Shown here: positions 1-64,000 of the stretch, in pieces
Layout of the letters: each line of letters starts with the position of its first letter
Position numbering within the stretch: position 1 is the stretch's first letter
The notes under the pieces: model-generated
What the model saw: the letters and a program-made list of their open reading frames with translations, nothing else
Database searches by the model: none
Told to the model about the DNA's origin: nothing
Assembly (NCBI GenBank): GCA_963708025.1
Contig: CAVPSB010000031.1
Span: 160,001-224,000, forward strand
Length of the DNA stretch: 64,000 nt
From: an uncultured Candidatus Rokubacteria bacterium
Lineage (GTDB): Bacteria; Methylomirabilota; Methylomirabilia; Rokubacteriales; DASRDR01
Direction of reading: 5' to 3'
Translations under genes and position numbers: made by a program

Positions 1-583
1 GCTCCCGCGTGGTGGGGAGGGTCTCCTCGGCCGGGTTCCGGTAGAGGAGGGAGTACTCGCTCTGCACGGCGCTCAGCGGGTGAACGGCGTGCGCCCGCCG
101 GATGGTGGCGGGCGCGGCCTCCGAGAGCCCCAGGTACCGCACCTTGCCCTGCTCGACCAGGCGCGCCATCGCGCCGACCGTCTCCTCGATCGGCACCTTG
201 GGATCGACCCGGTGCTGGAAGTAGAGGTCGATCACCTCGACCCCGAGGCGCTTCAGGCTCGCGTCGCAGGCCTGACCCACGTACTCGGGCCGGCCGTTGA
301 CGAGGTTGCCCTTGCCGTCGGGGCTCCGCACCTGGCCGAACTTGGTGGCCAGGACCGCCCGGTCCCGCCGGCCCTTCAGCGCCCGGCCGAGCAGCTCCTC
401 GTTGTGGCCCCAGCCGTACATGTCGGAGCTGTCCAGGAAGTTGACGCCGCGATCGAGGGCCTCGTGGACCACGGCGATCGACTCGGCGTCGTCGCCCGGG
501 CCGTAGACGCCGGACATCGACATGCAGCCCAGGCCGATGGCCGAGACGTCGAGCGAGCTGTTCCCCAGCTTTCGGTAGCGCAT
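1..583 (-). CDS. Aldo/keto reductase (3' end runs off window)
   Basis: Own translation from ATG 583: [28 protein letters not shown]...[18 protein letters not shown]...LATKFG...[10 protein letters not shown]...[19 protein letters not shown] upstream. Confidence 0.92.
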
Positions 584-656
584 CGGGCTCTCCTTGCTCG
601 TGGGATGAGGGGTGACCAGGCGCTATTGTAATCCCGTTGGAGTCCCGGAATGGGGG

Positions 657-1745
657 TCAGTCGGCGCGGAGCGGCTCCAGCCCCTTCCAGTCCAGCTCGA
701 CGCCGTGGCCGGGCCGGTCGGGGGCCACCGCCACGCCGTCCCGGATCGCCAGCGGCTCCGCCATGAAGCGCTCGAGCCCGAAGCCATGGACCTCGAGGTA
801 GGAGGCGTTGGGCACCGCGGCCAGGAGGTGCACGTGAAGGTCGTGCACGCCGTGGGAGGTGACGGGGAGGTTGCGGGCCTCCGCGAGGTGCGCGACTTTC
901 AGCCAGACCGTGACGCCGCCGCAGTTGGACACGTCGGGCTCGGGGAACGACACCCCGCCGGCGTCGATCAGCCGCTCGAATTCGGCGAGGGTGTGGAGGT
1001 TCTCGCCGGCCGCGATCGGCAGCGCGCCGTCGCGCAGGATCCGGACGTGGCCCGTGACGTCGTCCGGGAGCGTCGGCTCCTCCAGCCAGTACACGTCGTG
1101 GGCGGCCAGGGCCCGGGAGGCGCGGATCGCCTCGTCGGCGCTCCAGCGCATGTTGGCGTCCACCATGAGCGGGGTGCCCGGCCCCAGGAGCTGGCGCATG
1201 GCCGCCACCCGCTCGAGGTCCTCGCCCAGCCGCGGCCGGCCCACCTTCATCTTGATGGCGCGGAAGCCGCGCTGGAGGTTCCCCTCGGTCTGGCGCAGGA
1301 GCCGCTCCAGCGGGAACTGGAGGTCGATCCCGCCCGCGTACGCCGGCACCCGCGGCTCGTGGCCTCCGAGGAGCCGCCAGAGCGGCAGGCCGTGGCGGCG
1401 CGCCCGCAGATCCCAGAGCGCGGTGTCGATCGCCGAGACGGCGAAGCTGGCCGGTCCGCCCCGCCCCACGTAGTGGAGCCGCCACCACATCCGCTGCCAG
1501 AGAGCCTCGATCCGCGTCTCGTCGGCGCCGGCCAGGAGCGGCGCCAGGTCCCGCGCGATCAACGCGCGGATCGCCGCGCCGCCGGCGCCTACCGTGTAGG
1601 TGTAGCCGAGCCCCTCGGCGCCGTCGTCGGCCCGGAGGCGCGCGGTGATCAGCTCGAAGTGGCTGATGTCGCCGTGGGTCGAATCCGACAGGACCGCTGG
1701 CAACGGGATCCGGTAGTGCCCGACCTCGATCGCGCCGATCGCCAT
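657..1745 (-). CDS. Mandelate racemase/muconate lactonizing enzyme family (enolase superfamily)
   Basis: SAIDTALWDL, KMKVG, MVDAN, WLEEP, AGEN motifs. Confidence 0.92.
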   Translation of the reverse strand: MAIGAIEVGHYRIPLPAVLSDSTHGDISHFELITARLRADDGAEGLGYTYTVGAGGAAIRALIARDLAPLLAGADETRIEALWQRMWWRLHYVGRGGPASFAVSAIDTALWDLRARRHGLPLWRLLGGHEPRVPAYAGGIDLQFPLERLLRQTEGNLQRGFRAIKMKVGRPRLGEDLERVAAMRQLLGPGTPLMVDANMRWSADEAIRASRALAAHDVYWLEEPTLPDDVTGHVRILRDGALPIAAGENLHTLAEFERLIDAGGVSFPEPDVSNCGGVTVWLKVAHLAEARNLPVTSHGVHDLHVHLLAAVPNASYLEVHGFGLERFMAEPLAIRDGVAVAPDRPGHGVELDWKGLEPLRAD

Positions 1746-1997
1746 GAGTCTCCTCGGGAAACGGTCGGAACATGGAGCGGCGGTGCCACTCGCCGGACCT
1801 TATCGGCTCCGCGGGGGGAAAGTCAACGGGGGATCAACGGGGGATCCTGGCCGATGGCTGACCACTTGTCCGGAGGGCCGGCCATCGTCTATTCTCATGC
1901 TTCCGGCACTCGGACTGGCGCCCGGGGGCCTGGATGCGGTGCTCCTGACTTACCCCGGGTAGTGAGCCCTGCGCATCGCGGAGAGGGAGTAGGGCTT

Positions 1998-2798
1998 GTG
2001 ACGATCGCCTGGGTCGGCCTCGCGTGGCGGGCGTTGCGGACGGGTCTGGCCTTCCTCATCTTCGGCGCCGGCGCACTGGTCCTGGCGTTCGGGGTCTTCC
2101 CGCTCGTGCGCCTGCTCCCCGGCGCCCCCGATCGCCGGCAGCTGAGCGCCCAGTACCTCGTTCACCTGACGTTCCGGGTCTTCGTCGCGATCATGCGGGC
2201 GCTTGGCCTGATCCGGGTGTCCGGGGTCGGAACAGAGCGGCTGGGCGCCCCGGGGGCGCGCCTCGTGGTCGCCAACCACCCGACGCTGATCGACGTCGTG
2301 CTCTTGATCGCCTGCATGCCCCAGGCGGACTGCGTGGTGAAGCAGGCCTACTGGCAGAGCCGGATCATGCGCCGCGTGGTCGCGGCCGCCGGGTACATCC
2401 CGAACGTTGACGGCGAGGACCTGGTGCGCGCGTGCGTCACCCGACTCGCTGCCGGCCGCGCGCTGCTCCTTTTTCCCGAAGGCACCCGTTCCCCCCGGAA
2501 CGGGCTGGGGCCGTTCCGCCGGGGGGTGGCCCACGTCGCGCTCCGGAGCGGGTGTGACCCGATCCCGGTGGTGATCACCTGCGATCCGCCCACGCTCATG
2601 AAGGGAACGAAGTGGTACGACGTGCCCGATCGGACGGCCGTCCTGCGCGTCGAGGTCGGCCCCCCCATCGCGGTCCGGGACGTGGCCGGCGATATTGGGG
2701 ACGAGCCGCTCGCCGCCCGGCGGATGACGGCGGCGCTCCTGGCGTTCTACGAGGACCAGCTGGGGGGAGGAGGGCGGGTCAGCCGTGCACACGCCTGA
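1998..2798 (+). CDS. PlsC-like lysophospholipid acyltransferase (ApeD-like)
   Basis: VANHPTLID (HxxxxD) and LFPEGTRS motifs in the 3' part of ORF 612..2798; GTG 1998 after GGGAG. Confidence 0.88.
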   Translation: MTIAWVGLAWRALRTGLAFLIFGAGALVLAFGVFPLVRLLPGAPDRRQLSAQYLVHLTFRVFVAIMRALGLIRVSGVGTERLGAPGARLVVANHPTLIDVVLLIACMPQADCVVKQAYWQSRIMRRVVAAAGYIPNVDGEDLVRACVTRLAAGRALLLFPEGTRSPRNGLGPFRRGVAHVALRSGCDPIPVVITCDPPTLMKGTKWYDVPDRTAVLRVEVGPPIAVRDVAGDIGDEPLAARRMTAALLAFYEDQLGGGGRVSRAHA

Positions 2799-3054
2799 GG
2801 GCCTGGAGACGGAGATCAAGCGGCTGATCATCGACGTGCTCGACCTCGAGGACATCACGCCCGACGACATCGATGCCGCCGCGCCGCTCTTCCACGAAGG
2901 GCTCGGCCTCGACTCGATCGATTCGCTCGACCTCGCCCTGGCCGTGGAGCAGCGGTACGGCGTGCACGGCAGCGACGATCCGGAAGAGAACGCCCGGCGC
3001 TTCGCCTCCGTTCGGAGCCTGGCCGCGCTGGTCGCGGCCAGCCGGACCCCATGA
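2785..3054 (+). CDS. Acyl carrier protein 1 (ApeE-like)
   Basis: Small acidic protein with GLGLDSIDSLDL phosphopantetheine site. Confidence 0.9.
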   Translation: MHTPEGLETEIKRLIIDVLDLEDITPDDIDAAAPLFHEGLGLDSIDSLDLALAVEQRYGVHGSDDPEENARRFASVRSLAALVAASRTP

Positions 3055-3064
3055 GTCGGACGTG

Positions 3065-3334
3065 ATGGGGACGGGGACACCAGTCTCCAGGGAGGAGATC
3101 TTCCGGAAGCTCCGCGACGTGCTGACCAGTCGCTTCGAGCTCGACCCGGATCGGATCGTCCCCACGGCCCACCTGGTCGAGGATCTCGACCTGGACAGCA
3201 TCGACTGGATCGACCTGGCCGTGCAGCTCGAGCAGGATACCGGCCACAAGCTGGCGGAGTCGGAGCTGACCGCGATGCGAACCGTCCAGGATGTCGTCGA
3301 GGTGTTGCACCGCAAGCTCTCGGGCTCCGCTTGA
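3065..3334 (+). CDS. Acyl carrier protein 2 (ApeF-like)
   Basis: EDLDLDSIDWIDLAV and RTVQDVV in the 3' half of ORF 2873..3334. Confidence 0.9.
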   Translation: MGTGTPVSREEIFRKLRDVLTSRFELDPDRIVPTAHLVEDLDLDSIDWIDLAVQLEQDTGHKLAESELTAMRTVQDVVEVLHRKLSGSA

Positions 3335-3942
3335 AGGTCCTGGTTGTCCTCCTCGGCCTCGGATATCCCTTCCTGGTGTATCTGGGGCTGTCGGTCCTGG
3401 GGCCGCGGACCCTCGCCCTGGTGCTGGGCGGCGTGCTGGCGCTGCGTCTGGCGTTCACCTGGCGCCGGGCGGGGCGGCGGGACCTGGTGAGCCTGGGGTT
3501 CCTGGCCGGGCTGATCGGGGCCGTCCTGGGGCTGGCGGCCGTGTTCAACGAGCAGCGGTTCCTGCTGTTCGCGCCGGTGGCGGTCAACCTCGCGCTGCTG
3601 GTGGCCTTCGCCCGCACCCTGCCCGACGGGCCGTCGATGGTCGAGACGTTCGCCCGCCTCCAGGGCCACACGCTGTCCGAGGCGAAGGTCCGCTACTGCC
3701 GCCACGTCACGGAAGCCTGGTGCGCGTTCTTCGTCGCCAACGCGGCCGTGATCGCCTGGCTGGCGCTGACCGCCCGCGTCGTCGCGTGGACCGTCTACGC
3801 CGGGGTGATCGCTTACGGGCTCGTCGGCATCGGCTTCGTCGTCGAGCGCGGCTACCGGGCCTGGCGCTTCCGCGACTACCGGGACGGCGTCGGTGACGCC
3901 ATCATGCAGCGGATCTTCCCGCCCCGCGAGGTCCCGCCGTGA
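3331..3942 (+). CDS. COG4648-type membrane protein (ApeG-like)
   Basis: Hydrophobic; GPSMVETFAR, YCRHVTEAWCAFF, WTVYAGVIAY; lies between ACPs and acyl-AMP ligase. Confidence 0.8.
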   Translation: MKVLVVLLGLGYPFLVYLGLSVLGPRTLALVLGGVLALRLAFTWRRAGRRDLVSLGFLAGLIGAVLGLAAVFNEQRFLLFAPVAVNLALLVAFARTLPDGPSMVETFARLQGHTLSEAKVRYCRHVTEAWCAFFVANAAVIAWLALTARVVAWTVYAGVIAYGLVGIGFVVERGYRAWRFRDYRDGVGDAIMQRIFPPREVPP

Positions 3943-5798
3943 GCGAGTTCCTGCGGCTCTCGCGGGTCACGGCCGCGTCGCGGCCCCCGGAGCTCGCGGT
4001 GGCGGTGCGGGGGGGCCGCCCGCTTCCCTGGTCCACGCTGGTGGCCGACGTGGGGAGGCTCGCGACCGCACTGGAGGCCCGGGGCGGCGGCGCCTGGCTC
4101 CTGTTCGCCGAGGACTGCTACGCCTTCACGGTCGGCCTGCTGGCGATCTGGCAGGCGGGAGGGACGGCCGTGGTTCCGCCGAACGACCAGCCGGGAACGG
4201 TCGCCAGCCTGGGGGAGGGACTCCAGGGCCTCGTGGGCGATCGGTCGCTCGCGGCGCCGGGGCTGCCGGCGCTCGACCCGCTCGCGGCCGGCGACGTGCC
4301 CGCGTGGGAGTGGCGTCCGCTCGCCGAGGACGTCCCGCGGCTCTTGCTCTGCACCTCGGGGACGACCGGCGCCCGCAAGGCGATTCCGAAGACGCTGGCG
4401 CACCTGGCCGACGAGGTCGAGGGGCTCGAGGAGCGCTGGGGCGCGCGGCTCGCCGGGCGGCCCGTGTTCGCGACGGTGTCCCACCACCACATCTACGGCC
4501 TGCTCTTCCGACTCCTCTGGCCGCTGTGCGCGGGGCGGCCCTTCGTGTCGGAGGTCTATTCCCACGCCGATGAGCTCGTGCCGCGCTTGCGGGCGGCCGG
4601 CCGCGCCACGCTGGTGAGCGCCCCCGTTCACCTCCGGCGCCTCCGGCAATCGCGGGACTTCCGGGCGCTCGGCAATGCCTGCCAGCCAGTGTTCTCGTCG
4701 GGGGGGCCGCTCGACGAGGAGACCGCTGACGCCCTGCTGGACGCCCTGGGCGAGGCCCCCATCGAGGTGTTCGGCTCGACCGAGACGGGGGGTGTCGCCT
4801 GGCGGCAGCAGTCGCGAGACCCCTCCCGGCTGGCCTGGACTCCGTTTCCCCGGGTCGAGGTGAGCGCGGAGCCCGACGAGAGCCGGCTGGTGGTGCGGTC
4901 GCCGTTCGTGAGCCTGGAGGCGCCGGCCATTCACTTCATCATGAGTGACCGGGCCGACGCCTGGCCGGACGGTCGCTTCCTGCTGCTCGGCCGTGGCGAC
5001 CGCATCGTCAAGGTCGGCGAGGCGCGGGTCTCGCTTCTCGAGATGGAGGCGCGACTCCGCGAGCACCCCTGGGTGGCCGATGCGGGGCTGACACTGCTGC
5101 ACCGCGGACCCGAGGCCCGGATCGCGGCGGTCGCCGTGCTGACCCCGGGCGGTCGCGAGGCCCTGGCGCGGGAAGGGCGGGGCCCCGTCGGGACCATGCT
5201 CCGACACCATCTCGGGCTGCACTGGAGCGCCGCGCTGCTGCCGCGCGTCTGGCGGTACGTCGATCGACTCCCCGAGGACGCGCAGGGCAAGGTCTCGACC
5301 GCGGCGCTCCGCGCGCTCGTGTCGCCCATGGACGACCGGTCCGTGGTCTCGGCGGAGCTGATCGAGGAGCGGCGCGATGACCGGGTCTGCGAGCGCGCCC
5401 TGCGGGTGCCGCTCGACCTCGCCACGCTGGAGGGGCACTTCCCCGGGTTCCCGGTCGTGCCCGGCGTGGTCCAGGTCCAGTGGGCGCTGGAGGCAGCCCG
5501 CGCGCTGGCCGGCCTCGACCTCCAACTCGCCGCGTTCGACGTGCTCCGGTTCAAGAGCCTGCTGCGGCCCGGCCAGACCTTCCGCCTGCGGGTGGAGCTG
5601 TCTGAGAGCGGCGAGGCGCTGAGATCTTCGGGACCTCCCTCCCACCCCCCCGGCCCCCCTCCCCCACCCACTGGGGGGAGGGGGGAGGTGGAGGCCCCGA
5701 TTCATTCACACGTCTTGACCTTCCGCCTGTGGAACGGGATCACGGTATTCTCGTCCGGCCGGGCGCGGGTCGCCCGGCCGAAGGCGCCCGCGTGGTGA
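3939..5798 (+). CDS. Acyl-AMP ligase fused to hot-dog dehydratase (ApeH+ApeI-like)
   Basis: CTSGTTGARK, HHIYGLLF, FGSTETGG, GRGDRIVK; C-terminal GHFPGFPVVPGVVQ; carries a 32-aa repeat-derived insert. Confidence 0.88.
   Translation: MSEFLRLSRVTAASRPPELAVAVRGGRPLPWSTLVADVGRLATALEARGGGAWLLFAEDCYAFTVGLLAIWQAGGTAVVPPNDQPGTVASLGEGLQGLVGDRSLAAPGLPALDPLAAGDVPAWEWRPLAEDVPRLLLCTSGTTGARKAIPKTLAHLADEVEGLEERWGARLAGRPVFATVSHHHIYGLLFRLLWPLCAGRPFVSEVYSHADELVPRLRAAGRATLVSAPVHLRRLRQSRDFRALGNACQPVFSSGGPLDEETADALLDALGEAPIEVFGSTETGGVAWRQQSRDPSRLAWTPFPRVEVSAEPDESRLVVRSPFVSLEAPAIHFIMSDRADAWPDGRFLLLGRGDRIVKVGEARVSLLEMEARLREHPWVADAGLTLLHRGPEARIAAVAVLTPGGREALAREGRGPVGTMLRHHLGLHWSAALLPRVWRYVDRLPEDAQGKVSTAALRALVSPMDDRSVVSAELIEERRDDRVCERALRVPLDLATLEGHFPGFPVVPGVVQVQWALEAARALAGLDLQLAAFDVLRFKSLLRPGQTFRLRVELSESGEALRSSGPPSHPPGPPPPPTGGRGEVEAPIHSHVLTFRLWNGITVFSSGRARVARPKAPAW
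5623..5718 (+). repeat. ~96-bp hairpin MITE/REP-like element, copy 1 (in frame in CDS)
   Basis: TTCGGGACCTCCCTCCCAC..CCCCCTCCCCCACCCACTGGGGGGAGGGGGGAG..ATTCATTCACACG; closely matches 39841-39927; TGA on both flanks. Confidence 0.85.
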
Positions 5799-6532
5799 AC
5801 CCCTGCCTCCTCATCCCCATCTACAACCACGGGGGGACGATCGGCGGGGTCCTCGACCGGCTGGAGCCGATGGGACTGCCGTGCCTCGTGGTCGACGACG
5901 GGAGCGACGCGCCGACCCAGGCGGTGCTGGCCGATCTCGCCCGCCGCTTCGCCTGGCTGCGACTCGATCGCCTGCCGCGGAATCGCGGGCGGGGCGCCGC
6001 GCTCCGGCACGGCTACCTCTTGGCGGCCCGGCTCCACTTCACCCACGCGGTTCAGCTGGACGCCGACGGGCAGCATGACCCCGCCGACGTGCCGCGGCTC
6101 CTGGCGGCGGCGCGCGACCGGCCCGAGGCGCTCGTCCTCGGCGTGCCGGTCTTCGAGGGCCCGGTGCCCGCGAGCCGCCGGTACGGCCGCCTCCTGTCGT
6201 GCTTCTGGGTGTGGATCGAGACGCTCTCCCTGGACGTCCGCGATCCCCTCTGCGGCTTCCGCTGCCTGCCGCTGGCCCCGACCGTCGCGCTGCTGGCCCG
6301 GACGCCGCTCGGCGACCGGATGGAGTTCGATCCGGAGATCGTGGTCCGGCTGATGTGGGCCGCCGTCCCGGTGGTGAGCGTCCCCGTCCGCGTCCGCTAC
6401 TTCCCCGAGGGCGTCTCGCACTTCCGGCTGGTCCGTGACAACGCGCTGATCAGCTGGGCCCACACCCGCCTGGTGCTGGGCATGCTCCGCCGGCTGCCCG
6501 GGCGGCTCGTCGGGCACCGCGTCGCGTCATGA
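5795..6532 (+). CDS. Glycosyltransferase family 2 (ApeJ N-terminal half-like)
   Basis: LLIPIYNH, VVDDGS, QLDADGQH, DPLCGFR, MEFDPEI, GVSHF. Confidence 0.9.
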   Translation: MNPCLLIPIYNHGGTIGGVLDRLEPMGLPCLVVDDGSDAPTQAVLADLARRFAWLRLDRLPRNRGRGAALRHGYLLAARLHFTHAVQLDADGQHDPADVPRLLAAARDRPEALVLGVPVFEGPVPASRRYGRLLSCFWVWIETLSLDVRDPLCGFRCLPLAPTVALLARTPLGDRMEFDPEIVVRLMWAAVPVVSVPVRVRYFPEGVSHFRLVRDNALISWAHTRLVLGMLRRLPGRLVGHRVAS

Positions 6533-7470
6533 GCCGGCGCCGGCACTGGAGCGCGGTGGCGGAGCGCGGCTCGATCGCCGGCATGCGGCTCACCGTCTGG
6601 ATCCACCGGCGGTTCGGCCAGCGGCTCACGTCCCTGTTCGTGCTGCCCATCGTGGTCTACTTCTTCGTGACGGACGCCCGCGGACGCCGCGCGTCGCAAC
6701 GCTACCTCCAGCGGCTGGCGACGTGGGCCGGACCGGAGTCGCCGGTGCCGCGGTCGCCCCGCCTGCGACACGCCTTCCGGCACTACTGGGAGTTCGCGCT
6801 GTCGATCCTCGATCGCCTCAGCCTGTGGTCGGGCCACGGCGAGGGGTTCGACATCCGGTTCCACGGGCGCGATCACTTCTCGACGTTGATCGAGGCCAAG
6901 CGCGGCGCCATCCTGCTGGGCGCCCACCTGGGGAGCTTCGACGTCCTCCGGGCGCTGGGCGCGCAGTGTGCGGTCCGGGTGAACGTGCTCATGTCCCGGG
7001 CCCACGCCTCCCGGATCAACGCAGTACTGCGGGAGCTCCATCCTGGCGTCGACCTGCACGTGATCGAGTTCCAGCCGGGCTCGAGCGGCCCCCTGTTCGC
7101 GATGAAGGCGTGTCTGGAGCGCGGGGAGTTCGTGGCGATCCTCGCCGACCGGGTCGGCGCCGCGCCCCGGGCCCGAAGCGTCCCGGTGCGATTCCTCGGG
7201 CACCCGGCGGCGTTTCCGGCGGGACCCTTCGTCCTGGCCAGCCGGCTCGGGTGCCCGGTGCTGCTCGTGGTCGCGCTCCGCCGGGGCCCCCGGACGTACG
7301 AGGTGTTCGCGGAGCCCTTCACGGACCGCGTGGAGCGGCGGCCGGGAACGCGCACCGGCGGGCTCGACGAGGTGGTGGAGGCGTACGCGCGCCGGCTGGA
7401 AAGCTACTGCCTCCGCGCGCCGTATCAGTGGTTCAACTTCCACGACGTCTGGGACGGGGAGGGGGCATGA
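6529..7470 (+). CDS. LpxL-type acyltransferase (ApeJ C-terminal half-like)
   Basis: [33 protein letters not shown]. Confidence 0.88.
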
Positions 7471-7940
7471 CGACGGACGCGCCCGCCTTCCCCCCGATCG
7501 AGGACGTGCTGCCCCACCGGGCGCCCATGATGCTGCTCGATGCGATCGTGGCGCACGACCCCACCGGGACCGCGTGCGTCGTGCGGATCGGCGAGACGTC
7601 GCTGCTCGGCCCCCCGGGGGGCCCGGTTCCCGCCTGGGTCGGCCTCGAGTACATGGCGCAGTGCATCGCGGCTCACGCGGGACTCCTCGCCCGGGCCGAG
7701 GGACGGGGACCGGCCATCGGCTTCCTGATCGGCGCCCGGGACCTGGAATTCCACTCGGCGGGCTACGCGCCGGGCCAGGTCCTCGAGGTGTCGGCGCGGC
7801 GCCTCTGGGGCGAGGGCAGCCTGGGGGCGTTCGCGTGCGCGCTGCGCGACGCCGCCACCGGCGCCGTGCTGGCCGAGGGCACCGTGAACGCGTTCCTGCC
7901 GCGACGCCTCGACGAGCCGGCCCCGGACCCGCCGCCGTGA
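7467..7940 (+). CDS. 3-hydroxyacyl-ACP dehydratase partner (ApeP-like)
   Basis: [28 protein letters not shown]. Confidence 0.87.
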
Positions 7941-8662
7941 GCCGGCAAGTCCTGGTGACGGGCGCCAGCCGCGGCATCGGGCGCGCGATCGCCGTCGAGA
8001 TGGCCCGGGCCGGCTTCCAGGTCGTCATCGGCTACCACGTGAACACGACGGCGGCCGAGGAGACCGGCCGGCTCGTCGCCGTCGCCGGCCGCCCGGCCCG
8101 GGCGCTGCGCTTCGACGTCGCCCGGCGGGACGACTGCGAGGCGGTCCTGGCCGCGGACGTGGCCGAGCACGGCGCCTACTGGGGGATCGTCTGCAACGCG
8201 GGCATCCACGCGGACGCGCCGTTCCCCGCGCTCTCCGGCGACGCCTGGGACCGCGTGATCCGGACGAACCTGGACGGCTTCTACAACGTGCTGCGGCCGC
8301 TGGTGATGCCGATGGTCCGGGCCCGACAGGGCGGACGCATCGTGACCATCTCCTCGATCGCGGGACTGGTCGGCAACCGGGGCCAGGTCAACTACAGCGC
8401 GGCCAAGGCCGGCCTGATCGGCGCCACCCGGGCGCTCGCCCAGGAGCTGGCCAAGCGCCGGATCACCGTGAACAGCGTCGCGCCCGGCCTGATCGACACG
8501 GAGATGCTCGCCGGCATCCCGGTGGAGGAGGTGGTCAAGCGGATTCCCATGCGACGGCTGGGGACGCCGGAGGAGGTGGCGGCGACGGTCGCCTTTCTCT
8601 GCTCGGATGCCGCCGGGTACATCACCGGCCAGGTGATCTCGGTGAACGGCGGTCTGGCGTGA
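7937..8662 (+). CDS. fabG: 3-oxoacyl-ACP reductase (ApeQ/FabG-like)
   Basis: [21 protein letters not shown] (YxxxK), SVNGG. Confidence 0.92.
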
Positions 8663-9909
8663 CACGCCGGGTCGTGGTCACCGGGATGGGCGGCGTCTGC
8701 CCGCTCGGGGAGGGCTGGACGTCGGTGCGGGAGAAGCTGCGCGCCGGGACCTCGGGTGTCGTGTCGATGCCGGAGTGGGCCAAGTACGACGGTCTGGGGA
8801 CGCGGCTCGCGGCGGCGGTGCCGGACTTCGTGACGCCCAAGCACTACCCGCGGCAGAAGATCCGCACCATGGGGCGGGTGGCGCTCCTCGCCACCCGGGC
8901 CAGCGAGCTGGCGCTCGAGGATGCCGGCCTGCTGGGAGCGCCGGAGCTGGGCGACGGCTCGGTCGGGGTGGCGTACGGGTCGACGTCGGGCAGCCCGCCG
9001 GCGATGGAGGTTTACGCCCGCCAGGTGTGGGCGAACCACACGACCCGGGGGATCGCCGCCACCGACTACGTCCGGTTCATGAGCCACACCTGCGCGGCGA
9101 ACCTCGCGCTCTTCTTCGGGTTGCGGGGCCGGATCATCCCGACCAGCAGCGCCTGCACGTCGGGCAGCCAGGGGATCGGCTACGGGTACGAGGCCATCCG
9201 GTTCGGCCGTCAGGCGATGATGCTGACGGGAGGCGCCGAGGAGCTTCACGTCATCGACGCCGCGGTGTTCGACATCATGTACGCGACGTCGACGCGGAAC
9301 GACGAGCCGGCGCGCAGCCCGCGTCCCTTCGACGTCGGGCGCGACGGGCTGGTGGTCGGCGAGGGCGCCGGCACCCTCATCCTGGAGGACCTCGGGCACG
9401 CCCGGGCGCGGGGCGCGCGGATCCACGCGGAGGTCGTCGGCTTCGGCACGAACTGCGATGGGCGCCACATCACGAATCCGGACGCCGAGGGCATGCAGCG
9501 GGTGATGGAGCTCGCCCTGGCCGACGCCGGCGTGGAGCCGTCGGCCATCGGGTACGTCAATGCCCACGGCACCGCCACGAAGCTGGGGGACGTCGCGGAA
9601 AGCCTCGCCATGCACCGGGTCTTCGGCCCGGCGGTGCCGGTGAGCTCGCTGAAGAGCTACCTCGGTCACACGCTCGGCGCCTGCGGGGCGCTCGAGGCGT
9701 GGCTCACCATCGCGATGATGCGCGAGGGCTGGTTCGCGCCCACCATCAACCTGGAGACGGTGGACCCGCAATGCGCGCCGCTCGACTACATCCAGGGCGC
9801 GCCGCGCGCGCTGGATGTGGAGTACGTCATGAGCAACAACTTCGCGTTCGGGGGCGTCAACACCTCCCTGGTGTTTCGCCGGTGGATCGAAGGCGAGGGG
9901 GCCGCCTGA
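8659..9909 (+). CDS. Beta-ketoacyl-ACP synthase (ApeR-like)
   Basis: TSSACTSG catalytic Cys, [18 protein letters not shown]. Confidence 0.93.
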
Positions 9910-9977
9910 TGCGGCGGGGGGTCACGAGGACCCGACAGCCCGGCTCATGACCGGGACCCGTGAACGGGAGGACCACA

Positions 9978-10384
9978 TGAGTGCGCGACTGCTGACAGCG
10001 TTCGCCTTGATCGTCTCGACGCTGACTGCCGCGGGATGTCAGACGGCACCGATCCGGAACGTCACGGGCGCTTCGCTGAGCGCGGCGCCGGGTACCACGC
10101 TCACCATGGACCAGGTTGCAAAAGCGATCGGGCGCGCCGGGCAGCGGCTCGGGTGGCAGATCGAGCAGGTCCGCCCGGGGGAATTGACCGGCACGCTGAA
10201 GCTCCGGAGTCACGTCGCCGTGGTGTCGATCACCCATGACACGTTGACCTTCAGCATCCGCTACCGTGAGAGCACGAATCTCTTGCAGAGTGGCCAGGAG
10301 ATCCACAAGCGCTACAACACCTGGGTGCGGAACCTCGAGATGGGGATTCAGCAGGAGGTGGCGATCGGCTCGGCCGCCCGCTGA
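9978..10384 (+). CDS. Putative lipoprotein
   Basis: GGAGG RBS; signal peptide ending AAG-C; C-terminal IHKRYNTWVRNL. Confidence 0.75.
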
Positions 10385-11109
10385 CCGCGGCGCCAGGTCC
10401 AGCGCCGCCGCCCCGAGCCGAGCGTGAGCCGGGACTCGGCCGACAGGAGCCAGCGGAGGAATTCGATCGCCCGGGGCCAGGGTGGCTCTCCCGGTCCCTT
10501 ACCGGCGTCGAGCCGGAGGGCGACGTCGTCGGCGTCGCCGAGGGCGCTCGTCAGCAGAAGGGCGACGGCGTAGGCGGCCGGCCGGTCATCGGCGAAAGGC
10601 GCGAAGACCGGCGGGAGCGGCTCATCCCCGACGACGAGGAGGACGGCGGGATCGGTGCCGCGCGCCAGGACGCTCTGCGCTTCGAGGAACGCGCAGGGGA
10701 AGGTGTCGTGGCCGGCGGCCATGGCGCAGGATGCCCGCCGGTTGCCGGCCGCGATGGAGAAGAGTCCGGCCTGGGTGTTGTGGACGGAGTGGCTGAAGCG
10801 GTTCGCCTTCAGCGGCTCCTGGCGCGCCAGCGCCTCGAGCAGCCCCACCGTGGCGGTCATGTCGCCGTACCGCGACGCGAACACGGTCGGCACGCGCGAG
10901 AGCTCATCCGGGGGACAGCAGTCGAACGCCACCCGGAGCATCATCCGACTCAGCCGGCCGCAGCGCCGGCGGAAGAGTGGCGGCAGGAACGCGACGTCCG
11001 GGGCGCCGTCGAGGGCCAGCAGCGCCGGCGCCCGGCACCAGGCGACCCACGCGGCCTGGTCCTCGAGGCCCGGCGCCCAAGCGGCCCACCGGCGGACGAG
11101 CGCGCTCAT
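10348..11109 (-). CDS. Ketosynthase chain-length factor (ApeC-like)
   Basis: PPLFRRR, VFASRYG, FSHSVHN, VVGDEPLP; no catalytic Cys/His set; ATGA overlap with upstream KS. Confidence 0.85.
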   Translation of the reverse strand: MSALVRRWAAWAPGLEDQAAWVAWCRAPALLALDGAPDVAFLPPLFRRRCGRLSRMMLRVAFDCCPPDELSRVPTVFASRYGDMTATVGLLEALARQEPLKANRFSHSVHNTQAGLFSIAAGNRRASCAMAAGHDTFPCAFLEAQSVLARGTDPAVLLVVGDEPLPPVFAPFADDRPAAYAVALLLTSALGDADDVALRLDAGKGPGEPPWPRAIEFLRWLLSAESRLTLGSGRRRWTWRRGQRAAEPIATSC

Positions 11110-12317
11110 GGCGGCGGGCCGTCTCCGACGACGAGCGTGGAGTCGTTGCCGCCGAAGCCGAACGAGTTGCTCAGGAGCACGGCACGCCCCGGCGGCCGGG
11201 CGCGCTCGCCGGGCGCCACCAGCCGGATCGCGGGGAGGGCGGCATCCGGGACGCCGTCCCAGCAATGCGGCGGCAGGTCGAGGAGACCGTCGCGCCGCCG
11301 CGTGAGCATCAGCCAGCAGATGCCCAGCTCGATCGCGCCCGAGGCGCCGAGCGTGTGTCCCACCAGGGGCTTCGTCGAGCTGCAGGGCACCCGGTCACCG
11401 AGGACGCGGTTCACGGCCCTGGCCTCCATGGCGTCGTTCAGCGCGGTGCCCGTCCCGTGGAGATTGACGTAGCTGACCTCCCGGGCTTCCACCCCCGCGT
11501 CGTCGAGCGCCCGGAGCATCGCCATCTCGGCGCCGGTCCCCTCGGGGTCTGGAGCGGACATGTGGTGGGCCTCGCTGGCCGCCCCGGTCCCGAGGAGCTG
11601 GACGCCGCCGGGGTCCCGTGTGAGCAGGAACAGCGCGGAGCCTTCACCCAGCGTCAGGCCCTTCCGGTTGAGGCTGAACGGGTTGCTCGGCGCGTCGGAC
11701 ACCACCTGGAGCGCGCTGAAGCCGCCGGCGGTCAGCCGGCAGATCGAATCGGTTCCTCCGGCGACGACGGCGTCGCACACCCCCTGGGTGAGCAGCGCGC
11801 GGCCGGACTCGAGGGCCCGCGCTCCGGACGAGCAGGCCGTCGAGATCGTGTAGGCCGGTCCGGCGATCCCCGCGTACTCGGCGAGGAAGACGGCCACCCC
11901 GCCGAATTCCACCTGGACACAATCGAAGCTTGCGGGGAGGCGGCTGGTGCGACGGTGCTCGGCGATCGCCTCCTCGGCGGCGCCGATGCCCGCGGTGCTC
12001 GATCCGGCGACGATCCCGACGCGCTCGGGCCCGACCGCGGCCATGACTGCCCGCACCGTCGCCTCGATCTGCACGAAGGCGGCGAGCGACAGCGAGTTGT
12101 TCCGGCACGCGTGCCGGGACAGCGCCGCCGGGATCTCCGGCAGGCGGTCGGACACTTCGCCCACCAGCAGCGAGCGGCCCGGGACGAGGTCCTCGCGGCG
12201 ATGAAGACGAGACTGGTCGGCAGCCAGGACCCGCGACCAGATCGTGTCCAGGTCGCTCCCCAGGGCGTTCACCATCCCGAGAGCGGCCAGCGCGCAGGGG
12301 GCGGACGAGCGACTCAC
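11106..12317 (-). CDS. Beta-ketoacyl-ACP synthase (ApeO-like)
   Basis: ISTACSSG, NLHGTGT, GHTLGA, SNSFGFGG; start placed at GTG 12317 (uncertain). Confidence 0.9.
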   Translation of the reverse strand: MSRSSAPCALAALGMVNALGSDLDTIWSRVLAADQSRLHRREDLVPGRSLLVGEVSDRLPEIPAALSRHACRNNSLSLAAFVQIEATVRAVMAAVGPERVGIVAGSSTAGIGAAEEAIAEHRRTSRLPASFDCVQVEFGGVAVFLAEYAGIAGPAYTISTACSSGARALESGRALLTQGVCDAVVAGGTDSICRLTAGGFSALQVVSDAPSNPFSLNRKGLTLGEGSALFLLTRDPGGVQLLGTGAASEAHHMSAPDPEGTGAEMAMLRALDDAGVEAREVSYVNLHGTGTALNDAMEARAVNRVLGDRVPCSSTKPLVGHTLGASGAIELGICWLMLTRRRDGLLDLPPHCWDGVPDAALPAIRLVAPGERARPPGRAVLLSNSFGFGGNDSTLVVGDGPPP

Positions 12318-12342
12318 GCCACGGTCGGCCGCCGATGCGGCA

Positions 12343-13620
12343 CTAGCCGGTGTCTTCGCGGAGAGTGGCGCGGGCGATCTCGAGGAACCGCGCGAGGTCG
12401 GCATCCGTGTGGGCCAGGGAGAGGTAGAGCTTGGTGGACATCGGGTTCAGGAAGATGCCGCGCCGGAAGAGGCCGAGGAGAAAGGCCCGCCGCCTGGCTC
12501 CGTCGGCGTGGAAGGCGCTCCGGTAGTCGACGACGTCCCGGTCGGTGAACACGACGGCGGCCAGCGGGCCGTCGCCCTGGACCTGGGCGGTGACGCCCTC
12601 CTCCTTCAGGACGGCGCGGAGTCCCGCCCGGAGCGACTCGCCGAGGGCGAAGAGCCGGTCGTACGTCCCCGGCTGGCGCAGCTCCCCGAGCGTGGCGAGC
12701 GCCGCTGCCGACGAGACGGGGTTGCCGCCGACGCTGGAGGCGAACCACACGTAGCCCGGCTGGCCGAGCCGGTCCTCGCGGACGAGGTCGAGGAGATCGG
12801 CCCGCCCGACGACGGCGCCGATCGGGTAACCGCCGCCCAGGGCCTTGCCGAGCGCCGCCAGGTCCGGCTCCACGCCGTAGTACTCCTGGGCGCCGCCGTA
12901 CGCCAGGCGGAAGCCGGTGACGGTCTCGTCGAAGATCAGGGGCAGGCCGAGCCGCCGCGTCCGGTCGCGCAGGCCCTGGAGGAACCCCGGGCGGGGGGGC
13001 GTGCACCGGTGGAGCGGCTCGACGATCACGCCGGCCAGCTCGTCCCGGTGGGCGTCCAGGATCGCCGCCGTCGTCTCGAGGTCGTTGAACGGGGCGACGA
13101 GTATGTCTGCGACCGCCCCGGCGCCCAGGCCGGCCGAGGTCGCCTCCCCCCGGGGGAATGGGAGCAGCTCGCGCGGGAAGAGGCTGACCGTGCCGATCTC
13201 GTTGGCGCCGTGGTACGCGCCCTCGAACTTGAGGATCTTCGGCCGCCCGGTGGCCGCGCGGGCCAGCCGGACGGCGTAGGCGGTCGCCTCGGTGCCCGAG
13301 GCGCAGAAGCGGACGCGCCGGGCACACGGGACGGCGTGGACCAGCGCCTCGGCCAGCTCGAGCGTCGGCGCGCTCACGTAGGCGAAGTTGGCGCCGAGCG
13401 CGGCCTGGCGGCGCGCCGCCTCGGTGACGGCCGGATGGGCGTGGCCGAGGAGGACCGACCCCCAGCCCATGGTGAAGTCGAGGAAGGCGCGCCCGTCGGT
13501 GTCCCAGACGGTCGCCCCCTCGCCGCGGGCGAGGACGACGGTCAGCCCGGCCGGCAGGTTGTACTCGCCGAGCGAGCCGCCGGGGAAGACGGCCCACGCG
13601 CGCTCGGCCGGCGTCGCCAT
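12343..13620 (-). CDS. Class III PLP aminotransferase (glutamate-1-semialdehyde aminomutase-like)
   Basis: SGTEAT, FEGAYHG, IFDETVTGFR, LGKALGGG. Confidence 0.9.
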   Translation of the reverse strand: MATPAERAWAVFPGGSLGEYNLPAGLTVVLARGEGATVWDTDGRAFLDFTMGWGSVLLGHAHPAVTEAARRQAALGANFAYVSAPTLELAEALVHAVPCARRVRFCASGTEATAYAVRLARAATGRPKILKFEGAYHGANEIGTVSLFPRELLPFPRGEATSAGLGAGAVADILVAPFNDLETTAAILDAHRDELAGVIVEPLHRCTPPRPGFLQGLRDRTRRLGLPLIFDETVTGFRLAYGGAQEYYGVEPDLAALGKALGGGYPIGAVVGRADLLDLVREDRLGQPGYVWFASSVGGNPVSSAAALATLGELRQPGTYDRLFALGESLRAGLRAVLKEEGVTAQVQGDGPLAAVVFTDRDVVDYRSAFHADGARRRAFLLGLFRRGIFLNPMSTKLYLSLAHTDADLARFLEIARATLREDTG

Positions 13621-13698
13621 GATCCCGGATTATGACCGCGACGCCGGCGCTGTCAACGCGCTTGCCGGGAGTGGTAGGCTGGGAGCGAGGAGGCGTCC

Positions 13699-14106
13699 AT
13701 GGCCGACAGGATCGTCAAGTCCGACGCGGAGTGGCGAGCGCAGCTCACCCCGGAGCAGTACCGGGTGCTCCGGAAGCACGGCACCGAGGGCGCGTTCACG
13801 GGGGAGTACCATGACTCGAAGGCGCCCGGGGTGTACCGCTGCGCCGGCTGCGGGACCCCGCTGTTCCGCTCCGAGACGAAGTTCGACTCGGGGACGGGGT
13901 GGCCGAGCTTCTTCGAGCCGATCGGTCCGGAGGCCGTGAGCACCACCGAGGACAACAGCTGGTTCATGCGACGGACCGAGGTCCGCTGCGCCCGGTGTGA
14001 GGGGCACCTCGGCCACGTCTTCGACGACGGGCCGCCGCCCACCGGCCTGCGCTACTGCATGAACTCGGCGGCGCTCCGCCTGGAGCCCTCGGACAAGCCG
14101 TCGTGA
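13699..14106 (+). CDS. msrB: Peptide-methionine (R)-S-oxide reductase
   Basis: [30 protein letters not shown], two CxxC. Confidence 0.96.
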
Positions 14107-14999
14107 CGCCGACCCTCCGGTCGGTCTCGGAGGTGGTGGACAGCGTCCGCACCCTGGAAGGCGCCGGCTTCGCCGTCCGGCGTCCGTTCCCGTCGCCCCG
14201 GCTGGACCACGTGGACCCCTTCCTGCTCCTCGACGAAATGGGGCCGATGGACCTCGGACCGGGCGAGGCGAAGGGGGCCCCCGACCACCCGCACCGCGGC
14301 TTCGAGACCGTGACCTACGTCCTGTCCGGGCGGATGGCGCACCGAGACTCGCACGGCCACGCCGGGCAGCTCGGCCCCGGCGACGTCCAGTGGATGACGG
14401 CGGGCGCCGGCGTGATCCACTCCGAGATGCCCGAGGAGGAGTTCCGGCGGGCCGGCGGCCGGATGCACGGGTTCCAGCTCTGGGTCAACCTGCCCCGGCG
14501 CGACAAGCTGATGGCGCCGCGCTATCAGGAATTCCCGGCCGCCCAGATCCCGACGGGCCGGAGCGATGGCGACGGTGTGACCGTGCGGGTGCTGGCCGGC
14601 GAGGCGCTCGAGGCTCGCGCGGTGATCGACACGCGGACCCCGATCGTCTACCTTCACTACACGCTCCAGCCGGGCGCCCGCACCGTGCAGCCGGTGCCGG
14701 CCGCGTTCACCGCGCTCGCCTACGTGTTCGGCGGCGAGGGACGCTTCGGGACGGACGAGCGGGCCGCCCGCGACGGTCAGCTCGTGATTTTCGCCGGTGA
14801 CGGCGACGCGGTCGCGGTGGCGGCGCCCGCGGGGGCGGCCCGCCCGCTGGAGCTCCTGCTGCTCGCCGGCCAGCCGCTCCGCGAGCCGGTCGCCCGCTAC
14901 GGCCCGTTCGTCATGAACACGCCGGGCGAGATCCGCCAGGCCCTGCTCGACTACGAGAGCGGCCGCTTCGGCCGGATCGAGAGCCCGGACGCGGTCTGA
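14103..14999 (+). CDS. Pirin family protein
   Basis: [44 protein letters not shown]. Confidence 0.95.
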
Positions 15000-15015
15000 T
15001 CCCGTTTCCGGGCCT

Positions 15016-15432
15016 TCACTCCTTGGCGGCCAGGAGGCCCACGATCGCCACCAGGCGCCGGGCATCGACGGGCTTGGGCACGTGATACTGGAACCCCGCT
15101 CGCAAGATCTGAGCCCGATCCTCCGCGCTCCAGAGCCCTGTCAGCGCCGCCGCGGGGGTCTGCCCGCCACGGCCGACCGGCAGCGCGCGCACCTTCCGGA
15201 TCAATGCGTAGCCATCCTCACCGGGCATCTCGATGTCCGTGATCAGCACATCCGGTCGCTCGCGCTCCAGGATCTCGAGCGCCTCCCGCGCCCCCGGGGC
15301 CGCCGTCACCACCGCCCCGAAGCGCTCGAGCAGCAGCGTGATGACGTCGCGCACCGCGGCATGGTCGTCGACGAGCAGTACCCGCAGACCCTCGAGTGGT
15401 GGAATTGGGTCGGCCAGGGCGGGCTGGCTCAT
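15016..15432 (-). CDS. Single-domain response regulator
   Basis: VLLVDDH, LITDIEMP, ALTG, HVPKP. Confidence 0.9.
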   Translation of the reverse strand: MSQPALADPIPPLEGLRVLLVDDHAAVRDVITLLLERFGAVVTAAPGAREALEILERERPDVLITDIEMPGEDGYALIRKVRALPVGRGGQTPAAALTGLWSAEDRAQILRAGFQYHVPKPVDARRLVAIVGLLAAKE

Positions 15433-15854
15433 GGGACTCTCCGGACGGCAGCGTTCTCCAGCGCCTGGCGCACCGCCTGAACGACGAGCTCGAACAGATC
15501 CGGCTTGCCGATGATGGACAGCTGGACGTCGACGGGGGGTAACACGATCTTCAGGGCCTCGTCATTCGTCGTGGCCAGGATCCATCCGCGGCGCTTGAGC
15601 CCGTCTGTCGTCCCCAGCAGGCGAAGGAAGTTGAGATGCTCTTCATACGCTCGCGGGAGGTCGAACAGGACGACATCCGGATCGTGTTCATCGAGGAAGG
15701 CGACGAGGTCCAGGACGCCGCTCTGGATCTCTGCGATCCGTCCGAGGACGGTCTGGAACCCGTGGTCCTCGAGGGCCCGCGCCAGCATCTCGATCACGTC
15801 ATCGGCAGAGTTGAAGATTGCCACGACCGGCCTGGGTCGGCTTACCTCTGGCAC
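15429..15854 (-). CDS. Atypical single-domain receiver protein
   Basis: VAIFNSADD, PDVVLFDL, ATTN, IIGKP; ATGA overlap with next gene. Confidence 0.7.
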   Translation of the reverse strand: MPEVSRPRPVVAIFNSADDVIEMLARALEDHGFQTVLGRIAEIQSGVLDLVAFLDEHDPDVVLFDLPRAYEEHLNFLRLLGTTDGLKRRGWILATTNDEALKIVLPPVDVQLSIIGKPDLFELVVQAVRQALENAAVRRVP

Positions 15855-16085
15855 ACTTCACCATTCCTGTCCTGCCGGTTCACGCGGTGACGGCCGTCAG
15901 TAAGACCCGGCCCTCCGTCGTGCAAGCCGACTGTCGAGACCCAAGGAGGCAAGATACGCTCACCCGGGACTCCGGACGGTGGGACTACTCGGACAGCCTA
16001 GACATCCTGCGGGATGGGTAGGCCAGCAAAGCGCGACCCAGAGGCCTCCAGCTCCCCTGATGGCCGGAATGGAGGGAACGACGAC

Positions 16086-16114
16086 ACTATAGACCGCCGG
16101 GCTCGGGTTGTCAA
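16086..16114 (-). promoter_or_regulatory. Sigma70-type promoter for the receiver pair
   Basis: Minus strand TTGACA-N17-TATAGT. Confidence 0.6.
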
Positions 16115-16191
16115 CGGAATGATCCCGGTCGTCGTGAAACAGTTCACGATGGGCGGGACCGCCGGATCGGGCGGGTCGAGGTCGGAGAGGT

Positions 16192-17037
16192 TCAGCCGGC
16201 CGTCGGGATCCCGAAGGCCTCGCGCATCCCCTGCAGGCCCTGCTGCTGGACCGTCCAGAACCGGCCCCCGGTCAGCCCACCGTCGACGACGATGTCCTGC
16301 CCGGTGATGAAGCTCGACTCGTCGCTGGCCAGGAAGACCGCGGCGCTCGCGATGTCCTCGGGCATCCCGGCCCGCGGAACGGGCTGGAGGCCGGCGAAGA
16401 TCTTCGCGACGATGGGGGCGGTCGCCTCGGCCTGCTCGGTGGGGAGCCCCAGGGCCTTGCCGAAGATGCCGGTGACGATGCCGCCGGGGGAGAGGCTGTT
16501 GACCCGCACGTGGTGCTCGGCGAGCTGCATCGCGGCCACGCGCGAGAGGTGGATGACGGCGGCCTTGGCCGCCGCGTAGATCATGGACGACGAGTAGCCG
16601 GCCCGGGTGCCGGCGACGCTGGCGGTGTTGATGATGCTGCCGCTCCGCTGCCGCATCATGATCGGGGCGGCGTGCTTCATGCCGGCCAGCACGCCGCCGA
16701 AGAGAACGGCCATTGCCCGCTCGGCGCCGTCGAGCGGGATCGTCTCGATCCCGCCCACGGGCGCCGGGCCGCCGGCGTTGTTGAACAGGCAGTCGAGCCG
16801 CCCGTAGCGGGCGAGCGTGAAGTCGATCACCGCCTTCACGTCGGCCTCGCGGGCGACGTCCGTCCGGACGAACTCGACGGTCTTCCCGAGGGCCCGGGCC
16901 AGCGCCTGGCCCTCCGCCTCCCGGCGGGCGGCCACCACCACACAGGCGCCCTCCTCGACGAAGCGCTCGACGGCGCGCTTGCCGATGCCGCTGGTGCCGC
17001 CGGTGATGATCGCGATCTTCCCCTCGAGTCGACCCAT
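16192..17037 (-). CDS. Short-chain dehydrogenase/reductase
   Basis: ITGGTSGIG, NNAG, YAAAK, RVNSLSPG, VVDGG; alternative GTG start at 17046 overlaps upstream stop. Confidence 0.93.
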   Translation of the reverse strand: MGRLEGKIAIITGGTSGIGKRAVERFVEEGACVVVAARREAEGQALARALGKTVEFVRTDVAREADVKAVIDFTLARYGRLDCLFNNAGGPAPVGGIETIPLDGAERAMAVLFGGVLAGMKHAAPIMMRQRSGSIINTASVAGTRAGYSSSMIYAAAKAAVIHLSRVAAMQLAEHHVRVNSLSPGGIVTGIFGKALGLPTEQAEATAPIVAKIFAGLQPVPRAGMPEDIASAAVFLASDESSFITGQDIVVDGGLTGGRFWTVQQQGLQGMREAFGIPTAG

Positions 17038-17042
17038 CCGGG

Positions 17043-19361
17043 TCACGCCTTCTTCTGGATCGCGCGCCAGACGCGCTCGGGCCGGATCGGCATGTCGAGG
17101 TGCCGCACGCCGAACGGCCGGAGGGCGTCGACCACCGCGTTGACGATGGCCGGCGTCGAGCCGATGGTCGCCGCCTCGCCGATGCCCTTGGCCCCCATCG
17201 GGTTGAACGGCGTCGGCGTCACCGTCTGATCGGTGACGAAGGATGGCAGGTCGTCGGCGCGCGGGACGGCGTAGTCCATGAGGGAGCCGGTGACGAGCTG
17301 GCCCTCGGGGCTGTAGACCAGCTCCTCCAGCAGGGCCTGGGCGATGCCCTGGGCGAGCCCCCCGTGCACCTGGCCGGCGACCAGCATCGGGCTGATCCGC
17401 ACGCCGCAGTCGTCAACCGAGTAGAACGCGCGCACCGTGACCTGCCCGGTCTCGCGATCCACCTCGACCACGGCCACGTGGGCCCCGAACGGATAGATGA
17501 GCTGGGCCGGCCGGAAGAAGTCGCTCGCCTCCAGGCCGTTCTCCAGGCCCTCGGGCAGGTCCGCGCCGTAGGCGCGGCCGGCGATCTCGCGCAGCGCGAG
17601 GCTGCGCGCCGGCACCCCCTTGACCTGGTAGCGGCCGTCCGCCAGCGTCACGTCCTCGAAGGCGGCCTCCAGCATGTGGGCCGCGACCCGGCGGGCTTTC
17701 TCCTGCACCTTGTGCGTGGCGCCTAGCATGGCGGAGCCCCCCACGGCCAGGCTCCGGCTCCCGCCGGTGCCGTTCCCCATCGGCGTGTTGGCGGTGTCGC
17801 CGTGCCGGACCACGACCTGGTCGAAGTCCACCCCGAGGTGGTCGGCGATGATCTGGGCGAAGGTGGTCTCGTGCCCCTGGCCGTGGGGCGAGGTGCCGGT
17901 GAACGCGGTGACGGTGCCGGTCGGCTCCACCCGCACCACCGCGCTCTCGAACGGGCCGAAGCCGCACATCTCGACGTAGCACGCCAGCCCGACGCCGAGG
18001 AGCTTCCGGTCGCCCTTCTGCACGCGCTCCTTCTGCTCGGCGCGGAGCTTCGCATAGCCGGAGATCTCCAGCGCCTTCGTCAGCGCCCGGTCGTACTCGC
18101 CGCTGTCGTAGCGCTGGCCGGTCGGCGTCATGTACGGGAAGGCTTCAGGCGGGATGAAGTTCTTCCGCCGCACCGCCTCGGGGGCCAGGCCCAGCTCGGC
18201 CGCCACCAGGTCGACGAGGCGCTCCAGGTAGTAGGCGGCCTCCGGCCGTCCGGCGCCGCGGTAAGCGGCGACCGGGGTCGTGTTGGTGAACACGCAGGTG
18301 ACCTTCAGGTCGACGTTGGGGACCTTGTAGACGCCGACGCCCATCATGAGCGTGAGGTCCGGGATGAAGGTGAAGATCGGGTAGGCGCCGACGTTGGCGA
18401 CCACCCGCATGCGGAACGCGGTGATGGTCCCGTCGGCCTCGACCGCCGCCTCCATGTCGGTGACGTGGTCCCGCCCGTGGGTGGTGGCGAGCATGTGCTC
18501 GAGCCGGGTCTCGCCCCAGCGGACCGGAATCCGGTAGCGGTGGGCGATGGCCGCCAGCACGGCGTCCTCGGGATAGAGGCCGAACTTCACGCCGAAGCCG
18601 CCGCCCACCTCGGGGGCGATGACCCGGACCATGTTCTCGGGCAGGCCGAGCGCGGTCGCGATGTCCTTCCGCTGGATGTGGGGCGCCTGGGTGGTCGTCC
18701 AGACGACGAGGCCGTCCGTCGCCCGGTCGGGCGCCGCCAGCGTGGCCCGGGGCTCCAGCGGCACGCCGCACAGCCGCTGGTTGACCATCCGCTGCTTGAC
18801 CACGCGGTGGGCGCGGCCGAACGCCGCGTCGGCATCGCCGGCCGTGATCTGGTTCTCGTGCTCGACGTTCCGGGGGGCGTCGGCGAAGAGCTGGGGCGCG
18901 CCGTCGGCCATGGCCTGGAACGGATCGACGACGGCGGCCAGGGGCTCCCAGTCCACCTGGACCTCGGCGGCGGCGTTGACGGCCAGGGCCTCGGAGGTGG
19001 CCACCACCGCGGCCACCGCCTCGCCCACGTGCCGCACGAGGTCCACCGACAGCGCATGGTGCTGCCGGCCGGGGGCGCCGCTGCTGGCCCCCCCCTCCGC
19101 CGAGACCGAGGCGAGCGGGACCGGGGCCACGCGACCGGCCAGGTCCCGACCGGTCAGCACCGCGAAGACGCCCGGCCGCTTCGCCGCCGCCGAGGTGTCG
19201 ATGCTCCGGATCCGGGCGTGCGCGTGCGGACTTCGGACGAAGGTGACGAAGTGCATCCCCGGCAGCGTGATGTCGGTCGTGTAGGTCGAAGCACCCGTGA
19301 TCAGCCGCGGGTCCTCCTTCCGCTTGACCTCGGCGCCCATGAGCTTGAGCGGACCAGGCAT
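17043..19361 (-). CDS. Xanthine dehydrogenase family Mo-binding subunit (CoxL form II-like)
   Basis: VGGGFG, AYRGAGR, HGQGHET, AKGIGE. Confidence 0.93.
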   Translation of the reverse strand: MPGPLKLMGAEVKRKEDPRLITGASTYTTDITLPGMHFVTFVRSPHAHARIRSIDTSAAAKRPGVFAVLTGRDLAGRVAPVPLASVSAEGGASSGAPGRQHHALSVDLVRHVGEAVAAVVATSEALAVNAAAEVQVDWEPLAAVVDPFQAMADGAPQLFADAPRNVEHENQITAGDADAAFGRAHRVVKQRMVNQRLCGVPLEPRATLAAPDRATDGLVVWTTTQAPHIQRKDIATALGLPENMVRVIAPEVGGGFGVKFGLYPEDAVLAAIAHRYRIPVRWGETRLEHMLATTHGRDHVTDMEAAVEADGTITAFRMRVVANVGAYPIFTFIPDLTLMMGVGVYKVPNVDLKVTCVFTNTTPVAAYRGAGRPEAAYYLERLVDLVAAELGLAPEAVRRKNFIPPEAFPYMTPTGQRYDSGEYDRALTKALEISGYAKLRAEQKERVQKGDRKLLGVGLACYVEMCGFGPFESAVVRVEPTGTVTAFTGTSPHGQGHETTFAQIIADHLGVDFDQVVVRHGDTANTPMGNGTGGSRSLAVGGSAMLGATHKVQEKARRVAAHMLEAAFEDVTLADGRYQVKGVPARSLALREIAGRAYGADLPEGLENGLEASDFFRPAQLIYPFGAHVAVVEVDRETGQVTVRAFYSVDDCGVRISPMLVAGQVHGGLAQGIAQALLEELVYSPEGQLVTGSLMDYAVPRADDLPSFVTDQTVTPTPFNPMGAKGIGEAATIGSTPAIVNAVVDALRPFGVRHLDMPIRPERVWRAIQKKA

Positions 19362-19376
19362 ACCCGAGTTCTCCTT

Positions 19377-19416
19377 CCGTCAGTGGCCGTCAGTGGCCGT
19401 CAGTGGCCGTCAGTAG
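19377..19416. repeat. 10-bp tandem repeat (CCGTCAGTGG)x3 + CCGTCAGTAG
   Basis: Directly visible; abuts the AAGGAG RBS of the CoxL-like gene. Confidence 0.9.
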
Positions 19417-19755
19417 CCTTCGGTTGCGGGTGGTGGGGCAGGGGCCCCCGTCCCAAGGTAGAACAAACTGGCGAAACGTCAATGCGTCCCCCGGCCCGGC
19501 CACCAGGGACCGCCGTGCCGCCGGAGCGAAGGGGCTCGGCGAGGCGCCCCGCCGCATCGCCGTCGGCGCTGGCCGCATCTTCGCGGCTTCGCGGCCGACC
19601 CTGCCCCGGCCGGGGCTCGGGATCCTCGCGGGGGGGCGGCGGAGGAACTTGCCCGTGGCGCCAGCGTGACGCGGGCCCTCCGCGCGGTCGAGCCTCGCGG
19701 ACCGACGGGGGTACCGGCCCGAAGCGTGTCCGCGTCCGTGGCCGCCCCCGTATCG

Positions 19756-19854
19756 ATCCGTGAGCACGGCGCGCCGCCGCCCGCCAGCCTCCGCGGCCTT
19801 GCCCGGGTCCGCTGTGTCGACTGCGCGTTCGAGCGGCTGGTGCCCTTCTCGTGT
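19756..19854 (+). mobile_element. IS91-family transposase zinc-binding domain relic
   Basis: GLARVRCVDCAFERLVPFSC matches the IS91 N-terminal GFARVRCxxCxxERLVxFSC pattern; remainder absent. Confidence 0.7.
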
Positions 19855-20006
19855 TGTCCGGAGCTGAATACTATCTGGAGCTTCTGCTCCGGAGGTCCGT
19901 AGGAGCACCGCCTGGTCAGCCCGCTCGGGCGCTGGCAGGAGCCGGGTTTCTGGAGATAGTTTCTCCCCGGGGGCACGCGATGGTGGCGGCCCCAGGGAGG
20001 AAGCGC

Positions 20007-20172
20007 ATGCCTGTCTGCTCCCCGATTCCAGTTCTCGGGCTGTCGGCCGTCCAGTCGCGAGCCTTCCGGATCCTCGTCGGCGCGTACGAACGGAGACTCG
20101 TCCGGACCGGGTACCACCCCACGGTCGTCCGGCTTCATCTCCACTCCATCGCGCACCTCGGCGTGTGGTTTC
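20007..20172 (+). pseudogene. Tyrosine-recombinase (RIT-type) N-terminal relic
   Basis: GGGAGG RBS; AYERRLVRTGYHPTVVRLHLHSIAHLGVWF resembles RIT integrase N-termini; no catalytic domain follows. Confidence 0.5.
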
Positions 20173-20403
20173 CTCCGCACCGCCACCGTTGTCGGCGCCG
20201 GCTGACGTTACGTCCCCCCGGGGAGACCCGGGTCGAGAAAGTTGACTTAGCCCCTCTGTGAGCGCTCAACAGATTGTCCGCCGGGATGATACGGCTGATG
20301 GGCAGGCCCGCGAACTGGGGGCGGAGACGGAAAGGTCGCCAGCCACCCGCTTCATGGCCACCTCCGGGAACAGCCGGGAGCTACGCTGGGGGGCGGCGAC
20401 AGG

Positions 20404-21450
20404 TCAACCGGCCCGGACGGGTGGCTCGGACGCGCGCGCTACTGGGACTCGAGACGCTTCGGGAGGAGCAGTGGCGGCTCCCCGGTGCCCGCGCGTGGCG
20501 GCCCACCGCTCGCGATAGCCCCGGATCACGCCGCGGCAGAATCGCAGCGTCATGTACGCGTCGTACCCGTGCTGCCCGCCCAGTCGCGCCACGATCCAGC
20601 GAAGGGCGGCGATCCCGGCGACCCAGGACAGCCGCAATGGCAGACGCGAGACATGATCCTGGTGGCAAAAGGCTCTCAGCCGCGGCTCTCGCTCGAGGCG
20701 AGGATGGATCCTCCCCGTGAGGATTCCGTAGACGGCCTGCGCCTCGAAGTTGTCGGCGATGTGTTTCAGGCTGCACTTGCGGGCCGGCACGAAGTGCCGC
20801 ACGAACGCGCCGGGGAGATACCACGGCTGCATCCCCCGCCGGCGAAGCCGGTCCATGAGGTCGAACGCCTCGCCGAGGCGACGCCGGCCGAGTGAGGCGT
20901 CGAGGCCGAGGCGAGTGTCGAACCCACCCGCGGCGCGCACCACGTCGGCAGGACAGGCCCAGTTGGCGGGCGCCAAGCGCTCACGGGTCGTCAGGATCCG
21001 GGCGGGCGGGCCCCAGTCGATCCCCGTCACCGAGAGCCCGGCGAAGGGGAGAAGCTCTTCCTCAGGCCTGGCGGTCTCGTACTCGGAGCCTAGCGGGCCG
21101 CCGAAGTAGAACCCGCGGGGCCGCTCCCGGTGCGCCGCGACGTACGTCGCGATCCACCCCTCGCACGGCGTCACGTCGTCGTCGGTGAAAACGAGCAGAC
21201 GGCCACGGGCGGCCGCCAGCCCTGCGTTTCGAGCATGGCTCAGGCCCTGCCTCGGTTCCTTGACGTATACCAGCGGTACCTTGCGCTTGAACTGCTGCGC
21301 CACTTCAGGAGTGTCGTCGGTGCAGTTGTTGTCGACCAGGACCAACTCCCATTCGAGGTCGCCGGCAACGACACACCGTGAAATCGCGTCGAGGGTGAGG
21401 GCAAGGCGGGCTGCGTTATTCCATGTGGAAATCATCACCGACACGTCCAT
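20404..21450 (-). CDS. Glycosyltransferase family 2
   Basis: VSVMISTWN, LVDNNCTD, GLSHARN, FTDDD; GGAGG RBS. Confidence 0.92.
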   Translation of the reverse strand: MDVSVMISTWNNAARLALTLDAISRCVVAGDLEWELVLVDNNCTDDTPEVAQQFKRKVPLVYVKEPRQGLSHARNAGLAAARGRLLVFTDDDVTPCEGWIATYVAAHRERPRGFYFGGPLGSEYETARPEEELLPFAGLSVTGIDWGPPARILTTRERLAPANWACPADVVRAAGGFDTRLGLDASLGRRRLGEAFDLMDRLRRRGMQPWYLPGAFVRHFVPARKCSLKHIADNFEAQAVYGILTGRIHPRLEREPRLRAFCHQDHVSRLPLRLSWVAGIAALRWIVARLGGQHGYDAYMTLRFCRGVIRGYRERWAATRGHRGAATAPPEASRVPVARASEPPVRAG

Positions 21451-21929
21451 GTCACACCTCCCGACCGCGTCTCACCTTGACCGCGTTCGCCTCGCCTGCC
21501 TGCGGGACGCCCGACCCGCCTTCCCATCGCTTGCGGGCGAAGAGCGCCGGCGCTTCGGCATCGAGCCCTCGGAAGGACTGCCCGCTCATCTCGAGCCTCG
21601 TGGCGGTACGGTCGGCTCCGTCCCTCCTACCGCGAGTGCCACGGAGGGGTTGCGGCAAGTTCGCGCTCGTGCAGACAGCAAACCTCGTGCCGGAGCGGAT
21701 CTTATTGAGAAAGCGTTGGTGCGGCCCGATGATCCCCGGTGGCACCATCGCCCGGTATGCAGGGCGGCGGCTTATCATTGACAGTTCCCTGCACAACCTG
21801 AGGCACGGGCCCCGACGCCGGGCGAAGCGCGTGGGAACTCGAAACGCACCCTTCCCCGGCGCCGACGACCCACGCGCCCCCGGATAGATTGCTCGAGTGC
21901 CGAGGGATCCGGGGACGCGCCGCGAGCGA

Positions 21930-23120
21930 TCAGCCCTGCTCGCCCCCTCGTGCGGCGTGGCTTTCCTCGGCGGGTCGCCGGAGGGCGCCGGATTCGCCCG
22001 CGGTGCGCGTCTCGCTGCGCTCGTGCCGGACCGTGCCCGCGGCGGCCAGGGCGAGTTCCGGCCTCGCTGCCGCCGCCTCGCTTCTTCGGGTCAGGCGCCG
22101 GGGCAGTGCGCTCGAGACCGAGCAGTGAAGCGCGCCCAGCGAACGGGCAGTGCGACGCAGCATCTCGAGATACACGAAGTACGCATCCTCGCGATTACCG
22201 GACTGACCGTTTCGAGCGAGACTCGCCGATGCCCAGCGCCAGAACCATCTGATCAACGCGGTGAGCTCATCGCGCGGGGCATAGTTGCCGAGTTGCTGCG
22301 CCCCGTATCCCCAGCCGAATTGTTGCTTGAGCATTCGGCACACCGTGTCGCGATGACGGTGGAACACGAGCGCCGCCCGGCTGTACCGCATCCGAAGACC
22401 GGCGGCGAAAAAGCGGCGGCTGAACTCCTGATCCTGGCCGGTGAGAAACCGCGGGTCGAACAGGCCAATCGCCGCGAACGCCGATCGGCGGAAGGCCACA
22501 TTGGCCGTCACGGCAAACGGTCGGGCGGAATTCAGGGCGGCCAGTTGCCACAAGGGCCGGCGTCTCGCCGCATAGCGCTCTACCGCAGTCCGTGGCGGAT
22601 ACGCCACGATCTCTCCCGCGACCCCCGACACCTCGGGGATCCCGAACTCGGCGGCGAGGGTGCGCAACCAGCCGACGGTCACCACGCAATCGGCGTCTGT
22701 GAATGCCAGGATGTCCCCTCGGCTGGCTTCGATGCCTCGATTGCGGGCCCGCGAGGGGCCGCGCCGGAGCTCCAGGAGATAGGTTACCGGGTAACTCCGA
22801 ATGATCTGTGGGGTCCGATCGGTGGACCCATTGTCTACCACGATGATCTCGCGGGAGGCAGTCGGGAAGTCGGCATTCAGAATCGACTGAATGCAATCTC
22901 CGATCGTGCGCTCACCATTTCGAACGGGGACGACCACGGAGACCACAGGCGCTCGACGGCGAGTGACGGAGGAGCGATCCGTGCGGGCTTCGCGTTCGGG
23001 TTCCGACTCCAAGCGCGCGTCCCTCGCCACCGTCCCGGTCGCGTTCGTCTCAGGAGCCTCGGTCCGGGAGGGGGTCGTCGGCTCCTTCACGTCGGGAGCG
23101 GAAGACGTCGCAATATGGGC
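21930..23120 (-). CDS. Glycosyltransferase family 2 (start uncertain)
   Basis: VSVVVPVRN, VVDNGSTD, ARNRG, FTDADC, ANVAFRR, GQDQEF. Confidence 0.88.
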   Translation of the reverse strand, partial: AHIATSSAPDVKEPTTPSRTEAPETNATGTVARDARLESEPEREARTDRSSVTRRRAPVVSVVVPVRNGERTIGDCIQSILNADFPTASREIIVVDNGSTDRTPQIIRSYPVTYLLELRRGPSRARNRGIEASRGDILAFTDADCVVTVGWLRTLAAEFGIPEVSGVAGEIVAYPPRTAVERYAARRRPLWQLAALNSARPFAVTANVAFRRSAFAAIGLFDPRFLTGQDQEFSRRFFAAGLRMRYSRAALVFHRHRDTVCRMLKQQFGWGYGAQQLGNYAPRDELTALIRWFWRWASASLARNGQSGNREDAYFVYLEMLRRTARSLGALHCSVSSALPRRLTRRSEAAAARPELALAAAGTVRHERSETRTAGESGALRRPAEESHAARGGEQG

Positions 23121-23204
23121 CAGTCCCACTCCGCCGCCCTTTCGGCACCTTCGTCCCGGTAGATGTCGGAACGCGGGGCTCCGAAGAGTCCAGGTAGTGC
23201 CGCG

Positions 23205-23303
23205 AGCGTAGGGCAAGCGCGTCAATCCTGTCAATGCGCAGGAGTTTTCACATCTCGGCAAAGTTTCTGCTTATTGACACTCCGGATCGTGTCGACCTAA
23301 GCT
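23205..23303. promoter_or_regulatory. Divergent sigma70-type promoters
   Basis: Plus TTGACA(23274)-N18-TAAGCT; minus TTGACA(23234)-N18-TACGCT, in an AT-richer intergenic stretch. Confidence 0.5.
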
Positions 23304-23343
23304 CCGCCCAAGACGCGGTTGCCGCTCTCGCGCCGGACCAGAC

Positions 23344-24624
23344 ATGTCGAGCGTAGTAGCGAGTCCGAAATCTTCTCAGCGTGCGCCGAGCTCACCGCCC
23401 GCCGAGACCCCGGCCCGTCGACAGCCGTCGCCATCCCGGGCGATGACCCGTCGGTTGCTGCTGGCCGCCATCGCCCCCGACCCCACCGCATTGGCGGCGA
23501 TCGGCGCCGTCGCGGGAGAACGGTTGGACTGGGATTGGCTTCTCGAGCGCGCCCGGGCCCACAAGGTGGCGGCACTGCTGGCCGCGCGCGTCGTCGAGCA
23601 GGCGTGGGCCGTTTCTTTGCCGGCAGGGGTCCGCGGTGTGCTCGACGAGATCCGCGGTCAGGCGCAACGGCGCACAGCGGGGGCGCGCCGTACGCTTCAA
23701 GAGGTGGCCCGGGCATTGACGGCCGGAGGGATTCCCTTCGTCGTCCTCAAGGGCAGCGTCCTGGCTGAGCAAGCGTACGGGGATCCCGTTCGGCGCCCCT
23801 TCTACGACGTCGATCTGTTGGTGCCGCTTCAGCGGCTCGATGACGCCGAGGCCGCGCTGATCGCGCTCGGCTACCGGTTTTACTCGCCACCGCTTAAGGC
23901 CCTCACGTTCGTACCCGCGAGCCGCCGTCCGGTTGGCCCCCCGGATGCCCGGGTCCCTGAACGCGTGGCCCGGGCGTTGTACCGAACCTATCACTACCAT
24001 TTCGTCTACCTCCCGCCGCCGGAGGACGAGCGCCTCCCCGTTGAACTGCACTGGCACGTCGCCACCCCCCGCACGTTCCCCGCTGGTCCCAGCGCGCTGT
24101 GGGCGCACGCGACGCCGACGGTCGTGGCCGAGACCAATGTGCAGGTACTCGACCTCGAGACCACCCTCGTGTATGTCGCCATGCACGCCATCAAGGACGG
24201 CGCGGCGAGGTTCCGGTTGCTCCATCTCTGCGACGTCGCATGGCTGCTGGCGCGCTTCGGCCACTCCTACCAGCCCCATCGCGTGTGGACCATCGCCACC
24301 GCCTGGCACGTTCGCCATCACTTGGCGCGCGCGCTCGAGGCGGCCCGGCATCTCTGGGCGGTCCCCGGCGTCCCCCTTCCGGCCTCGCGCGGGACCGTCG
24401 ACCGCCTGCTCCACCTGTGTTTCCGGTTGGCCGGGGACCCGTGCCTGATCGGCGCACCCAGGTCCCGCGGTGGCTTTCGCGGCTTGGCCGGCGACCTCCT
24501 GACCGAGACGCTGTGGGAACTGGCGCTGGCCCGACTTCCCCGGCGGGCGGCCCGCCGCCTCCTGGCTGCCGGCCGAGTCCGGCTCCCGCGACTCCGCGCC
24601 ACTTCCTCATCCGCTGAGCCGTGA
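23344..24624 (+). CDS. Nucleotidyltransferase family protein (NTP_transf_5-like)
   Basis: VVLKGSVL, RPFYDVDLLV, VELHW, LLHLCDV. Confidence 0.85.
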   Translation: MSSVVASPKSSQRAPSSPPAETPARRQPSPSRAMTRRLLLAAIAPDPTALAAIGAVAGERLDWDWLLERARAHKVAALLAARVVEQAWAVSLPAGVRGVLDEIRGQAQRRTAGARRTLQEVARALTAGGIPFVVLKGSVLAEQAYGDPVRRPFYDVDLLVPLQRLDDAEAALIALGYRFYSPPLKALTFVPASRRPVGPPDARVPERVARALYRTYHYHFVYLPPPEDERLPVELHWHVATPRTFPAGPSALWAHATPTVVAETNVQVLDLETTLVYVAMHAIKDGAARFRLLHLCDVAWLLARFGHSYQPHRVWTIATAWHVRHHLARALEAARHLWAVPGVPLPASRGTVDRLLHLCFRLAGDPCLIGAPRSRGGFRGLAGDLLTETLWELALARLPRRAARRLLAAGRVRLPRLRATSSSAEP

Positions 24625-25533
24625 TCAGCGCCCTGAACCCAGCAGGACCGGAGCGGGAGCTGTCCGAGCTCATCAAGAGGGTCGGCTCGCGTCTCGTCGA
24701 AGCCAAGCGCTTGACCCGGTGGGTCTCGCCTCAGCACCGACGTGCCTCCTGGCTCCTGCGCTTTGCCGACGGCCGGGCGTTCAAAGGTCGGCGGCTCGCC
24801 TCGGCCGCCGGTGCGCGGCGGGTGGAGGCGCTGCTGGCGTCTCTGGGCGAGCGTCACTTCCCGCGCCTGCTCGCGCGTCACGGCCCGACCCTGCTCCTGG
24901 AGTGGGTCGACGGCCGGTCGCTCCTCGACACCGAGTGGAAGCCGCTGGTACTGACTCGCTGCGGGGCATTGCACGGCTGGATCCACACGCGCCCGGTACC
25001 GGACGGGATGGCCCTCCGGTGCCGACGGCCGAGATGGGGAAAGCGGCTCGAGCGCGGACTGGCGATCCTGGTCGGACGCGGCGTGCTCGGTGAGCGTGAG
25101 GCAGCGGCGCTGGGCAGTGCCGCCAGCGCCGCCGCCCACGGTCGCCCACGGCATCGTCCACCGGGATCTCTGCGCCGACAACCTGGTGGTCCGCGCTTCC
25201 GGGAAGCTATGCCCGGTCAACAACGAGACATTGGCCGTCAACGCTTACGCGTACGACCTGGGGCGGACGTGGTATCGCTGGCCGATGCGCCCGGACCAGC
25301 GGGCGGCCTACTTCGAGGGATATCGTCGCTACCGCAGCCCCGCGGATTTCTGGGCTCACTCCCGCTATTGGACCACCCTGGTCCTCGTCGAGTCCGCGGG
25401 GTGGCACCTCCGTCTCGGCACGGCCGGCGCCGCCGTGCCCCTCCGGCGACTGCACGAACTGCTGCGCGACGAACTCGCCGAGCCGCCCGGCGCCGCCTCC
25501 GGCGCTCTCGGCGAACGGTCCCTCGCCCGATGA
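24621..25533 (+). CDS. APH/choline-kinase-like phosphotransferase, frameshifted near 25135
   Basis: N-half (FKGRR, LLLEWVDG) in ORF 24621; C-half (VHRDLCADN, VNNE, YDLGRTWYRW) in ORF 25090..25533. Confidence 0.78.
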
Positions 25534-26657
25534 GCGACCGCCTGATGAGCTTCCGCTACAACGGCCTCACCGCACGAGTCTCCAGTGCCGACCCGCGGGA
25601 TCTCGTCTGGCTTCGGGAATTTCTGGCGCCGGCATTCGAGGAGGTTCGCACCAGCGACGCCGACTGCACGGTGACACTGACCATCGATACCCGTCGCTAT
25701 ATGGAGTTCGTGCGAGCCGGGCCCCAATCCGATGGCGGGCAGCTCGCGTGCTTCGCGTTGGACGGGAGTGTGGTGCGGCTCCCCCTCTGGACCGCCGGCC
25801 CCAGTACCCGCGTGCTCCGAGACGATCCACTGCGCGTTTTCTACATCCTCGATCCGGCCCGCACCGAAGTGTGCGTGCTCTCACCACGACACAACCGAAA
25901 GGCCCGGATGGCGCTGATGCGGGTGGTTCGCGAATTTGCCATGACGCATTCCTGGAAGAGCGGCGGCCTCCTCGTCCATGGAGCCGCCCTGGCGGTGGAC
26001 GGGAAGGCCGTCGTGTTGGCGGGCCCCAAGAAGGCGGGGAAGACGTCGCTGCTAACCCATCTGTTACGTTCTCGGGCGGCCACCTTCGTCGCGAACGACC
26101 GCACGCTGGTCACGCTCACCGGGCATGGGCCTGCCGTACGGGGGATGCCGACCATTGTGACGCTGCGCCCGCGCATGCTGAAGATCTTTCCGGGTCTCCG
26201 CGCGACCCTGGAGCGGCGTGGCTACCATCATTCCCTGACACTGGACGAGGCCAGGGGAGGAGAGAGCCCGCCGGCGCCACGGCCGCCTGACGCCGGCGTC
26301 GGGCTCACCGCCAGCCAGTTCTGCGAAGTCCTTGGGGCCGGACTCAGCCCGCAGGCCGGTGCCGCGGCCCTCGTCCTGCCCCGCGTGACGGGCGAACCAG
26401 GCTCAATACGCCTGGAGCCGCTCTCAGCCGACATCGCGGCCGTCCGGCTGGCTGACTCCCTCGTCGGCGGTCGCCGGTCGGGCAGCACGTCAAGCGTCTT
26501 CGACGTCGCCCCCGGCCGCTCACCCACCGACCCCACCGCCCTCGAACGGCTCTGCCGCGACTTCACATCTAGGGTGCGTTGCTTCCAATGCGACCTGGGA
26601 CGCGACGCGTATCAGAGCGCGTCGGCCGAGAGCTTTCTGGAGGGCGTGCTGAGATGA
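25530..26657 (+). CDS. HprK-like P-loop kinase
   Basis: LVHGAAL, LAGPKKAGKTS Walker A, FVANDR; ATGA overlap with upstream gene. Confidence 0.8.
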   Translation: MSDRLMSFRYNGLTARVSSADPRDLVWLREFLAPAFEEVRTSDADCTVTLTIDTRRYMEFVRAGPQSDGGQLACFALDGSVVRLPLWTAGPSTRVLRDDPLRVFYILDPARTEVCVLSPRHNRKARMALMRVVREFAMTHSWKSGGLLVHGAALAVDGKAVVLAGPKKAGKTSLLTHLLRSRAATFVANDRTLVTLTGHGPAVRGMPTIVTLRPRMLKIFPGLRATLERRGYHHSLTLDEARGGESPPAPRPPDAGVGLTASQFCEVLGAGLSPQAGAAALVLPRVTGEPGSIRLEPLSADIAAVRLADSLVGGRRSGSTSSVFDVAPGRSPTDPTALERLCRDFTSRVRCFQCDLGRDAYQSASAESFLEGVLR

Positions 26658-26824
26658 GTGTGAACAGACGTGCCGAACGTGAGTAATGAATTGTAGCGAC
26701 CCCGGTCCCAGCTCGGCCGCGCCGTTCTGGCAGGTCAACGATGCCTGGCGCCGTGCCCGAATGCGACCCCGCGTGCGGAGAGACGAGCGCGCCCTGCCCA
26801 CGAGGCGGTCGTCCGCGTCACCAC

Positions 26825-27770
26825 ATGCTTAGCGTGGTCGTCTGCACGTTCAACCGACCGGAGAAGCTCCGCCGTTGCCTGGGCGCGCTCGTCGATGCCT
26901 GCGACGGGGCCACGTCAGTCGCCGAGCTCGTCGTGGTCAACAACTCTCCCTGCGAGGCCACGCGGCTGGTCGTTCAACGACGTCGCGCGGCGTTGTTCGT
27001 TCGCGGTGCGGTATGTCGCGGAAGGCCGGCGAGGGCTCTCCCATGCTCGAAACACCGGCGTGACTCACGCGGCATTTCCGATCATCGCGTTCACCGATGA
27101 CGACTGTGTTCCGGCGCGCGATTGGATGGCCTCCATCGTGGCCGAGTTCACCGCGAACGAGTCGCTGGCGCTCCTCGGAGGCCGCGTGGAGCCTCTGGAT
27201 GCCTCGGATGAAGGACTTGGCGTTCGCCGCGTCGCCCAACGGACTCGCATCGCTTCCTACGGCCTCTTGAACGAATGCATGATCGGGTGCAATTTCGCCA
27301 TTCGACGTACCGCATTCGATGCCGTCGGCCCGTTCGATGTGCGCCTCGGGAGAGGTACATCGATCGACTCCGGCGAGGACAGGGATTACTTCTACCGTAG
27401 TCTGAAGCGAGAACTCGAGATCGTGTGTTCACCGCGGACACTGGTCTATCACGGGCACGGTAGGCAGAGCCCGAGCGAGATCCAGCGCTGCCGGGACACC
27501 TATGCCACGGGCCGCGGTGCGTTCTACTGCAAGCACATCATGGCCGGGGACCGTGTCATCCTGAAGCGCGCCCTGTCCGAGCTTGCCCATCTTGCCGCCG
27601 CGACCTCGGGGACACGTGCCAGCCGCACAGCCCGCCCCCTCCGAGTGCTCCGTCGCCTCGTCCGAGGCGCACTGTACCTGGTCGCCATGGGCGCGGCCGT
27701 GCCGGTGAGCGCACGCCTGGCCCACGCGCATCCCGGCGGCGCGCATCGGCCGGGGGAGCTGTCCTCATGA
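26825..27770 (+). CDS. Glycosyltransferase family 2, frameshifted near 26975
   Basis: LSVVVCTFNR...VVVNNS in one frame; GLSHARNTG, FTDDDC, GCNFAIRR, SGEDRD in another. Confidence 0.85.
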
Positions 27771-29392
27771 ATGCCCCCACCAGCGTCCTCCTCTTGGGCT
27801 CCTGTGCGGCCGAGTCGAGCCTGATCTTGGAGTGGGCAGAGGCGGGGGCGCTCCCGACGATCAAGGCACTGATGGCCCGAGGGATGACGGGACGCATCGA
27901 GAGTCTTCCGGGGTTCTTCGTCGGTGCCACGTGGCCCTCCCTGTCCACGGGGGTGACGCCGGCCAAGCACGGAATCCACTCCTGGAAGCAGCTGAAGCTG
28001 GGTAGCTACGAGTTCTACCGTTGTCACGCCGGAATCGACATCAAACGCGAGCCATTCTGGAATGTTCTCAGCCGAGCCGGACGCCGCGTTGCCGTGTTCG
28101 ATGTCCCACACACGTACCCGACGTCGAGTCTGAACGGCATCCAGGTATCCGAGTGGGGCCGGCATGACGCCGATCTTGGTTTCAGCACATGGCCCCCGAC
28201 TCTGAAGGCGGAGATCGAACGTCGCTTCGGCCCGAATCCCCTGAAGACCAGATGCAACGAACTACCGCTCGCCGGAGGCCATGTCGCGTTCCGCGCCATG
28301 CGGGACACCCTGCTCGAAGCCATCGCCCTCAAGGCCCGGCTCACGCGCCACTACCTGCGACAGGGCGGTTGGGACTTCTTCGCCCAGATCTTCACCGAGA
28401 GTCACTGCATCGGTCACCAGTGCTGGCATCTGCACGACGTGGGGCACCCTCGGCACGACCCCGCGATCGTCCGTCGCATCGGCGATCCCGTCAAGGACGT
28501 CTACCGGGCGATCGATCGAGCGCTGGGACAGATCCTGGAGGAGGTTGGCTCCAGTACGACCGTCATCTTCCTGGCGGGACACGGCATGGGCCCGAAGTAC
28601 CAAGCGCAGTTCCTCCTCGATGAGATCCTCGTGCGGCTGGGGGTCGCCGTGCCGATGCCCTCGGAGGGGCAGGCGAACACCGAGCCGTCTCAGGGCAACG
28701 AGCCGGGGCCGCTCGACCCGCTGAAGCGTCTGGTCAGATGGGCGTCGAACCGTACACCCGACGCGGTTCACTATCGGATGGCGCCCGTGTATGCTCGCGT
28801 GCGCCGGTGGCGGGATGGACCTCCCCGACCACCGAGGGCGAGGATCGACCCGGCAGCGAGCCGATGCTTTCCCGTGGAGAACAATTTCGCGCATGGCGGC
28901 CTGCGCATCAACCTGGTCGGGCGTGAACCGAACGGCACGGTCCGAGCCGGAGCCGAATGCGAGGAGCTCTGCCGGCAGCTGATGGCCAGCTTCGAGGAGA
29001 TCACCGATCTCGAAACCGGCAAGCCCGTGGTTGCCCGGGTGATCCGAACCTCCGAAGTGTATCGCGGGGAGTATCTCGATCACCTACCCGATCTGATCGT
29101 GGACTGGAACAACGAGGCGCCGGTCTACGGCGTCCGCTCCCCTCGGATCGGGGAGATCCGCGGCGAATACACCTACCGCCGAACGGGAGACCACCGTCGG
29201 GATGGCTTCTTCGTTGCCACGGGTCCGGCCATCCCTCGCGGCCAGCTGGATCGGACCGTTTCCATCCTCGATTTCGCGCCGACCATCAGCCGGCTTCTCG
29301 GAGTCGATCATCCCGAGGTGGACGGCGCACCGATTCCCGAACTGCTCGGCGCCGCGCCCGTGGTCTCGGCCGGCCGGTACCGCGAGCGGTGA
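27767..29392 (+). CDS. Alkaline phosphatase superfamily / type I phosphodiesterase
   Basis: WPSLSTG, HCIGHQCWH, AGHGMG, INLVGREP, PDL, TGDHR, DFAPTI. Confidence 0.87.
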   Translation: MNAPTSVLLLGSCAAESSLILEWAEAGALPTIKALMARGMTGRIESLPGFFVGATWPSLSTGVTPAKHGIHSWKQLKLGSYEFYRCHAGIDIKREPFWNVLSRAGRRVAVFDVPHTYPTSSLNGIQVSEWGRHDADLGFSTWPPTLKAEIERRFGPNPLKTRCNELPLAGGHVAFRAMRDTLLEAIALKARLTRHYLRQGGWDFFAQIFTESHCIGHQCWHLHDVGHPRHDPAIVRRIGDPVKDVYRAIDRALGQILEEVGSSTTVIFLAGHGMGPKYQAQFLLDEILVRLGVAVPMPSEGQANTEPSQGNEPGPLDPLKRLVRWASNRTPDAVHYRMAPVYARVRRWRDGPPRPPRARIDPAASRCFPVENNFAHGGLRINLVGREPNGTVRAGAECEELCRQLMASFEEITDLETGKPVVARVIRTSEVYRGEYLDHLPDLIVDWNNEAPVYGVRSPRIGEIRGEYTYRRTGDHRRDGFFVATGPAIPRGQLDRTVSILDFAPTISRLLGVDHPEVDGAPIPELLGAAPVVSAGRYRER

Positions 29393-30648
29393 AGCGCTCG
29401 CCGCCCCTCACCAAGCCCGACACGATGAATGTCCGGACCGGCTGGCCGGCGCCGGCCCTCGGCGACATCGGCCTCATCAGCCTCGATGACCACCGGTGGG
29501 AGGAACCCTGGCGCTCCATCCACCACCTTCTCTCCGGGATATCCCGATACTTCCACGTCGTCTGGTGCAATCCCCCTCGGTCGTGGAGGGATCTCGGACA
29601 GCGCCACACCGCGGCGTGGGATCCGAGGATCTTCCGGGAATCCAGTCCACCCGCGTTGACGGTCTACGAACCCGAGAAGTGGCTCCCGGCCGTCGGGCGG
29701 CCGGGCTTCGTGGCCCGGTGGACCAGGCGCGAGCGGCTGCGTCGGGCACGCGCCCTACTTCGAGCACGTGGCTGCCGGAAGATCGTGCTGTTCCTCAGCC
29801 TGCCGGAGTACGGCTTCGCCCTGGACGAGGCGGATCACGATCTGAGCTGCTATCGAGTCAGCGACGAGTATACGTTTTCGGTGACCGAGCGACCCATCGA
29901 CGAATCCGAGGCCCGCCTGATGTCGCGTGTCGATCGGGTCTTCGTGCTCTCTCCGGCCATGCTGGAGAAGAAGGGGCACCTGAACCCCGCGACGCTGTGG
30001 GTGCCGAACGGCGTGGACTACGCGGCCTACGCCACTGAGCACGGCGAACCCCCGGATCTCGCTTCGGTGCCGCGCCCGCGGATCGGATACGTCGGGATCA
30101 TCAAGGACCAGCTGGATCTGCCGCTGCTGACCGCTCTGGCCCGGCGACACGCAGCGTGGTCGTTCGTCCTGGTCGGGCCCAAGGGGATGCTCCGCCGGAG
30201 CACAGTCGTCCTCGAGGCGCTTCTCGCCCTGCCGAACGTATACTGGCTCGGCGCCAAGCCGCTCGGCGAGCTCCCCGCGTATGTCCAGCACCTGGACGTC
30301 TGTATGCTGATCTATCGGCTGGATGGATATACGAAGTTCGTGTACCCGCTGAAACTGCACGCGTACCTGGCGAGTGGACGCCCCGTCGTCGGCGCGCCAA
30401 TCCGCACGTTGCAGGATTTCTCGTGTGCGGTGCGGCTGGCCGAGACGCAGGACGAATGGTCCCGGGCGATCAGTGAGCTTCTCTCGCCCGGTGCCGTCTC
30501 GTGGAGCGCGGTCGAAGACCGCCGCCGGATCGCCCGGCAGCACGACTGGTCGGGTCTGGTGGCGATGATCGTGCGGAGCATCTGCGAGAGCCTGGACTCC
30601 ACGTATGTCTCGCGCTTCGACACCGCCTCTCGCGGCCTGACAGACTGA
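29389..30648 (+). CDS. GT-B glycosyltransferase (GT4-like)
   Basis: VPNGVD, PRIGYVG, WLGAK, PLKLHAYLASGRPVV. Confidence 0.87.
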   Translation: MKRSPPLTKPDTMNVRTGWPAPALGDIGLISLDDHRWEEPWRSIHHLLSGISRYFHVVWCNPPRSWRDLGQRHTAAWDPRIFRESSPPALTVYEPEKWLPAVGRPGFVARWTRRERLRRARALLRARGCRKIVLFLSLPEYGFALDEADHDLSCYRVSDEYTFSVTERPIDESEARLMSRVDRVFVLSPAMLEKKGHLNPATLWVPNGVDYAAYATEHGEPPDLASVPRPRIGYVGIIKDQLDLPLLTALARRHAAWSFVLVGPKGMLRRSTVVLEALLALPNVYWLGAKPLGELPAYVQHLDVCMLIYRLDGYTKFVYPLKLHAYLASGRPVVGAPIRTLQDFSCAVRLAETQDEWSRAISELLSPGAVSWSAVEDRRRIARQHDWSGLVAMIVRSICESLDSTYVSRFDTASRGLTD

Positions 30649-31028
30649 CACTCGCGCCCGGCTGGAACATCTCTGCCGGTATCACTCCGCCCCCCACTGG
30701 TCGAGGACCGGGTCCGGCTCCGGACGGATATACATGACACCCGGCAGCGGCCGCCGCGTGTCGCCGTCGCCACCGACGGGCGGAGACGGAGTCTCGCTGG
30801 GTCCGACGTGATCGCGACGGCGCATTGTGTTGACTACCCCCAGGCCCCCGGAGCGGGGGACACGGCGCTGAAGTGGGCGTGTGCGCCGCCTACGTTCCGT
30901 TCCTGCCTGCGTTCCTTGCGAGGGCCTGGCCTGAGACTGATGGTCGTCTTCGGGCAGGTGAACGGGGACGTCTTGCCGGCTCCGGGTGGACCTTTCGGCG
31001 TCTCGATGAGATAGTGGGAATCGGAGCC

Positions 31029-32678
31029 ATGCTCGAGCAGAACCTTCTATCCATTGCGTTCCCGACGCTCGACGCGGCCCAGATCAGCGAGTTCGAGCGT
31101 TGCACCACCGCCACCCCCAAGTTGTATCGGGACGGGCAGACACTCATTGCGGTGGGCGACCGCGACTTCAAGTTCTTCATCGTCAAGTCTGGTGAGGTCG
31201 AGATCGTCGATCACTCCGGCGACAAGCCGAAGACGGTCACGATTCATGGCAAGGGCCACTTCACCGGCGATGTCTCCCACCTCACCGGCCGCTCGTCGGT
31301 GATCAGCGCCGTTGCCAGAGGCGATTGCGAGGTGGATGAAGTCTCGGGGGATGCGCTGAGGGGGGCGCTCAACCAGTGCCCGGTCCTCAGTGACATCATC
31401 CTCCAGGCGTTCATCGCCCGACGGCAACTCTTGCGCGAGTCACCGGACTTCGTTGGCCTGCGGGTGATCGGGTCCCGCTACTCCACCGATACGTTTCGCG
31501 TCCGCGACTTCCTGGCCAAGAACCGGGCGCTGTTCACCTGGGTGGACGTGGAAACCGACCCGGAGGTCGATCGGCTGCTCAGACACTTCGGCATGACCGA
31601 AGCCGACACGCCGGTGGTCGCCCTCGGCGACTTGCTGCTCCTGCGAAACCCCTCGAACCGGCAACTGGCCGATTCGATCGGCATTCATCAGCCGCTGGAG
31701 CAGACGGTCCATGACCTGGTCGTGGTCGGCGCTGGCCCGGCGGGGCTGGCGGCCGCCGTCTATGCGGCCTCAGAAGGATTGCGAACCGTGTTGCTGGAGC
31801 GCACGGCGCCCGGGGGTCAGGCGGGCAGCAGCATGCGGATCGAGAACTACCTCGGCTTCCCCACTGGCGTGACGGGGAGCGACCTGGCGGACCGCGCGAT
31901 TCTCCAGGCCAACAAATTCGGGGCCCGCCTGTCCGTCCCCAGTCAGGTCATGCAGCTGGGTTGGGAGAAGACCTACGCCATCCTGCACCTGGACAGTGGT
32001 GAGATCGTCACCACGAAGTGTCTCCTGATCGCCACTGGAGCCGACTATCGCCGGCTGAACGTCGAGGGGTGCGAGCGTTTCGAGGGGAAGGGTGTCTACT
32101 ACGCGGCCACTCTCGCCGAAGGGCAGATGTGCCGGGGAGCGCAAGTGGTGTTGGTGGGCGGCGGCAACTCTGCGGGCCAGGCCGCAGTCTTCCTTGCCCA
32201 GTATGCCAGCAAGGTGCTGCTCCTGATCCGCGGCGATGATCTGTACAAGAACATGTCCAGCTATCTGGCCCGGCGGATCGAGCAGACGGCCAATATCGAG
32301 CTTCTCGTCAACACGACGATCCGGCGGATGAGCGGCGATGGTCACCTCGGCTCTGTCGAGATCGTCAACGAGAAGACCGGGCAAGAGCGCCCGGTGGAAA
32401 CGCCCGCGGTGTTCAGCTTCATCGGGGCGGTGCCGCGGACCGACTGGCTGCCCCCGGAGATCGAGCGGGACGCCGGGGGATTCATCCGGACCGGCGCCGC
32501 CCTGGCGCAGTCTCCCCATTGGACCAGCCGGCGGCAGCCGTCCTTGTTGGAGACCAGCCGCCCCGGAGTGTTCGCGGCCGGCGATGTGCGGTCAGGCTCG
32601 ATCAAGCGCGTCGCTTCGGCAGTTGGCGAGGGGTCGATGGTGGTCCAGTTCGTCCATGAGTTCCTCGAGGGGATGTGA
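31029..32678 (+). CDS. cNMP-binding domain fused to thioredoxin reductase-like FAD oxidoreductase
   Basis: FFIVKSGEV/FTGD cNMP domain; VGAGPAGL, IENYLGFP, VGGGNSAG, FAAGDVR. Confidence 0.92.
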   Translation: MLEQNLLSIAFPTLDAAQISEFERCTTATPKLYRDGQTLIAVGDRDFKFFIVKSGEVEIVDHSGDKPKTVTIHGKGHFTGDVSHLTGRSSVISAVARGDCEVDEVSGDALRGALNQCPVLSDIILQAFIARRQLLRESPDFVGLRVIGSRYSTDTFRVRDFLAKNRALFTWVDVETDPEVDRLLRHFGMTEADTPVVALGDLLLLRNPSNRQLADSIGIHQPLEQTVHDLVVVGAGPAGLAAAVYAASEGLRTVLLERTAPGGQAGSSMRIENYLGFPTGVTGSDLADRAILQANKFGARLSVPSQVMQLGWEKTYAILHLDSGEIVTTKCLLIATGADYRRLNVEGCERFEGKGVYYAATLAEGQMCRGAQVVLVGGGNSAGQAAVFLAQYASKVLLLIRGDDLYKNMSSYLARRIEQTANIELLVNTTIRRMSGDGHLGSVEIVNEKTGQERPVETPAVFSFIGAVPRTDWLPPEIERDAGGFIRTGAALAQSPHWTSRRQPSLLETSRPGVFAAGDVRSGSIKRVASAVGEGSMVVQFVHEFLEGM

Positions 32679-32699
32679 GGCAAGGCGAGGGGAGTGTGA

Positions 32700-32726
32700 T
32701 GTCGATTCCGGGCTCTGCCGAACGAC
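32700..32726 (+). promoter_or_regulatory. ECF42-type promoter
   Basis: TGTCGA-N17-CGAC upstream of the SRPBCC gene. Confidence 0.6.
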
Positions 32727-32815
32727 TAACTGGCGTGCACAGCCGTTGGCGGGAGGGCCTGGGGCCCCTTCGAGGGTTCCCCTATCCAGGGACCGAAGAC
32801 GCGAGGAGCGGAGCC

Positions 32816-33391
32816 ATGAAGGAGATTCTCATCGTGCTCGGGATCGGCATCGCGGGGTTTCTGGCGTTCGCGGCGACCCGCCCTCATAGGTACCAGGTGG
32901 AGCGGTCGCGGAAGATCGACGCGCCGGCGGAGATCGTCTTCGCGCAAATCGAGGACTTCAGGGCGTGGCCGGCCTGGTCGCCCTGGGAGAAGGTCGATCC
33001 GGACATGAAGCGGACCTACGAAGGCCCGGCCAGGGGCGTCGGGGCGGGTTACGCCTGGGACGGGAACCGGCATGTCGGCAAGGGGAAGATGACCATCACG
33101 CAGTCCACGCCTTCTACGGCCATCTCATGCCGGCTGGAGTTCATGAAGCCCTTCGTCTCGGTCGCCACCACCGGCTTCACCCTCGAGCCGGCAGGGGACC
33201 AGGCCGTGACCGTCACCTGGTCGATGGACGGGAACAACAACTTCACCGGGAAGGTGTTCTCAATCTTCATGAACATGGACAAGATGATCGGCGGCCAGTA
33301 CGAAAAGGGGCTCGCGAACCTCGAGCTGGTCGCCAAGGCGGCGGCCAAGGAACAGGCCGATGTCGTCGCGGCCGCGCCGAGGAGGAAGTAG
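32816..33391 (+). CDS. SRPBCC (START-like) family protein
   Basis: VERSRKIDAP, WPAWSPW, GVGAGYAW, VGKGKM, MDKMIGGQYEKGL. Confidence 0.9.
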   Translation: MKEILIVLGIGIAGFLAFAATRPHRYQVERSRKIDAPAEIVFAQIEDFRAWPAWSPWEKVDPDMKRTYEGPARGVGAGYAWDGNRHVGKGKMTITQSTPSTAISCRLEFMKPFVSVATTGFTLEPAGDQAVTVTWSMDGNNNFTGKVFSIFMNMDKMIGGQYEKGLANLELVAKAAAKEQADVVAAAPRRK

Positions 33392-33495
33392 CTGCCAGGC
33401 GGCACCGGCGACGCCTCGGGGCTCTCGACCCGGCCGCGCCGGGGTTGGCACCGAGAACCTCCGGGACGCCCGTGCCGCCGTCTGACTCGCGATCT

Positions 33496-33927
33496 TCAAG
33501 GGCGGCTCCGGGCTTGGCTGGCCGGGTGGAGCGCTGACGGGTGAGACGACCCGCGATGCGGCGCCAGCCGCCAGCGGCCGTAGGCGACGAACGCCGAGAG
33601 GAGCCCCACCACCAGCGGGATCAGCGCCGGCGCCACTCCATCCGCCACCAGCGTGAGCACCGTCGCGCCGATCATGATGATCACCAGCCCGGCGGCCGCC
33701 AGCGGGGTCAGGCCCGGCCGAATGCGCAGGAGCCCGGGGAGGATCAGGCCGAGCGCGCCGAGCACCTCGGCCACTCCGATGAATCGCACGAACCAGCCCG
33801 GCAGCTGGATCTGATTCGGTGAGCCCATCGACATCAGCACGTCCAGCGGCAGGATCAGCTTCGTCCCACCGGCGAACAGAAAGGTGAGCGCGAGCAGCCC
33901 CTGAACGATCCACAGTGCATAGGTCAT
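33496..33927 (-). CDS. DoxX family membrane protein
   Basis: ALWIVQGLLA, FIGVAEVLGALGLILP, LTPLAAAGL. Confidence 0.9.
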   Translation of the reverse strand: MTYALWIVQGLLALTFLFAGGTKLILPLDVLMSMGSPNQIQLPGWFVRFIGVAEVLGALGLILPGLLRIRPGLTPLAAAGLVIIMIGATVLTLVADGVAPALIPLVVGLLSAFVAYGRWRLAPHRGSSHPSALHPASQARSRP

Positions 33928-34085
33928 GATCGGAAGGTCTCCTTTTTCAGGCCTTCGCCACAAAGGCCGCGAGGCGTTCCAGACTTTGTGACCAGCCCGC
34001 TCCCATCCCCTCGAGATACGGGGCGGCCTCGGCGGTCGCTTTGACGACGCGGGCTTGCAACGTGACAGCAGGGCTTACGTGACCC

Positions 34086-34383
34086 CTAGCCGCCGGCCAT
34101 GGCCCCCACGATCAGAAACGGCTCGGCCCCCGTCGCGACCGCGTCGGGCAGCGGGGCGTCCGGCGGCTCGTGGGACAGATCCTGCTCGCAGGCGAAGAAC
34201 CTCACGAACGGCTCGGCGCTGCTGCGTGACGTGGTCGCGGATCGTCCCGCGCAGCATCGGATAGCGGGCCTCGAGCGCGTCGAGGACCGAGCGCTGCGTG
34301 ACCTGACCCTCGACGTCGAGCTTCACCTCGCCGTCGACGCGCGCCAGCGTCCGCAGATGTGCCGGGAGCACGACTCGGATCAT
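34086..34383 (-). CDS. MoaD/ThiS ubiquitin-like protein, frameshifted near 34212
   Basis: [11 protein letters not shown]...[10 protein letters not shown], then after a shift [13 protein letters not shown]...IVGAMAGG* (C-terminal GG). Confidence 0.82.
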
Positions 34384-35494
34384 GGCAGCGTCTGGACCTC
34401 GACGGACAGCACGGCCGGAAGATCCCGGACGATGGGCGCCCAGCTGTCCCCGGCATCGGCCGACGCGTACACCTGCCCGCCGGTGGTGCCGAAGTACACG
34501 CCGCACGAATCGAGCGAGTCGACGGCCATCGCGTCGCGCAGCACGTTGACGTAGCAGTCGCGTTGCGGCAGACCCTTCGTGAGCGCCTCCCACTCGTTTC
34601 CGCCCGTCCGGCTGCGGTACACGCGCAGCTTTCCCTCGGGCGGATAGTGCTCCGAGTCGCTCTTGATCGGGACGACGTAGATGGTGTCCGGCTCGTGCGC
34701 GTGCACGTCGATCGGGAACCCGAAGTCGGTCGGCAAGTTCCCGCTGACCTCGTGCCACGACTCGCCGGCGTCGTCGCTGCGCATGACGTCCCAGTGCTTC
34801 TGCATGAACAGCACGCCCGGACGCGACCGGTGCATCGCGATGCGGTGAACGCAGTGGCCGACCTCGGCAGTCGGGTCGGGGATGCCTTCGGACTTCAGGC
34901 CGCGGTTGATCGGCCGCCACGTCTTGCCGGCGTCGTCGGTCCGGAACGCGCCCGCGGCCGAGATGGCGATGAAGATCCGCTCGGGATCGCTCGGATCCAG
35001 CAGGATCGTGTGCAGGCACATCCCACCGGCGCCCGGCTGCCAGAGGGCCCTGATCCGTGGCCGCGCAGTCCGGGGAGCTCCTGCCACGTCTGCCCGCCGT
35101 CGGTCGAGCGGAACAAGGCGGCGTCTTCCACCCCGGCGTAGACCGTGTCCGGATCGGTCAGCGACGGTTCGAGATGCCAGACGCGCTTGAACTCCCAGGG
35201 GTGCGGCGTGCCGTCGTACCACTGGTGCGTGCCGGGGACGCCGTCGTACACGAACTTGTTCCCCACCGGCTCCCACGTCTTGCCGCCGTCGTTGGAGCGC
35301 TGGATCAGCTGCCCGAACCAGCCGCTGGACTGCGACGCATACAGCCGATTCGGGTCAGCGGGCGATCCCTTGAGGTGGTAGATCTCCCAGCCCGCAAAGT
35401 GGGGGCCACTGACGTCCCACCGTTCGCGCTTTCCGTCCGACGTCAGGACGAACGCGCCCTTGCGTGTGCCAACCAGTACCCGTACCCCGCTCAT
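34380..35494 (-). CDS. BNR/Asp-box beta-propeller (sialidase-like) protein, frameshifted near 35050
   Basis: VLVGTRKG and repeated SxDxGxTW boxes across ORFs 34895..35494 and 34380..35276. Confidence 0.87.
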
Positions 35495-35593
35495 CTCTCA
35501 CTCCTTCCTGAGCTTCCAGGGATTCTCGACCGCCCACCGTCGCGCCCACTCCGATGCCACGCGGCACATCGGGGCGCCTCCTCTCACTGTATA

Positions 35594-35620
35594 GTCGAAC
35601 GGGCCGGCTCGAGATCGACA
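35594..35620 (-). promoter_or_regulatory. ECF42-type promoter
   Basis: Minus strand TGTCGA-N17-CGAC upstream of BNR-MoaD. Confidence 0.6.
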
Positions 35621-36022
35621 GCCTCGGCGAACGAGAGGATGTCGCCTGGCCGAGGGGTCAACGCCCTGGCCCGCCGGTACCCCCGCCATGGCCACCTGAC
35701 CTCGAACTGACCGCCCCCGACTGATCGCCCAGGGGGACCAAGTCTTCCGAGCCCGCCGGCGGCGGGTCCGGCCAGCCGCGTCCCGCTACTCTCCTCCCGC
35801 GTTGCCCTACCCTCCCGCCGCTCTCGCCGCCTGCGTCGGGGGCGCGACGTGTACCGCCAGGTGCCGCCCTTGACACGGGCCGCGCCGGCCGCGCACCATC
35901 GGGGCGGAGCGGCGTTGGTCTGCCAGCCCCCCTGGGGGGCCGGCCGAGAAGTCGAGCCCCTGTCCGAGGCGAGAGCGTCCTGCCCTTCCCGGCTGGTACA
36001 ACGTAGGGCAAAGATCATAGCG

Positions 36023-37954
36023 ATGCTGGCACTTGGGCTCCTTCCCTTCTTTTGCATTGTCGGCATCCTGTGGGCGCTGTCAAAGGTCTTCCACATTGGA
36101 TGGCGGAGTGCCATCTTGTCGGCGTCCGTTGCATGCGGACTCATTGTCACGGTGACGACCGAGATCTTGAGTCTCTTCAAACTGGTGACCTTTGGCTGGG
36201 TGACGGCCGTCTGGGGCGCAGCTGTGCTCCTGTCCATTGGCGCGTTGTGCCATGCGCACGTGACACGCGCGGGACGAATCCCTGGCTCCCTGGCTACAGC
36301 CAGTCCCGGAGATGGGCGACGAAGCATCTCGTCTGTTGGATGGGGCTTGACGGCGGTCCTCGGTGTGGCGGCGGCTCTGATCGGTCTGATCGCCCTGCTT
36401 GCGCCGCCCAACACCTGGGACTCGATGACCTACCACATGGCGCGCGTTGCGCATTGGATCCAGAATCGGACGGTCGCCCATTACCCCACTCACATCATGA
36501 GACAGCTCTATCAACCTCCATGGGCGGAATACGCCATCATGCACCTTCAAATCCTGAGCGGTGGAGATCGTCTCGCCAATCTGGTGCAGTACCTCAGCTT
36601 CATCGGCAGCGCGGTGGGGGCATCGCTCATTGCTGAACAGCTCGGAGCCGACTCACGTGGCCAGCTGCTGTCAGCGGTCATCGTTGCCACCATCCCGATG
36701 GGGATCCTTCAGGCCTCGAGCACCCAGAACGACTATGTCGTCACCTTGTGGCTGGTGACGCTGGCCTACGCCTGTTTGTTGTTCAAGGCCAGGCCGACGT
36801 GGGCCAGCGCATTCGGGGTCGGGACGTCCTTGGGGCTGGCCGTGCTGACCAAGGGGACTGCGTACGTCTATGCCCCTCCGTTGCTGTTCATGTTGGCGCC
36901 TACGATGGTCAAGGCCCGAGGCTGGCGACCGATTGTGCCGATTCTCGCGGTGTTCATGGTTCCAGTGGCTCTCAATCTTGGGCACTACGCGAGGAACTTC
37001 GAGCTGGAGGGCAATCCGCTCGTGACCGCCCCTGGCGTCGTGAACGAGACGTTCGGAGTCAGCACGTTGGTGTCGAACATGATCCGGAGCGCGGCCCTGC
37101 ACCTGGCAACGCCGATCCGCGAGGTGAACGAGGTCATCGTGAGAGACATCCGGCACGGCCTCACGTCGCTGGGTATGGACGCCGACGATCCCCGCACGAC
37201 GTGGGCCGGGATGCGGTTTGGGATTCGCGAGACTTCGACGCATGAAGACCGAACGGGAAATCCCCTGCATCTGGTTCTCATGGCGTGGTCGGTGGGAGCC
37301 TGCCTGCTGAAGAAGGAGTTGAGAGGACACAAGATCCTGTTGGGCTATCTGGCGGCGCTGATCGCCGGGTCTTGCCTGTTCGCGCTCGTGCTGAAATGGC
37401 AACCGTGGCACAGCCGGTTGCATCTTCCCTTGTTCGTGCTCTTTTCGCCGGTCGTCGCGGTGGCCTTGGCGCGGACGGTGAAGGGGAAGGCCGCAGTGGC
37501 GATCGGTCTTGGCCTGGCTCTGGTGTCGCTCCCGTGGCTGCTCGGAAACCGAAACCGGCCTGTTGTTGGCGACCGAAGCGTTTTCAGTACGCCCCGGGAA
37601 GAACAGTACTTCGTCCATCGGCCCTTTCGGCGGGAGCAGTACGAAGGCATGGCGCGGGTGGTAAAGGCGACTGGGTGTCGTGAGGTCGGGATCTTGGCGG
37701 GAGAGAACGACTGGGAATATCCGCTCTGGGTTCTGCTCGACGCGGTGGATGGGAGGCATCCGACGGTTCGATTGGAACACGTCAATGTCCAGAACGCTTC
37801 CGCAGCAAAGGGTAGGGTGCGTCGGTATAGACGGTTCAGCCCTTGCGCGATAGTCGCTCTTGATGGTCGAGACAGCAAGGATGTTGCGGTGAAGGGTACC
37901 GTGTACGAAAGAGAGTGGTCACTGGGTCGCGTGAGCGTGTTCACCAGGCGCTAG
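36023..37954 (+). CDS. ArnT/GT39-like polytopic membrane glycosyltransferase
   Basis: PNTWDSMTYH, QASSTQND, LTKGT, KWQPWHSRLH, WEYPLW; many TM helices. Confidence 0.85.
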   Translation: MLALGLLPFFCIVGILWALSKVFHIGWRSAILSASVACGLIVTVTTEILSLFKLVTFGWVTAVWGAAVLLSIGALCHAHVTRAGRIPGSLATASPGDGRRSISSVGWGLTAVLGVAAALIGLIALLAPPNTWDSMTYHMARVAHWIQNRTVAHYPTHIMRQLYQPPWAEYAIMHLQILSGGDRLANLVQYLSFIGSAVGASLIAEQLGADSRGQLLSAVIVATIPMGILQASSTQNDYVVTLWLVTLAYACLLFKARPTWASAFGVGTSLGLAVLTKGTAYVYAPPLLFMLAPTMVKARGWRPIVPILAVFMVPVALNLGHYARNFELEGNPLVTAPGVVNETFGVSTLVSNMIRSAALHLATPIREVNEVIVRDIRHGLTSLGMDADDPRTTWAGMRFGIRETSTHEDRTGNPLHLVLMAWSVGACLLKKELRGHKILLGYLAALIAGSCLFALVLKWQPWHSRLHLPLFVLFSPVVAVALARTVKGKAAVAIGLGLALVSLPWLLGNRNRPVVGDRSVFSTPREEQYFVHRPFRREQYEGMARVVKATGCREVGILAGENDWEYPLWVLLDAVDGRHPTVRLEHVNVQNASAAKGRVRRYRRFSPCAIVALDGRDSKDVAVKGTVYEREWSLGRVSVFTRR

Positions 37955-38058
37955 TGACGCACATCGCGAGGCAGGGCTTCGGCGCATGCCACCACATCGT
38001 CGGTCGTCCCGCAGCGGCAGGTCGCGGCCGTCGGGCTTTCGCTCCTACGCGCCCCTCG

Positions 38059-38373
38059 TCACCCCGTCGGAAGATGCTTCATTGCGATGGAGACCGCCTC
38101 CTGCGCCGAGTGGCCGACGTGCACCACGATCTTCACGTCGGCCCGTGATGTGATGTAGGTCGTGCGGGCCGTCTGCGCGTTTATGAAGTCGGCCAGCTTG
38201 GCATTATCCACATCGAAGAGAAAGAGCACATGGACGCCTTGGTCATCGCCGTAGGTGAACGACGCAATCTCCGTGGCGTCGGCTGGTCGCTTGGGTGTCT
38301 CGGGCGACATGAACAGATCGAGCGCGGTCCGGCCCTCCGTTTGAGAAAAGGTCGTGTGAACGAGTACTCGCAT
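38059..38373 (-). CDS. Hypothetical protein
   Basis: GAGGAG RBS; MRVLVHTTF... globular composition. Confidence 0.65.
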   Translation of the reverse strand: MRVLVHTTFSQTEGRTALDLFMSPETPKRPADATEIASFTYGDDQGVHVLFLFDVDNAKLADFINAQTARTTYITSRADVKIVVHVGHSAQEAVSIAMKHLPTG

Positions 38374-38390
38374 CGCAAGTGTCTCCTCGT

Positions 38391-38539
38391 CGCTGAATGA
38401 CCTTCGTCCGCCCGCAGCAGCACCGACTGCCGGATGGTGAGGCCGAGGGTCTTGGCGGGATCGAGGTGCCGATGGTTTGATCGTCCACGTGGCCGAGGTC
38501 CCGCAGTCCCTGCCGAAAGGCATCGATCAAGCTGGACAC
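38391..38539 (-). pseudogene. ABC substrate-binding (ABC_sub_bind) relic, internally deleted
   Basis: DAFRQGLRDLGHV (N-terminal motif) lies next to KTLGLTIRQSVLLRADE (C-terminal motif). Confidence 0.75.
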
Positions 38540-38841
38540 AGGGAAGGACTGGTGCCTGACAACGCGATGCGGGGGGTCTTCTCCTGCTCCTGCGCCCCCA
38601 TGGATACCGGCGCGGCGAGGAGGAGGGAAGGAGGGCGACCGCCAACACCGTCATGTGTCCTTCCGATGGCCGGGATGCTACGGCGGGAGGCGGGCGGGGT
38701 CAACCCGGAACCTTGGGAGCGGGGGGTCAGGCCTTTCATTCTCGACACTCCGCGGCAGCGCCGCGCCGTGCCGGCTGGCGAGCCGCTGAGCCGCGCTGGC
38801 GCCACCCCTCCGGCGGTCGATGGCGTAAGATGCGAGCAACG

Positions 38842-39951
38842 ATGCGGCTGAGCGTCCTCGACCAGTCCCCGGTCCGGAGCGGTGGGACTCCCGCCGACGC
38901 CGTGCGCGAGACCCTGGAGCTGGCCGAGGCCGCCGACCGGCTCGGGTACCACCGCTACTGGCTGGCCGAGCACCACGCGACGCCCGGCCTGGCTGGCTCC
39001 TGTCCGGAGATCCTGATCGGCGCCGTCGCCGCCCGCACGAGCCGCATCCGGGTCGGCTCGGGCGGGGTCATGCTGAGCCACTACCCGGCGCTCAAGGTGG
39101 CCGAGCAGTTCCGGATGCTGGCGCTGCTCCACCCCGGGCGCATCGACCTCGGGATCGGCCGGGCACCCGGCGCCGACCAGCGGACGGCGCGGGCGCTCCG
39201 GCAGCGTCCCGAGGCGCTGGAGGCCGAGCCGTTCCCGGAGCAGGTCGCCCAGCTCATCGGGTTCCTCCACGACGCGCTGCCGCCCGAGCATCCCCTGGCC
39301 GGGATCCAGGCGATGCCGGCCATCCCGGACGCGCCGGAGCTGTGGCTTCTCGGCTCGACCGACGGCAGCGCGGCCTGCGCCGCCCACTTCGGCACCGCGT
39401 TCTCGTTCGCCCACTTCATCAACGCCGACGGCGGCGCCGCCGTCACGCGCGCCTACGTCCGCCAGTTCCGGCCGTCGCCGGTCCTGGCGAGCCCCCACGC
39501 CAGCGTCGCCGTGTTCGCGCTCTGCGCCGACAGCGAGGCGGAGGCGCGGCAGCTCGCCGGCTGCCGGGATCTCTATCTCCTCCGGCTCTACACCGGGCGG
39601 GCCGGTCCGTTCCCGTCGGTGGAGGAGGCCCAGAGTTACTTCTACACCGAGGCCGAGCTGGCGATCGTCCGCGAGGTCGGGCGGCGCACCATCGCCGGGC
39701 CACCCGGAGCGGTCCGCGAGCGACTCCTGGCGCTGGCGGCCGAGTACGACGTGGACGAGCTCGTCGTCGTGACGATCACCCACGAGTTCAAGGCCCGGCT
39801 GCGGTCGTACGAGCTCCTGGCGGAGGCGTTCGACCTCAGTTCGGGACCTCCCTCCCACGCCCCCAAGCCCCCTCCCCCACCCACTGGGGGGAGGGGGGAG
39901 TCGGAGGACGCCATTCCTTCACACGCTCTCAGTCGCCACTCCCTCTCGTAG
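38842..39951 (+). CDS. Luciferase-like (LLM) flavin-dependent oxidoreductase with repeat-derived tail
   Basis: MRLSVLDQSP, WLAEHH, GSGGVML, RIDLGIGRAPG, RLRSYELLA. Confidence 0.92.
   Translation: MRLSVLDQSPVRSGGTPADAVRETLELAEAADRLGYHRYWLAEHHATPGLAGSCPEILIGAVAARTSRIRVGSGGVMLSHYPALKVAEQFRMLALLHPGRIDLGIGRAPGADQRTARALRQRPEALEAEPFPEQVAQLIGFLHDALPPEHPLAGIQAMPAIPDAPELWLLGSTDGSAACAAHFGTAFSFAHFINADGGAAVTRAYVRQFRPSPVLASPHASVAVFALCADSEAEARQLAGCRDLYLLRLYTGRAGPFPSVEEAQSYFYTEAELAIVREVGRRTIAGPPGAVRERLLALAAEYDVDELVVVTITHEFKARLRSYELLAEAFDLSSGPPSHAPKPPPPPTGGRGESEDAIPSHALSRHSLS
39835..39933 (+). repeat. Hairpin MITE/REP-like element, copy 2 (in frame in CDS)
   Basis: Matches 5623-5718; flanked by direct repeat CTCAGT at 39835 and 39928 (93-bp offset). 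Confidence 0.85.
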
Positions 39952-39988
39952 CGGCGCGCCGCTCGGGGCCGGCGGGCCGAGCGTGCGG

Positions 39989-41131
39989 TCAGGACTCGCC
40001 GGGCGTCGCGGGCTGGCGGGGATCCACGAGGATCTCCACCCCGGCGCCCGGCGTCTCGTTCGGCCGGAACCGTCCCGACTCCAGCACGGCCAGGGACCGG
40101 ATGGAGGCGGCGGGCCGGCGGTCCTGGGCCCGGAAGACGATGGTCTCGGCCAGCGGGCAGTTCGGGGTGGCCACCATCAGGTGGACGGTCCAGGGCTGGA
40201 GGCCTCCCGCGTGGGGGACGACGATCACGTCGTGGGCCGAGGCGAGCGCGGCGATCTTGCGCACCTCCGAGAGACCGCCGGCCCAGGCCACGTCCGGCTG
40301 CAGCACGTCGGCGCATCCCCGGGCCAGGAGCTCCCGGAACCCCCAGCGGCCGTACTCGTGCTCGCCGGTCGCGATCTGCGTCCAGCCGATCCGGCGCCGG
40401 AGCGTGGCGTACCCGCCGTAGTCGTCGGGCGGGAGCGGCTCCTCGATCCAGCGGAGGTCGTGCTCGCGCGCCGCCCGGGCGAAGCGGAGGGTGTAGTCCA
40501 CGTCCCAGGACATGAAGCAGTCCACCATGACGTCCACGTCCCGACCGGCGGCCTGGCGGGCCGCCGCCACCGCCTCCACGTTCCGGGTCAGGCCCGCCCT
40601 CCCGTCCCACGGACCGCACGGCATCGGGACCTTCAGGCCGCTGAAGCCCGCGGCGGCGACGTCGCCCGGCTCGGGGTGGGTCGCGTAGGCGGGCACCGAG
40701 TCCCGGACCGCGCCCCCCAGGAGGCGGTAGAGGGGCTGTCCCAGCCACTTGGCGAGGAGATCCCAGAGCGCGAGGTCGATGGCCGATACCGCCATCACGG
40801 CCACCCCCTTGCGGCCGTAGGGCAGGACCGCCCGCCACATCTCTTCCCACCGGAGCTCGACGTCGCGCGGATCGGTGCCGAGCAGGAGCGGGCGGAGATG
40901 GCCCTCCACGATGACGCGGGCCACCGCGCCGCCCCGGCACTCGCCGGCCCCGATCACGCCCTCGTCGGTCAGGACGAACACGCGCAAGGCGTCCGCTCCC
41001 GGGCCACGCCAGCGCGACCGGGGGCCGCGGAAGCGCGGGAAGGCGGCCATCGGGTTGGCGATCTCCCGCTCGTCCAGCCAGGTCGCGCTCGAGTACGGCT
41101 CCACCACGCACCGGATGTCAACGATCTTCAT
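39989..41131 (-). CDS. L-rhamnonate dehydratase-like enolase superfamily enzyme
   Basis: IANPM, LPYGRKG, SAIDLALWDL, MVDCFMS, WIEEP, TGEHE, VPH. Confidence 0.85.
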   Translation of the reverse strand: MKIVDIRCVVEPYSSATWLDEREIANPMAAFPRFRGPRSRWRGPGADALRVFVLTDEGVIGAGECRGGAVARVIVEGHLRPLLLGTDPRDVELRWEEMWRAVLPYGRKGVAVMAVSAIDLALWDLLAKWLGQPLYRLLGGAVRDSVPAYATHPEPGDVAAAGFSGLKVPMPCGPWDGRAGLTRNVEAVAAARQAAGRDVDVMVDCFMSWDVDYTLRFARAAREHDLRWIEEPLPPDDYGGYATLRRRIGWTQIATGEHEYGRWGFRELLARGCADVLQPDVAWAGGLSEVRKIAALASAHDVIVVPHAGGLQPWTVHLMVATPNCPLAETIVFRAQDRRPAASIRSLAVLESGRFRPNETPGAGVEILVDPRQPATPGES

Positions 41132-41132
41132 G

Positions 41133-41969
41133 TCACCCCTTGACGGCGCCCGCGCCGAGGCCGGCGATGAAGGCCCGGCGGACGAACAGGAAGAGGACCA
41201 TCGGCGGCAGCGAGAAGAGGATCGCCGCCGCCATCACCTGCTGCTGGGGCACGACGTACTGGCCCTCGAAGGAATACAGCCCCACCGACGCGGTCCACCG
41301 CTCGCTCGAGACGACGAACGTCCGGGCGAACAGGAACTCGTCCCAGGTCTCGATGAAGGCGTAGATGGCCACCGCGCCCAGGCCGGGCAGCGCCAGCGGG
41401 ACGACGACACGCAGCAGCGCCGCCAGGGGCGAGCAGCCGTCCACCCGGGCGGCGTCGTCCAGCTCCCGCGGGATCGTGTCGAACATCGACTTCATCATCC
41501 ACACGGTCAGGGGCAGCACCCAGGCCACGTCGGTGAGCACGAGGGCGAGCAGGCTGTCCAGCAGCCCGACCCGCTGGTAGACGAGGAACATGGGGACCAG
41601 GAGCAGGAGCGGCGGCATCATCTGGGTCACCAGCGTGAGGCCGGCGACGGCCCGGACGCCCCGCCGATCGTAGCGCGACAGCGCGTAGCCGGCCGGGATC
41701 CCCAGGACCCCGGCGACGAGGGTCGTGCTCACCGCCACCACGGCCGAGTTGCCAAGCCAGGTGAGGATGGGGGTCCCGGCGAAGGTGGCGAGGGCGAGGC
41801 GGACGTCGAGCGACCGGGGAAGCACGCGCGGGGGATACGAGAAGAGATCGGCGTCCGGGCGGAGCGCCGTCACCAGCATCCAGTAGACGGGCAGCAGGAT
41901 GGTCACGCCCAGGAGCGCGCCCAGGGTCGCGAGGCCGAGCGGGCGGGTGAGCGTGGGCCGCGGCGTCAT
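41133..41969 (-). CDS. Carbohydrate ABC transporter permease (MalG-like)
   Basis: IPRELDDAARVDG EAA loop; WDEFLFA. Confidence 0.93.
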   Translation of the reverse strand: MTPRPTLTRPLGLATLGALLGVTILLPVYWMLVTALRPDADLFSYPPRVLPRSLDVRLALATFAGTPILTWLGNSAVVAVSTTLVAGVLGIPAGYALSRYDRRGVRAVAGLTLVTQMMPPLLLLVPMFLVYQRVGLLDSLLALVLTDVAWVLPLTVWMMKSMFDTIPRELDDAARVDGCSPLAALLRVVVPLALPGLGAVAIYAFIETWDEFLFARTFVVSSERWTASVGLYSFEGQYVVPQQQVMAAAILFSLPPMVLFLFVRRAFIAGLGAGAVKG

Positions 41970-42793
41970 GCGGCGGGCCGCTGGAGGAAGCGCCAGTAGA
42001 GCACGGCGAAGAACCCCGAGATGACCATGACCACCGTCCCCAGGGCGGCGGCGGTGTTCAGGTGGAAGAGCGTGAACCCCAGCTGGAAGGTCAGCAGGAC
42101 CAGGGTCTGGGTGGCGTCCACCGGCCCGCCTCCGGTCAGGACGTAGATCACCGTGAAGGACCGCCCGAAGACCCAGATCGTCAGGAGGAGGACCAGGATG
42201 ACCGTGATGGGCCGGAGGGCGGGCAGGACGACGTAGCGAAAGACCCGGATGGCGTTGGCGCCGTCAACCCGCGCGGCCTGGAGCTGGTCGCCGGGGATCG
42301 TCTTGAGTCCGGCCAGCAGGAAGACGGTGGCGAGGGGGAACAGCTTCCAGACCTGCACGACGATGACGGCCCCCAGCGCGAGCCCGGGATCGGTCAGCCA
42401 GCCGATCCGGCCCTGGACGAGGCCGGCGAGGGAGAAGAGGTAGGTCAGGAGCCCGTACTGGTAGTCGAGGAGCCACGACCAGATCATGGCGGCGGCCACA
42501 TAGGGCATCGCCCAGGGGACGATCACCGCCGCGCTGAGGAGGGCCTGGCCCGGGAACCGGCTGTGCAGGAGGACGGCCGTGGCCAGGCCGACGCCGTAGG
42601 TCCCGGACACGCACGCCGTGGTGAAGATCGCCGAGACGAGCAGCGAGTGGGCGAACGCCCGGTCGGTGAAGAGCTGGACGTAGTTCCGGAGGCCGGCCCA
42701 GGCGGGGCGATCGATCGTGCTGCCCTCCGCCTGGAGGCTCGTCCACACCCCGAGCCCGATGGGGACCAGGAAGACGAGCAGGATGACCGCCAC
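41966..42793 (-). CDS. Carbohydrate ABC transporter permease (MalF-like; 5' end obscured by repeat)
   Basis: GLRNY, QAARVDGA, LTGGGP. Confidence 0.9.
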   Translation of the reverse strand: MAVILLVFLVPIGLGVWTSLQAEGSTIDRPAWAGLRNYVQLFTDRAFAHSLLVSAIFTTACVSGTYGVGLATAVLLHSRFPGQALLSAAVIVPWAMPYVAAAMIWSWLLDYQYGLLTYLFSLAGLVQGRIGWLTDPGLALGAVIVVQVWKLFPLATVFLLAGLKTIPGDQLQAARVDGANAIRVFRYVVLPALRPITVILVLLLTIWVFGRSFTVIYVLTGGGPVDATQTLVLLTFQLGFTLFHLNTAAALGTVVMVISGFFAVLYWRFLQRPAA

Positions 42794-42819
42794 GGCCGGC
42801 GCCAGGAGGAGCGGGGCCG

Positions 42820-42953
42820 GGATCTCTTTCGTAACCCCCCGCCCACCCCGATTCTTCGACGGCCTTCGGCCTTCGGCCCCCTCCCCTGCCCATGGACGGC
42901 CTTCGGCCTTTGGCCGGGGGGAGGGCGGAGCCGGACGGCTCCAATTCCGTCAC
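42820..42953 (+). repeat. Diverged copy 3 of the hairpin element with nested GGCCTTCGGCC stem-loops
   Basis: GATCTCTTTCG..CCCACCCC..CGGCCCCCTCCCC..GGGGGGAGGGCGGAG..ATTCCGTCACG is collinear with copies 1 and 2. Confidence 0.6.
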
Positions 42954-42964
42954 GTCACCGGCGG

Positions 42965-44245
42965 TCAGGTGGCGATCAGCTGTTCCAGCTTGCCCTGGAC
43001 GTCCTTCATCGCCCGCTCGACCGGCTGGTTCTGGTACAGCACCGACAGGACGCCGTTGCCGATGGCCTGGAGGGCGTCGTTGCCCTTGGCGCCGAGCTGC
43101 TGCGGGAAGTACGAGACCGCCCGTCCCGCGTAGCCGATCTCCACCACCTGCTTGTACCACGGGTACTTGGCGACGAACGCCGGCGGGACCAGGCCTGGCG
43201 GTGCGGGGAGCGTGCCGGTCAATTCGACCTGGCGCCGTCCCTGCTCGGGCTCCAGCAGGAGCATCACGTACTGCGCCGCCAGGTCCTTGTTCTTCGCCTG
43301 CCGAGGCACCCCCCACCAGGCCGTCGCGCGCATGGTGGCGGGAGACGGCAGGGGGTTCTTCGCGGTCGTGAGGTGCGCGGCGACCTCCGGGTTGGACTTG
43401 ACGGTCTGCAGGATGATGAAGGACCCCGAGATGATGCTGGCGATCTTGCCCTGGGAGACGAGGTTGTTGATGGTCACCGCGTCCAGACCGCGGGGGATCT
43501 GGTTCCCCTCCCACATCTCCTTCACGAGCTCCAGCGCCTCGAGGACCTTGGGGTCGGTGGCGGTGGGCGTCGTGCCCCGGAAGAACTGGCCGCCCAGCCC
43601 CAGGACGATCGGCATCAGCTGGATGAACAGCGCGGTGGGGTTGCCCGCCTTGGTGGCGATGCCCATGCCGAACTGGCCGGTGGCGGCGTTCGACGTCTTC
43701 TTGACGGACTCCCGGAAGCTGGCCAGGTCGGTCGGGGCGTCGATCCCGGCCCGCTTGAACAGTTCCTGGTTGTAGATGTAGACGCGCGGGTTCGTCTCGC
43801 GGGGCACCCCGTAGGTCTGCCCGTCGCTCTGGGCGTCCTTCTGGGAGTTGATGAACGCCGCCGGGTTGGCGCCGGCCTTCTTGAGCCAGGGGTCGAGCGG
43901 CTCGAGCCAGCCCCGCTCGATGAAGAACTGGATCTGCGGGTCGTCGACCCGGATCACGTCGGGCGGGGCGCCGGCCTGGAGCTGGGTCAGGACCTGGCCG
44001 TGGTACTGGGCGAACGGGGGAGACACCTGCTTGGCGCTGTTCCCCGGATACTTGCGCGCGAACGTCTCGTCGATGGCGTCGATCTGCTCCTTGTACCCGG
44101 GCTGGAGGTAGCTCGGCTCGCTGACCGTCACCGTCACGCTGGCGTCGGCCCGGCCGGGCCGACCGCCGAGGGCTGAGGCCACCCCGCCGCTCGCCGCGGC
44201 CAGAAGGAGCTGTCGCCTCGTCATGCCGGAGCCCCGCGTGTTCAT
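42965..44245 (-). CDS. Sugar ABC transporter substrate-binding protein (Tat signal)
   Basis: TRRQLL twin-arginine leader; PPDV, GQTYGVP, YIYNQELFKRAG. Confidence 0.9.
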   Translation of the reverse strand: MNTRGSGMTRRQLLLAAASGGVASALGGRPGRADASVTVTVSEPSYLQPGYKEQIDAIDETFARKYPGNSAKQVSPPFAQYHGQVLTQLQAGAPPDVIRVDDPQIQFFIERGWLEPLDPWLKKAGANPAAFINSQKDAQSDGQTYGVPRETNPRVYIYNQELFKRAGIDAPTDLASFRESVKKTSNAATGQFGMGIATKAGNPTALFIQLMPIVLGLGGQFFRGTTPTATDPKVLEALELVKEMWEGNQIPRGLDAVTINNLVSQGKIASIISGSFIILQTVKSNPEVAAHLTTAKNPLPSPATMRATAWWGVPRQAKNKDLAAQYVMLLLEPEQGRRQVELTGTLPAPPGLVPPAFVAKYPWYKQVVEIGYAGRAVSYFPQQLGAKGNDALQAIGNGVLSVLYQNQPVERAMKDVQGKLEQLIAT

Positions 44246-44369
44246 GGTCTGTCCTCCGGGGAGAGTCGGTTCACGATGGTGGACCCGGGTTCGTGGATGT
44301 AAGCTTGGTAGCACGGCTTCACGTCACGCGCAACATCTACCTGGCCGAGGTGGAGTGCTCGCACCCTTC

Positions 44370-45434
44370 GTGAGCGGCCGGCGGGCGCGGATCGCGGTGG
44401 TCGGCACCGGGTGGTGGGCCACCCGCGTCCATCTGCCGGCGCTCGCCGCCAACCCGGACGCCGAGCTGGTCGCGGTGGCCGACCGCGACCCGGAGCGGGC
44501 CCACGCGGCCGCCGCCCGGTTCGGCGTGCCCCGGTCGTTCGGGAGTCACCGCGAGCTCCTGGGCGTGCGGCCGGACGCGGTCGTCGTCGCCACACCGCAC
44601 GATGCCCACTTCGAGATCGCCCGCGACTGCCTCTCGGCCGGGTGCGACGTGCTGGTGGAGAAGCCCATGGTCACGGCGGTGGCCGAGGGCCGCCGGCTGG
44701 TCGAGCTCGCCCGGCGATCCGGCCGGCGGCTCCACGTCGGGTATCCCTATCCCTACACCACGCTGGCCCAGTCCCTCCGCGGCGCCGTCCGCTCCGGCCG
44801 GCTCGGCCACCTCCACCTGGTGACCGCGACGTTCGCCACCTCGGTGCATCACCTCTACCCCGAGGCCGCCCGGCCACCGGACGCGCCCGACGCGCTGTTC
44901 CCGCCCTCGCCGTCCACCTACAACGACCCCGAGCGGGGCGGCGGCCAGGCGCATACCCAGGTCAGCCACATCGCCGCGCTCCTGTTCTTCGTGACGGGCC
45001 TGCGGCCGCGCGAGGTCCGGGCGCTCGCGGAGTCGGGCGGCACCCGCGTGGACGCCTGGGACGTCGCGTGCTTCCGCGCGGACGGGGCGACCCTGGGCAC
45101 GGTCGCCAGCGCGGGGACGGTGCCCCGGCCGCTCCCGACCGTGGCGGAGATCCGCCTCTTCGGCGAGACCGGTCACGCGTGCTACGACCTGACCGGGGGC
45201 ACGCTGGAGGTGCAGGCGGCGGACGGCCCCGCGCTCCGGGAGGCGCTGTCCGACCCGGCGGCGCGGTACCCGCGCGAGGCGCCGTGCCGGCGCCTCGTGG
45301 ACGGACTGCTGGGACGGGCCCCGGTGCTCGTCGACGGAGACCTCGGCCTGCTGGTCGTCGAGTTCGTGTCGGCACTCCTCGCGTCCGCCCGGACCGGGCG
45401 CCCCCGGCGCCTTGGATCCCGGTCGAAGGCGTGA
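44370..45434 (+). CDS. Gfo/Idh/MocA oxidoreductase
   Basis: IAVVGTGWW, VATPH, LVEKPM, GGG...SH. Confidence 0.92.
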   Translation: MSGRRARIAVVGTGWWATRVHLPALAANPDAELVAVADRDPERAHAAAARFGVPRSFGSHRELLGVRPDAVVVATPHDAHFEIARDCLSAGCDVLVEKPMVTAVAEGRRLVELARRSGRRLHVGYPYPYTTLAQSLRGAVRSGRLGHLHLVTATFATSVHHLYPEAARPPDAPDALFPPSPSTYNDPERGGGQAHTQVSHIAALLFFVTGLRPREVRALAESGGTRVDAWDVACFRADGATLGTVASAGTVPRPLPTVAEIRLFGETGHACYDLTGGTLEVQAADGPALREALSDPAARYPREAPCRRLVDGLLGRAPVLVDGDLGLLVVEFVSALLASARTGRPRRLGSRSKA

Positions 45435-45467
45435 CCCGCGGGTCCGCTCCGAGAGGCGGCGCTTGGA

Positions 45468-45505
45468 GCCATACGAACGTATGGCCTATCAGACTTGGCC
45501 ATACT
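45468..45505. promoter_or_regulatory. Palindromic operator of the brnT/brnA-like unit
   Basis: GCCATACG-AA-CGTATGGC plus a third GGCCATAC half-site overlapping a CATACT -10-like hexamer. Confidence 0.6.
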
Positions 45506-45516
45506 AGCCTTTCCAG

Positions 45517-45581
45517 GTGGCGAGGGTCCGATTTGGCGCGGGGGGAAGGAGATCCATGAGCGAGAGAATCAGATACACTGA
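45517..45581 (+). pseudogene. BrnT-like toxin relic (ends only)
   Basis: GTG-ARVRF followed immediately, in another frame, by WRGGKEIHERENQIH*, which overlaps the antitoxin start. Confidence 0.55.
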
Positions 45582-45840
45582 TGAGCCACTCGGAAAGCTG
45601 AAGGTGGTCCCCGACTTCTTCCCGCGCCCGGAGGATCTCGCCTTTCGGGACGAGGGGGTCAAGGTCACGATCGCGTTGAGCAGGCGGAGCGTCGAGTTCT
45701 TCAAGAGAGAGGCGCGGAAACACGATACGCAATATCAGCGCATGATCCGGCGGCTTCTCGACGCCTATGCGGAGCGGCACTCGCGGCCTCTCGCTGCGCG
45801 CGGCACGCGGAGACGTGGGAAGGCATCCCGCGCGGGTTAG
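45556..45840 (+). CDS. CopG/BrnA-type RHH antitoxin
   Basis: DFFPRPEDL, KVTIALS, FFK, YQRMIRRLLD. Confidence 0.85.
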   Translation: MSERIRYTDEPLGKLKVVPDFFPRPEDLAFRDEGVKVTIALSRRSVEFFKREARKHDTQYQRMIRRLLDAYAERHSRPLAARGTRRRGKASRAG

Positions 45841-46038
45841 CGCGGCCGTCGGAAGAGAACTGAGTGCCCAGGCCGACATCTTGTGCCAGGCCGACGTCGA
45901 CAAGTGGCGGTCTCTGCGGGACGTCGAGCACACGCGAATTCATCGAGGGATCGAGTAGACATGCCGTTTCGCCGTTTCAAGTTGAACTGGGGACGAGGCG
46001 GAGGTTCAAAGGGGCCAAGCAGATTGAGCAGGGCCTGC

Positions 46039-46314
46039 TCATCTCGCTGAGCCAACCGGACTACTCACGACCCGGCGCTCGCGCTCAGCGGCGAACGCTA
46101 GGCAGGCGCGGATGTCGTCGCGCGTCAGCTGCGGAAAACCGGCGAGGATCTCGTCCGCCCGCATGCCAGACGCAAGGTAAGACAGGACATCTCCGACCGC
46201 GATGCGCGTTCCCCGCACGCACGGCTTGCCAAACCGAATCTCTGGGTCGATAACGATCCGGCCCTGGTAGGGGGTCCGCACGAAGTACGGGTGCCAGCCG
46301 AGGCCCGCCGGCAT
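46039..46314 (-). CDS. DUF433 protein with chimeric N-terminus
   Basis: RIVIDPEIRFGKPCVRGTRI...FPQLTRDDIRACLAFAA; the N-terminal MPAGLGWHPYF is an aldose-1-epimerase-like motif. Confidence 0.8.
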   Translation of the reverse strand: MPAGLGWHPYFVRTPYQGRIVIDPEIRFGKPCVRGTRIAVGDVLSYLASGMRADEILAGFPQLTRDDIRACLAFAAERERRVVSSPVGSAR

Positions 46315-46461
46315 CGGCGTGTCGCTCTCGTTGGTCAGCGGCGCTTAGGAACTCCAAACGCCCTCTCCCCTGCCGCGAGCGACCGGGCGGTCCAACGTGG
46401 TGCGCGGCTCGGTGAAGAATCGCGTCAGCGCGGTGCCGGAAGCGCTGGACGGCTGGCCGTG

Positions 46462-46483
46462 AGTGGACTAAACTTAGTCCACT
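46462..46483. promoter_or_regulatory. Palindromic operator abutting the antitoxin ATG
   Basis: AGTGGACTAA-AC-TTAGTCCACT immediately before ATG 46484. Confidence 0.8.
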
Positions 46484-46726
46484 ATGGAAACAATCAATGT
46501 GCACGATGCGAAGACGCATTTCTCGCGGCTCCTGGACCGGGCGCAGGAGGGCCAGGAGTTCGTGATTGCTAAGGCCGGCAGGCCGGTGGCCCGGCTCGGG
46601 CCGCTCGCGCGGCAGGGAAAGAAACGCCGGCTGGGCCTGCTCGACGGCAAGTTCAGGATCCCCGACGACTTCAACGAGCCGCTGCCGGACGAGGTGATCG
46701 CCGCCTTCGAAGGCCGTCGCCGGTGA
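46484..46726 (+). CDS. Phd/YefM antitoxin
   Basis: INVHDAKTHFSRLL, IAKAGRPVARL, PDDFNEPLP. Confidence 0.93.
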   Translation: METINVHDAKTHFSRLLDRAQEGQEFVIAKAGRPVARLGPLARQGKKRRLGLLDGKFRIPDDFNEPLPDEVIAAFEGRRR

Positions 46727-47109
46727 GGGTCCTGCTCGATACGCACCTGCTGCTCTGGTCGGTGGCGAGCTCGCGCCGGCTGCCGAAGGGGGCGCGGTCC
46801 CTCATCCTCGATGCGGCGAACGAGGTGTTCTACAGCGCCGCAAGCGTGTGGGAAGTCGCCATCAAGAGCGCTCTGCGGCGCAGGGACTTCAAGGCCAACC
46901 CGACAGTGCTCGTGCGCGCTCTCGCGCAAAGCGGGTTCTCCGAGTTGCCGGTGACGGCGGCGCATGCGGCGCGCGTCGCCGGGTTGCCGGCAATTCACCG
47001 CGATCCGTTCGACCGGCTGCTGGTGGCGCAGTCGCTTGCCGAGCCGATGACACTCCTCACGAATGACGCGGTACTGGTGCGCTACGGTCCGTTGGTGCAG
47101 TTGGTGTGA
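46723..47109 (+). CDS. vapC: VapC PIN-domain toxin
   Basis: LLDTHLLLW, SAASVWEVAIK, HRDPFDRLLVAQ. Confidence 0.93.
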   Translation: MRVLLDTHLLLWSVASSRRLPKGARSLILDAANEVFYSAASVWEVAIKSALRRRDFKANPTVLVRALAQSGFSELPVTAAHAARVAGLPAIHRDPFDRLLVAQSLAEPMTLLTNDAVLVRYGPLVQLV

Positions 47110-47129
47110 CCCGGGGGGGGGCGACTAGA

Positions 47130-47302
47130 TCTCCTGGGGGAGACGGCTCGATGACGGGCACATGCGCTGGGTGCAGGACATGGCCGGCCCGGGCCCGACA
47201 AGGGCAAGGGTGGCAAGCACCTCATTCTGCCGCCCGGGTTCAAGGGTAAGGTACCGTCGGGGTATTGTCGGGCGCGCCAAGACAAACAAGGTCCTTGTCC
47301 TC
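47130..47302 (+). pseudogene. DUF1254 internal fragment
   Basis: MRWVQDM..GPDKGKGGKHLILPPGFKGKVPSGY with frameshifts. Confidence 0.65.
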
Positions 47303-47580
47303 CCAGAGCACCTTTCGCGAATCCCTCGCCGGGGACGGTCCACGTCTATCAGCCGCGTCGCTTCGAGGGGTCGCGCCCCGGGACCTCCTGCCGCCCGAAC
47401 AGGCGCTCGGCGAACGCCTCGCGGGTCAAGCCGAAGCCGGGCCACGTCACGCAGGATGCCGGCCAGTGGACCGGCGCGGCGGGCCGCCCCGTGGCGCGGA
47501 ACGGTGACCTGTGCTCGCCGTGTTCGACGGTGGTCAACGCAGGGAGCTCCCAGTGTGGCAGGTCACCCCGGTCGCCGAGC

Positions 47581-48492
47581 TCAGACGCGGGAAGCGCGCC
47601 TCCCGCGGGACCGGAGCGGCCGGTCGGCCCGGGCGTGACGAGCCGGCCGGCGCCCACGCGCCGCTCGGGAGGGCTCGGGCAGCGCGGCCCGTCCTGCCGG
47701 AGCCGGCGCGGCGGCCTTGGGTCGCCCCCGCCGTCTTCCGGGTTCCGCCCTGGCCGGTGCCTCCCTCGCCGCTGGTGTGTCCAGCTCGATCCCGAAGACG
47801 TCGGCCAGGGCGGAGTCGGCGAGCCGCTTGCGCGTCCCGCCTGACTGCGCCGCCAGGGCCGCGCCGCTGCCGGCCGCCGTGAGGAGATCGAGCTGGTCGA
47901 CCCGCCGCAGCCGGAAGAACAGCTCGGGCTCGGTGTCGAGGCGCGCGCCGACCCCGTAGAGGGTGGCGGCGACGTGCTTGCACATCGCCGCCCAGTCGGG
48001 GCAGGAGCACTCGAAGGCGATCTCCTTGGCCGACGGGAACAGGCCGGTCTTCGGCTGGATCAGCACCTCCATGACCGCGCGCGAGAACTTCCCCTGCAGG
48101 AGCTCCACCAGCGACCCGATCTTTCCCGCGCATTCCCGGACCACCGCCTGCCAGCGGGGCCTGGGCAAGGGCGTGATCGCGACCGAGATCCGGTAGAGCT
48201 CGCTGCCGCAGACGAGGGCCTCGACCGCGCCTACCTCGAGGCGCAGGTCCATGACCGACCCGTTGCGCACGTAGGTCCGGCCGCGGGGCAGGCGGTTGGC
48301 GAAGTCGCTGTACGACTCGAGGTTGTCGCACCAGGCCTTGCCCCAGAAGCTCTTGGCGATCGTGCGCCCCTGGATCACCACGGGGGCGGCGGGCCCGGCC
48401 TTCTTCCGGAGCCGGGCGACGTCCCGCGCCGCGTTCCGGCGCCGCACCGCGACCGGCACGTAGGGCCGCCAGTCGTACCAGCCGTCGGCCAT
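47581..48492 (-). CDS. SWIM zinc-finger protein
   Basis: FWGKAW, NRLPRGRTY, CSCPDWAAMCKH (CxC..CxH); GGAGG RBS. Confidence 0.9.
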   Translation of the reverse strand: MADGWYDWRPYVPVAVRRRNAARDVARLRKKAGPAAPVVIQGRTIAKSFWGKAWCDNLESYSDFANRLPRGRTYVRNGSVMDLRLEVGAVEALVCGSELYRISVAITPLPRPRWQAVVRECAGKIGSLVELLQGKFSRAVMEVLIQPKTGLFPSAKEIAFECSCPDWAAMCKHVAATLYGVGARLDTEPELFFRLRRVDQLDLLTAAGSGAALAAQSGGTRKRLADSALADVFGIELDTPAAREAPARAEPGRRRGRPKAAAPAPAGRAALPEPSRAARGRRPARHARADRPLRSRGRRASRV

Positions 48493-48503
48493 GGTCCCTC
48501 CCC

Positions 48504-51316
48504 TCACTCGTCGGCGAGCGCGCTGCGGAGATCGAGCGAGACGATCCGGACGACGTCCTCGTCGCTCATCTCGGTGACGAGGGTCTCGCCGCCCGCCTCC
48601 AGGAGATCGGCCGCCAGTCCCTTCTTCTGCTCGATCAGCGAATCGATCCGCTCCTCGACGGTCCCGCGGCAGACGAACTTGTGGACCACGACGTTCCGCC
48701 GCTGGCCGATCCGGAAGGCGCGGTCGGTCGCCTGGCTCTCGACCGCGGGATTCCACCAGCGGTCGAAGTGGATCACCTGGGAGGCGGCCGTCAGGTTGAG
48801 CCCGGTTCCGCCGGCCCGGAGGGACAGCACGAAGAACGGGACGGTCTCGTCGGCCTGGAAGCGCTCGACGAGGGCCATCCGATCCTTCACCGGAGTCTGG
48901 CCGTGGAGCACCAGGCCGGCCCGGCCGAAGACCCGGCCCAGGTGCTGCGAGAGCGGGCCGGTCATCTCGCGGAACTGGGTGAACACGAGCACCTTCTCCT
49001 GACGGAGCGACAGCTCCTCGCCGAGCTCGGCCAGCCGGGCGAACTTCCCGCTCTCGTCGGGCGCGTAGGCGCCGTCGCCGAGCCACTGCGAGGGGTGGTT
49101 GCAGATCTGCTTGAGGCGCAGGAGGAGCGCCAGGATCGTGCCGCGCCGCTCCATCCCGTCCAGGGCCCGGAGCCGCCGCTCGAGCTCCTCCACCGCCTGC
49201 TGGTAGAGGACGGCCTGCTTCCGGGTGAGCGGGCAGTAGGCGCGCACCTCGGTCTTGTCGGGCAGGTCGGTGATGACCTGGCGGTCGGTCTTGAGCCGGC
49301 GCAGGATGTAGGGGCGCACCAGCGCCCGGAGCGGCCCGTAATGATGGTCCCCCCCCGCCGCCAGCTCCCGGGTGACCCGGGTGAACGCGCGGGCGCTCCC
49401 GAGGAGTCCGGGGTTCAGGAAGTCGAACAGCGACCAGAGATCGGAGAGCCGGTTCTCGATCGGCGTGCCCGTCAGCGCCACCCGCGCCCGGCTCCGGAGC
49501 CGCTTGACCGCCCGGGCCTGCTTGGCCGAGGGATTCTTGATCGCCTGGGCCTCGTCGAGCACCAGCAGGTCCCACTCGACCTCGCCGACCCAGGGAAGCC
49601 GCGGGACCTGGCCATACGTGGTGATCGCAAGGTCGACGCCGGCGAGCTCTTCGGCCGCCAGCGCGGCCAGCTCCCGGCCCGGCCGCTCCGACGGGTGGGC
49701 CACGAGCACCTCGAGATCGGGCGCGAACCGCCCGATCTCCTGCTGCCAGTTGGCGATCAAGGACGCCGGCACCACGAGGAGGCTCGGCCGCCGGCGATCC
49801 GCGCCGCCCGGGCCCTCGGCGGGGCGAGGAGCGTTCCCGGCTTTCAGGAGCAGGAGCAGGCCCAGCACCTGGACGGTCTTCCCCAGTCCCATGTCGTCGG
49901 CCAGGCAGGCGCCCAGGCCGAGGCGAGAGAGAAGCCAGAGCCAGCGGACCCCGATCTCCTGGTAGGGACGGAGCGTCGTCCGGAGGGCCGCGCCCGGATC
50001 GGCGGCGGCCAGCACCTCGGGGCGGCGCAGGCGCTCGAGCGTCGCCGCGAGCCACTCCCCCGCGACCACCCGGGACCAGTCGTCCCCGCGCTCCGGCGCC
50101 GCCGGCTCTCCATCGGAGAGTGCCGTCCCGGCCAGAAGCCGCATCGCCTCCCGGAAGGAGAGGCCTTCGCGGGCGGCGCTTCGCGCCCTCTCCCAGTGGG
50201 CGAGGACCTGGCGGAGCTTCTCCCGGTCCAGCTCCACCCACTTCCCTCGCACGAGGGCGAGCCCGCTGGCGCCAGCGAGGATCTCTCGCCACTCCGCGTC
50301 GGAGATGGCCTCGCCCTCGAGCGTGAGGGCGACCGAGAAGTCGAGGAGCGCGTCCAGTCCGAGAGTGGAGGGCGGCTTGCCGCCGACGGTGACGCTGACC
50401 TCGAGCCGCCGCGGTCGATCCGGCTTCCACCAGTCGGGCACCCGGACCATGACGCCGGCCGCTTCGAAGACCGGCACGTCCTGGAGGAAGCGGTGGGCCT
50501 CGCGGGGCGTCCAGGCGAGCGGCTGGAAGATGTCGCCCGCGTCCACCAGGTCCTTGAGCAGGGGGCTGGTCGCGGCGGCGCGGTCGACCGGCGCCAGCAG
50601 GGACAGGAGCGCCGCCCGGTCCCCTTGGAGCGTCCGGAGCGCCTGGCCGAGGGGCTGATGCTGCGGCCGGCCCTGGGCGGAGAGCCGGGTCGTGTAGGTG
50701 GCGAGGAAGCCGAAGGGATGGTCGCCGTCGTGCTTGTTCTCCGCCAGGTGGAAGTAGACCCGCCCGACCAGGTTCCAGACGGGGTTCCTGGCCTGCAGGT
50801 AGGCCTGGACGCTTCCCCGATGATGGCGGATCTCTTCGCGGAAGAACGCCTCGAGCTCCGCCCACCAGGCCCGGAGGCGGGCCGCATCCAGGTACTCCCC
50901 TCCGGCCAGCGGCGGCGCTTCGCCGGCGAGCCGGTCGAGCTCGCCCGGTGGGGTCGGCGACGTCCACCTGGCCGCGCCGCTCCTCGAGGTCGCCGATGCC
51001 GCAGAGCCGGGTGACGAAGAGCCGGGCGAAGTCCCGGAAGAATCCCAGCGCCGGCGGAAGCGGGGTGGAGACCTCGACGGCACCGAGGTGGAAGAGCCCG
51101 GCTGCCGGCCCGCGGGCGAAGGCGGCCCCGATCGCCTCGGCCGGCCTCGGGTCGAGCGGTGACGCGTCCGGGCTTGCCAGGAGGCGGAGCCGTCCCGACG
51201 GTGAGACCGCGAGCGTGAGCCGTCGCTCGATCGAGGAGTCGCGCGCCGTGTCACCGGCCCCGGTGGCGAGCGGGGCTCGGTCCGCTGGCGGCTGGTGGTC
51301 GCGACGTCGGTGTCAC
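48504..51316 (-). CDS. SNF2-family helicase/ATPase (frameshift near 50955, probably another near the start)
   Basis: LRPYQ, LADDMGLGKT, DEAQ, LTGTPIEN, LRRLK, GTGLNLT, QATDRAFRIGQ; the N-terminal domain (LFHLGAVEV..FFRDFARLFV) is in a different frame. Confidence 0.9.
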
Positions 51317-51492
51317 GCCGGGACGGCGTTCCACGACGCTGAGCCTCGCTCCCACCCCACGGGTCGAAGATGTAGCGCGACTGGCCGGGCTCGTCAAGAG
51401 CAGAGTGGCGGCGACCGGCACGCCCGACAGTCCATTAGCCCTAAACGGCGAATACAGCACCTTCATCAGCGGTCCGAGAGCCGCTCCTACTC

Positions 51493-51591
51493 CACTCCCT
51501 CTCCCTTCCAGGGAGAGGGTCGGGGTGAGGGTCGATAGGGGGCGTGGCTTCCCCCTCCCCCTCACCCTCTCCCCCAGAGGGGGAGAGGGAA
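51493..51591. repeat. REP-like double-hairpin element (CCCTCTCCC..GGGAGAGGG family)
   Basis: CCCTCTCCCTTCCAGGGAGAGGG-TCGGGGTGAGGG...CCCTCACCCTCTCCCCCAGAGGGGGAGAGGG. Confidence 0.75.
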
Positions 51592-51637
51592 AGAGGGTGC
51601 AGCCCGCGCCGGATAATCGCCGATTGGGGTTAGATTA

Positions 51638-51838
51638 GCCGAGGCGACCCTCATCACCCGGCGCGAGGAGACGGCGGCGATGCGGGCGCAGGCCAACACC
51701 GCGCGCCTGCTCGAGACCACGCCGCTGCTCATGCGGCTCCGGGAGCTGGAGGTCCTGGAGAAGGTCGCCGACAAGGCGAACCTGACGGTGGTCCTCGGGG
51801 AGGGTGGCCTCGCCGACCGCGTGGTGAAGCTCTTGTAG
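51638..51838 (+). pseudogene. SPFH/band-7 (slipin) C-terminal fragment
   Basis: RREETAAMRAQANTARLLETTPLLMRLRELEVLEKV; no start codon or N-terminus. Confidence 0.72.
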
Positions 51839-51919
51839 GGCCCGGCGGGGAGGGGCGGCGCACGTCGCCGCTCCCCGCCGGGTGGGGGCCGGTTGACCGG
51901 AGTGTCAACCCCGGCGAGA

Positions 51920-52501
51920 ATGCCGCCCGTGCCGCGCAGCGACGACGTCCACGAGCTGCCCCGAGACCTCCCGGTGCCGGCCGACGACGGCGCCTGCACC
52001 CATCTGCCCCGCCTGGCGCTGCCCGCGGTCGCGCTGCCCACCACCGCGGGCCGCCTCGTCAACCTCGCCGGACTCCCCGGCCGCACCGTCGTCTACGTCT
52101 ATCCACGCACCGGCCGGCCGGACCAGGACCCGCCCCCGGGCTGGAACGAGATCCCGGGCGCGCGCGGCTGCACGCCGCAGTCGTGCGCGTTCCGTGACCA
52201 CTACGCGGAGCTGACGGCGCTCGGGGCGCGGGTGTTCGGCCTCAGCACGCAGGACACGGAGTACCAGCGCGAGGCCGTCGAGCGGCTGCACCTGCCGTTC
52301 GAGCTGCTGAGCGACGACCGGCTTCGCTTCGCGCGCACGCTCAGGCTGCCCACGTTCGAGGTCGAGGGCATGACCCTGATCAAGCGGCTCACGCTGATCG
52401 TCAACGGCGGGCGCATCGCGAAGGCGTTCTACCCGGTCTTCCCGCCGGACCGGAACGCCGGCGACGTGGTCGCCTGGCTGGCGGCTCGGCCCGGGTCATA
52501 G
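51920..52501 (+). CDS. Peroxiredoxin (BCP/PrxQ-like)
   Basis: YVYPRTG, IPGARGCTPQSCAFRD, LPFELLSD, YPVFPP. Confidence 0.92.
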   Translation: MPPVPRSDDVHELPRDLPVPADDGACTHLPRLALPAVALPTTAGRLVNLAGLPGRTVVYVYPRTGRPDQDPPPGWNEIPGARGCTPQSCAFRDHYAELTALGARVFGLSTQDTEYQREAVERLHLPFELLSDDRLRFARTLRLPTFEVEGMTLIKRLTLIVNGGRIAKAFYPVFPPDRNAGDVVAWLAARPGS

Positions 52502-52669
52502 CCGCCGATTCGCACCGCACACCAGCTCGCGCTGGCGAGCCCCTCCGTCGGCAGCCTCCACTCATCGACGTCCTCCACGGAGTCCTGACCAGGTCCGAGC
52601 TACATGAATGCCCTCACGGAGGCTTTCGCGGACCGCATCCGGCCGCCTCGACCGACCCCCCGCGATCCA

Positions 52670-52868
52670 CCCGCATCGACAACCGGACCGTCACGGCGTT
52701 CTTGCACCTCTCCCTCGGCGGGCGCCGGCCACGGATCGCGGTGTACGTGCGACCCCGCGGCCGCCTCGGCCGGTGGTATCTACGCGCCATCGAGCCCTTC
52801 CGCCGGCCATCGTCTACCCGAGCCTCGTGGCCGCCGGCCGGCGAGCCGTGCGGCGTCTCGCCGGCTGA
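52670..52868 (+). pseudogene. DUF2867-like C-terminal fragment
   Basis: IDNRTVTAFLHL...AVYVRPRGRLGRWYLRAIEPFRR, then IVYPSL in another frame. Confidence 0.55.
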
Positions 52869-52940
52869 GCGCCGCGCCGGCGAGCTCGGCGCGGGCCCGG
52901 GTGTCGTCGAACGTCCGGACCGCGCGCCCGCGCCGGCCGA

Positions 52941-53735
52941 TCACGCCGGGCCGGTTGGCGCCGCGGTCGCGCGGTCCTCGATCTCCCACGCGTGATCGAG
53001 CGCGTGCCAGGCCGACCGGCGCACGGCATAGCGCGGGGTCCACACGGCGCCGGCGCGGCGGGTCAGCAGGAGCGGTCTGCCGCCGTGCACGCGCGATGCG
53101 AGCGCCTCGAGGATGGCTCGGCGGACCCCGGCCAGCTCGGCCGCCGGGTCGGCGTCCCGAGTCTTGCCGTATCGGCCCCCGAGCCGGACGAGATAGGCCT
53201 TGTCGGCCTCCAGCACGTGACGGACGATCGCATCGAGCTCGCGGCCACCTCCGCGCGGCCCCTTCCGGAGCGTTGCACCGACCGCCGCCTCGGCGGCCCG
53301 ATCGAGCTTCGCCCAGCACGCCCGCAGCACCAGGGCGAGCCGTTCGGCCTCGGAGTCGTCGAGCCGGCGCGCGTCGCGCGCCGGCGGCACCCCGGGCGCG
53401 CCGAAGTCGGTGGTGGCGTTACCCGCGAGCCGCTCGACCACCTCGAAGGCGGATGCGTCGCGGGGCGCCGTCAACCCGAGCCGCGCCGGCCCGAGTGCCG
53501 CCGCGTAGCGCGGGCCGTAGGCGACGAGGGCCTGCAGCGCCGCGTCCGCGTCGCGCCCGCTCCGGCACCAGCCCGGCCAGTCGAGCGCTCCGGCGAAGAC
53601 CCGGCGGCGCCCCACCTCGAGGTAGACCTCGATTCTCGGCGCTGACCGACGGGGAGGGGACCGCCTCAGGGCGATCGGACTCCGCGTTCGGGCCGGGCGA
53701 GGGCCGGGACCGGCTGGGCCTATGCCTCGGGGCAT
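52941..53735 (-). CDS. Conserved hypothetical protein (DinB-like C-terminus; start uncertain)
   Basis: ALDWPGWCRSGR, ATTDFGAP, LRKGPRGGGR, RRSAWHALDHAWEIED. Confidence 0.75.
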   Translation of the reverse strand: MPRGIGPAGPGPRPARTRSPIALRRSPPRRSAPRIEVYLEVGRRRVFAGALDWPGWCRSGRDADAALQALVAYGPRYAAALGPARLGLTAPRDASAFEVVERLAGNATTDFGAPGVPPARDARRLDDSEAERLALVLRACWAKLDRAAEAAVGATLRKGPRGGGRELDAIVRHVLEADKAYLVRLGGRYGKTRDADPAAELAGVRRAILEALASRVHGGRPLLLTRRAGAVWTPRYAVRRSAWHALDHAWEIEDRATAAPTGPA

Positions 53736-53771
53736 CTCCGGATGCGCCGTCTCCGGCGGGACACCCGTTCC

Positions 53772-53965
53772 CTAGGTGGTCGCGGCATCGGTCCCCTCAC
53801 GGAGGGTGGTGGTCTGATCGCCGACCCGGACCGCGGCGTCCCAGGTGATCTGGATGGCGTCCTTCACGCTCTGGTGGGCCGGGCAGCCCTGGACGTGAAG
53901 GGCCAGGGCGCGCGCGGTGGCGTCGCGGGCATCGGGCGGCACCGCCAGGTCGTAGTGAAATGGAG
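53772..53965 (-). pseudogene. OsmC-like C-terminal fragment
   Basis: HYDLAVP...RALALHVQGCPAHQSVKDAIQITWDA; N-terminus not recognisable. Confidence 0.5.
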
Positions 53966-54048
53966 GGCGACATGGGTCTCTCCAGCCGGACCGGGCGGTG
54001 CCGCCGCCCATGCATGACCGCTCCCGGGAACCGCGCGAACCCGTTCCG

Positions 54049-55257
54049 TCAAGGCGTCTCCGGGCCCCGGGCCGGCCACCAGGTTCCGGCCGCCAGCGCG
54101 GCGCCGGCGAGCGCCGCGAGGGCGCTGAAGATCCCGAGGCTGCCGAAGCCGTGGTGGGTGATCAGCCAGCCGCCGAGGGCGGTGGCCCCGAGCCAGCCGA
54201 CGCTCCCGGTCGTGATGTTGAGCCCCAGGATCGCCCCGCGGGCCTCGCTCGAGACCTCGCTCAGCGCGGCCATCAGGGACGGCCGCCCCACCGCGTTGGC
54301 GAGCGAGTAGGCGAAGCCCAGGGCAACCGAGACGCCGAGCCCGGGCCGCCAGAGCATGAGGGGGAGCGCCAGCGTCGCGGTGAGCACCGCCGAGGCGGCG
54401 TAGGAGAGCGGCCGGGCCGGAAGCCGGTCGGCCACCTGACCGCCGAGGATGTTGCCGACCAGGTTGCCCAGGGCGATGAGGGCCAGCGCCACGGCGAGCG
54501 CCGAGAGGCTGACGCCGTAGACGGTCAGCAGGTACGTCGCCAGGTACACCGCCATGCCCGAGAAGCAGGCGCGCTCCATGGCGGAGGCGGCCAGGAGGGC
54601 CACCAGCCGCGGGGTGAGGAGGCGCGCGACGGAGACCCGCGGCCGCGACCCGGCCGGGCGGCGGGACGCGGCGGGGGGCACCACGAGCCAGACGGCGACC
54701 GCCGTGAGGAGCGTCGCGGCGGCCTGGATGCCGATGCTGCCCCGCCAGCCGGCGAACACCCCAAGGAAGGTGTAGAGGGGCGTGCCGAGCACCAGCGAGA
54801 GCGACTGGCCCGTGAGGACCCAGCCGAGCGCGCGCCCCCGGGCGGCCGCCGGCACGCGGTCCGAGACGGCGGCGAAGACGGTCCCCATGAAGGCCCCGCC
54901 GCCCAGGCCGGCGGCGAACTGCCAGGCGGCGGCGGTGCCGTAGCTCCCGGCCAGGGCCAGGCCGCCTCGCGCGGCTGCCAGCGCCAGGACCCCGCCGACG
55001 AGGATCGGCCGGCGGCCGAGGCGGTCGGAGGCCGAGCCGGCCATGAGCGACATGACCCCCCAGGCGGCGCTGAGGAGCCCCACGAGGTTGCCGACCGCGG
55101 CCAGCTCGGCCCCGAGGTCGCGGGCCATGTCGAGGAGGAAGGGGGCGACCGAGGTCGAGGCGCCCGAGACGAGGAAGGTCGTCCAGATGAGCGTGCCGAG
55201 GAGCGTCGCGGCCCCGCGGGGCCGCGACGCCGCCGGTGGGTCGGGGGAAGCCGTCAA
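54049..55257 (-). CDS. MFS transporter (start uncertain)
   Basis: GSASDRLGRR and GGQVADRL motifs; about 12 hydrophobic segments. Confidence 0.9.
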   Translation of the reverse strand: MTASPDPPAASRPRGAATLLGTLIWTTFLVSGASTSVAPFLLDMARDLGAELAAVGNLVGLLSAAWGVMSLMAGSASDRLGRRPILVGGVLALAAARGGLALAGSYGTAAAWQFAAGLGGGAFMGTVFAAVSDRVPAAARGRALGWVLTGQSLSLVLGTPLYTFLGVFAGWRGSIGIQAAATLLTAVAVWLVVPPAASRRPAGSRPRVSVARLLTPRLVALLAASAMERACFSGMAVYLATYLLTVYGVSLSALAVALALIALGNLVGNILGGQVADRLPARPLSYAASAVLTATLALPLMLWRPGLGVSVALGFAYSLANAVGRPSLMAALSEVSSEARGAILGLNITTGSVGWLGATALGGWLITHHGFGSLGIFSALAALAGAALAAGTWWPARGPETP

Positions 55258-55387
55258 CGCGGGGCTGGCCCCGGCGGCCGGACCCTCGGGCGGGAAAGGG
55301 CGCCGGCCATGCCGGCAGTGTAGCATCGGGAGACTGCCGGGGCGGGATTGACCCCCCGAGCGCGCGTCGCGTACTGTCGGCACGAGA

Positions 55388-56050
55388 ATGAAGCTCCTGC
55401 GACGGATGGCGGCGCGCCTGGGGTTCGAGCCCGGGCGGCGCGCACTGCGCCGGGCGTTCGTTCAGATCTATCGGACCCGGGCCTGGCCCGACCCGGAGTC
55501 CGTGTCCGGACCGGGGTCGGGCGTGGCCCGGACGGCGCTCATCCGCGCCGACCTGCAGGCCCTGCTCCGGGAGCTCCAGGTCCGGTCGCTGCTCGACGCT
55601 GGCTGCGGCGACTTCAACTGGATGAAGGAGACCGAGCTGCCCGGGTGTCGCTACGTCGGGGTCAACGTGGTCCCGGAGCTGATCGCCCGGAATCGCGTGC
55701 GGCATGGCGGCGCCGGGCGCGAGTTTCGGACGGCCGACATCGCCCGGGACCGGCTCCCCGCGGTCAACCTGATCCTCTGCCGGGACTGCCTGGTGCACCT
55801 CTCCCTCGACGACGCGCTCCGGGCCCTGGCCAACTTCAGGCGGAGCGGATCGCGCTACCTCCTGGCGACCACGTTCGTCGAAGGGGCCGAAAACCCGGAC
55901 ATCGCGACCGGCGACTGGCGTCCGCTGAACCTGGAGCGACCACCGTTCGGGTTGCCCGCGCCGCTCCGGGCCATCGACGAGCGCGTCCCCGTCGAGCACG
56001 GCCCGTACCCCGACAAGCGACTGGCCCTGTGGCGGCTCGGCCAGTCCTGA
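55388..56050 (+). CDS. Class I SAM-dependent methyltransferase
   Basis: SVSGPGS, LLDAGCGDFNWM, LILCRDCLVHL, WRPLNL..PPF. Confidence 0.88.
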   Translation: MKLLRRMAARLGFEPGRRALRRAFVQIYRTRAWPDPESVSGPGSGVARTALIRADLQALLRELQVRSLLDAGCGDFNWMKETELPGCRYVGVNVVPELIARNRVRHGGAGREFRTADIARDRLPAVNLILCRDCLVHLSLDDALRALANFRRSGSRYLLATTFVEGAENPDIATGDWRPLNLERPPFGLPAPLRAIDERVPVEHGPYPDKRLALWRLGQS

Positions 56051-56169
56051 CGATCCGCGACCAAGCGGCTTCCCGGGCTGGCTTGACGCTCGCAGGCCGG
56101 CCGGGTAGATTGGCCACGGAATCGGCGGCCGGCGGTCCCGCCGCCACGTCCCAGCCTGAGGAGGCAACC

Positions 56170-56847
56170 ATGAAGCGGATCACAATACTAGGCATCTGCA
56201 TCGTCCTCGGGGCCCTGGTGCTGCCCCTTCTCGCCGGTGCCCAGACGACGACCTCCAACGCCCGGGTCGGCGTCCTGGCGGGGTCGATCCCACCCGACGC
56301 GAAGGTCGGGTTGCTGGTTGGCACCCTTCCGCCGAACGCCACGGTCGGGAGCCTGGCCGGCACCCTCCCGCCGAACGCCACGGTCGGCAACCTGGTGGGC
56401 GCGCTCCCGCCGAATGCCCGGCTCGGCGTCCTGATCGGGGTGATTCCGCTGGACGCGCATGTGGGCATGCTGAGGGACACCGTTGCCCCGGGGGTGCCAA
56501 TCGGCCTGACAACCCCGGGATTCAAGCCAAGCACGGCACTGGGTGAGCCGCTGCCGGCCGACCTGGCGGGGGCTCTCGAGGCCCAGGCGAAGACCTACCT
56601 CACCGATCACGCGTTCGCCAACACTGAGGAGCGCCTGAACCAGTCGGAGGGGCTCGAGGAGCGGCGTCTCGGTCGGGACAGTCCGGCGATGGCGGACCTG
56701 CTCGATTCCCATGCGGCCCTGCTCCGGACCAAGGACCGGGACGACTCGGCGTCGAAGCTGGAGGACCGCGCCAAGGCGATCCGGAAGCAGAACGAAGAGG
56801 CGCGCCGCCCCGCGCCGAGCCTGGCCGAGCAACTCGGGCTACGATGA
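56170..56847 (+). CDS. Secreted protein with six 13-aa repeats and a TPR-like C-terminus
   Basis: GAGGAGG RBS; signal peptide MKRITILG...AGA; repeats VGxLxGxLPPNAx; C-terminal LEERRLGRDSPAMADLLDSHAALLR. Confidence 0.78.
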   Translation: MKRITILGICIVLGALVLPLLAGAQTTTSNARVGVLAGSIPPDAKVGLLVGTLPPNATVGSLAGTLPPNATVGNLVGALPPNARLGVLIGVIPLDAHVGMLRDTVAPGVPIGLTTPGFKPSTALGEPLPADLAGALEAQAKTYLTDHAFANTEERLNQSEGLEERRLGRDSPAMADLLDSHAALLRTKDRDDSASKLEDRAKAIRKQNEEARRPAPSLAEQLGLR

Positions 56848-56932
56848 TGATGAGCTGGTCCAGAAGAAGATCATCCCGCAGGCCACCTACGACAAGATCA
56901 AGCACCTGATCATCGCGAAGCAGGGGTCCTGA
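56846..56932 (+). pseudogene. ComEA-like helix-hairpin-helix C-terminal fragment
   Basis: DELVQKKIIPQATYDKIKHLIIAKQ*. Confidence 0.6.
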
Positions 56933-57004
56933 TCCCACGTCCGCGGTCGTGAGCACTCGGCGCCGCCGGACCCACCGGCGGCGTCGCGCTGCTTTCAGAC
57001 GCCG

Positions 57005-57619
57005 ATGCCCGATCTCCACGCGCTGATCCTCGACTACGGGGACGTGCTCTCGCGGCCCCAGCGCGATCGGTGTGTCCAGGCCATGGCCGACCGGCTCGGG
57101 GTGCCCGAGGATGCCTTCCGCGCGGCCTACCGGCAGCATCGCCGCCCCTACGATGCCGGGCTGCCCGCCGCCGACTACTGGCGGCGGGTGCTGGACTCAC
57201 TGGGCCGGAGCACCCTCGCCATGGACACCGTGGCCACCATCGAGTGGCTGATCGCGACCGACGTGGACTCCTGGACCGAATACCGGGAAGACACGTGGGC
57301 CCTGGCCCGGGAGTTCCGGGCCGGCGGCCGTCTGACCGCCTTCCTTTCGAATGGCATCCCGGAAGTCATGGCGCGCCTTCGCGCGGAGCGGGCCCTCGGG
57401 TCCTGCTTCGACGTCATCGTCGTGTCGAGCGAGGTCGGGCTGACCAAGCCGGATCCGCGGATCTTCGAGCTCTGCCTCGCCCGGCTGGGCGTGGACGCCG
57501 GCCGTGCGCTCTTCGTGGACGATCGGATCGAGAACGTCGAGGCCGCGGCCGGGGTCGGTCTCCGGACCCTCCACTTCACCGGGGACGAGTCGGTGGGGGC
57601 GCTGCGCGAACTCCTCTGA
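57005..57619 (+). CDS. HAD-family phosphatase
   Basis: ILDYGDVL, LSN, KPDPRIF, FVDDRIEN. Confidence 0.9.
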   Translation: MPDLHALILDYGDVLSRPQRDRCVQAMADRLGVPEDAFRAAYRQHRRPYDAGLPAADYWRRVLDSLGRSTLAMDTVATIEWLIATDVDSWTEYREDTWALAREFRAGGRLTAFLSNGIPEVMARLRAERALGSCFDVIVVSSEVGLTKPDPRIFELCLARLGVDAGRALFVDDRIENVEAAAGVGLRTLHFTGDESVGALRELL

Positions 57620-57818
57620 GGTTGTGACGGGAGTCCGGTCGTCCGGCCCCCGTGGGTGGGGGGGGCGATCGGTTGGTGATCGGCCAGGCGGCCGACGCCG
57701 TGGCCACGATCTCACCACCCCCAGGCGCCAGGCCGGCGCCGCCGGACTGTAACCCCGCGTGCCGGTTGCGCCCGGCGGGTCCCGCCCCCTGGCACGATCC
57801 CTGCTCTCTCTCGACGGC

Positions 57819-58103
57819 GTGCGCTTGCCTCACCGCGTCATCATCGTCCGGCGTGACCAGCCGGCCGTGTTTCCAGGCCATCCTGAGCGGCCTTGGCGGG
57901 TGGCCGACGGGCACCTCGGTCATGTGGGACCGCCGGCCCGCATCGTGGAGTGGCGGCAGCCCGAGCGACGGGCGCCGGCCGAGTCGACGTGGCACACCCA
58001 CGGCTTCATCGTCGTGGAAATGGATCGGCTTCCCCCGGAGGCCGTCCGCCTTCAGCCGCTCACGTCGCCGGCGCTCGCCGCCGGCCGGCTGCTGCCCGTG
58101 TAA
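57819..58103 (+). CDS. Hypothetical protein (probably frameshifted)
   Basis: VIIVRRDQP / VMWDRR / ERRAP..TWHTHGFIVV segments are spread over two frames. Confidence 0.4.
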   Translation: MRLPHRVIIVRRDQPAVFPGHPERPWRVADGHLGHVGPPARIVEWRQPERRAPAESTWHTHGFIVVEMDRLPPEAVRLQPLTSPALAAGRLLPV

Positions 58104-58123
58104 CCCGGGTGGAGGAAACCGAC

Positions 58124-58345
58124 ATGATGAGTTGGTTCCCCGAGGAGTTCTCCCTGGCGGCGACGCGAGCCGAGCTGGACCCGACGGATGCGCTGCCTCC
58201 ACGCTCCCTGCTCGACGACGATGCGGACGATCGTGACGAGGTGGGCGACCCGTCGTGGGAAGCGGTCCCGCCCGACACGCGCGTCCTGCACTGGACCCAG
58301 GCCCTGCTGGAGGCCTGCCAGGGCTCACGTCCCGCCGGGGACTGA
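58124..58345 (+). CDS. Small acidic hypothetical protein
   Basis: GGAGG RBS, ATG 58124. Confidence 0.5.
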   Translation: MMSWFPEEFSLAATRAELDPTDALPPRSLLDDDADDRDEVGDPSWEAVPPDTRVLHWTQALLEACQGSRPAGD

Positions 58346-58524
58346 TTCGCTCACTCTCCCGATCCCGCCCCGCCCGGTCCGTTAGAATGGTCTCATGCGG
58401 GGTGTCCGATCCCTTTCCGCCTCTCGTAGCCGGCTCGCCACGGACGAGCGCGCGGCCTGCCTGAAGGCCCAGGAATCCCGGCGGCGCTCGAGAGCCGCCG
58501 CTGGCCCCGCAGGCTAGGGGTCGC

Positions 58525-59163
58525 GTGCGAAAGATCGTCGTCGTCGCCCTCCTCGTCACGCTGGTCGCTGGTCTGCTCGTGCTGGCGGCCGCCGGCTACG
58601 AGGCCTGGAGCCTCGGGGCGAGCCTGGCGCGTCTGGTGCGGGATCCCCGCGGTGCCCGCGCGCCGTCCGGCTCGACCGGACGCGAGGTCGCGCCCCGGCA
58701 ACCCGGATCGCGGTCGGCGCCGGCCGAGCCGGCGGGCGAGTCGACGTCCGCCACGGTCAGCTTCACGCTGACGCAGGAGGACCTGGGCCGGCTGCTGGGG
58801 CGACGCGACGGGTGGCTCGGCGGCGCGCTCACCGTGACGCGCGTCGTCACTTGTCGTCTCGCGGCGGGGCGCATCGCCCTCGAGACCGACAACCGGCTCC
58901 GGCTCCTCGGCTTGACCATCGCCGGCTACCCTGGTTACTCCGACTGGAGCCTGAGTCCCCTCCAGTCAGGGCTCGGGGTGAGGTTGAACGAGCTCCGGCT
59001 GCTCGGCGTCACGATCCCGGGCGCGTCCCGGCTGGTGCAGCGGCTCGGGAGGCGGGAGGACGGGTGGGTCGTCGTTCCGACCGGGTCCCGGCACCGGCTC
59101 GAGCGGGTCGAGGCGGCGGATGGGAAGCTGAGCGTCGCGGGGACGGTGCGCGGGCGGACGTAG
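58525..59163 (+). CDS. Membrane-anchored hypothetical protein
   Basis: N-terminal TM helix, low-complexity linker, beta-rich domain. Confidence 0.7.
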   Translation: MRKIVVVALLVTLVAGLLVLAAAGYEAWSLGASLARLVRDPRGARAPSGSTGREVAPRQPGSRSAPAEPAGESTSATVSFTLTQEDLGRLLGRRDGWLGGALTVTRVVTCRLAAGRIALETDNRLRLLGLTIAGYPGYSDWSLSPLQSGLGVRLNELRLLGVTIPGASRLVQRLGRREDGWVVVPTGSRHRLERVEAADGKLSVAGTVRGRT

Positions 59164-59224
59164 GAGCCCGCCGGTGCGAGGGCTGGTCGCCGCGCTCAGC
59201 CCCCGTGAAGAAACCCGAAGAGCT

Positions 59225-60658
59225 TCAGCCCCTCGCCCAGGCCAGATCCGGGCGCCGGGTGTGCCACTCGGTCGCCTGCTCGTAAGCGTAGGCCACCCGG
59301 AGCGCCATCTCTTCCTGGAACGGCTTGGCGTAGACCATCAACCCGATCGGCAGGCCGTCCCGGGTGAACCCGCAGGGCAGCGAGATGCCGCACCAGTTCA
59401 GGATGTTCCCGATCGAGGTGTTGCGGAGGTACCGGCCGTTGTAGTCGCTGTAGCTCTCGCGGGTCGCGTCGATGAACTCCAGCGGCCGCGCGGGGATCAT
59501 CGTCGCGGGGACGATGAGCGCGTCCACGTCCCGCAGCGTGTGCTGGACCTGCCGGCGGTACGCCGCGTAGCGGCGCAGGAGCGCGAAGTAGTCGGTGGCC
59601 GGCATCGTGCGGCCGGCGATCATGCGATGGGACACCACCGGGTCGAGGGCGTCGAAGTGCCGGTCCAGGAACTCCGCGTTGACCGCGCATGCCTCGGCGG
59701 CGGCCAGCAGGGGACGCGCCTTCTCGGCCCAGGCCTGGGCGACCTCGGGCACGGCGACGCTCCCGACGTGGGCCCCGAGGGACTGGAACACCTTGCCCGC
59801 CTCGCGGACGGCCGTCTCGACCTCGGCGTCCACGTCGTCGAAGAAGAGCGTCTCGCCGAACGCGATCCGCAGGCCCCGGACGCCGTCCGTGAGGCCGGCC
59901 AGCGGTTCGTGCGGCGCCACACCCACCGTGGTCTCGTCCGCGAAGTCCACCCCCTGGAGCGCCTGGTAGACCAGGGCCGCGTCCTCCACCGAGCGGGTGA
60001 GGGGGCCGACCGAGTCCAGCGTCCAGGAGAGGGGGTAGACGCCGGCCCGGCTGATCCGCCCCACCGTCGTCTTGAGGCCGACGATGCCACAGAGCGCGGC
60101 GGGGATCCGCACCGACCCCCCGGTGTCGCTCCCCAGCGCCATCGGCACCAGGCCCGCCGCCACCGCCACCGCGGTGCCGCTCGAGGAGCCGCCGGGGGCG
60201 TGCGGCGTCCGGCTCCACGGGTTGTGGGGCGTGCCCTGGTCGTGGTTGATCCCCACGCCCCCGAAGGCGAACTGAACGGTGTAGGTCTTGCCGGCGAGGA
60301 CCATCCCGGCCGCGGCGAGCTTGCGGACGACCGAGCAGTCGGCGCGGGCGACGTTGCCGGCCAGGAGGTGCGTCCCCGCCGTCGTCGGCAGGCCATGGAC
60401 GTCGTAGAGGTCCTTGGCCCCGTACGGGATGCCGTGGAGCGGGCCAAGGTCCTGACCGCTCTTCAGCACGCGCTCGGCGGCGTGCGCCTCGGCCAGCGCT
60501 CGCTCCCGGCTCACCAGGATGAAGGCGTGGAGACGCGGGTCGAGCGCGTCGATCCGCGCCAGGCACTGTTCCGTCAGCGCGACCGGGCTCAGCTCACCGC
60601 GCCGGATGCGGGCGCCCAGCGTGACGAGGGATTCGAAGGCGAGGTCGGGGTCGGCCAT
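59225..60658 (-). CDS. Amidase (amidase-signature family)
   Basis: GPLHGIPYGAKD, PGGSSSG, GSDTGGSVRIPA; ATG 60658 after GGAGG. Confidence 0.93.
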   Translation of the reverse strand: MADPDLAFESLVTLGARIRRGELSPVALTEQCLARIDALDPRLHAFILVSRERALAEAHAAERVLKSGQDLGPLHGIPYGAKDLYDVHGLPTTAGTHLLAGNVARADCSVVRKLAAAGMVLAGKTYTVQFAFGGVGINHDQGTPHNPWSRTPHAPGGSSSGTAVAVAAGLVPMALGSDTGGSVRIPAALCGIVGLKTTVGRISRAGVYPLSWTLDSVGPLTRSVEDAALVYQALQGVDFADETTVGVAPHEPLAGLTDGVRGLRIAFGETLFFDDVDAEVETAVREAGKVFQSLGAHVGSVAVPEVAQAWAEKARPLLAAAEACAVNAEFLDRHFDALDPVVSHRMIAGRTMPATDYFALLRRYAAYRRQVQHTLRDVDALIVPATMIPARPLEFIDATRESYSDYNGRYLRNTSIGNILNWCGISLPCGFTRDGLPIGLMVYAKPFQEEMALRVAYAYEQATEWHTRRPDLAWARG

Positions 60659-60803
60659 GGGGATCCTCCGGTGGGGGTTCGCGGCACGACGACGCCTCCC
60701 GACCCTAGCGACCGCACCGCCTAGCGTCAAGCCCCGCCGCAGGCCCCGCCGCCGAGCCCCGCCCCCGGTTGAGGGGCGGGCGACCCCCGTGCTACAAGGA
60801 GGC

Positions 60804-61208
60804 ATGCCCCGCGCCGCGCTGCGGGCTATCGTCCTGCCCTTCCTGACGGGATGCGCCGCTGTCCCCGCGGATCGCCAGCCCGCCGTGCCCCCCGCATTGC
60901 TCCCGCTCTCCCGCCTCTTCGCCAACCCGCAGGCCACCTGGGGCTATCGCGTGTCGCCAGCCGGCCGCCGCCTCGGCTGGATCAGCTCCCACCAGGGGCG
61001 GACCACGATCTTCTTCAGGGAGATCGACACCGACCGGCGCGGGGTGATCGACACGCATTCCCGGCGGTCGGTCCAGGGATACGTCGTGTTCTCGGACGAG
61101 GGGCACCGGCGCGACTACGGCAACTGGCGGAACGCGATCCGCCACTACACCGAGGGCGAGAGCTTCCTGGCCGATTGTCTGGGCGGTCGCCGCCCCGGGT
61201 CTTCCTGA
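60804..61208 (+). pseudogene. S9 (prolyl oligopeptidase-like) lipoprotein, internally deleted in frame
   Basis: Lipobox LTGC and LFANP..RVSP.GRRLGW N-terminus joined directly to the C-terminal YVVFSDEGH...FLADCLGGR. Confidence 0.72.
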
Positions 61209-61213
61209 TCGGC

Positions 61214-61486
61214 GTGTGGGAAGAGCACTGCGGCCTCTGCTGGCGGGCCGCCGTGGTGCGCGAGTGGGCGGAGCGCCCGGGCTGGATCGAGGTTGACTGC
61301 CCGGCGTGCGGCCCCTTCCGGGTCGAGCGCCGGTTCTGGGTGGCGGCCCACCTGAAGAAGGCCCGGAGCCCGGTCGCCTTCCGGGGCCTGGTCGGGTGGC
61401 TCGCCGAGCACCGCCAGCGGGACTGGCGCCCGGAGATCCCCTTCGACGACTGGGAGGCGGTCGTCCCGCCTCCCGGGGATCGGTAG
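61214..61486 (+). CDS. Small zinc-ribbon-like hypothetical protein
   Basis: CGLC...CPACGPF. Confidence 0.55.
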   Translation: MWEEHCGLCWRAAVVREWAERPGWIEVDCPACGPFRVERRFWVAAHLKKARSPVAFRGLVGWLAEHRQRDWRPEIPFDDWEAVVPPPGDR

Positions 61487-61577
61487 CCGCCGGTCATCCC
61501 GCCCCCGGCGAGGCGGCGGCGGCGCGCACCGCCTTTTCGGGCGCTGGCGCGGCTCGTCCGCTATGATAGGGGGCGAC

Positions 61578-63296
<1,719 letters not shown>

Positions 63297-63355
63297 TCAC
63301 GGGCGCCGGCGGCGCGGCCGCATCCCCGCCTTCCCCCGATTCCCGGACGGGCCCC

Positions 63356-64000
63356 GTGCCGTCGCGCGCCTCCCTGCTCTCCGGGTCGCCAGGCTTCCGC
63401 TGGCTCTGGCTGGCGACCCTGGTCTCGACGCTCGGCGACTGGATGGGCTTCGTCGCCCTCAACCTCTACGTCTTCGCCCTCACCGGCTCGGCGACCGCGC
63501 TGGCCGGCGTGCTCGCCGCCGAGGCGGTGCCTGCCCTGCTCCTGGGGCCGGCGGCGGGGGTCGTCGCGGATCGCGTCAGCCGGCGGCGCATCATGATCGT
63601 GGCCAACCTGGTGGCGGCAGTCACCTACGCCCTGCTGGCGCTTTCGACCTCGCTCTGGCAGATCTACGCGCTGGCGCTCCTGACCCGCACGACGGCCACG
63701 TTCTTCGGGACGGCCGAGCGGGCGCTGATCCCCGACCTGGTCGGTCCTGATCGAGCCCTGGCCGCCAACTCCGCGCTGAGCGCCGCCACCTTCACCACGC
63801 TGGTCGTGGGGCCGGCCGCCGCCGGCCTGCTGGTGGCGGCGTACGGGGCGCCGGTGGCCCTGTGGGCCAATGCCCTGAGCTTCGTCGGGTCGGCTCTCTG
63901 CATCGCCCGCGTCGGGGAGCCGCCCACCGGCGGGTGCCCGGCCGGCCCGGACCGGCCGGGCTGGCTCGACGACATCCGGGCCGGTCTCGGCTACGCGCTC
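63356..64000 (+). CDS. MFS transporter (DHA3-like; runs off window)
   Basis: FRWLWLATLVSTLGDW, GVVADRVSRRRIM, ALIPDLV. Confidence 0.88.
   Translation, partial: MPSRASLLSGSPGFRWLWLATLVSTLGDWMGFVALNLYVFALTGSATALAGVLAAEAVPALLLGPAAGVVADRVSRRRIMIVANLVAAVTYALLALSTSLWQIYALALLTRTTATFFGTAERALIPDLVGPDRALAANSALSAATFTTLVVGPAAAGLLVAAYGAPVALWANALSFVGSALCIARVGEPPTGGCPAGPDRPGWLDDIRAGLGYAL

Follow-up and report, generated by a model that had tools for sequence, protein, structure and literature searches.

In a 64-kb window (the whole stretch of DNA analysed here) we found two sequences, each inside a host gene, which are in all likelihood young copies of an abundant, mobile and non-coding G/C-rich hairpin repeat of about 90 nt that resembles MITE and REP elements. 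The copies of this family which persist in the genome are overwhelmingly intergenic and lie in one orientation to transcription. Those within genes are very probably rare accidents of an element which is normally found between genes, with a stop codon at its start and a putative ribosome-binding site at its end.

Two copies in two host genes

The earlier note on this DNA had reported two copies of one hairpin element in two host genes, and our analysis agrees. The window contains exactly two occurrences of the central 30-mer, at 5655-5684 and 39868-39897, both of them on the + strand; this 30-mer appeared in none of 100 dinucleotide shuffles of the window and its expected number by chance is 0. 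An alignment of the two copies extends for about 90 nt, beyond which the sequences are unrelated. The features are as follows:

3939..5798, + strand: host gene 1, AMP-binding enzyme fused to an ApeI-like dehydratase (hotdog) domain, 619 aa (ORF and Pfam)
5620..5718, + strand: copy 1 (subfamily B), made up of TGA 5620-5622, the 93-nt element 5623-5715 and a second TGA 5716-5718
5655..5684, + strand: central hairpin of copy 1, G/C stem of 11-12 bp and 8-nt loop; exact 30-mer
38842..39951, + strand: host gene 2, luciferase-like monooxygenase; start uncertain, ORF open from 38653
39836..39931, + strand: copy 2 (subfamily A), made up of TCA 39836-39838, the 90-nt element 39839-39928 and a second TCA 39929-39931
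39868..39897, + strand: central hairpin of copy 2 (exact 30-mer and fold)
39989..41131, - strand: converging gene downstream of host gene 2
42827..42953, + strand: third copy, degraded, in the spacer between two minus-strand genes; 20.9 bits

Copy 1 extends the ORF of host gene 1 by 96 nt, or 32 codons, and splits GEAL from TFRL in the ApeI-like dehydratase domain, just as had been described. The protein reads ...SESGEAL-RSSGPPSHPPGPPPPPTGGRGEVEAPIHSHVL-TFRLWN..., with the insert at residues 562-593, within the hotdog domain; the Pfam matches are PF00501 at 127-307 and PF22818 at 490-557, the latter ending at profile position 89 of 119. The 32-residue block is absent from 15/15 homologues, and the host protein without it is colinear with them. 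We also found the empty site itself, in one contig each from the metagenome runs X2 (320 nt) and X3 (1114 nt), which come from different, independent studies and whose contig flanks differ from the window in 3-6% of letters. Both contigs join 5623 to 5720, omitting exactly 96 nt, and read ...CTGAG|C... with a single TGA. The block-free homologues, the colinearity and the 96-nt skip in two contigs mean that copy 1 is a true insertion. A flanking repeat longer than a triplet was not seen at this copy: only the 3-nt TGA is duplicated, and there is no 5-mer. In the predicted structure, residues 558-587 score below 50 in pLDDT and are flanked by confidently predicted strands at 547-555 and 591-598, although a low pLDDT in the insert is expected anyway since the alignment is empty there. 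Copy 1 may be tolerated because, within the hotdog domain, it occupies a beta-hairpin turn, and it is the one copy for which an insert inside a domain is demonstrated.

The description of copy 2 as lying at the end of the monooxygenase held for its flanks, with CTCAG on both sides (39835-39839 and 39928-39932) at an offset of 93, and needed correction for its place: the insert lies 6 codons upstream of the TAG stop, and the PF00296 match covers only residues 1-299 of 369, so that the insert is beyond it, in an unconserved C-terminal tail. The host gene gains 93 nt, or 31 codons, and the protein ends ...AFDL-SSGPPSHAPKPPPPPTGGRGESEDAIPSHAL-SRHSLS. Empty sites in relatives, which the earlier note had anticipated, were present here too, as the 31-residue block is absent from 11/11 orthologues examined, whose ends lie 5-6 residues past AF(G/D)L. 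Because the minus-strand gene at 39989..41131 converges on host gene 2, copy 2 lies within a 3' region common to two convergent genes. It may have been tolerated because it landed in the non-conserved tail.

Orientation and element frame relative to the host gene are identical in the two copies, as had been stated, and the common Pro/Gly peptide would be one element read in one frame. Both copies probably survive because the added 96 and 93 bases keep the frame and the landing places are tolerant. By profile score (nhmmer) they are among the least diverged members of the family, copy 1 with 86.4 bits (rank 15/486) and copy 2 with 90.9 bits (rank 3/486). The degraded third copy contains two nested mini-hairpins, and its orientation to its neighbours is the usual one of the family.

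The family at operon junctions

The genome is an 8.2-Mb Rokubacteria-type assembly of 49 contigs, 99.67% complete and with an estimated contamination of 8.18%. It holds 486 nhmmer matches to the repeat, 265 of them full length, and the suggestion of a dispersed family of MITE/REP type was therefore well founded. According to a crude gene caller (7251 genes, 79% coding, start codons unreliable), 334/486 copies are intergenic and at most 18/486 (no more than 3.7%) lie within called genes, with 4 passing a strict coding test. Between co-directional genes, 176/265 full copies are in what we call the usual orientation and 19 in the opposite one (binomial p = 5e-33). This usual orientation is the reverse of the one which the window copies have within their host genes. 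Convergent spacers account for 32/265 copies and divergent ones for 11/265, and copies were also found in tandem, nested and within CDS. Subfamily B copies have the orientation opposite to the usual one.

At one end the element meets a stop codon. Its terminal TCA is the exact TGA stop of an opposite-strand gene in 104/265 full copies, and a same-strand stop lies at the other end in 17/265; among 240 anchored copies the flanking triplet is a called stop codon, the TGA of the upstream gene, in 102. This association comes partly from the target itself, since a stop is already present at 25% of the free non-CDS CTSAG sites, and the excess of stops among the copies is only about 1.7-fold. A check independent of the gene calls found the triplet at the end of a qualifying frame (at least 60 codons, GC3 of at least 0.8) in 93/227 copies (control offsets, 1 and 6). 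At the other end, the GGGAGG of the element lies 5-12 nt upstream of the next start in the frame of the downstream gene in 56/192 cases, against 5 and 3 in the other two frames. Judged by this spacing alone, GGGAGG may act as a ribosome-binding site. In the RNA folds, GGAGG is paired with CCUCC in the outer stem, which could hide rather than expose it.

In 27 copies the whole spacer from stop to start is the element, and where relatives hold both genes, 9/10 loci have them separated by 7-22 nt. The orientation of the window copies has no stop in any of the three frames in 176/265 copies; the usual one has one open frame or none in 210/265, and in two of its three frames a stop follows within the first 14 nt. 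With the upstream TGA stop, the closed frames and GGGAGG at Shine-Dalgarno distance, a short spacer in an operon can be replaced or expanded while both proteins remain unchanged. The window copies are probably accidents in the other, stop-free orientation.

Is it possible that the element is built for operon junctions, as a mobile device which rewires the translation of operons in Rokubacteria and of which the in-frame inserts are a rare by-product? We suggest this only tentatively. Duplication of TGA would restore the upstream stop while the other two frames are closed within the first nucleotides, at TGATG/ATGA overlaps the downstream start would also be restored (e.g. C22:64330-64425), and a ribosome-binding site masked in the hairpin stem would be delivered along with the element. 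If so, a single insertion turns a tightly coupled pair, with the short spacing seen in relatives, into one spaced by about 90 nt, whose translation would be gated by structure and possibly uncoupled.

Alternatively, the copies could be kept mainly as an intercistronic RNA module of the host, a stable hairpin right behind the stop codon with its own ribosome-binding site, serving mRNA stability or translational coupling in operons, with mobility being secondary. We find this somewhat doubtful. It would account for the single orientation between co-directional genes, for the 27 whole-spacer copies and for the register of GGGAGG with start codons, but relatives manage these junctions with element-free spacers of 7-22 nt. 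The pairing of GGAGG in the outer stem is what a switchable site would show, and the part of PMC7518266 cited here proposes that structure right after stop codons controls re-initiation in operons. However, the spread of copies over convergent and divergent spacers, tandem and nested arrangements and CDS bears the signature of a selfish repeat, and subfamily B lies in the other orientation.

Target triplet, element ends and mobilising enzyme

The TNA-type target put forward earlier was confirmed. The element inserts at T-N-A, for the most part as C-TGA-G, and this triplet is single in the empty site and afterwards found on both sides. The site of copy 1 shows one TGA when empty and two when filled, and copy 2 is bordered by CTCAG at either end, which is the target duplication of a MITE; nevertheless, only 78/240 anchored copies have the same triplet at both ends. 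Subfamilies A and B differ exactly at the end which adjoins the flanking triplet, and the triplet on their own strand is TCA for A and TGA for B; the right triplet is TCA in 95/137 subfamily A copies. The inverted repeat, TCGGGACCTCC paired with GGAGGACCCGA, begins 1-4 nt from one end and about 13 nt from the other and is thus subterminal. About 9/12 of its positions match, as judged by eye, and the right end is a 13-nt tail without an inverted partner. In its size the family is like a MITE, with about 90 nt, 486 matches and no transposase gene of its own. It is also like REP and REPIN elements in being an extragenic (334/486 intergenic), high-copy, imperfect palindrome with a hairpin fold. 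The fold of copy 1 has -49.7 kcal/mol on the + strand and -56.1 on the - strand (z about -2), and the hairpin folds range from -42 to -56 kcal/mol, with modest z-scores of -1.1 to -2.0. An Rfam search gave no family at gathering score; there were 6 matches at E <= 1, none of them close, and the best, a chance match to mir-150, reached 22.1 bits where the gathering score is 55.

In MITEs of the IS5/Harbinger kind the duplicated triplet is T-N-A within a CTNAG-like palindrome. Canonical Harbinger elements, which are related to the IS5 family, make 3-bp duplications, according to the part of PMC12730594 cited here. Our element shares the 3-bp target duplication with IS5-family and PIF-Harbinger (Tourist-like) MITEs, and our favoured guess for the mobilising enzyme is a DDE transposase of this kind. 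Unlike in those MITEs, its terminal inverted repeats are poor, and no IS5-, IS427/IS1031- or Harbinger-type transposase was found in the assembly (no DUF4096, DDE_Tnp_1_2 or DDE_Tnp_4 domain; no match to the profiles PF13340, PF13586 and PF13359). The assembly has five DDE_Tnp_1 loci (three IS4, one IS701 and one broken copy), which we rejected as partners, as they have no matching ends and only chance 9-11-mers in common with the element ends. A search of the assembly for an insertion sequence with the ends of the element was negative, with the end motifs occurring outside known copies only twice, although a draft may lack repeated insertion sequences. An IS5, IS1182 or RAYT partner with matching ends, as the earlier note had envisaged, was thus not found in this assembly.

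Could the element instead be of REP/REPIN type, moved by a RAYT-like HUH/Y1 enzyme acting on single strands, in which case TGA would be a target that it recognises and cleaves and not the product of a duplication by a DDE transposase? The long imperfect G/C hairpin with tails of 1-4 and about 13 nt and without true terminal inverted repeats would suit such an enzyme, as would the high-copy, extragenic position just past stop codons and the 48 adjacent same-strand pairs of copies no more than 10 nt apart. The difference between A with TCA and B with TGA at the adjacent end would fit recognition of the target through pairing with the element's end. We nevertheless think this unlikely, for one triplet in the empty and two in the filled site are the textbook sign of a duplication, and a search for Y1/RAYT (PF01797) gave no match at E <= 0.001 in the 99.67%-complete assembly while being positive in 6/14 control genomes. 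The orientation bias, too, can be explained by selection for the strand with stop codons and GGGAGG.

Copies in genes and comparison with known repeats

The earlier note saw the family as a generator of protein inserts, comparable to the Rickettsia palindromic elements (RPE). On such a view, in-frame colonisation of ORFs would be typical and perhaps beneficial to the host. The genome speaks against this, and we consider it quite improbable. Two in-frame copies of the same orientation and frame do lie in one 64-kb window, the window orientation is mostly stop-free in all three frames, and a few more copies (C13:43383 and C41:3322) leave a frame open that spans two neighbouring genes. Yet only a handful of copies pass the strict coding test, an internal domain insert is shown for copy 1 only, and the dominant copies have the reverse orientation and sit on stop codons and upstream of start codons. 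Element length modulo 3 is flat (48, 45 and 44 of 137 copies), so the in-frame lengths tell which insertions survived and are no inherent feature of the element. Of the unoccupied CTSAG sites, 4387/7282 (60%) are in CDS, against the at most 3.7% of copies in called genes, which points to purging rather than preference, and the low divergence of both window copies is as expected if such insertions are short-lived. That the Pro/Gly blocks are ancestral or similar by chance can be practically dismissed: apart from the low-complexity look of the peptide nothing favours it, and the homologues of both hosts lack the blocks, two contigs skip the 96 nt, and the DNA belongs to a 486-copy family with a 30-mer not expected by chance.

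The earlier note did not recognise the family as described; in-frame insertions are, however, known from several bacterial repeats (in the parts of PMC10969869 and PMC3184786 cited here). It appears to be a new family within the known MITE/REP/MIRU-like class, and we set it beside RPE and MIRU by its features. RPE are small palindromic repeats whose open frames are joined in frame to host ORFs, to which they add a peptide, apparently at structurally tolerant places; for R. conorii the review reports 44 RPE integrations in genes, and close to half of the elements lie in ORFs (same part of PMC10969869). Copy 1 is exactly such an in-frame palindromic insertion that adds a peptide. Unlike RPE, only the few copies counted above are in genes, the normal niche is a stop codon and an operon spacer, and the element is G/C-rich, about 90 nt long and from another phylum.

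The element also shares features with mycobacterial interspersed repetitive units (MIRU), which, in the cited part of PMC3184786, are 40-100 bp long, intergenic in polycistronic operons and overlap the adjacent genes with their ends; their filled sites show short direct repeats, relatives have the sites empty, and the units contain internal inverted repeats rich in G-C. Our copies likewise lie within operons in one orientation, their ends run into the neighbouring genes' stop and start codons, and they have flanking direct repeats, empty sites and G/C-rich inverted repeats. MIRU, however, number about 40-50 copies and have tetranucleotide repeats in that account, whereas here there are 486 copies, a T-N-A triplet, one dominant long hairpin, a GGGAGG end and a different phylum. 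With REP, BIME and REPIN the family shares high-copy, G/C-rich imperfect palindromes, extragenic and often just 3' of genes, and an inverted arm pair forming one long hairpin; it differs in the duplicated triplet flanking the copies, in that no Y1/RAYT gene was found in the assembly, and in its 90-nt unit, compared with 21-65 bp given for REPs (same part of PMC3184786). That part also describes functional signals carried by the Correia elements of Neisseria, and a promoter in Neisseria REP2, which has about 26 copies without terminal inverted repeats or target duplication. The element end that supplies GGGAGG upstream of start codons is comparable to these signals; unlike REP2, our element begins on the upstream stop codon and sits inside operons. 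Separately, we observed a 100-bp tandem array at C2:216051-216650, which we take to recall the MIRU-VNTRs.

Two insertions in the window

The earlier note held that one element adds the same peptide, in frame and in the same orientation, to two unrelated proteins, and this observation is confirmed. The central 30-mer of the hairpin occurs exactly twice in the window, at 5655-5684 and 39868-39897, both on the + strand, and not once in 100 dinucleotide-preserving shuffles. The two copies can be aligned over about 90 nt between unrelated flanks, and the translations of the two host ORFs hold both of the peptides quoted in that note, with identical orientation and element frame. The features concerned are these:

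C31:160001-224000, the window, in the genome G000: 8.17-Mb assembly, 49 contigs, 71.2% G+C
3939-5798, + strand, host 1: AMP-binding enzyme fused to an ApeI-like dehydratase domain; the insert is residues 562-593
5620-5622 and 5716-5718, + strand: TGA flanks of copy 1, with 93 nt of element between
38842-39951 (start uncertain), + strand, host 2: luciferase-like monooxygenase; Pfam match over residues 1-299 of 369
39835-39839 and 39928-39932, + strand: CTCAG flanks of copy 2

Copy 1 is a real insertion. No orthologue of host 1 was found in 20 other genomes of the same taxonomic family, and the comparison used distant database homologues, of which 31 were found and 15 aligned, the best at 68% identity. 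Without its 32-residue block, which these homologues lack, host 1 is colinear with all 15, and the Pfam match to the ApeI-like domain ends just ahead of the insert, at residue 557 (profile position 89 of 119). We also aligned metagenome contigs of public runs to window positions 5300-6000, which cover copy 1 and its flanks. Two contigs from different studies, one in run X2 (320 nt) and one in run X3 (1114 nt), agree with both flanks apart from 3-6% other letters. In each of them 5623 runs straight into 5720, with 96 nt missing in between, and the empty site, ...CTGAG/C..., has one TGA only. Runs X1 and X4 had no contig over these flanks, and of the 24 runs listed none was an RNA run. In all four runs the bins over the central hairpin reached depths of 74 to 2287, while the flanking bins 5492-5611 and 5708-5875 stayed at 8 or less, so the repeat is abundant in those bog, wetland and cave samples. 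Copy 1 is a clean natural example of how a mobile repeat can give an enzyme domain an internal loop of 32 residues, and the environment contains the site in its filled as well as its empty form.

The AlphaFold2 model of host 1 has a mean pLDDT of 81.1. Residues 558-587 fall below 50 and have no secondary structure, as is expected because the alignment is empty over that stretch. They sit between confident strands at 547-555 and 591-598, the final three insert residues being part of the second strand, and the insert is thus predicted to lengthen a beta-hairpin turn. Three homologues from metagenomes (P0026, P0028 and P0029) have a GT2 glycosyltransferase domain (PF00535) joined to the ApeI-like domain in place of the AMP-binding enzyme, and a separate ORF at 5792-6532 overlaps the end of host 1.

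Copy 2 can likewise be taken as a real insertion, judging from the protein alignment. All 11 orthologues of host 2 examined, which come from the sister genus and are about 70% identical, end 5-6 residues past a conserved AF(G/D)L, and host 2 without its insert would finish AFDL-SRHSLS. Since the orthologues end so soon after this motif, the 31 residues supplied by copy 2 lie in a short unconserved tail. The alignment of host proteins proposed in the earlier note therefore finds the block absent from 15/15 homologues of host 1 and 11/11 orthologues of host 2.

A repeat family of stop codons and operon spacers

A profile built from 18 long copies and searched against the whole genome gave 486 matches, 265 of them full length; at about 90 nt each, the 486 copies come by our estimate to roughly 0.5% of the 8.17 Mb. 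The window copies rank 3 and 15 of 486, which places both with the least diverged of the family, as would be expected of recent, possibly transient events. Two subfamilies can be told apart:

Subfamily A: TCA flank on the element's own strand; includes copy 2
Subfamily B: three extra bases at the left end and a TGA flank; 24 copies, including copy 1

Could the family be a generator of protein inserts, as had been proposed? Its mobility is borne out by the number of matches, the T-N-A target and the empty sites; the proposed role is not. Lengths modulo 3 are flat in subfamily A (48, 45 and 44 of 137), so the element as such is not bound to lengths divisible by three. By our own codon-usage gene caller, which called 7251 genes, 334 of the 486 copies are intergenic, 75 overlap the 3' end of a gene, 59 run into a 5' end as called (start calls are unreliable) and 18 lie inside called genes; the element thus confuses gene calling at 59 gene starts and 75 gene ends. 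A strict coding test, which demands an open frame through the copy and coding signal on both sides, was passed by four copies, with copy 1 scoring highest and C13:43383, C41:3322 and C25:159680 as the others. The first two of these lie between adjacent genes, their frame being open by chance. Set against 4387 of 7282 unoccupied CTSAG sites that are inside CDS, so few coding copies mean that coding insertions are strongly depleted. Inserts within genes survive only rarely, and the family has its real niche at stop codons and in operon spacers. The copy at C13:43383-43527 separates a hydantoinase A-like/B-like pair and that at C41:3322-3390 a dehydrogenase/PPOX-like pair (both named by eye); neither holds an in-frame stop, and in each case the ORFs read as one fusion.

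At the right end of the full copies, the stop codon of an opposite-strand gene is the nearest feature in 210 of 265, and in 104 of 265 the terminal TCA is exactly that gene's TGA; a same-strand stop lies exactly at the left end in 17 of 265. The flanking triplet is a called stop in 102 of 240 anchored copies, compared with 25% of unoccupied non-CDS CTSAG sites. A test free of gene calls agrees with this: 93 of 227 copies have the triplet at the close of a reading frame that spans 60 codons or more and has a GC3 of 0.8 or higher, and the two control offsets gave 1 and 6. Read as the reverse complement of the window copies, which is the usual orientation, 176 of 265 copies have on both sides genes that run the element's way, and 19 have genes that run the opposite way (p = 5e-33). 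In this orientation the far end is GGGAGG, and 56 of 192 cases have their first in-frame start codon 5-12 nt beyond it, as against 5 and 3 when the other frames are read. In the usual orientation 210 of 265 copies have at most one open frame; in the window orientation 176 of 265 are open in all three.

In 27 cases the copy makes up the whole stop-to-start spacer, of 69-137 nt. We compared three such gene pairs in relatives, and in 9 of the 10 loci holding both genes these are 7-22 nt apart. The tenth (L068, on G001:C34), orthologous to the junction G000:C22:64330-64425, has a different repeat in its spacer. The right junction of the G000:C22 copy re-creates a TGATG stop/start overlap. At L068, a permease/ATPase-like junction, this other repeat, about 45 nt long, occurs twice in the 246-nt spacer, and junctions of this sort may serve as hot spots that take up other repeats in other lineages.

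In 13 full-length copies the second internal TGA of the element (offset -11) serves as the stop of the opposite-strand gene, which therefore takes its last three codons from the element. Stop usage in our gene calls was TGA 4808, TAG 2065 and TAA 354, and 851 TGA stops stand in the CTGAG context that the element prefers as a target.

Target site and mode of movement

The element inserts at a T-N-A triplet, which then stands on both sides of it, and the single TGA in the empty site of copy 1 bears out the TNA-type target suggested beforehand. The copies that survive are strictly associated with orientation, stop codons and start codons. We infer that insertions stay where they are harmless. Operon junctions would be such places owing to the element's own stop codons and its GGGAGG, a putative ribosome-binding site, and copies within genes in the stop-free orientation would last only if the frame was kept and a tolerant spot was hit. 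The element offers a testable model of a repeat that enters operons without polar damage. The boldest reading, which makes it a specialist of operon junctions that rewires the coupling of translation there, is tentative and rather doubtful.

The 3-bp duplication points to a candidate enzyme of the IS5/Harbinger kind, which prefers T-N-A targets. Duplication of 3 bp by this kind is supported by PMC12730594. A transposase with matching ends, for which the earlier note proposed a search, was not found: searches of the genome gave no match to Y1/RAYT, DUF4096, DDE_Tnp_1_2 or DDE_Tnp_4, and none of its five DDE_Tnp_1 loci (three IS4, one IS701 and one broken copy) has ends that match the element. 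Movement by a single-strand, REP/RAYT-like mechanism would fit one long hairpin with unequal tails and a flanking triplet that differs by subfamily, but the genome searches found no Y1/RAYT gene and we consider this mechanism improbable. Integron attC sites were considered because the hairpin follows stop codons in one orientation, and were set aside after inspection by eye, since the element ends do not match the GTTRRRY / RYYYAAC core sites; the spread of copies among ordinary genes on at least 28 contigs counts further against them.

Distribution and likeness to other repeats

Outside the window's own genome, the exact central 30-mer has no locus in 185,579 species genomes. A looser hairpin pattern gave at least 8 loci; among the matches listed, 4 are real short-form copies, titled Methylomirabilota, Rokuibacteriota or uncultured MAG, and the other 4 look like chance (3 without an nhmmer match, 1 at E = 0.057). 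Relatives in other genera of the same taxonomic family hold only a few short-form copies, which adjoin start codons. A search of the 31-residue insert peptide against 1.84 billion representatives was uninformative, its 2 matches both being unrelated repetitive Pro/Gly proteins, and in an Rfam search of the element no match came close to a gathering score.

In a 2024 review the in-frame fusion of small repeats with ORFs is described as "not unusual", RPEs being the extreme case (PMC10969869), and PMC3184786 lists several repeats that form internal, 3' or 5' fusions. The latter paper also describes MIRUs of 40-100 bp inside polycistronic operons, whose ends overlap the adjoining genes and for which relatives have empty sites, much like the present copies. 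By this comparison, the family joins known traits of RPE, MIRU and other repeats in a new phylum. We found no literature linking Rokubacteria, Methylomirabilota or Rokuibacteriota with such repeats, and the family appears to be undescribed.

Other repeats accompany the element, which also occurs in tandem. At G000:C2:216051-216650, upstream of a called gene (216639-217763), six tandem units of about 100 bp each combine the element with an ATG and the opening stretch (roughly 37 nt) of the gene downstream, an array that resembles a MIRU-VNTR array. A separate mini-hairpin of about 22 nt, with the core GACGGCCTTCGGCC, occurs genome-wide (with at most one mismatch, 335 and 342 matches on the two strands) and in the window at 42827-42953; it is nested in 167 of 486 copies of the main element, often in the loop. 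A companion palindromic hairpin, GGGGGTCTTCCGAGACCCCC, has 117 matches genome-wide at two mismatches or fewer, for example:

G000:C13:213300-213393, companion hairpin
G000:C2:285220-285306, companion hairpin

It often follows subfamily B copies and has their GAGATCTTCGGG lead in common, so several repeat types may share one end module.

Follow-up and report, generated by a model that had tools for sequence, protein, structure and literature searches.

Results

Asparagine codons at conserved aspartate positions

The window, i.e. the whole stretch of 64,000 nucleotides that was analysed, contains 31 GTCGAC, 28 GTCAAC and 15 GTTGAC hexamers. A first-pass annotation had noted that GTCGAC recurrently appears as GTCAAC or GTTGAC, turning conserved Asp into Asn in unrelated genes, while other GTCGAC sites stay intact. 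All of the hexamers that it cited (12/12) were found in place, the effect is indeed partial, with intact sites kept alongside, and the change holds genome-wide. The genes and sites concerned are:

2406..2411, plus strand: silent GTT GAC (IPNVDGED), in frame in ORF 612-2798
17046..19361, minus strand: gene for a CoxL-like molybdopterin oxidoreductase of 772 aa (Pfam PF01315, PF02738, PF20256)
17412..17417, minus strand: in-frame GTT GAC in the CoxL-like gene, silent at Val649-Asp650; plus strand GTCAAC, the opposite-strand form of the change at 18975
18975..18980, minus strand: GTC AAC in the CoxL-like gene, Val128-Asn129 (ALAVNAAA); plus strand reads GTTGAC
24621..25533, plus strand: gene for an APH-family kinase, split over ORFs in frame 0 (from 24621) and frame 1 (25090-25533), with PF01636 on the second piece
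25216..25221, plus strand: GTC AAC in the kinase (CPVNNE), at the position of the Asp after the HRDLxxxN catalytic loop in homologues
25237..25242, plus strand: GTC AAC in the kinase (LAVNA), ambiguous
26741..27770, plus strand: third GT2 glycosyltransferase (PF00535), split over frame 2 (26741-27100) and frame 0 (26895-27770)
26936..26941, plus strand: GTC AAC in the third GT2 (VVVNNS); the window's two paralogues have LVLVDNNCTD and IIVVDNGSTD here
41117..41122, minus strand: silent GTT GAC (MKIVDIRC), in frame in ORF 39989-41131; plus strand GTCAAC
42263..42268, minus strand: silent GTT GAC (AARVDGAN), in frame in ORF 41966-42793; plus strand GTCAAC
52058..52063, plus strand: GTC AAC in a redoxin-family protein (LVNL; Pfam PF08534), variable position
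55388..56050, plus strand: gene for a class I SAM-dependent methyltransferase of 220 aa (Pfam Methyltransf_11/25) with two suspect Asn
55661..55666, plus strand: GTC AAC in the methyltransferase, Val92-Asn93 (YVGVNVV), invariant acidic position
55763..55768, plus strand: GTC AAC in the methyltransferase, Val126-Asn127 (AVNLILCRD), nearly invariant Asp
61292..61297, plus strand: silent GTT GAC (WIEVDCPA), in frame in ORF 60851-61486

In the CoxL-like gene, a per-site comparison with orthologues marked one Asn and one silent GTT-GAC as suspect; two GTC-AAC are genuine and three GTC-GAC intact. All 16 family orthologues and all 7 paralogues have Asp at the position read as Asn129, as do 107 of the 111 aligned database fragments, the closest of which are 86% identical; Asn occurs in none of these. 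Judged by this conservation, Asn129 at an invariant Asp is a probable miscalled GTCGAC. The methyltransferase presents the same picture twice: in the best 120 of 1695 homologues, the position at 55661 holds 102 D and 18 E (acidic in 120/120) and no N, and that at 55763 holds 114 D, 4 E and 2 N (acidic in 118/120), with VD at 55763 in all three closest homologues (93, 92 and 86% identical). The kinase residue in CPVNNE, which had been expected to be the metal-binding Asp, is D in 2/2 homologues (VVDNE, IVDSE), the closest kinase homologue from other assemblies being 50% identical, and VVVNNS in the third GT2 faces VDN in both paralogues of the window. Two of the cited Asn are ambiguous, as LAVNA lies at a variable position (D in one homologue, G in one), as does LVNL in the redoxin (58 D, 24 N, 16 R and 10 S among 147 homologues). 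The five silent GTT GAC sites are all in frame, in a genome where GTT makes up 2.2% of Val codons overall and 5.1% before GAC.

The kinase and the third GT2 each change reading frame within the gene, a point on which the first-pass annotation was silent. The frame change in the kinase was located in a GCC-repeat/C-run near 25125-25140. In the GT2, positions 1-47 of the PF00535 profile match one ORF and positions 54-167 the other, and an additional GTTC unit within gttgttcgttcgcgg (about 26990-27004) would account for the break.

Across the assembly, contigs reach 708 kb, and an ORF-based count over 526 conserved orthologue queries found 3 frameshifts, which lie in G-runs of 3-5 bases or next to them; long contigs and G-run frameshifts together are only suggestive of a nanopore-type assembly. 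Metagenomes from bog, cave, soil and sediment contain close strains at low depth and in short contigs. Contigs assembled from other runs show 595 differences from the window, and none of the 40 that were listed falls at a cited site. A contig of run X1 matches 29548-29856 without difference, including a GTTGAC at 29655 for which the homologues are too distant to show the expected base. Metagenome contigs scanned for exact patterns that span a site contained no match.

Genome-wide codon pairs and orthologues

We observed a raised observed/expected ratio (O/E) in this genome for both codon pairs that derive from GTC-GAC by a change at its central CG: 1.63 for GTC-AAC, against 0.95-1.38 in five relatives, and 2.15 for GTT-GAC, against 0.27-0.61. 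The count of Val-Asp to Val-Asn changes by context that had been proposed was made on 541 orthologue pairs with 181,899 aligned dicodons, where the signal is read in the frame GTC|GAC, codon phases 1 and 2 being without power. GTC-AAC of this genome faces Asp in the relative in 27/227 cases, against 73/2852 for all other NNN-AAC (Fisher p 9e-10), and the reverse direction gave 3/176. The change is thus polarised: Val-Asn faces Val-Asp 27 times against 7 the other way round, while non-Val contexts gave 83 against 115 (p 6e-5), and silent GTT-GAC occurs 19 times in this genome against once in the relatives. According to the first-pass annotation, close orthologues that also carried Asn, with no enrichment in the GTCGAC context, would have spoken against its proposal; instead, the CoxL-like orthologues carry Asp, almost all aligned methyltransferase homologues carry Asp or Glu, and the enrichment is strong.

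In the aligned dicodons, the Asp to Asn excess (about 21) is similar to the silent GTT-GAC excess (about 18), and therefore the changes are unfiltered by selection. Local identity around the Asp to Asn sites (0.754) is close to that at matched positions (0.778, p 0.51) and above that at ordinary mismatches (0.664, p 0.009), while the difference in local conservation from other mismatches between Asp and Asn is not significant (p 0.18). Neither GTC-GAT (684 against 791 expected from the relatives) nor ATC-GAC (3402 against 3746) is enriched, and the central CG of GTCGAC alone is affected. Altogether, about one in six in-frame GTCGAC sites of this metagenome-assembled genome appear as GTCAAC or GTTGAC. 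Four small contigs of the assembly, which carry ordinary metabolic genes and are probably foreign DNA, show a normal ratio (0.17-0.33), and therefore the effect belongs to the organism rather than to the k-mer.

Could a genome of 71% G+C produce such a pattern through ordinary codon-pair or dipeptide bias, with Asn arising by chance? GTT is also used more before CAC (6.5%) and CAG (3.8%), a synonymous shift from GTG to GTC before AAC in comparison to genus g5 (GTG-AAC O/E 1.16 against 1.34-1.45) makes up part of the GTC-AAC excess, and the redoxin site is variable. However, the signal is missing in the five relatives, which belong to the same family and share the G+C content, and the orthologue test, the first rank of the motif in the unbiased repeat test described below and the near-absence of Asn among aligned homologues (0/120 at 55661 and 2/120 at 55763, in the best 120 of 1695, and 0/111 at 18975) make this explanation extremely improbable.

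Near-identical repeats differ at GTCGAC

The internal repeats of the genome allow the same sequence to be compared with itself. In repeats of at least 96% identity, no other hexamer pair that differs by one substitution ranks above GTCAAC/GTCGAC (15 mismatched, 26 conserved), and the next pairs in the ranking are sub-words of the same motif, which bears out the motif specificity that the first-pass annotation had proposed. The ratio is 1.1 for GTCGAC/GTCAAC against 0.028 for all NNCGNN contexts. The share of mismatched sites is 44, 50, 43, 55 and 75% at identities of 90-93, 93-95, 95-97, 97-99 and 99-100%, calculated from few pair-sites (30 mismatched against 29 conserved, some from the same repeat families). 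This share is flat, and therefore does not grow with divergence from 0.3% to 10%. The two copies of one repeat with 99.67% identity read GTTGAC and GTCAAC, respectively, at the same site. Silent and replacement differences between copies number 5 and 4, which are few cases, and a dependence on flanking bases was looked for and none was seen.

The first-pass annotation had left open two causes, real C to T deamination at methylated cytosines or systematic miscalls at a modified base. Under the former, m5C at the inner cytosine of GTCGAC (HgiDII-type) would make the site a mutational hot spot and the lineage would truly be losing the Asp codons of Val-Asp pairs. What is seen matches exactly C to T at the CpG of the motif on one strand or the other, and m5C methyltransferases for GTCGAC are on record elsewhere (PMC6329791, PMC11033074, PMC12714287). 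The estimated conversion rate is also lower in genes, where they are conserved (about 14-17%), than in internal repeats (about 30-40%), and only 1 in-frame GT-TGA-C stop was found inside coding-looking sequence, which would fit nonsense purging. An error model predicts about 2-7 such stops, so this count mildly strains the explanation by miscalls and speaks mildly against a high error rate; the gap between the two conversion estimates likewise counts against miscalls. Nevertheless, replacement changes are about as frequent as silent ones and strike invariant catalytic or ligand residues, and the mismatch share is about 50% at 99.7% identity as it is at 90%, whereas mutation should scale with divergence. 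At such a rate unconstrained sites should also be nearly gone, but the depletion of GTCGAC is instead uniform at about 0.6 in all codon phases. Thus, of the two causes proposed, our findings favour miscalls, also considering that the sister genera turn to GTG (see below), and deamination is the less likely one; we regard it, together with the PF00145 result given below, as unlikely.

Two further candidates were discarded. RNA editing or translational recoding was ruled out by the equal frequency of the silent opposite-strand form and by DNA copies that differ from each other, and the signature of a TC-context deaminase toxin by the absence of enrichment of ATT-GAC (O/E 0.68) and CTT-GAC (0.88).

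GTCGAC avoidance in this genome and in sister genera

GTCGAC has an O/E of 0.58 in the genome (0.62, 0.63 and 0.58 by codon phase), and the depletion is nearly uniform along the large contigs. GTG-GAC is mildly raised (1.19) and is the commonest counterpart of the relatives' GTC-GAC (74/244). In two sister genera (G001 and G002), the O/E of GTCGAC is 0.34 and 0.42, that of GTG-GAC 1.97 and 1.56 and that of GTT-GAC 0.61 and 0.5; genuine avoidance there runs via GTG-GAC and not via GTT or AAC. Avoidance accounts for part of the GTCGAC depletion in our genome, and not for the Asp to Asn set.

One could argue that the whole pattern is real and selected, i.e. that exposure to a GTCGAC-cutting enzyme favours any mutation of the site, including Asp to Asn. 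The depletion in all codon phases, the raised GTG-GAC and the strong avoidance in the sister genera would all suit this. On the other hand, neither GTT-GAC nor GTC-AAC rises in G001 and G002, our genome shows no enrichment of GTC-GAT and ATC-GAC, which would be cheap escapes, Asn at an invariant Asp would not be favoured while synonymous escapes exist, and copy-to-copy differences in 99.7% identical repeats are left unexplained. Selection as the sole cause is therefore very improbable, and avoidance probably coexists with the main effect without explaining the Asp to Asn set.

Search for a modifying enzyme

The first-pass annotation had placed the responsible methyltransferase outside the window. 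It is absent from the window, and the genome search that had been suggested, done with profiles, yielded no candidate GTCGAC methyltransferase anywhere in the assembly either. The C5 methyltransferase profile PF00145 has 0 matches in this genome, which is 99.67% complete, and in 20 family genomes (control: 9/14 well-known genomes), which argues against deamination and against cytosine methylation as the specific modification. PF02086, PF07669 and PF09572 (XamI) have no match in the assembly, with PF09572 likewise at 0/14 in the control genomes; PF01555 matches a split type III Mod only, and PF02384 matches fragments only. N6/N4 methyltransferases show no clear link with GTCGAC depletion across the family, G001 having several and G002 none. 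The modifying enzyme may reside on mobile elements left out of the bin.

Given these results, a non-methyl modification at the G, for instance a phosphorothioate or a 7-deazaguanine-type base, might produce the same artefact by another chemistry. Phosphorothioation is partial, as is the effect here, the miscalled base would be the G itself, no classical methyltransferase candidate was found, and the genome has one DndB-family gene (C23:40812-41951). This gene, however, stands alone amid housekeeping genes (GreA, BipA, cyclophilin), TGT is present as a single housekeeping copy, and no published GTCGAC motif was found for phosphorothioate or 7-deazaguanine systems; DndE has no match in the assembly (control likewise 0/14 well-known genomes). 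We consider a modification of this kind quite improbable.

Discussion

We believe that the GTCAAC and GTTGAC found in place of GTCGAC probably reflect systematic errors, G to A and C to T, that a modified motif introduced into the consensus of a long-read assembly, with mild genuine site avoidance in addition. The Asp to Asn changes at conserved aspartates in many proteins would then most likely be sequencing error at a chemically modified motif. The organism's DNA would carry a base modification at the palindrome GTCGAC, and the assembly would most likely derive from native long (nanopore-type) reads. At the modified motif, reads of one strand would give A for G and those of the other strand the mirror error, T for C, and the consensus would flip wherever the miscalling strand locally dominates. 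In the frame GTC|GAC, one orientation of the error would yield a false Asp to Asn change and the other a silent GTT, and Asn at invariant Asp positions would be absent from the organism itself. Separately, the lineage genuinely avoids GTCGAC to a mild degree and uses GTG-GAC more, which fits exposure to GTCGAC-specific restriction-modification, as in the sister genera. From an effect that, among the genomes compared, is restricted to this one, we infer the sequencing platform, a modification and its type, and the mechanism behind the consensus errors. Adenine methylation or another modification fits the data equally well as cytosine methylation.

If the errors are as we suppose, a species-representative genome holds several hundred false codons: for the 5,090 confidently called genes, we estimate about 200 Asp to Asn and about 230 silent GTT codons, and further false bases are expected in other reading frames and in non-coding DNA. 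False Asn at metal- or cofactor-binding Asp would mislead active-site annotation, pseudo-enzyme calls and dN/dS, SNP and protein-structure work. On a practical matter, the error pattern would mark GTCGAC, without raw signal, as a probably modified motif in an uncultured lineage and, together with the strong avoidance in sister genera, would point to SalI/HgiDII-like restriction-modification pressure in the family. Tests that use an assembly alone (codon-pair asymmetry, orthologue polarity and repeat-copy mismatches) can flag the artefact in other long-read metagenome-assembled genomes. It is rather unlikely that the changes are in the DNA itself, through C to T hypermutation targeted to GTCGAC (by a modification or a site-directed deaminase) in an uncultured soil and bog bacterium with no recognisable cytosine-5 methyltransferase; such hypermutation would be fast enough to separate 99.7% identical copies and would spread Asp to Asn across hundreds of proteins.

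Comparison with known systems

SalI-type restriction-modification recognises GTCGAC and involves adenine methylation. Our case shares the recognition sequence, but no matching methyltransferase or endonuclease was found here; placed next to the G that is miscalled, a methylated A would match the R-A order in the published error motifs RACG and CARATG (PMC11610573). Restriction-site avoidance in general resembles our findings in the scarcity of GTCGAC in every codon phase and in the synonymous shift to GTG-GAC, both stronger in G001 and G002, but alone it yields neither an excess of GTT-GAC or Asp to Asn nor differences between near-identical repeat copies.

M.HgiDII is an m5C methyltransferase for GTCGAC, according to a table in PMC6329791, and m5C enzymes for this site have been predicted in haloarchaea (PMC11033074) and in a Burkholderia system (PMC12714287). 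Deamination hot spots of the m5C kind (Dcm-type, M.HgiDII) would likewise give C to T at the CpG cytosine inside a palindromic site, in both strand forms; in contrast, here there is no C5 methyltransferase gene, no filtering by selection and no build-up with divergence.

Our findings are closest to the methylation miscalls of nanopore R10.4.1, although a literature search found no published report of GTCGAC as a nanopore error motif, the effect here is known from the assembly alone and no cognate methyltransferase was found. PMC11610603 describes native R10.4.1 reads that show T for C and A for G where a site is modified; these errors affect a single strand and are carried over into assemblies. 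R/Y ambiguities at reverse-complement motif pairs are described in PMC11610573. What these accounts and bioRxiv 10.64898/2026.01.14.699587 report is also what we see here: confinement to a short motif, G to A and C to T as a reverse-complement pair, a consensus that flips at only some of the sites, and an effect that is specific to the organism.

GTCGAC variants in the window

The recurrent change of GTCGAC into GTCAAC or GTTGAC was confirmed, and it goes far beyond chance. The first-pass annotation had cited 12 such hexamers as a footprint of cytosine methylation. Every one of them is present at its position in the window sequence, seven reading GTC AAC (Val-Asn) and five the silent GTT GAC (Val-Asp) on the coding strand. 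The window (C31:160001-224000 of an 8.17-Mb assembly, G000, with 49 contigs and 71% G+C) holds 31 GTCGAC, 28 GTCAAC and 15 GTTGAC. The accompanying claim that Asn stands in place of a conserved Asp held strongly at four sites and is likely at one and ambiguous at two, as judged from orthologues, homologues or paralogues.

Cited Val-Asn sites and the residues found in related proteins
18975, CoxL-like protein, residue 129: D in 16 of 16 orthologues and 7 of 7 paralogues (family comparison)
25216, APH-type kinase: opposite D in 2 of 2 homologues
25237, APH-type kinase: D in one homologue and G in the other (n = 2)
GT2 glycosyltransferase, VVVNNS: VDN in its two in-window paralogues
52058, redoxin: variable position, D 58, N 24 and R 16 of 147 homologues
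Methyltransferase, residue 93: D 102 and E 18 among the best 120 of 1695 homologues
Methyltransferase, residue 127: D 114, E 4 and N 2 among the best 120 of 1695 homologues

Of 111 database fragments aligned to the CoxL-like protein, 107 also have D at residue 129 and none has N. The same gene carries two further in-frame GTC AAC, where the family state is Asn (or Ser), three intact GTC GAC and one GTT GAC. For the methyltransferase, the nearest homologues (93, 92 and 86% identical) have VD at both residues.

Two genes of the window, less than 2 kb apart and unremarked in the earlier annotation, are split between frames: the APH-type kinase (frame 0 from 24621, frame 1 over 25090-25533) and the third GT2 glycosyltransferase (frame 2 for Pfam profile positions 1-47, frame 0 for 54-167). 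The kinase breaks at a GCC-repeat/C-run near 25125-25140, and the GT2 break is compatible with one additional GTTC unit near 26990-27004. Both lie in a stretch (about 19400-39000) with a G+C content of 61-70%, compared to 70-77% on either side, which contains three GT2 glycosyltransferases, the split kinase and other envelope-type genes. Searches for homologues of the methyltransferase, kinase and CoxL-like protein and pattern scans of metagenome contigs found no near-identical sequence in other assemblies. Fourteen studies of bog, cave, soil, sediment and subsurface metagenomes contain, at low depth, sequences 95-100% identical to parts of positions 17500-27400 (share of sampled words 0.09-0.36; four runs aligned), suggesting that the organism or close strains are widespread at low abundance. 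The differences listed from aligning contigs of these runs (40 of 595) include none of the cited sites.

Polarity against orthologues

We aligned 541 orthologue pairs (181,899 dicodons; median amino-acid identity 73% and 77% in two sets). The VD-to-VN count proposed as a check came out in favour of the observation, as GTC-AAC in G000 lies opposite Asp in 27 of 227 cases (11.9%), whereas other NNN-AAC do so in 73 of 2852 (2.6%; Fisher p 9e-10). In the reverse direction, the relatives' GTC-AAC lies opposite a G000 Asp in 3 of 176 cases, and for GTG-AAC the two directions are matched (8/144 and 7/156). Val-Asn in G000 against Val-Asp in the relative was seen in 27 cases and the converse in 7, compared to 83 and 115 in non-Val contexts (p 6e-5), and the 27 sites are spread over 24 of 456 aligned ORFs. 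The silent form, GTT-GAC, occurs 19 times in the aligned dicodons of G000 and once in those of the relatives, although G000 has the smaller total of GTT codons (277 against 407). These counts imply an excess of approximately 21 Asp>Asn and 18 silent changes, about 14% of true in-frame sites; extrapolated to the gene set, this gives approximately 200 false Asn and 230 silent GTT.

Replacement and silent changes are roughly equal in frequency, i.e. there is no selection filter. Local identity around the Asp>Asn sites (0.754) is close to that at matched positions (0.778, p 0.51), exceeds that at ordinary mismatches (0.664, p 0.009) and does not differ significantly from that at other D<->N mismatches (0.720, p 0.18). 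Some Asp>Asn changes fall inside motifs conserved between both genomes, such as VVAVD>N, WDVD>NG and LYLVD>NSG, in proteins that we take to be ABC ATPase-like, aminotransferase-like and peptidase-like, respectively. The organism itself probably does not have these Asp>Asn changes.

Differences between repeat copies and contigs

Internal alignments of G000 at 90% identity or more total approximately 400 kb, small contigs that duplicate parts of C13 and C4 included. Where repeat copies are at least 95% identical, 15 pair-sites keep GTCGAC in both and 18 have GTCAAC/GTTGAC in one, a mismatch ratio of 1.1 compared to 0.028 for all NNCGNN and the highest of the contexts tested. When every single-substitution hexamer pair was scanned in an unbiased way (repeats of at least 96% identity, one count per site), GTCAAC/GTCGAC ranked first (15 mismatched, 26 conserved) and the next informative entries were sub-words of the same motif. 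Across five identity bins, from 90-93% to 99-100%, the mismatch share was 7/16, 5/10, 3/7, 12/22 and 3/4; these pair-sites come partly from the same repeat families and two were counted twice as reciprocal hits. In one 3,292-bp repeat of 99.67% identity (C16:363979 and C32:226016) one copy has GTTGAC and the other GTCAAC at the same site. A process that yields a difference of approximately 50% whether divergence is 0.3% or 10% is no clock-like mutation; a flat share is what independent miscalls in each copy would give. This independence of divergence speaks against a real deamination hot spot at GTCGAC, the other origin that had been proposed.

The ratio of variant to intact sites ranges over 0.86-2.05 on contigs of at least 50 kb, or 0.87-1.38 if only contigs of at least 145 kb are taken, and is nearly binomial per 100 kb. 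Four contigs of 8-24 kb (C1, C8, C27 and C45) have normal ratios of 0.17-0.33, compared to about 1.2 elsewhere, two- to fourfold the GTCGAC density and ordinary metabolic genes; a foreign origin is probable for these members of the G000 bin (contamination estimate 8.18%). C8 carries a LeuC/LeuD-like pair, a guess from ORF translations. Other small contigs duplicate parts of larger ones at 96.5-98.7% identity (C36, C40 and C46 for C13; C33 for C4) and look like co-binned strain variants.

Genome-wide word and codon-pair statistics

Under a maximal-order Markov model, G000 has 3825 GTCGAC where 6615 are expected (O/E 0.58) and 4476 GTCAAC/GTTGAC (O/E 1.12). The depletion is equal across the three codon phases (0.62, 0.63, 0.58), so the effect is on the DNA word and not on the codon pair. 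We compared codon pairs from 5,090 G000 genes, called by third-position G+C, with samples of 124-400 kb apiece from five family genomes (for G001, stretches L113-L120, L123 and L124; for G002, L100-L104, L111 and L112). Among the 31 genomes searched, G000 is the sole member of its genus, the others being related at family rank or further.

O/E of GTCGAC, GTC-GAC, GTG-GAC, GTT-GAC and GTC-AAC, in that order, in the source genome (G000) and five relatives
G000: 0.58; 0.67; 1.19; 2.15; 1.63
G010: 0.97; 1.49; 0.83; 0.45; 1.04
G013: 0.87; 1.16; 0.95; 0.37; 1.11
G006: 0.81; 1.03; 1.08; 0.27; 1.38
G002: 0.42; 0.43; 1.56; 0.5; 0.95
G001: 0.34; 0.20; 1.97; 0.61; 1.23

The transition signal is peculiar to G000 among the genomes compared. 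GTT-GAC and GTC-AAC are not in excess in the sampled DNA of G010, G013 and G006 (for the first two, values changed little under a slightly different gene calling). G001 and G002, from two sister genera, strongly avoid GTCGAC and escape via GTG-GAC, without an excess of either variant. The family thus contains true avoidance, which differs in appearance from the G000 pattern and suggests that restriction specific to GTCGAC has put pressure on the family.

Within G000, the codon pair GTC-GAT has an O/E of 1.26. Set against the numbers expected from relatives, neither GTC-GAT (684, 791 expected) nor ATC-GAC (3402, 3746 expected), the other GC>AT escapes from GTCGAC, is enriched, and no influence of flanking bases was seen. 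GTT makes up 2.2% of Val codons overall and 5.1% before GAC; it is also raised before CAC and CAG. Some of the raw GTC-AAC excess comes not from Asp>Asn but from a synonymous GTG>GTC shift before AAC when G000 is compared with genus g5; G000 favours GTC there (GTG-AAC O/E 1.16) and g5 favours GTG (1.34-1.45), separately from the Asp>Asn effect. Other palindromes are depleted in G000 as well (TACGTA 0.20, CAGCTG 0.35, AAGCTT 0.39, AACGTT 0.43, GAGCTC 0.59; in G010 and G013, CAGCTG 0.89 and 0.73, GAGCTC 0.98 and 0.92), and none of the five shows an excess of repeat-copy mismatches in G000.

Search for a modifying enzyme

Profile searches recognised no GTCGAC methyltransferase in G000. PF00145 (C5 methyltransferase), PF02086, PF07669 and PF09572 had no match, the PF09572 control detecting its family in 0 of 14 well-known genomes, and PF00145 was absent from all 21 family genomes searched. 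PF01555 matched a type III Mod that occupies two frames and adjoins a Res helicase, with no clear link across the family between its presence and GTCGAC depletion, and PF02384 matched only fragments, type I HsdM-like, adjoining a transposase and an HsdS remnant. All DNA methyltransferase matches in G000 (C2:143400-146500; C10:12300-13230; C18:259230-259440) are split over two or three frames; accessory regions may have truly decayed here or may contain indel errors. An orphan gene was also found:

C23:40812-41951 (L151:7813-8952, minus strand), DndB-family protein (PF14072, weak GmrSD_N)

Its neighbours have housekeeping functions (GreA, BipA/TypA, cyclophilin), and none of the genes nearby is a dnd or dpd partner. 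G000 has one TGT gene.

Cause of the changes and comparison with known systems

We consider it likely that these observations stem from GTCGAC being a modified motif at which the consensus is systematically wrong, together with mild genuine avoidance of the site. Of the two origins first proposed, miscalling is thus favoured; real deamination seems improbable, given the missing C5 methyltransferase and the lack of a selection filter. Several points count against an artefact: an in-frame GT-TGA-C stop within coding-like sequence was seen only once, the apparent rate is higher in repeats than in genes, and the cognate enzyme, the main gap of this explanation, was not found by profile searches. 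Among 526 conserved orthologue queries, 3 had a frameshift, located in or next to a G-run of 3-5 bases; this fits a polished long-read assembly but proves nothing. The finding would not surprise a specialist, and its use lies in flagging data quality and in hinting, indirectly, that the family has a modification specific to GTCGAC.

Among the entries listed, no title or abstract combined GTCGAC, nanopore and methylation. Three papers record m5C enzymes for GTCGAC (PMC6329791, PMC11033074, PMC12714287), and their GTCGAC passages do not give it as a nanopore error motif. A 2026 preprint ties A<->G errors to methylation motifs (10.64898/2026.01.14.699587). In PMC11610573, the motifs around ambiguous R/Y positions come in pairs that are reverse complements of each other, for example RACG/CGTY. 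The closest parallel is in native R10.4.1 reads, where, according to PMC11610603, C->T and G->A miscalls arise at modified sites on one strand only, get into assemblies and disappear with amplified DNA.
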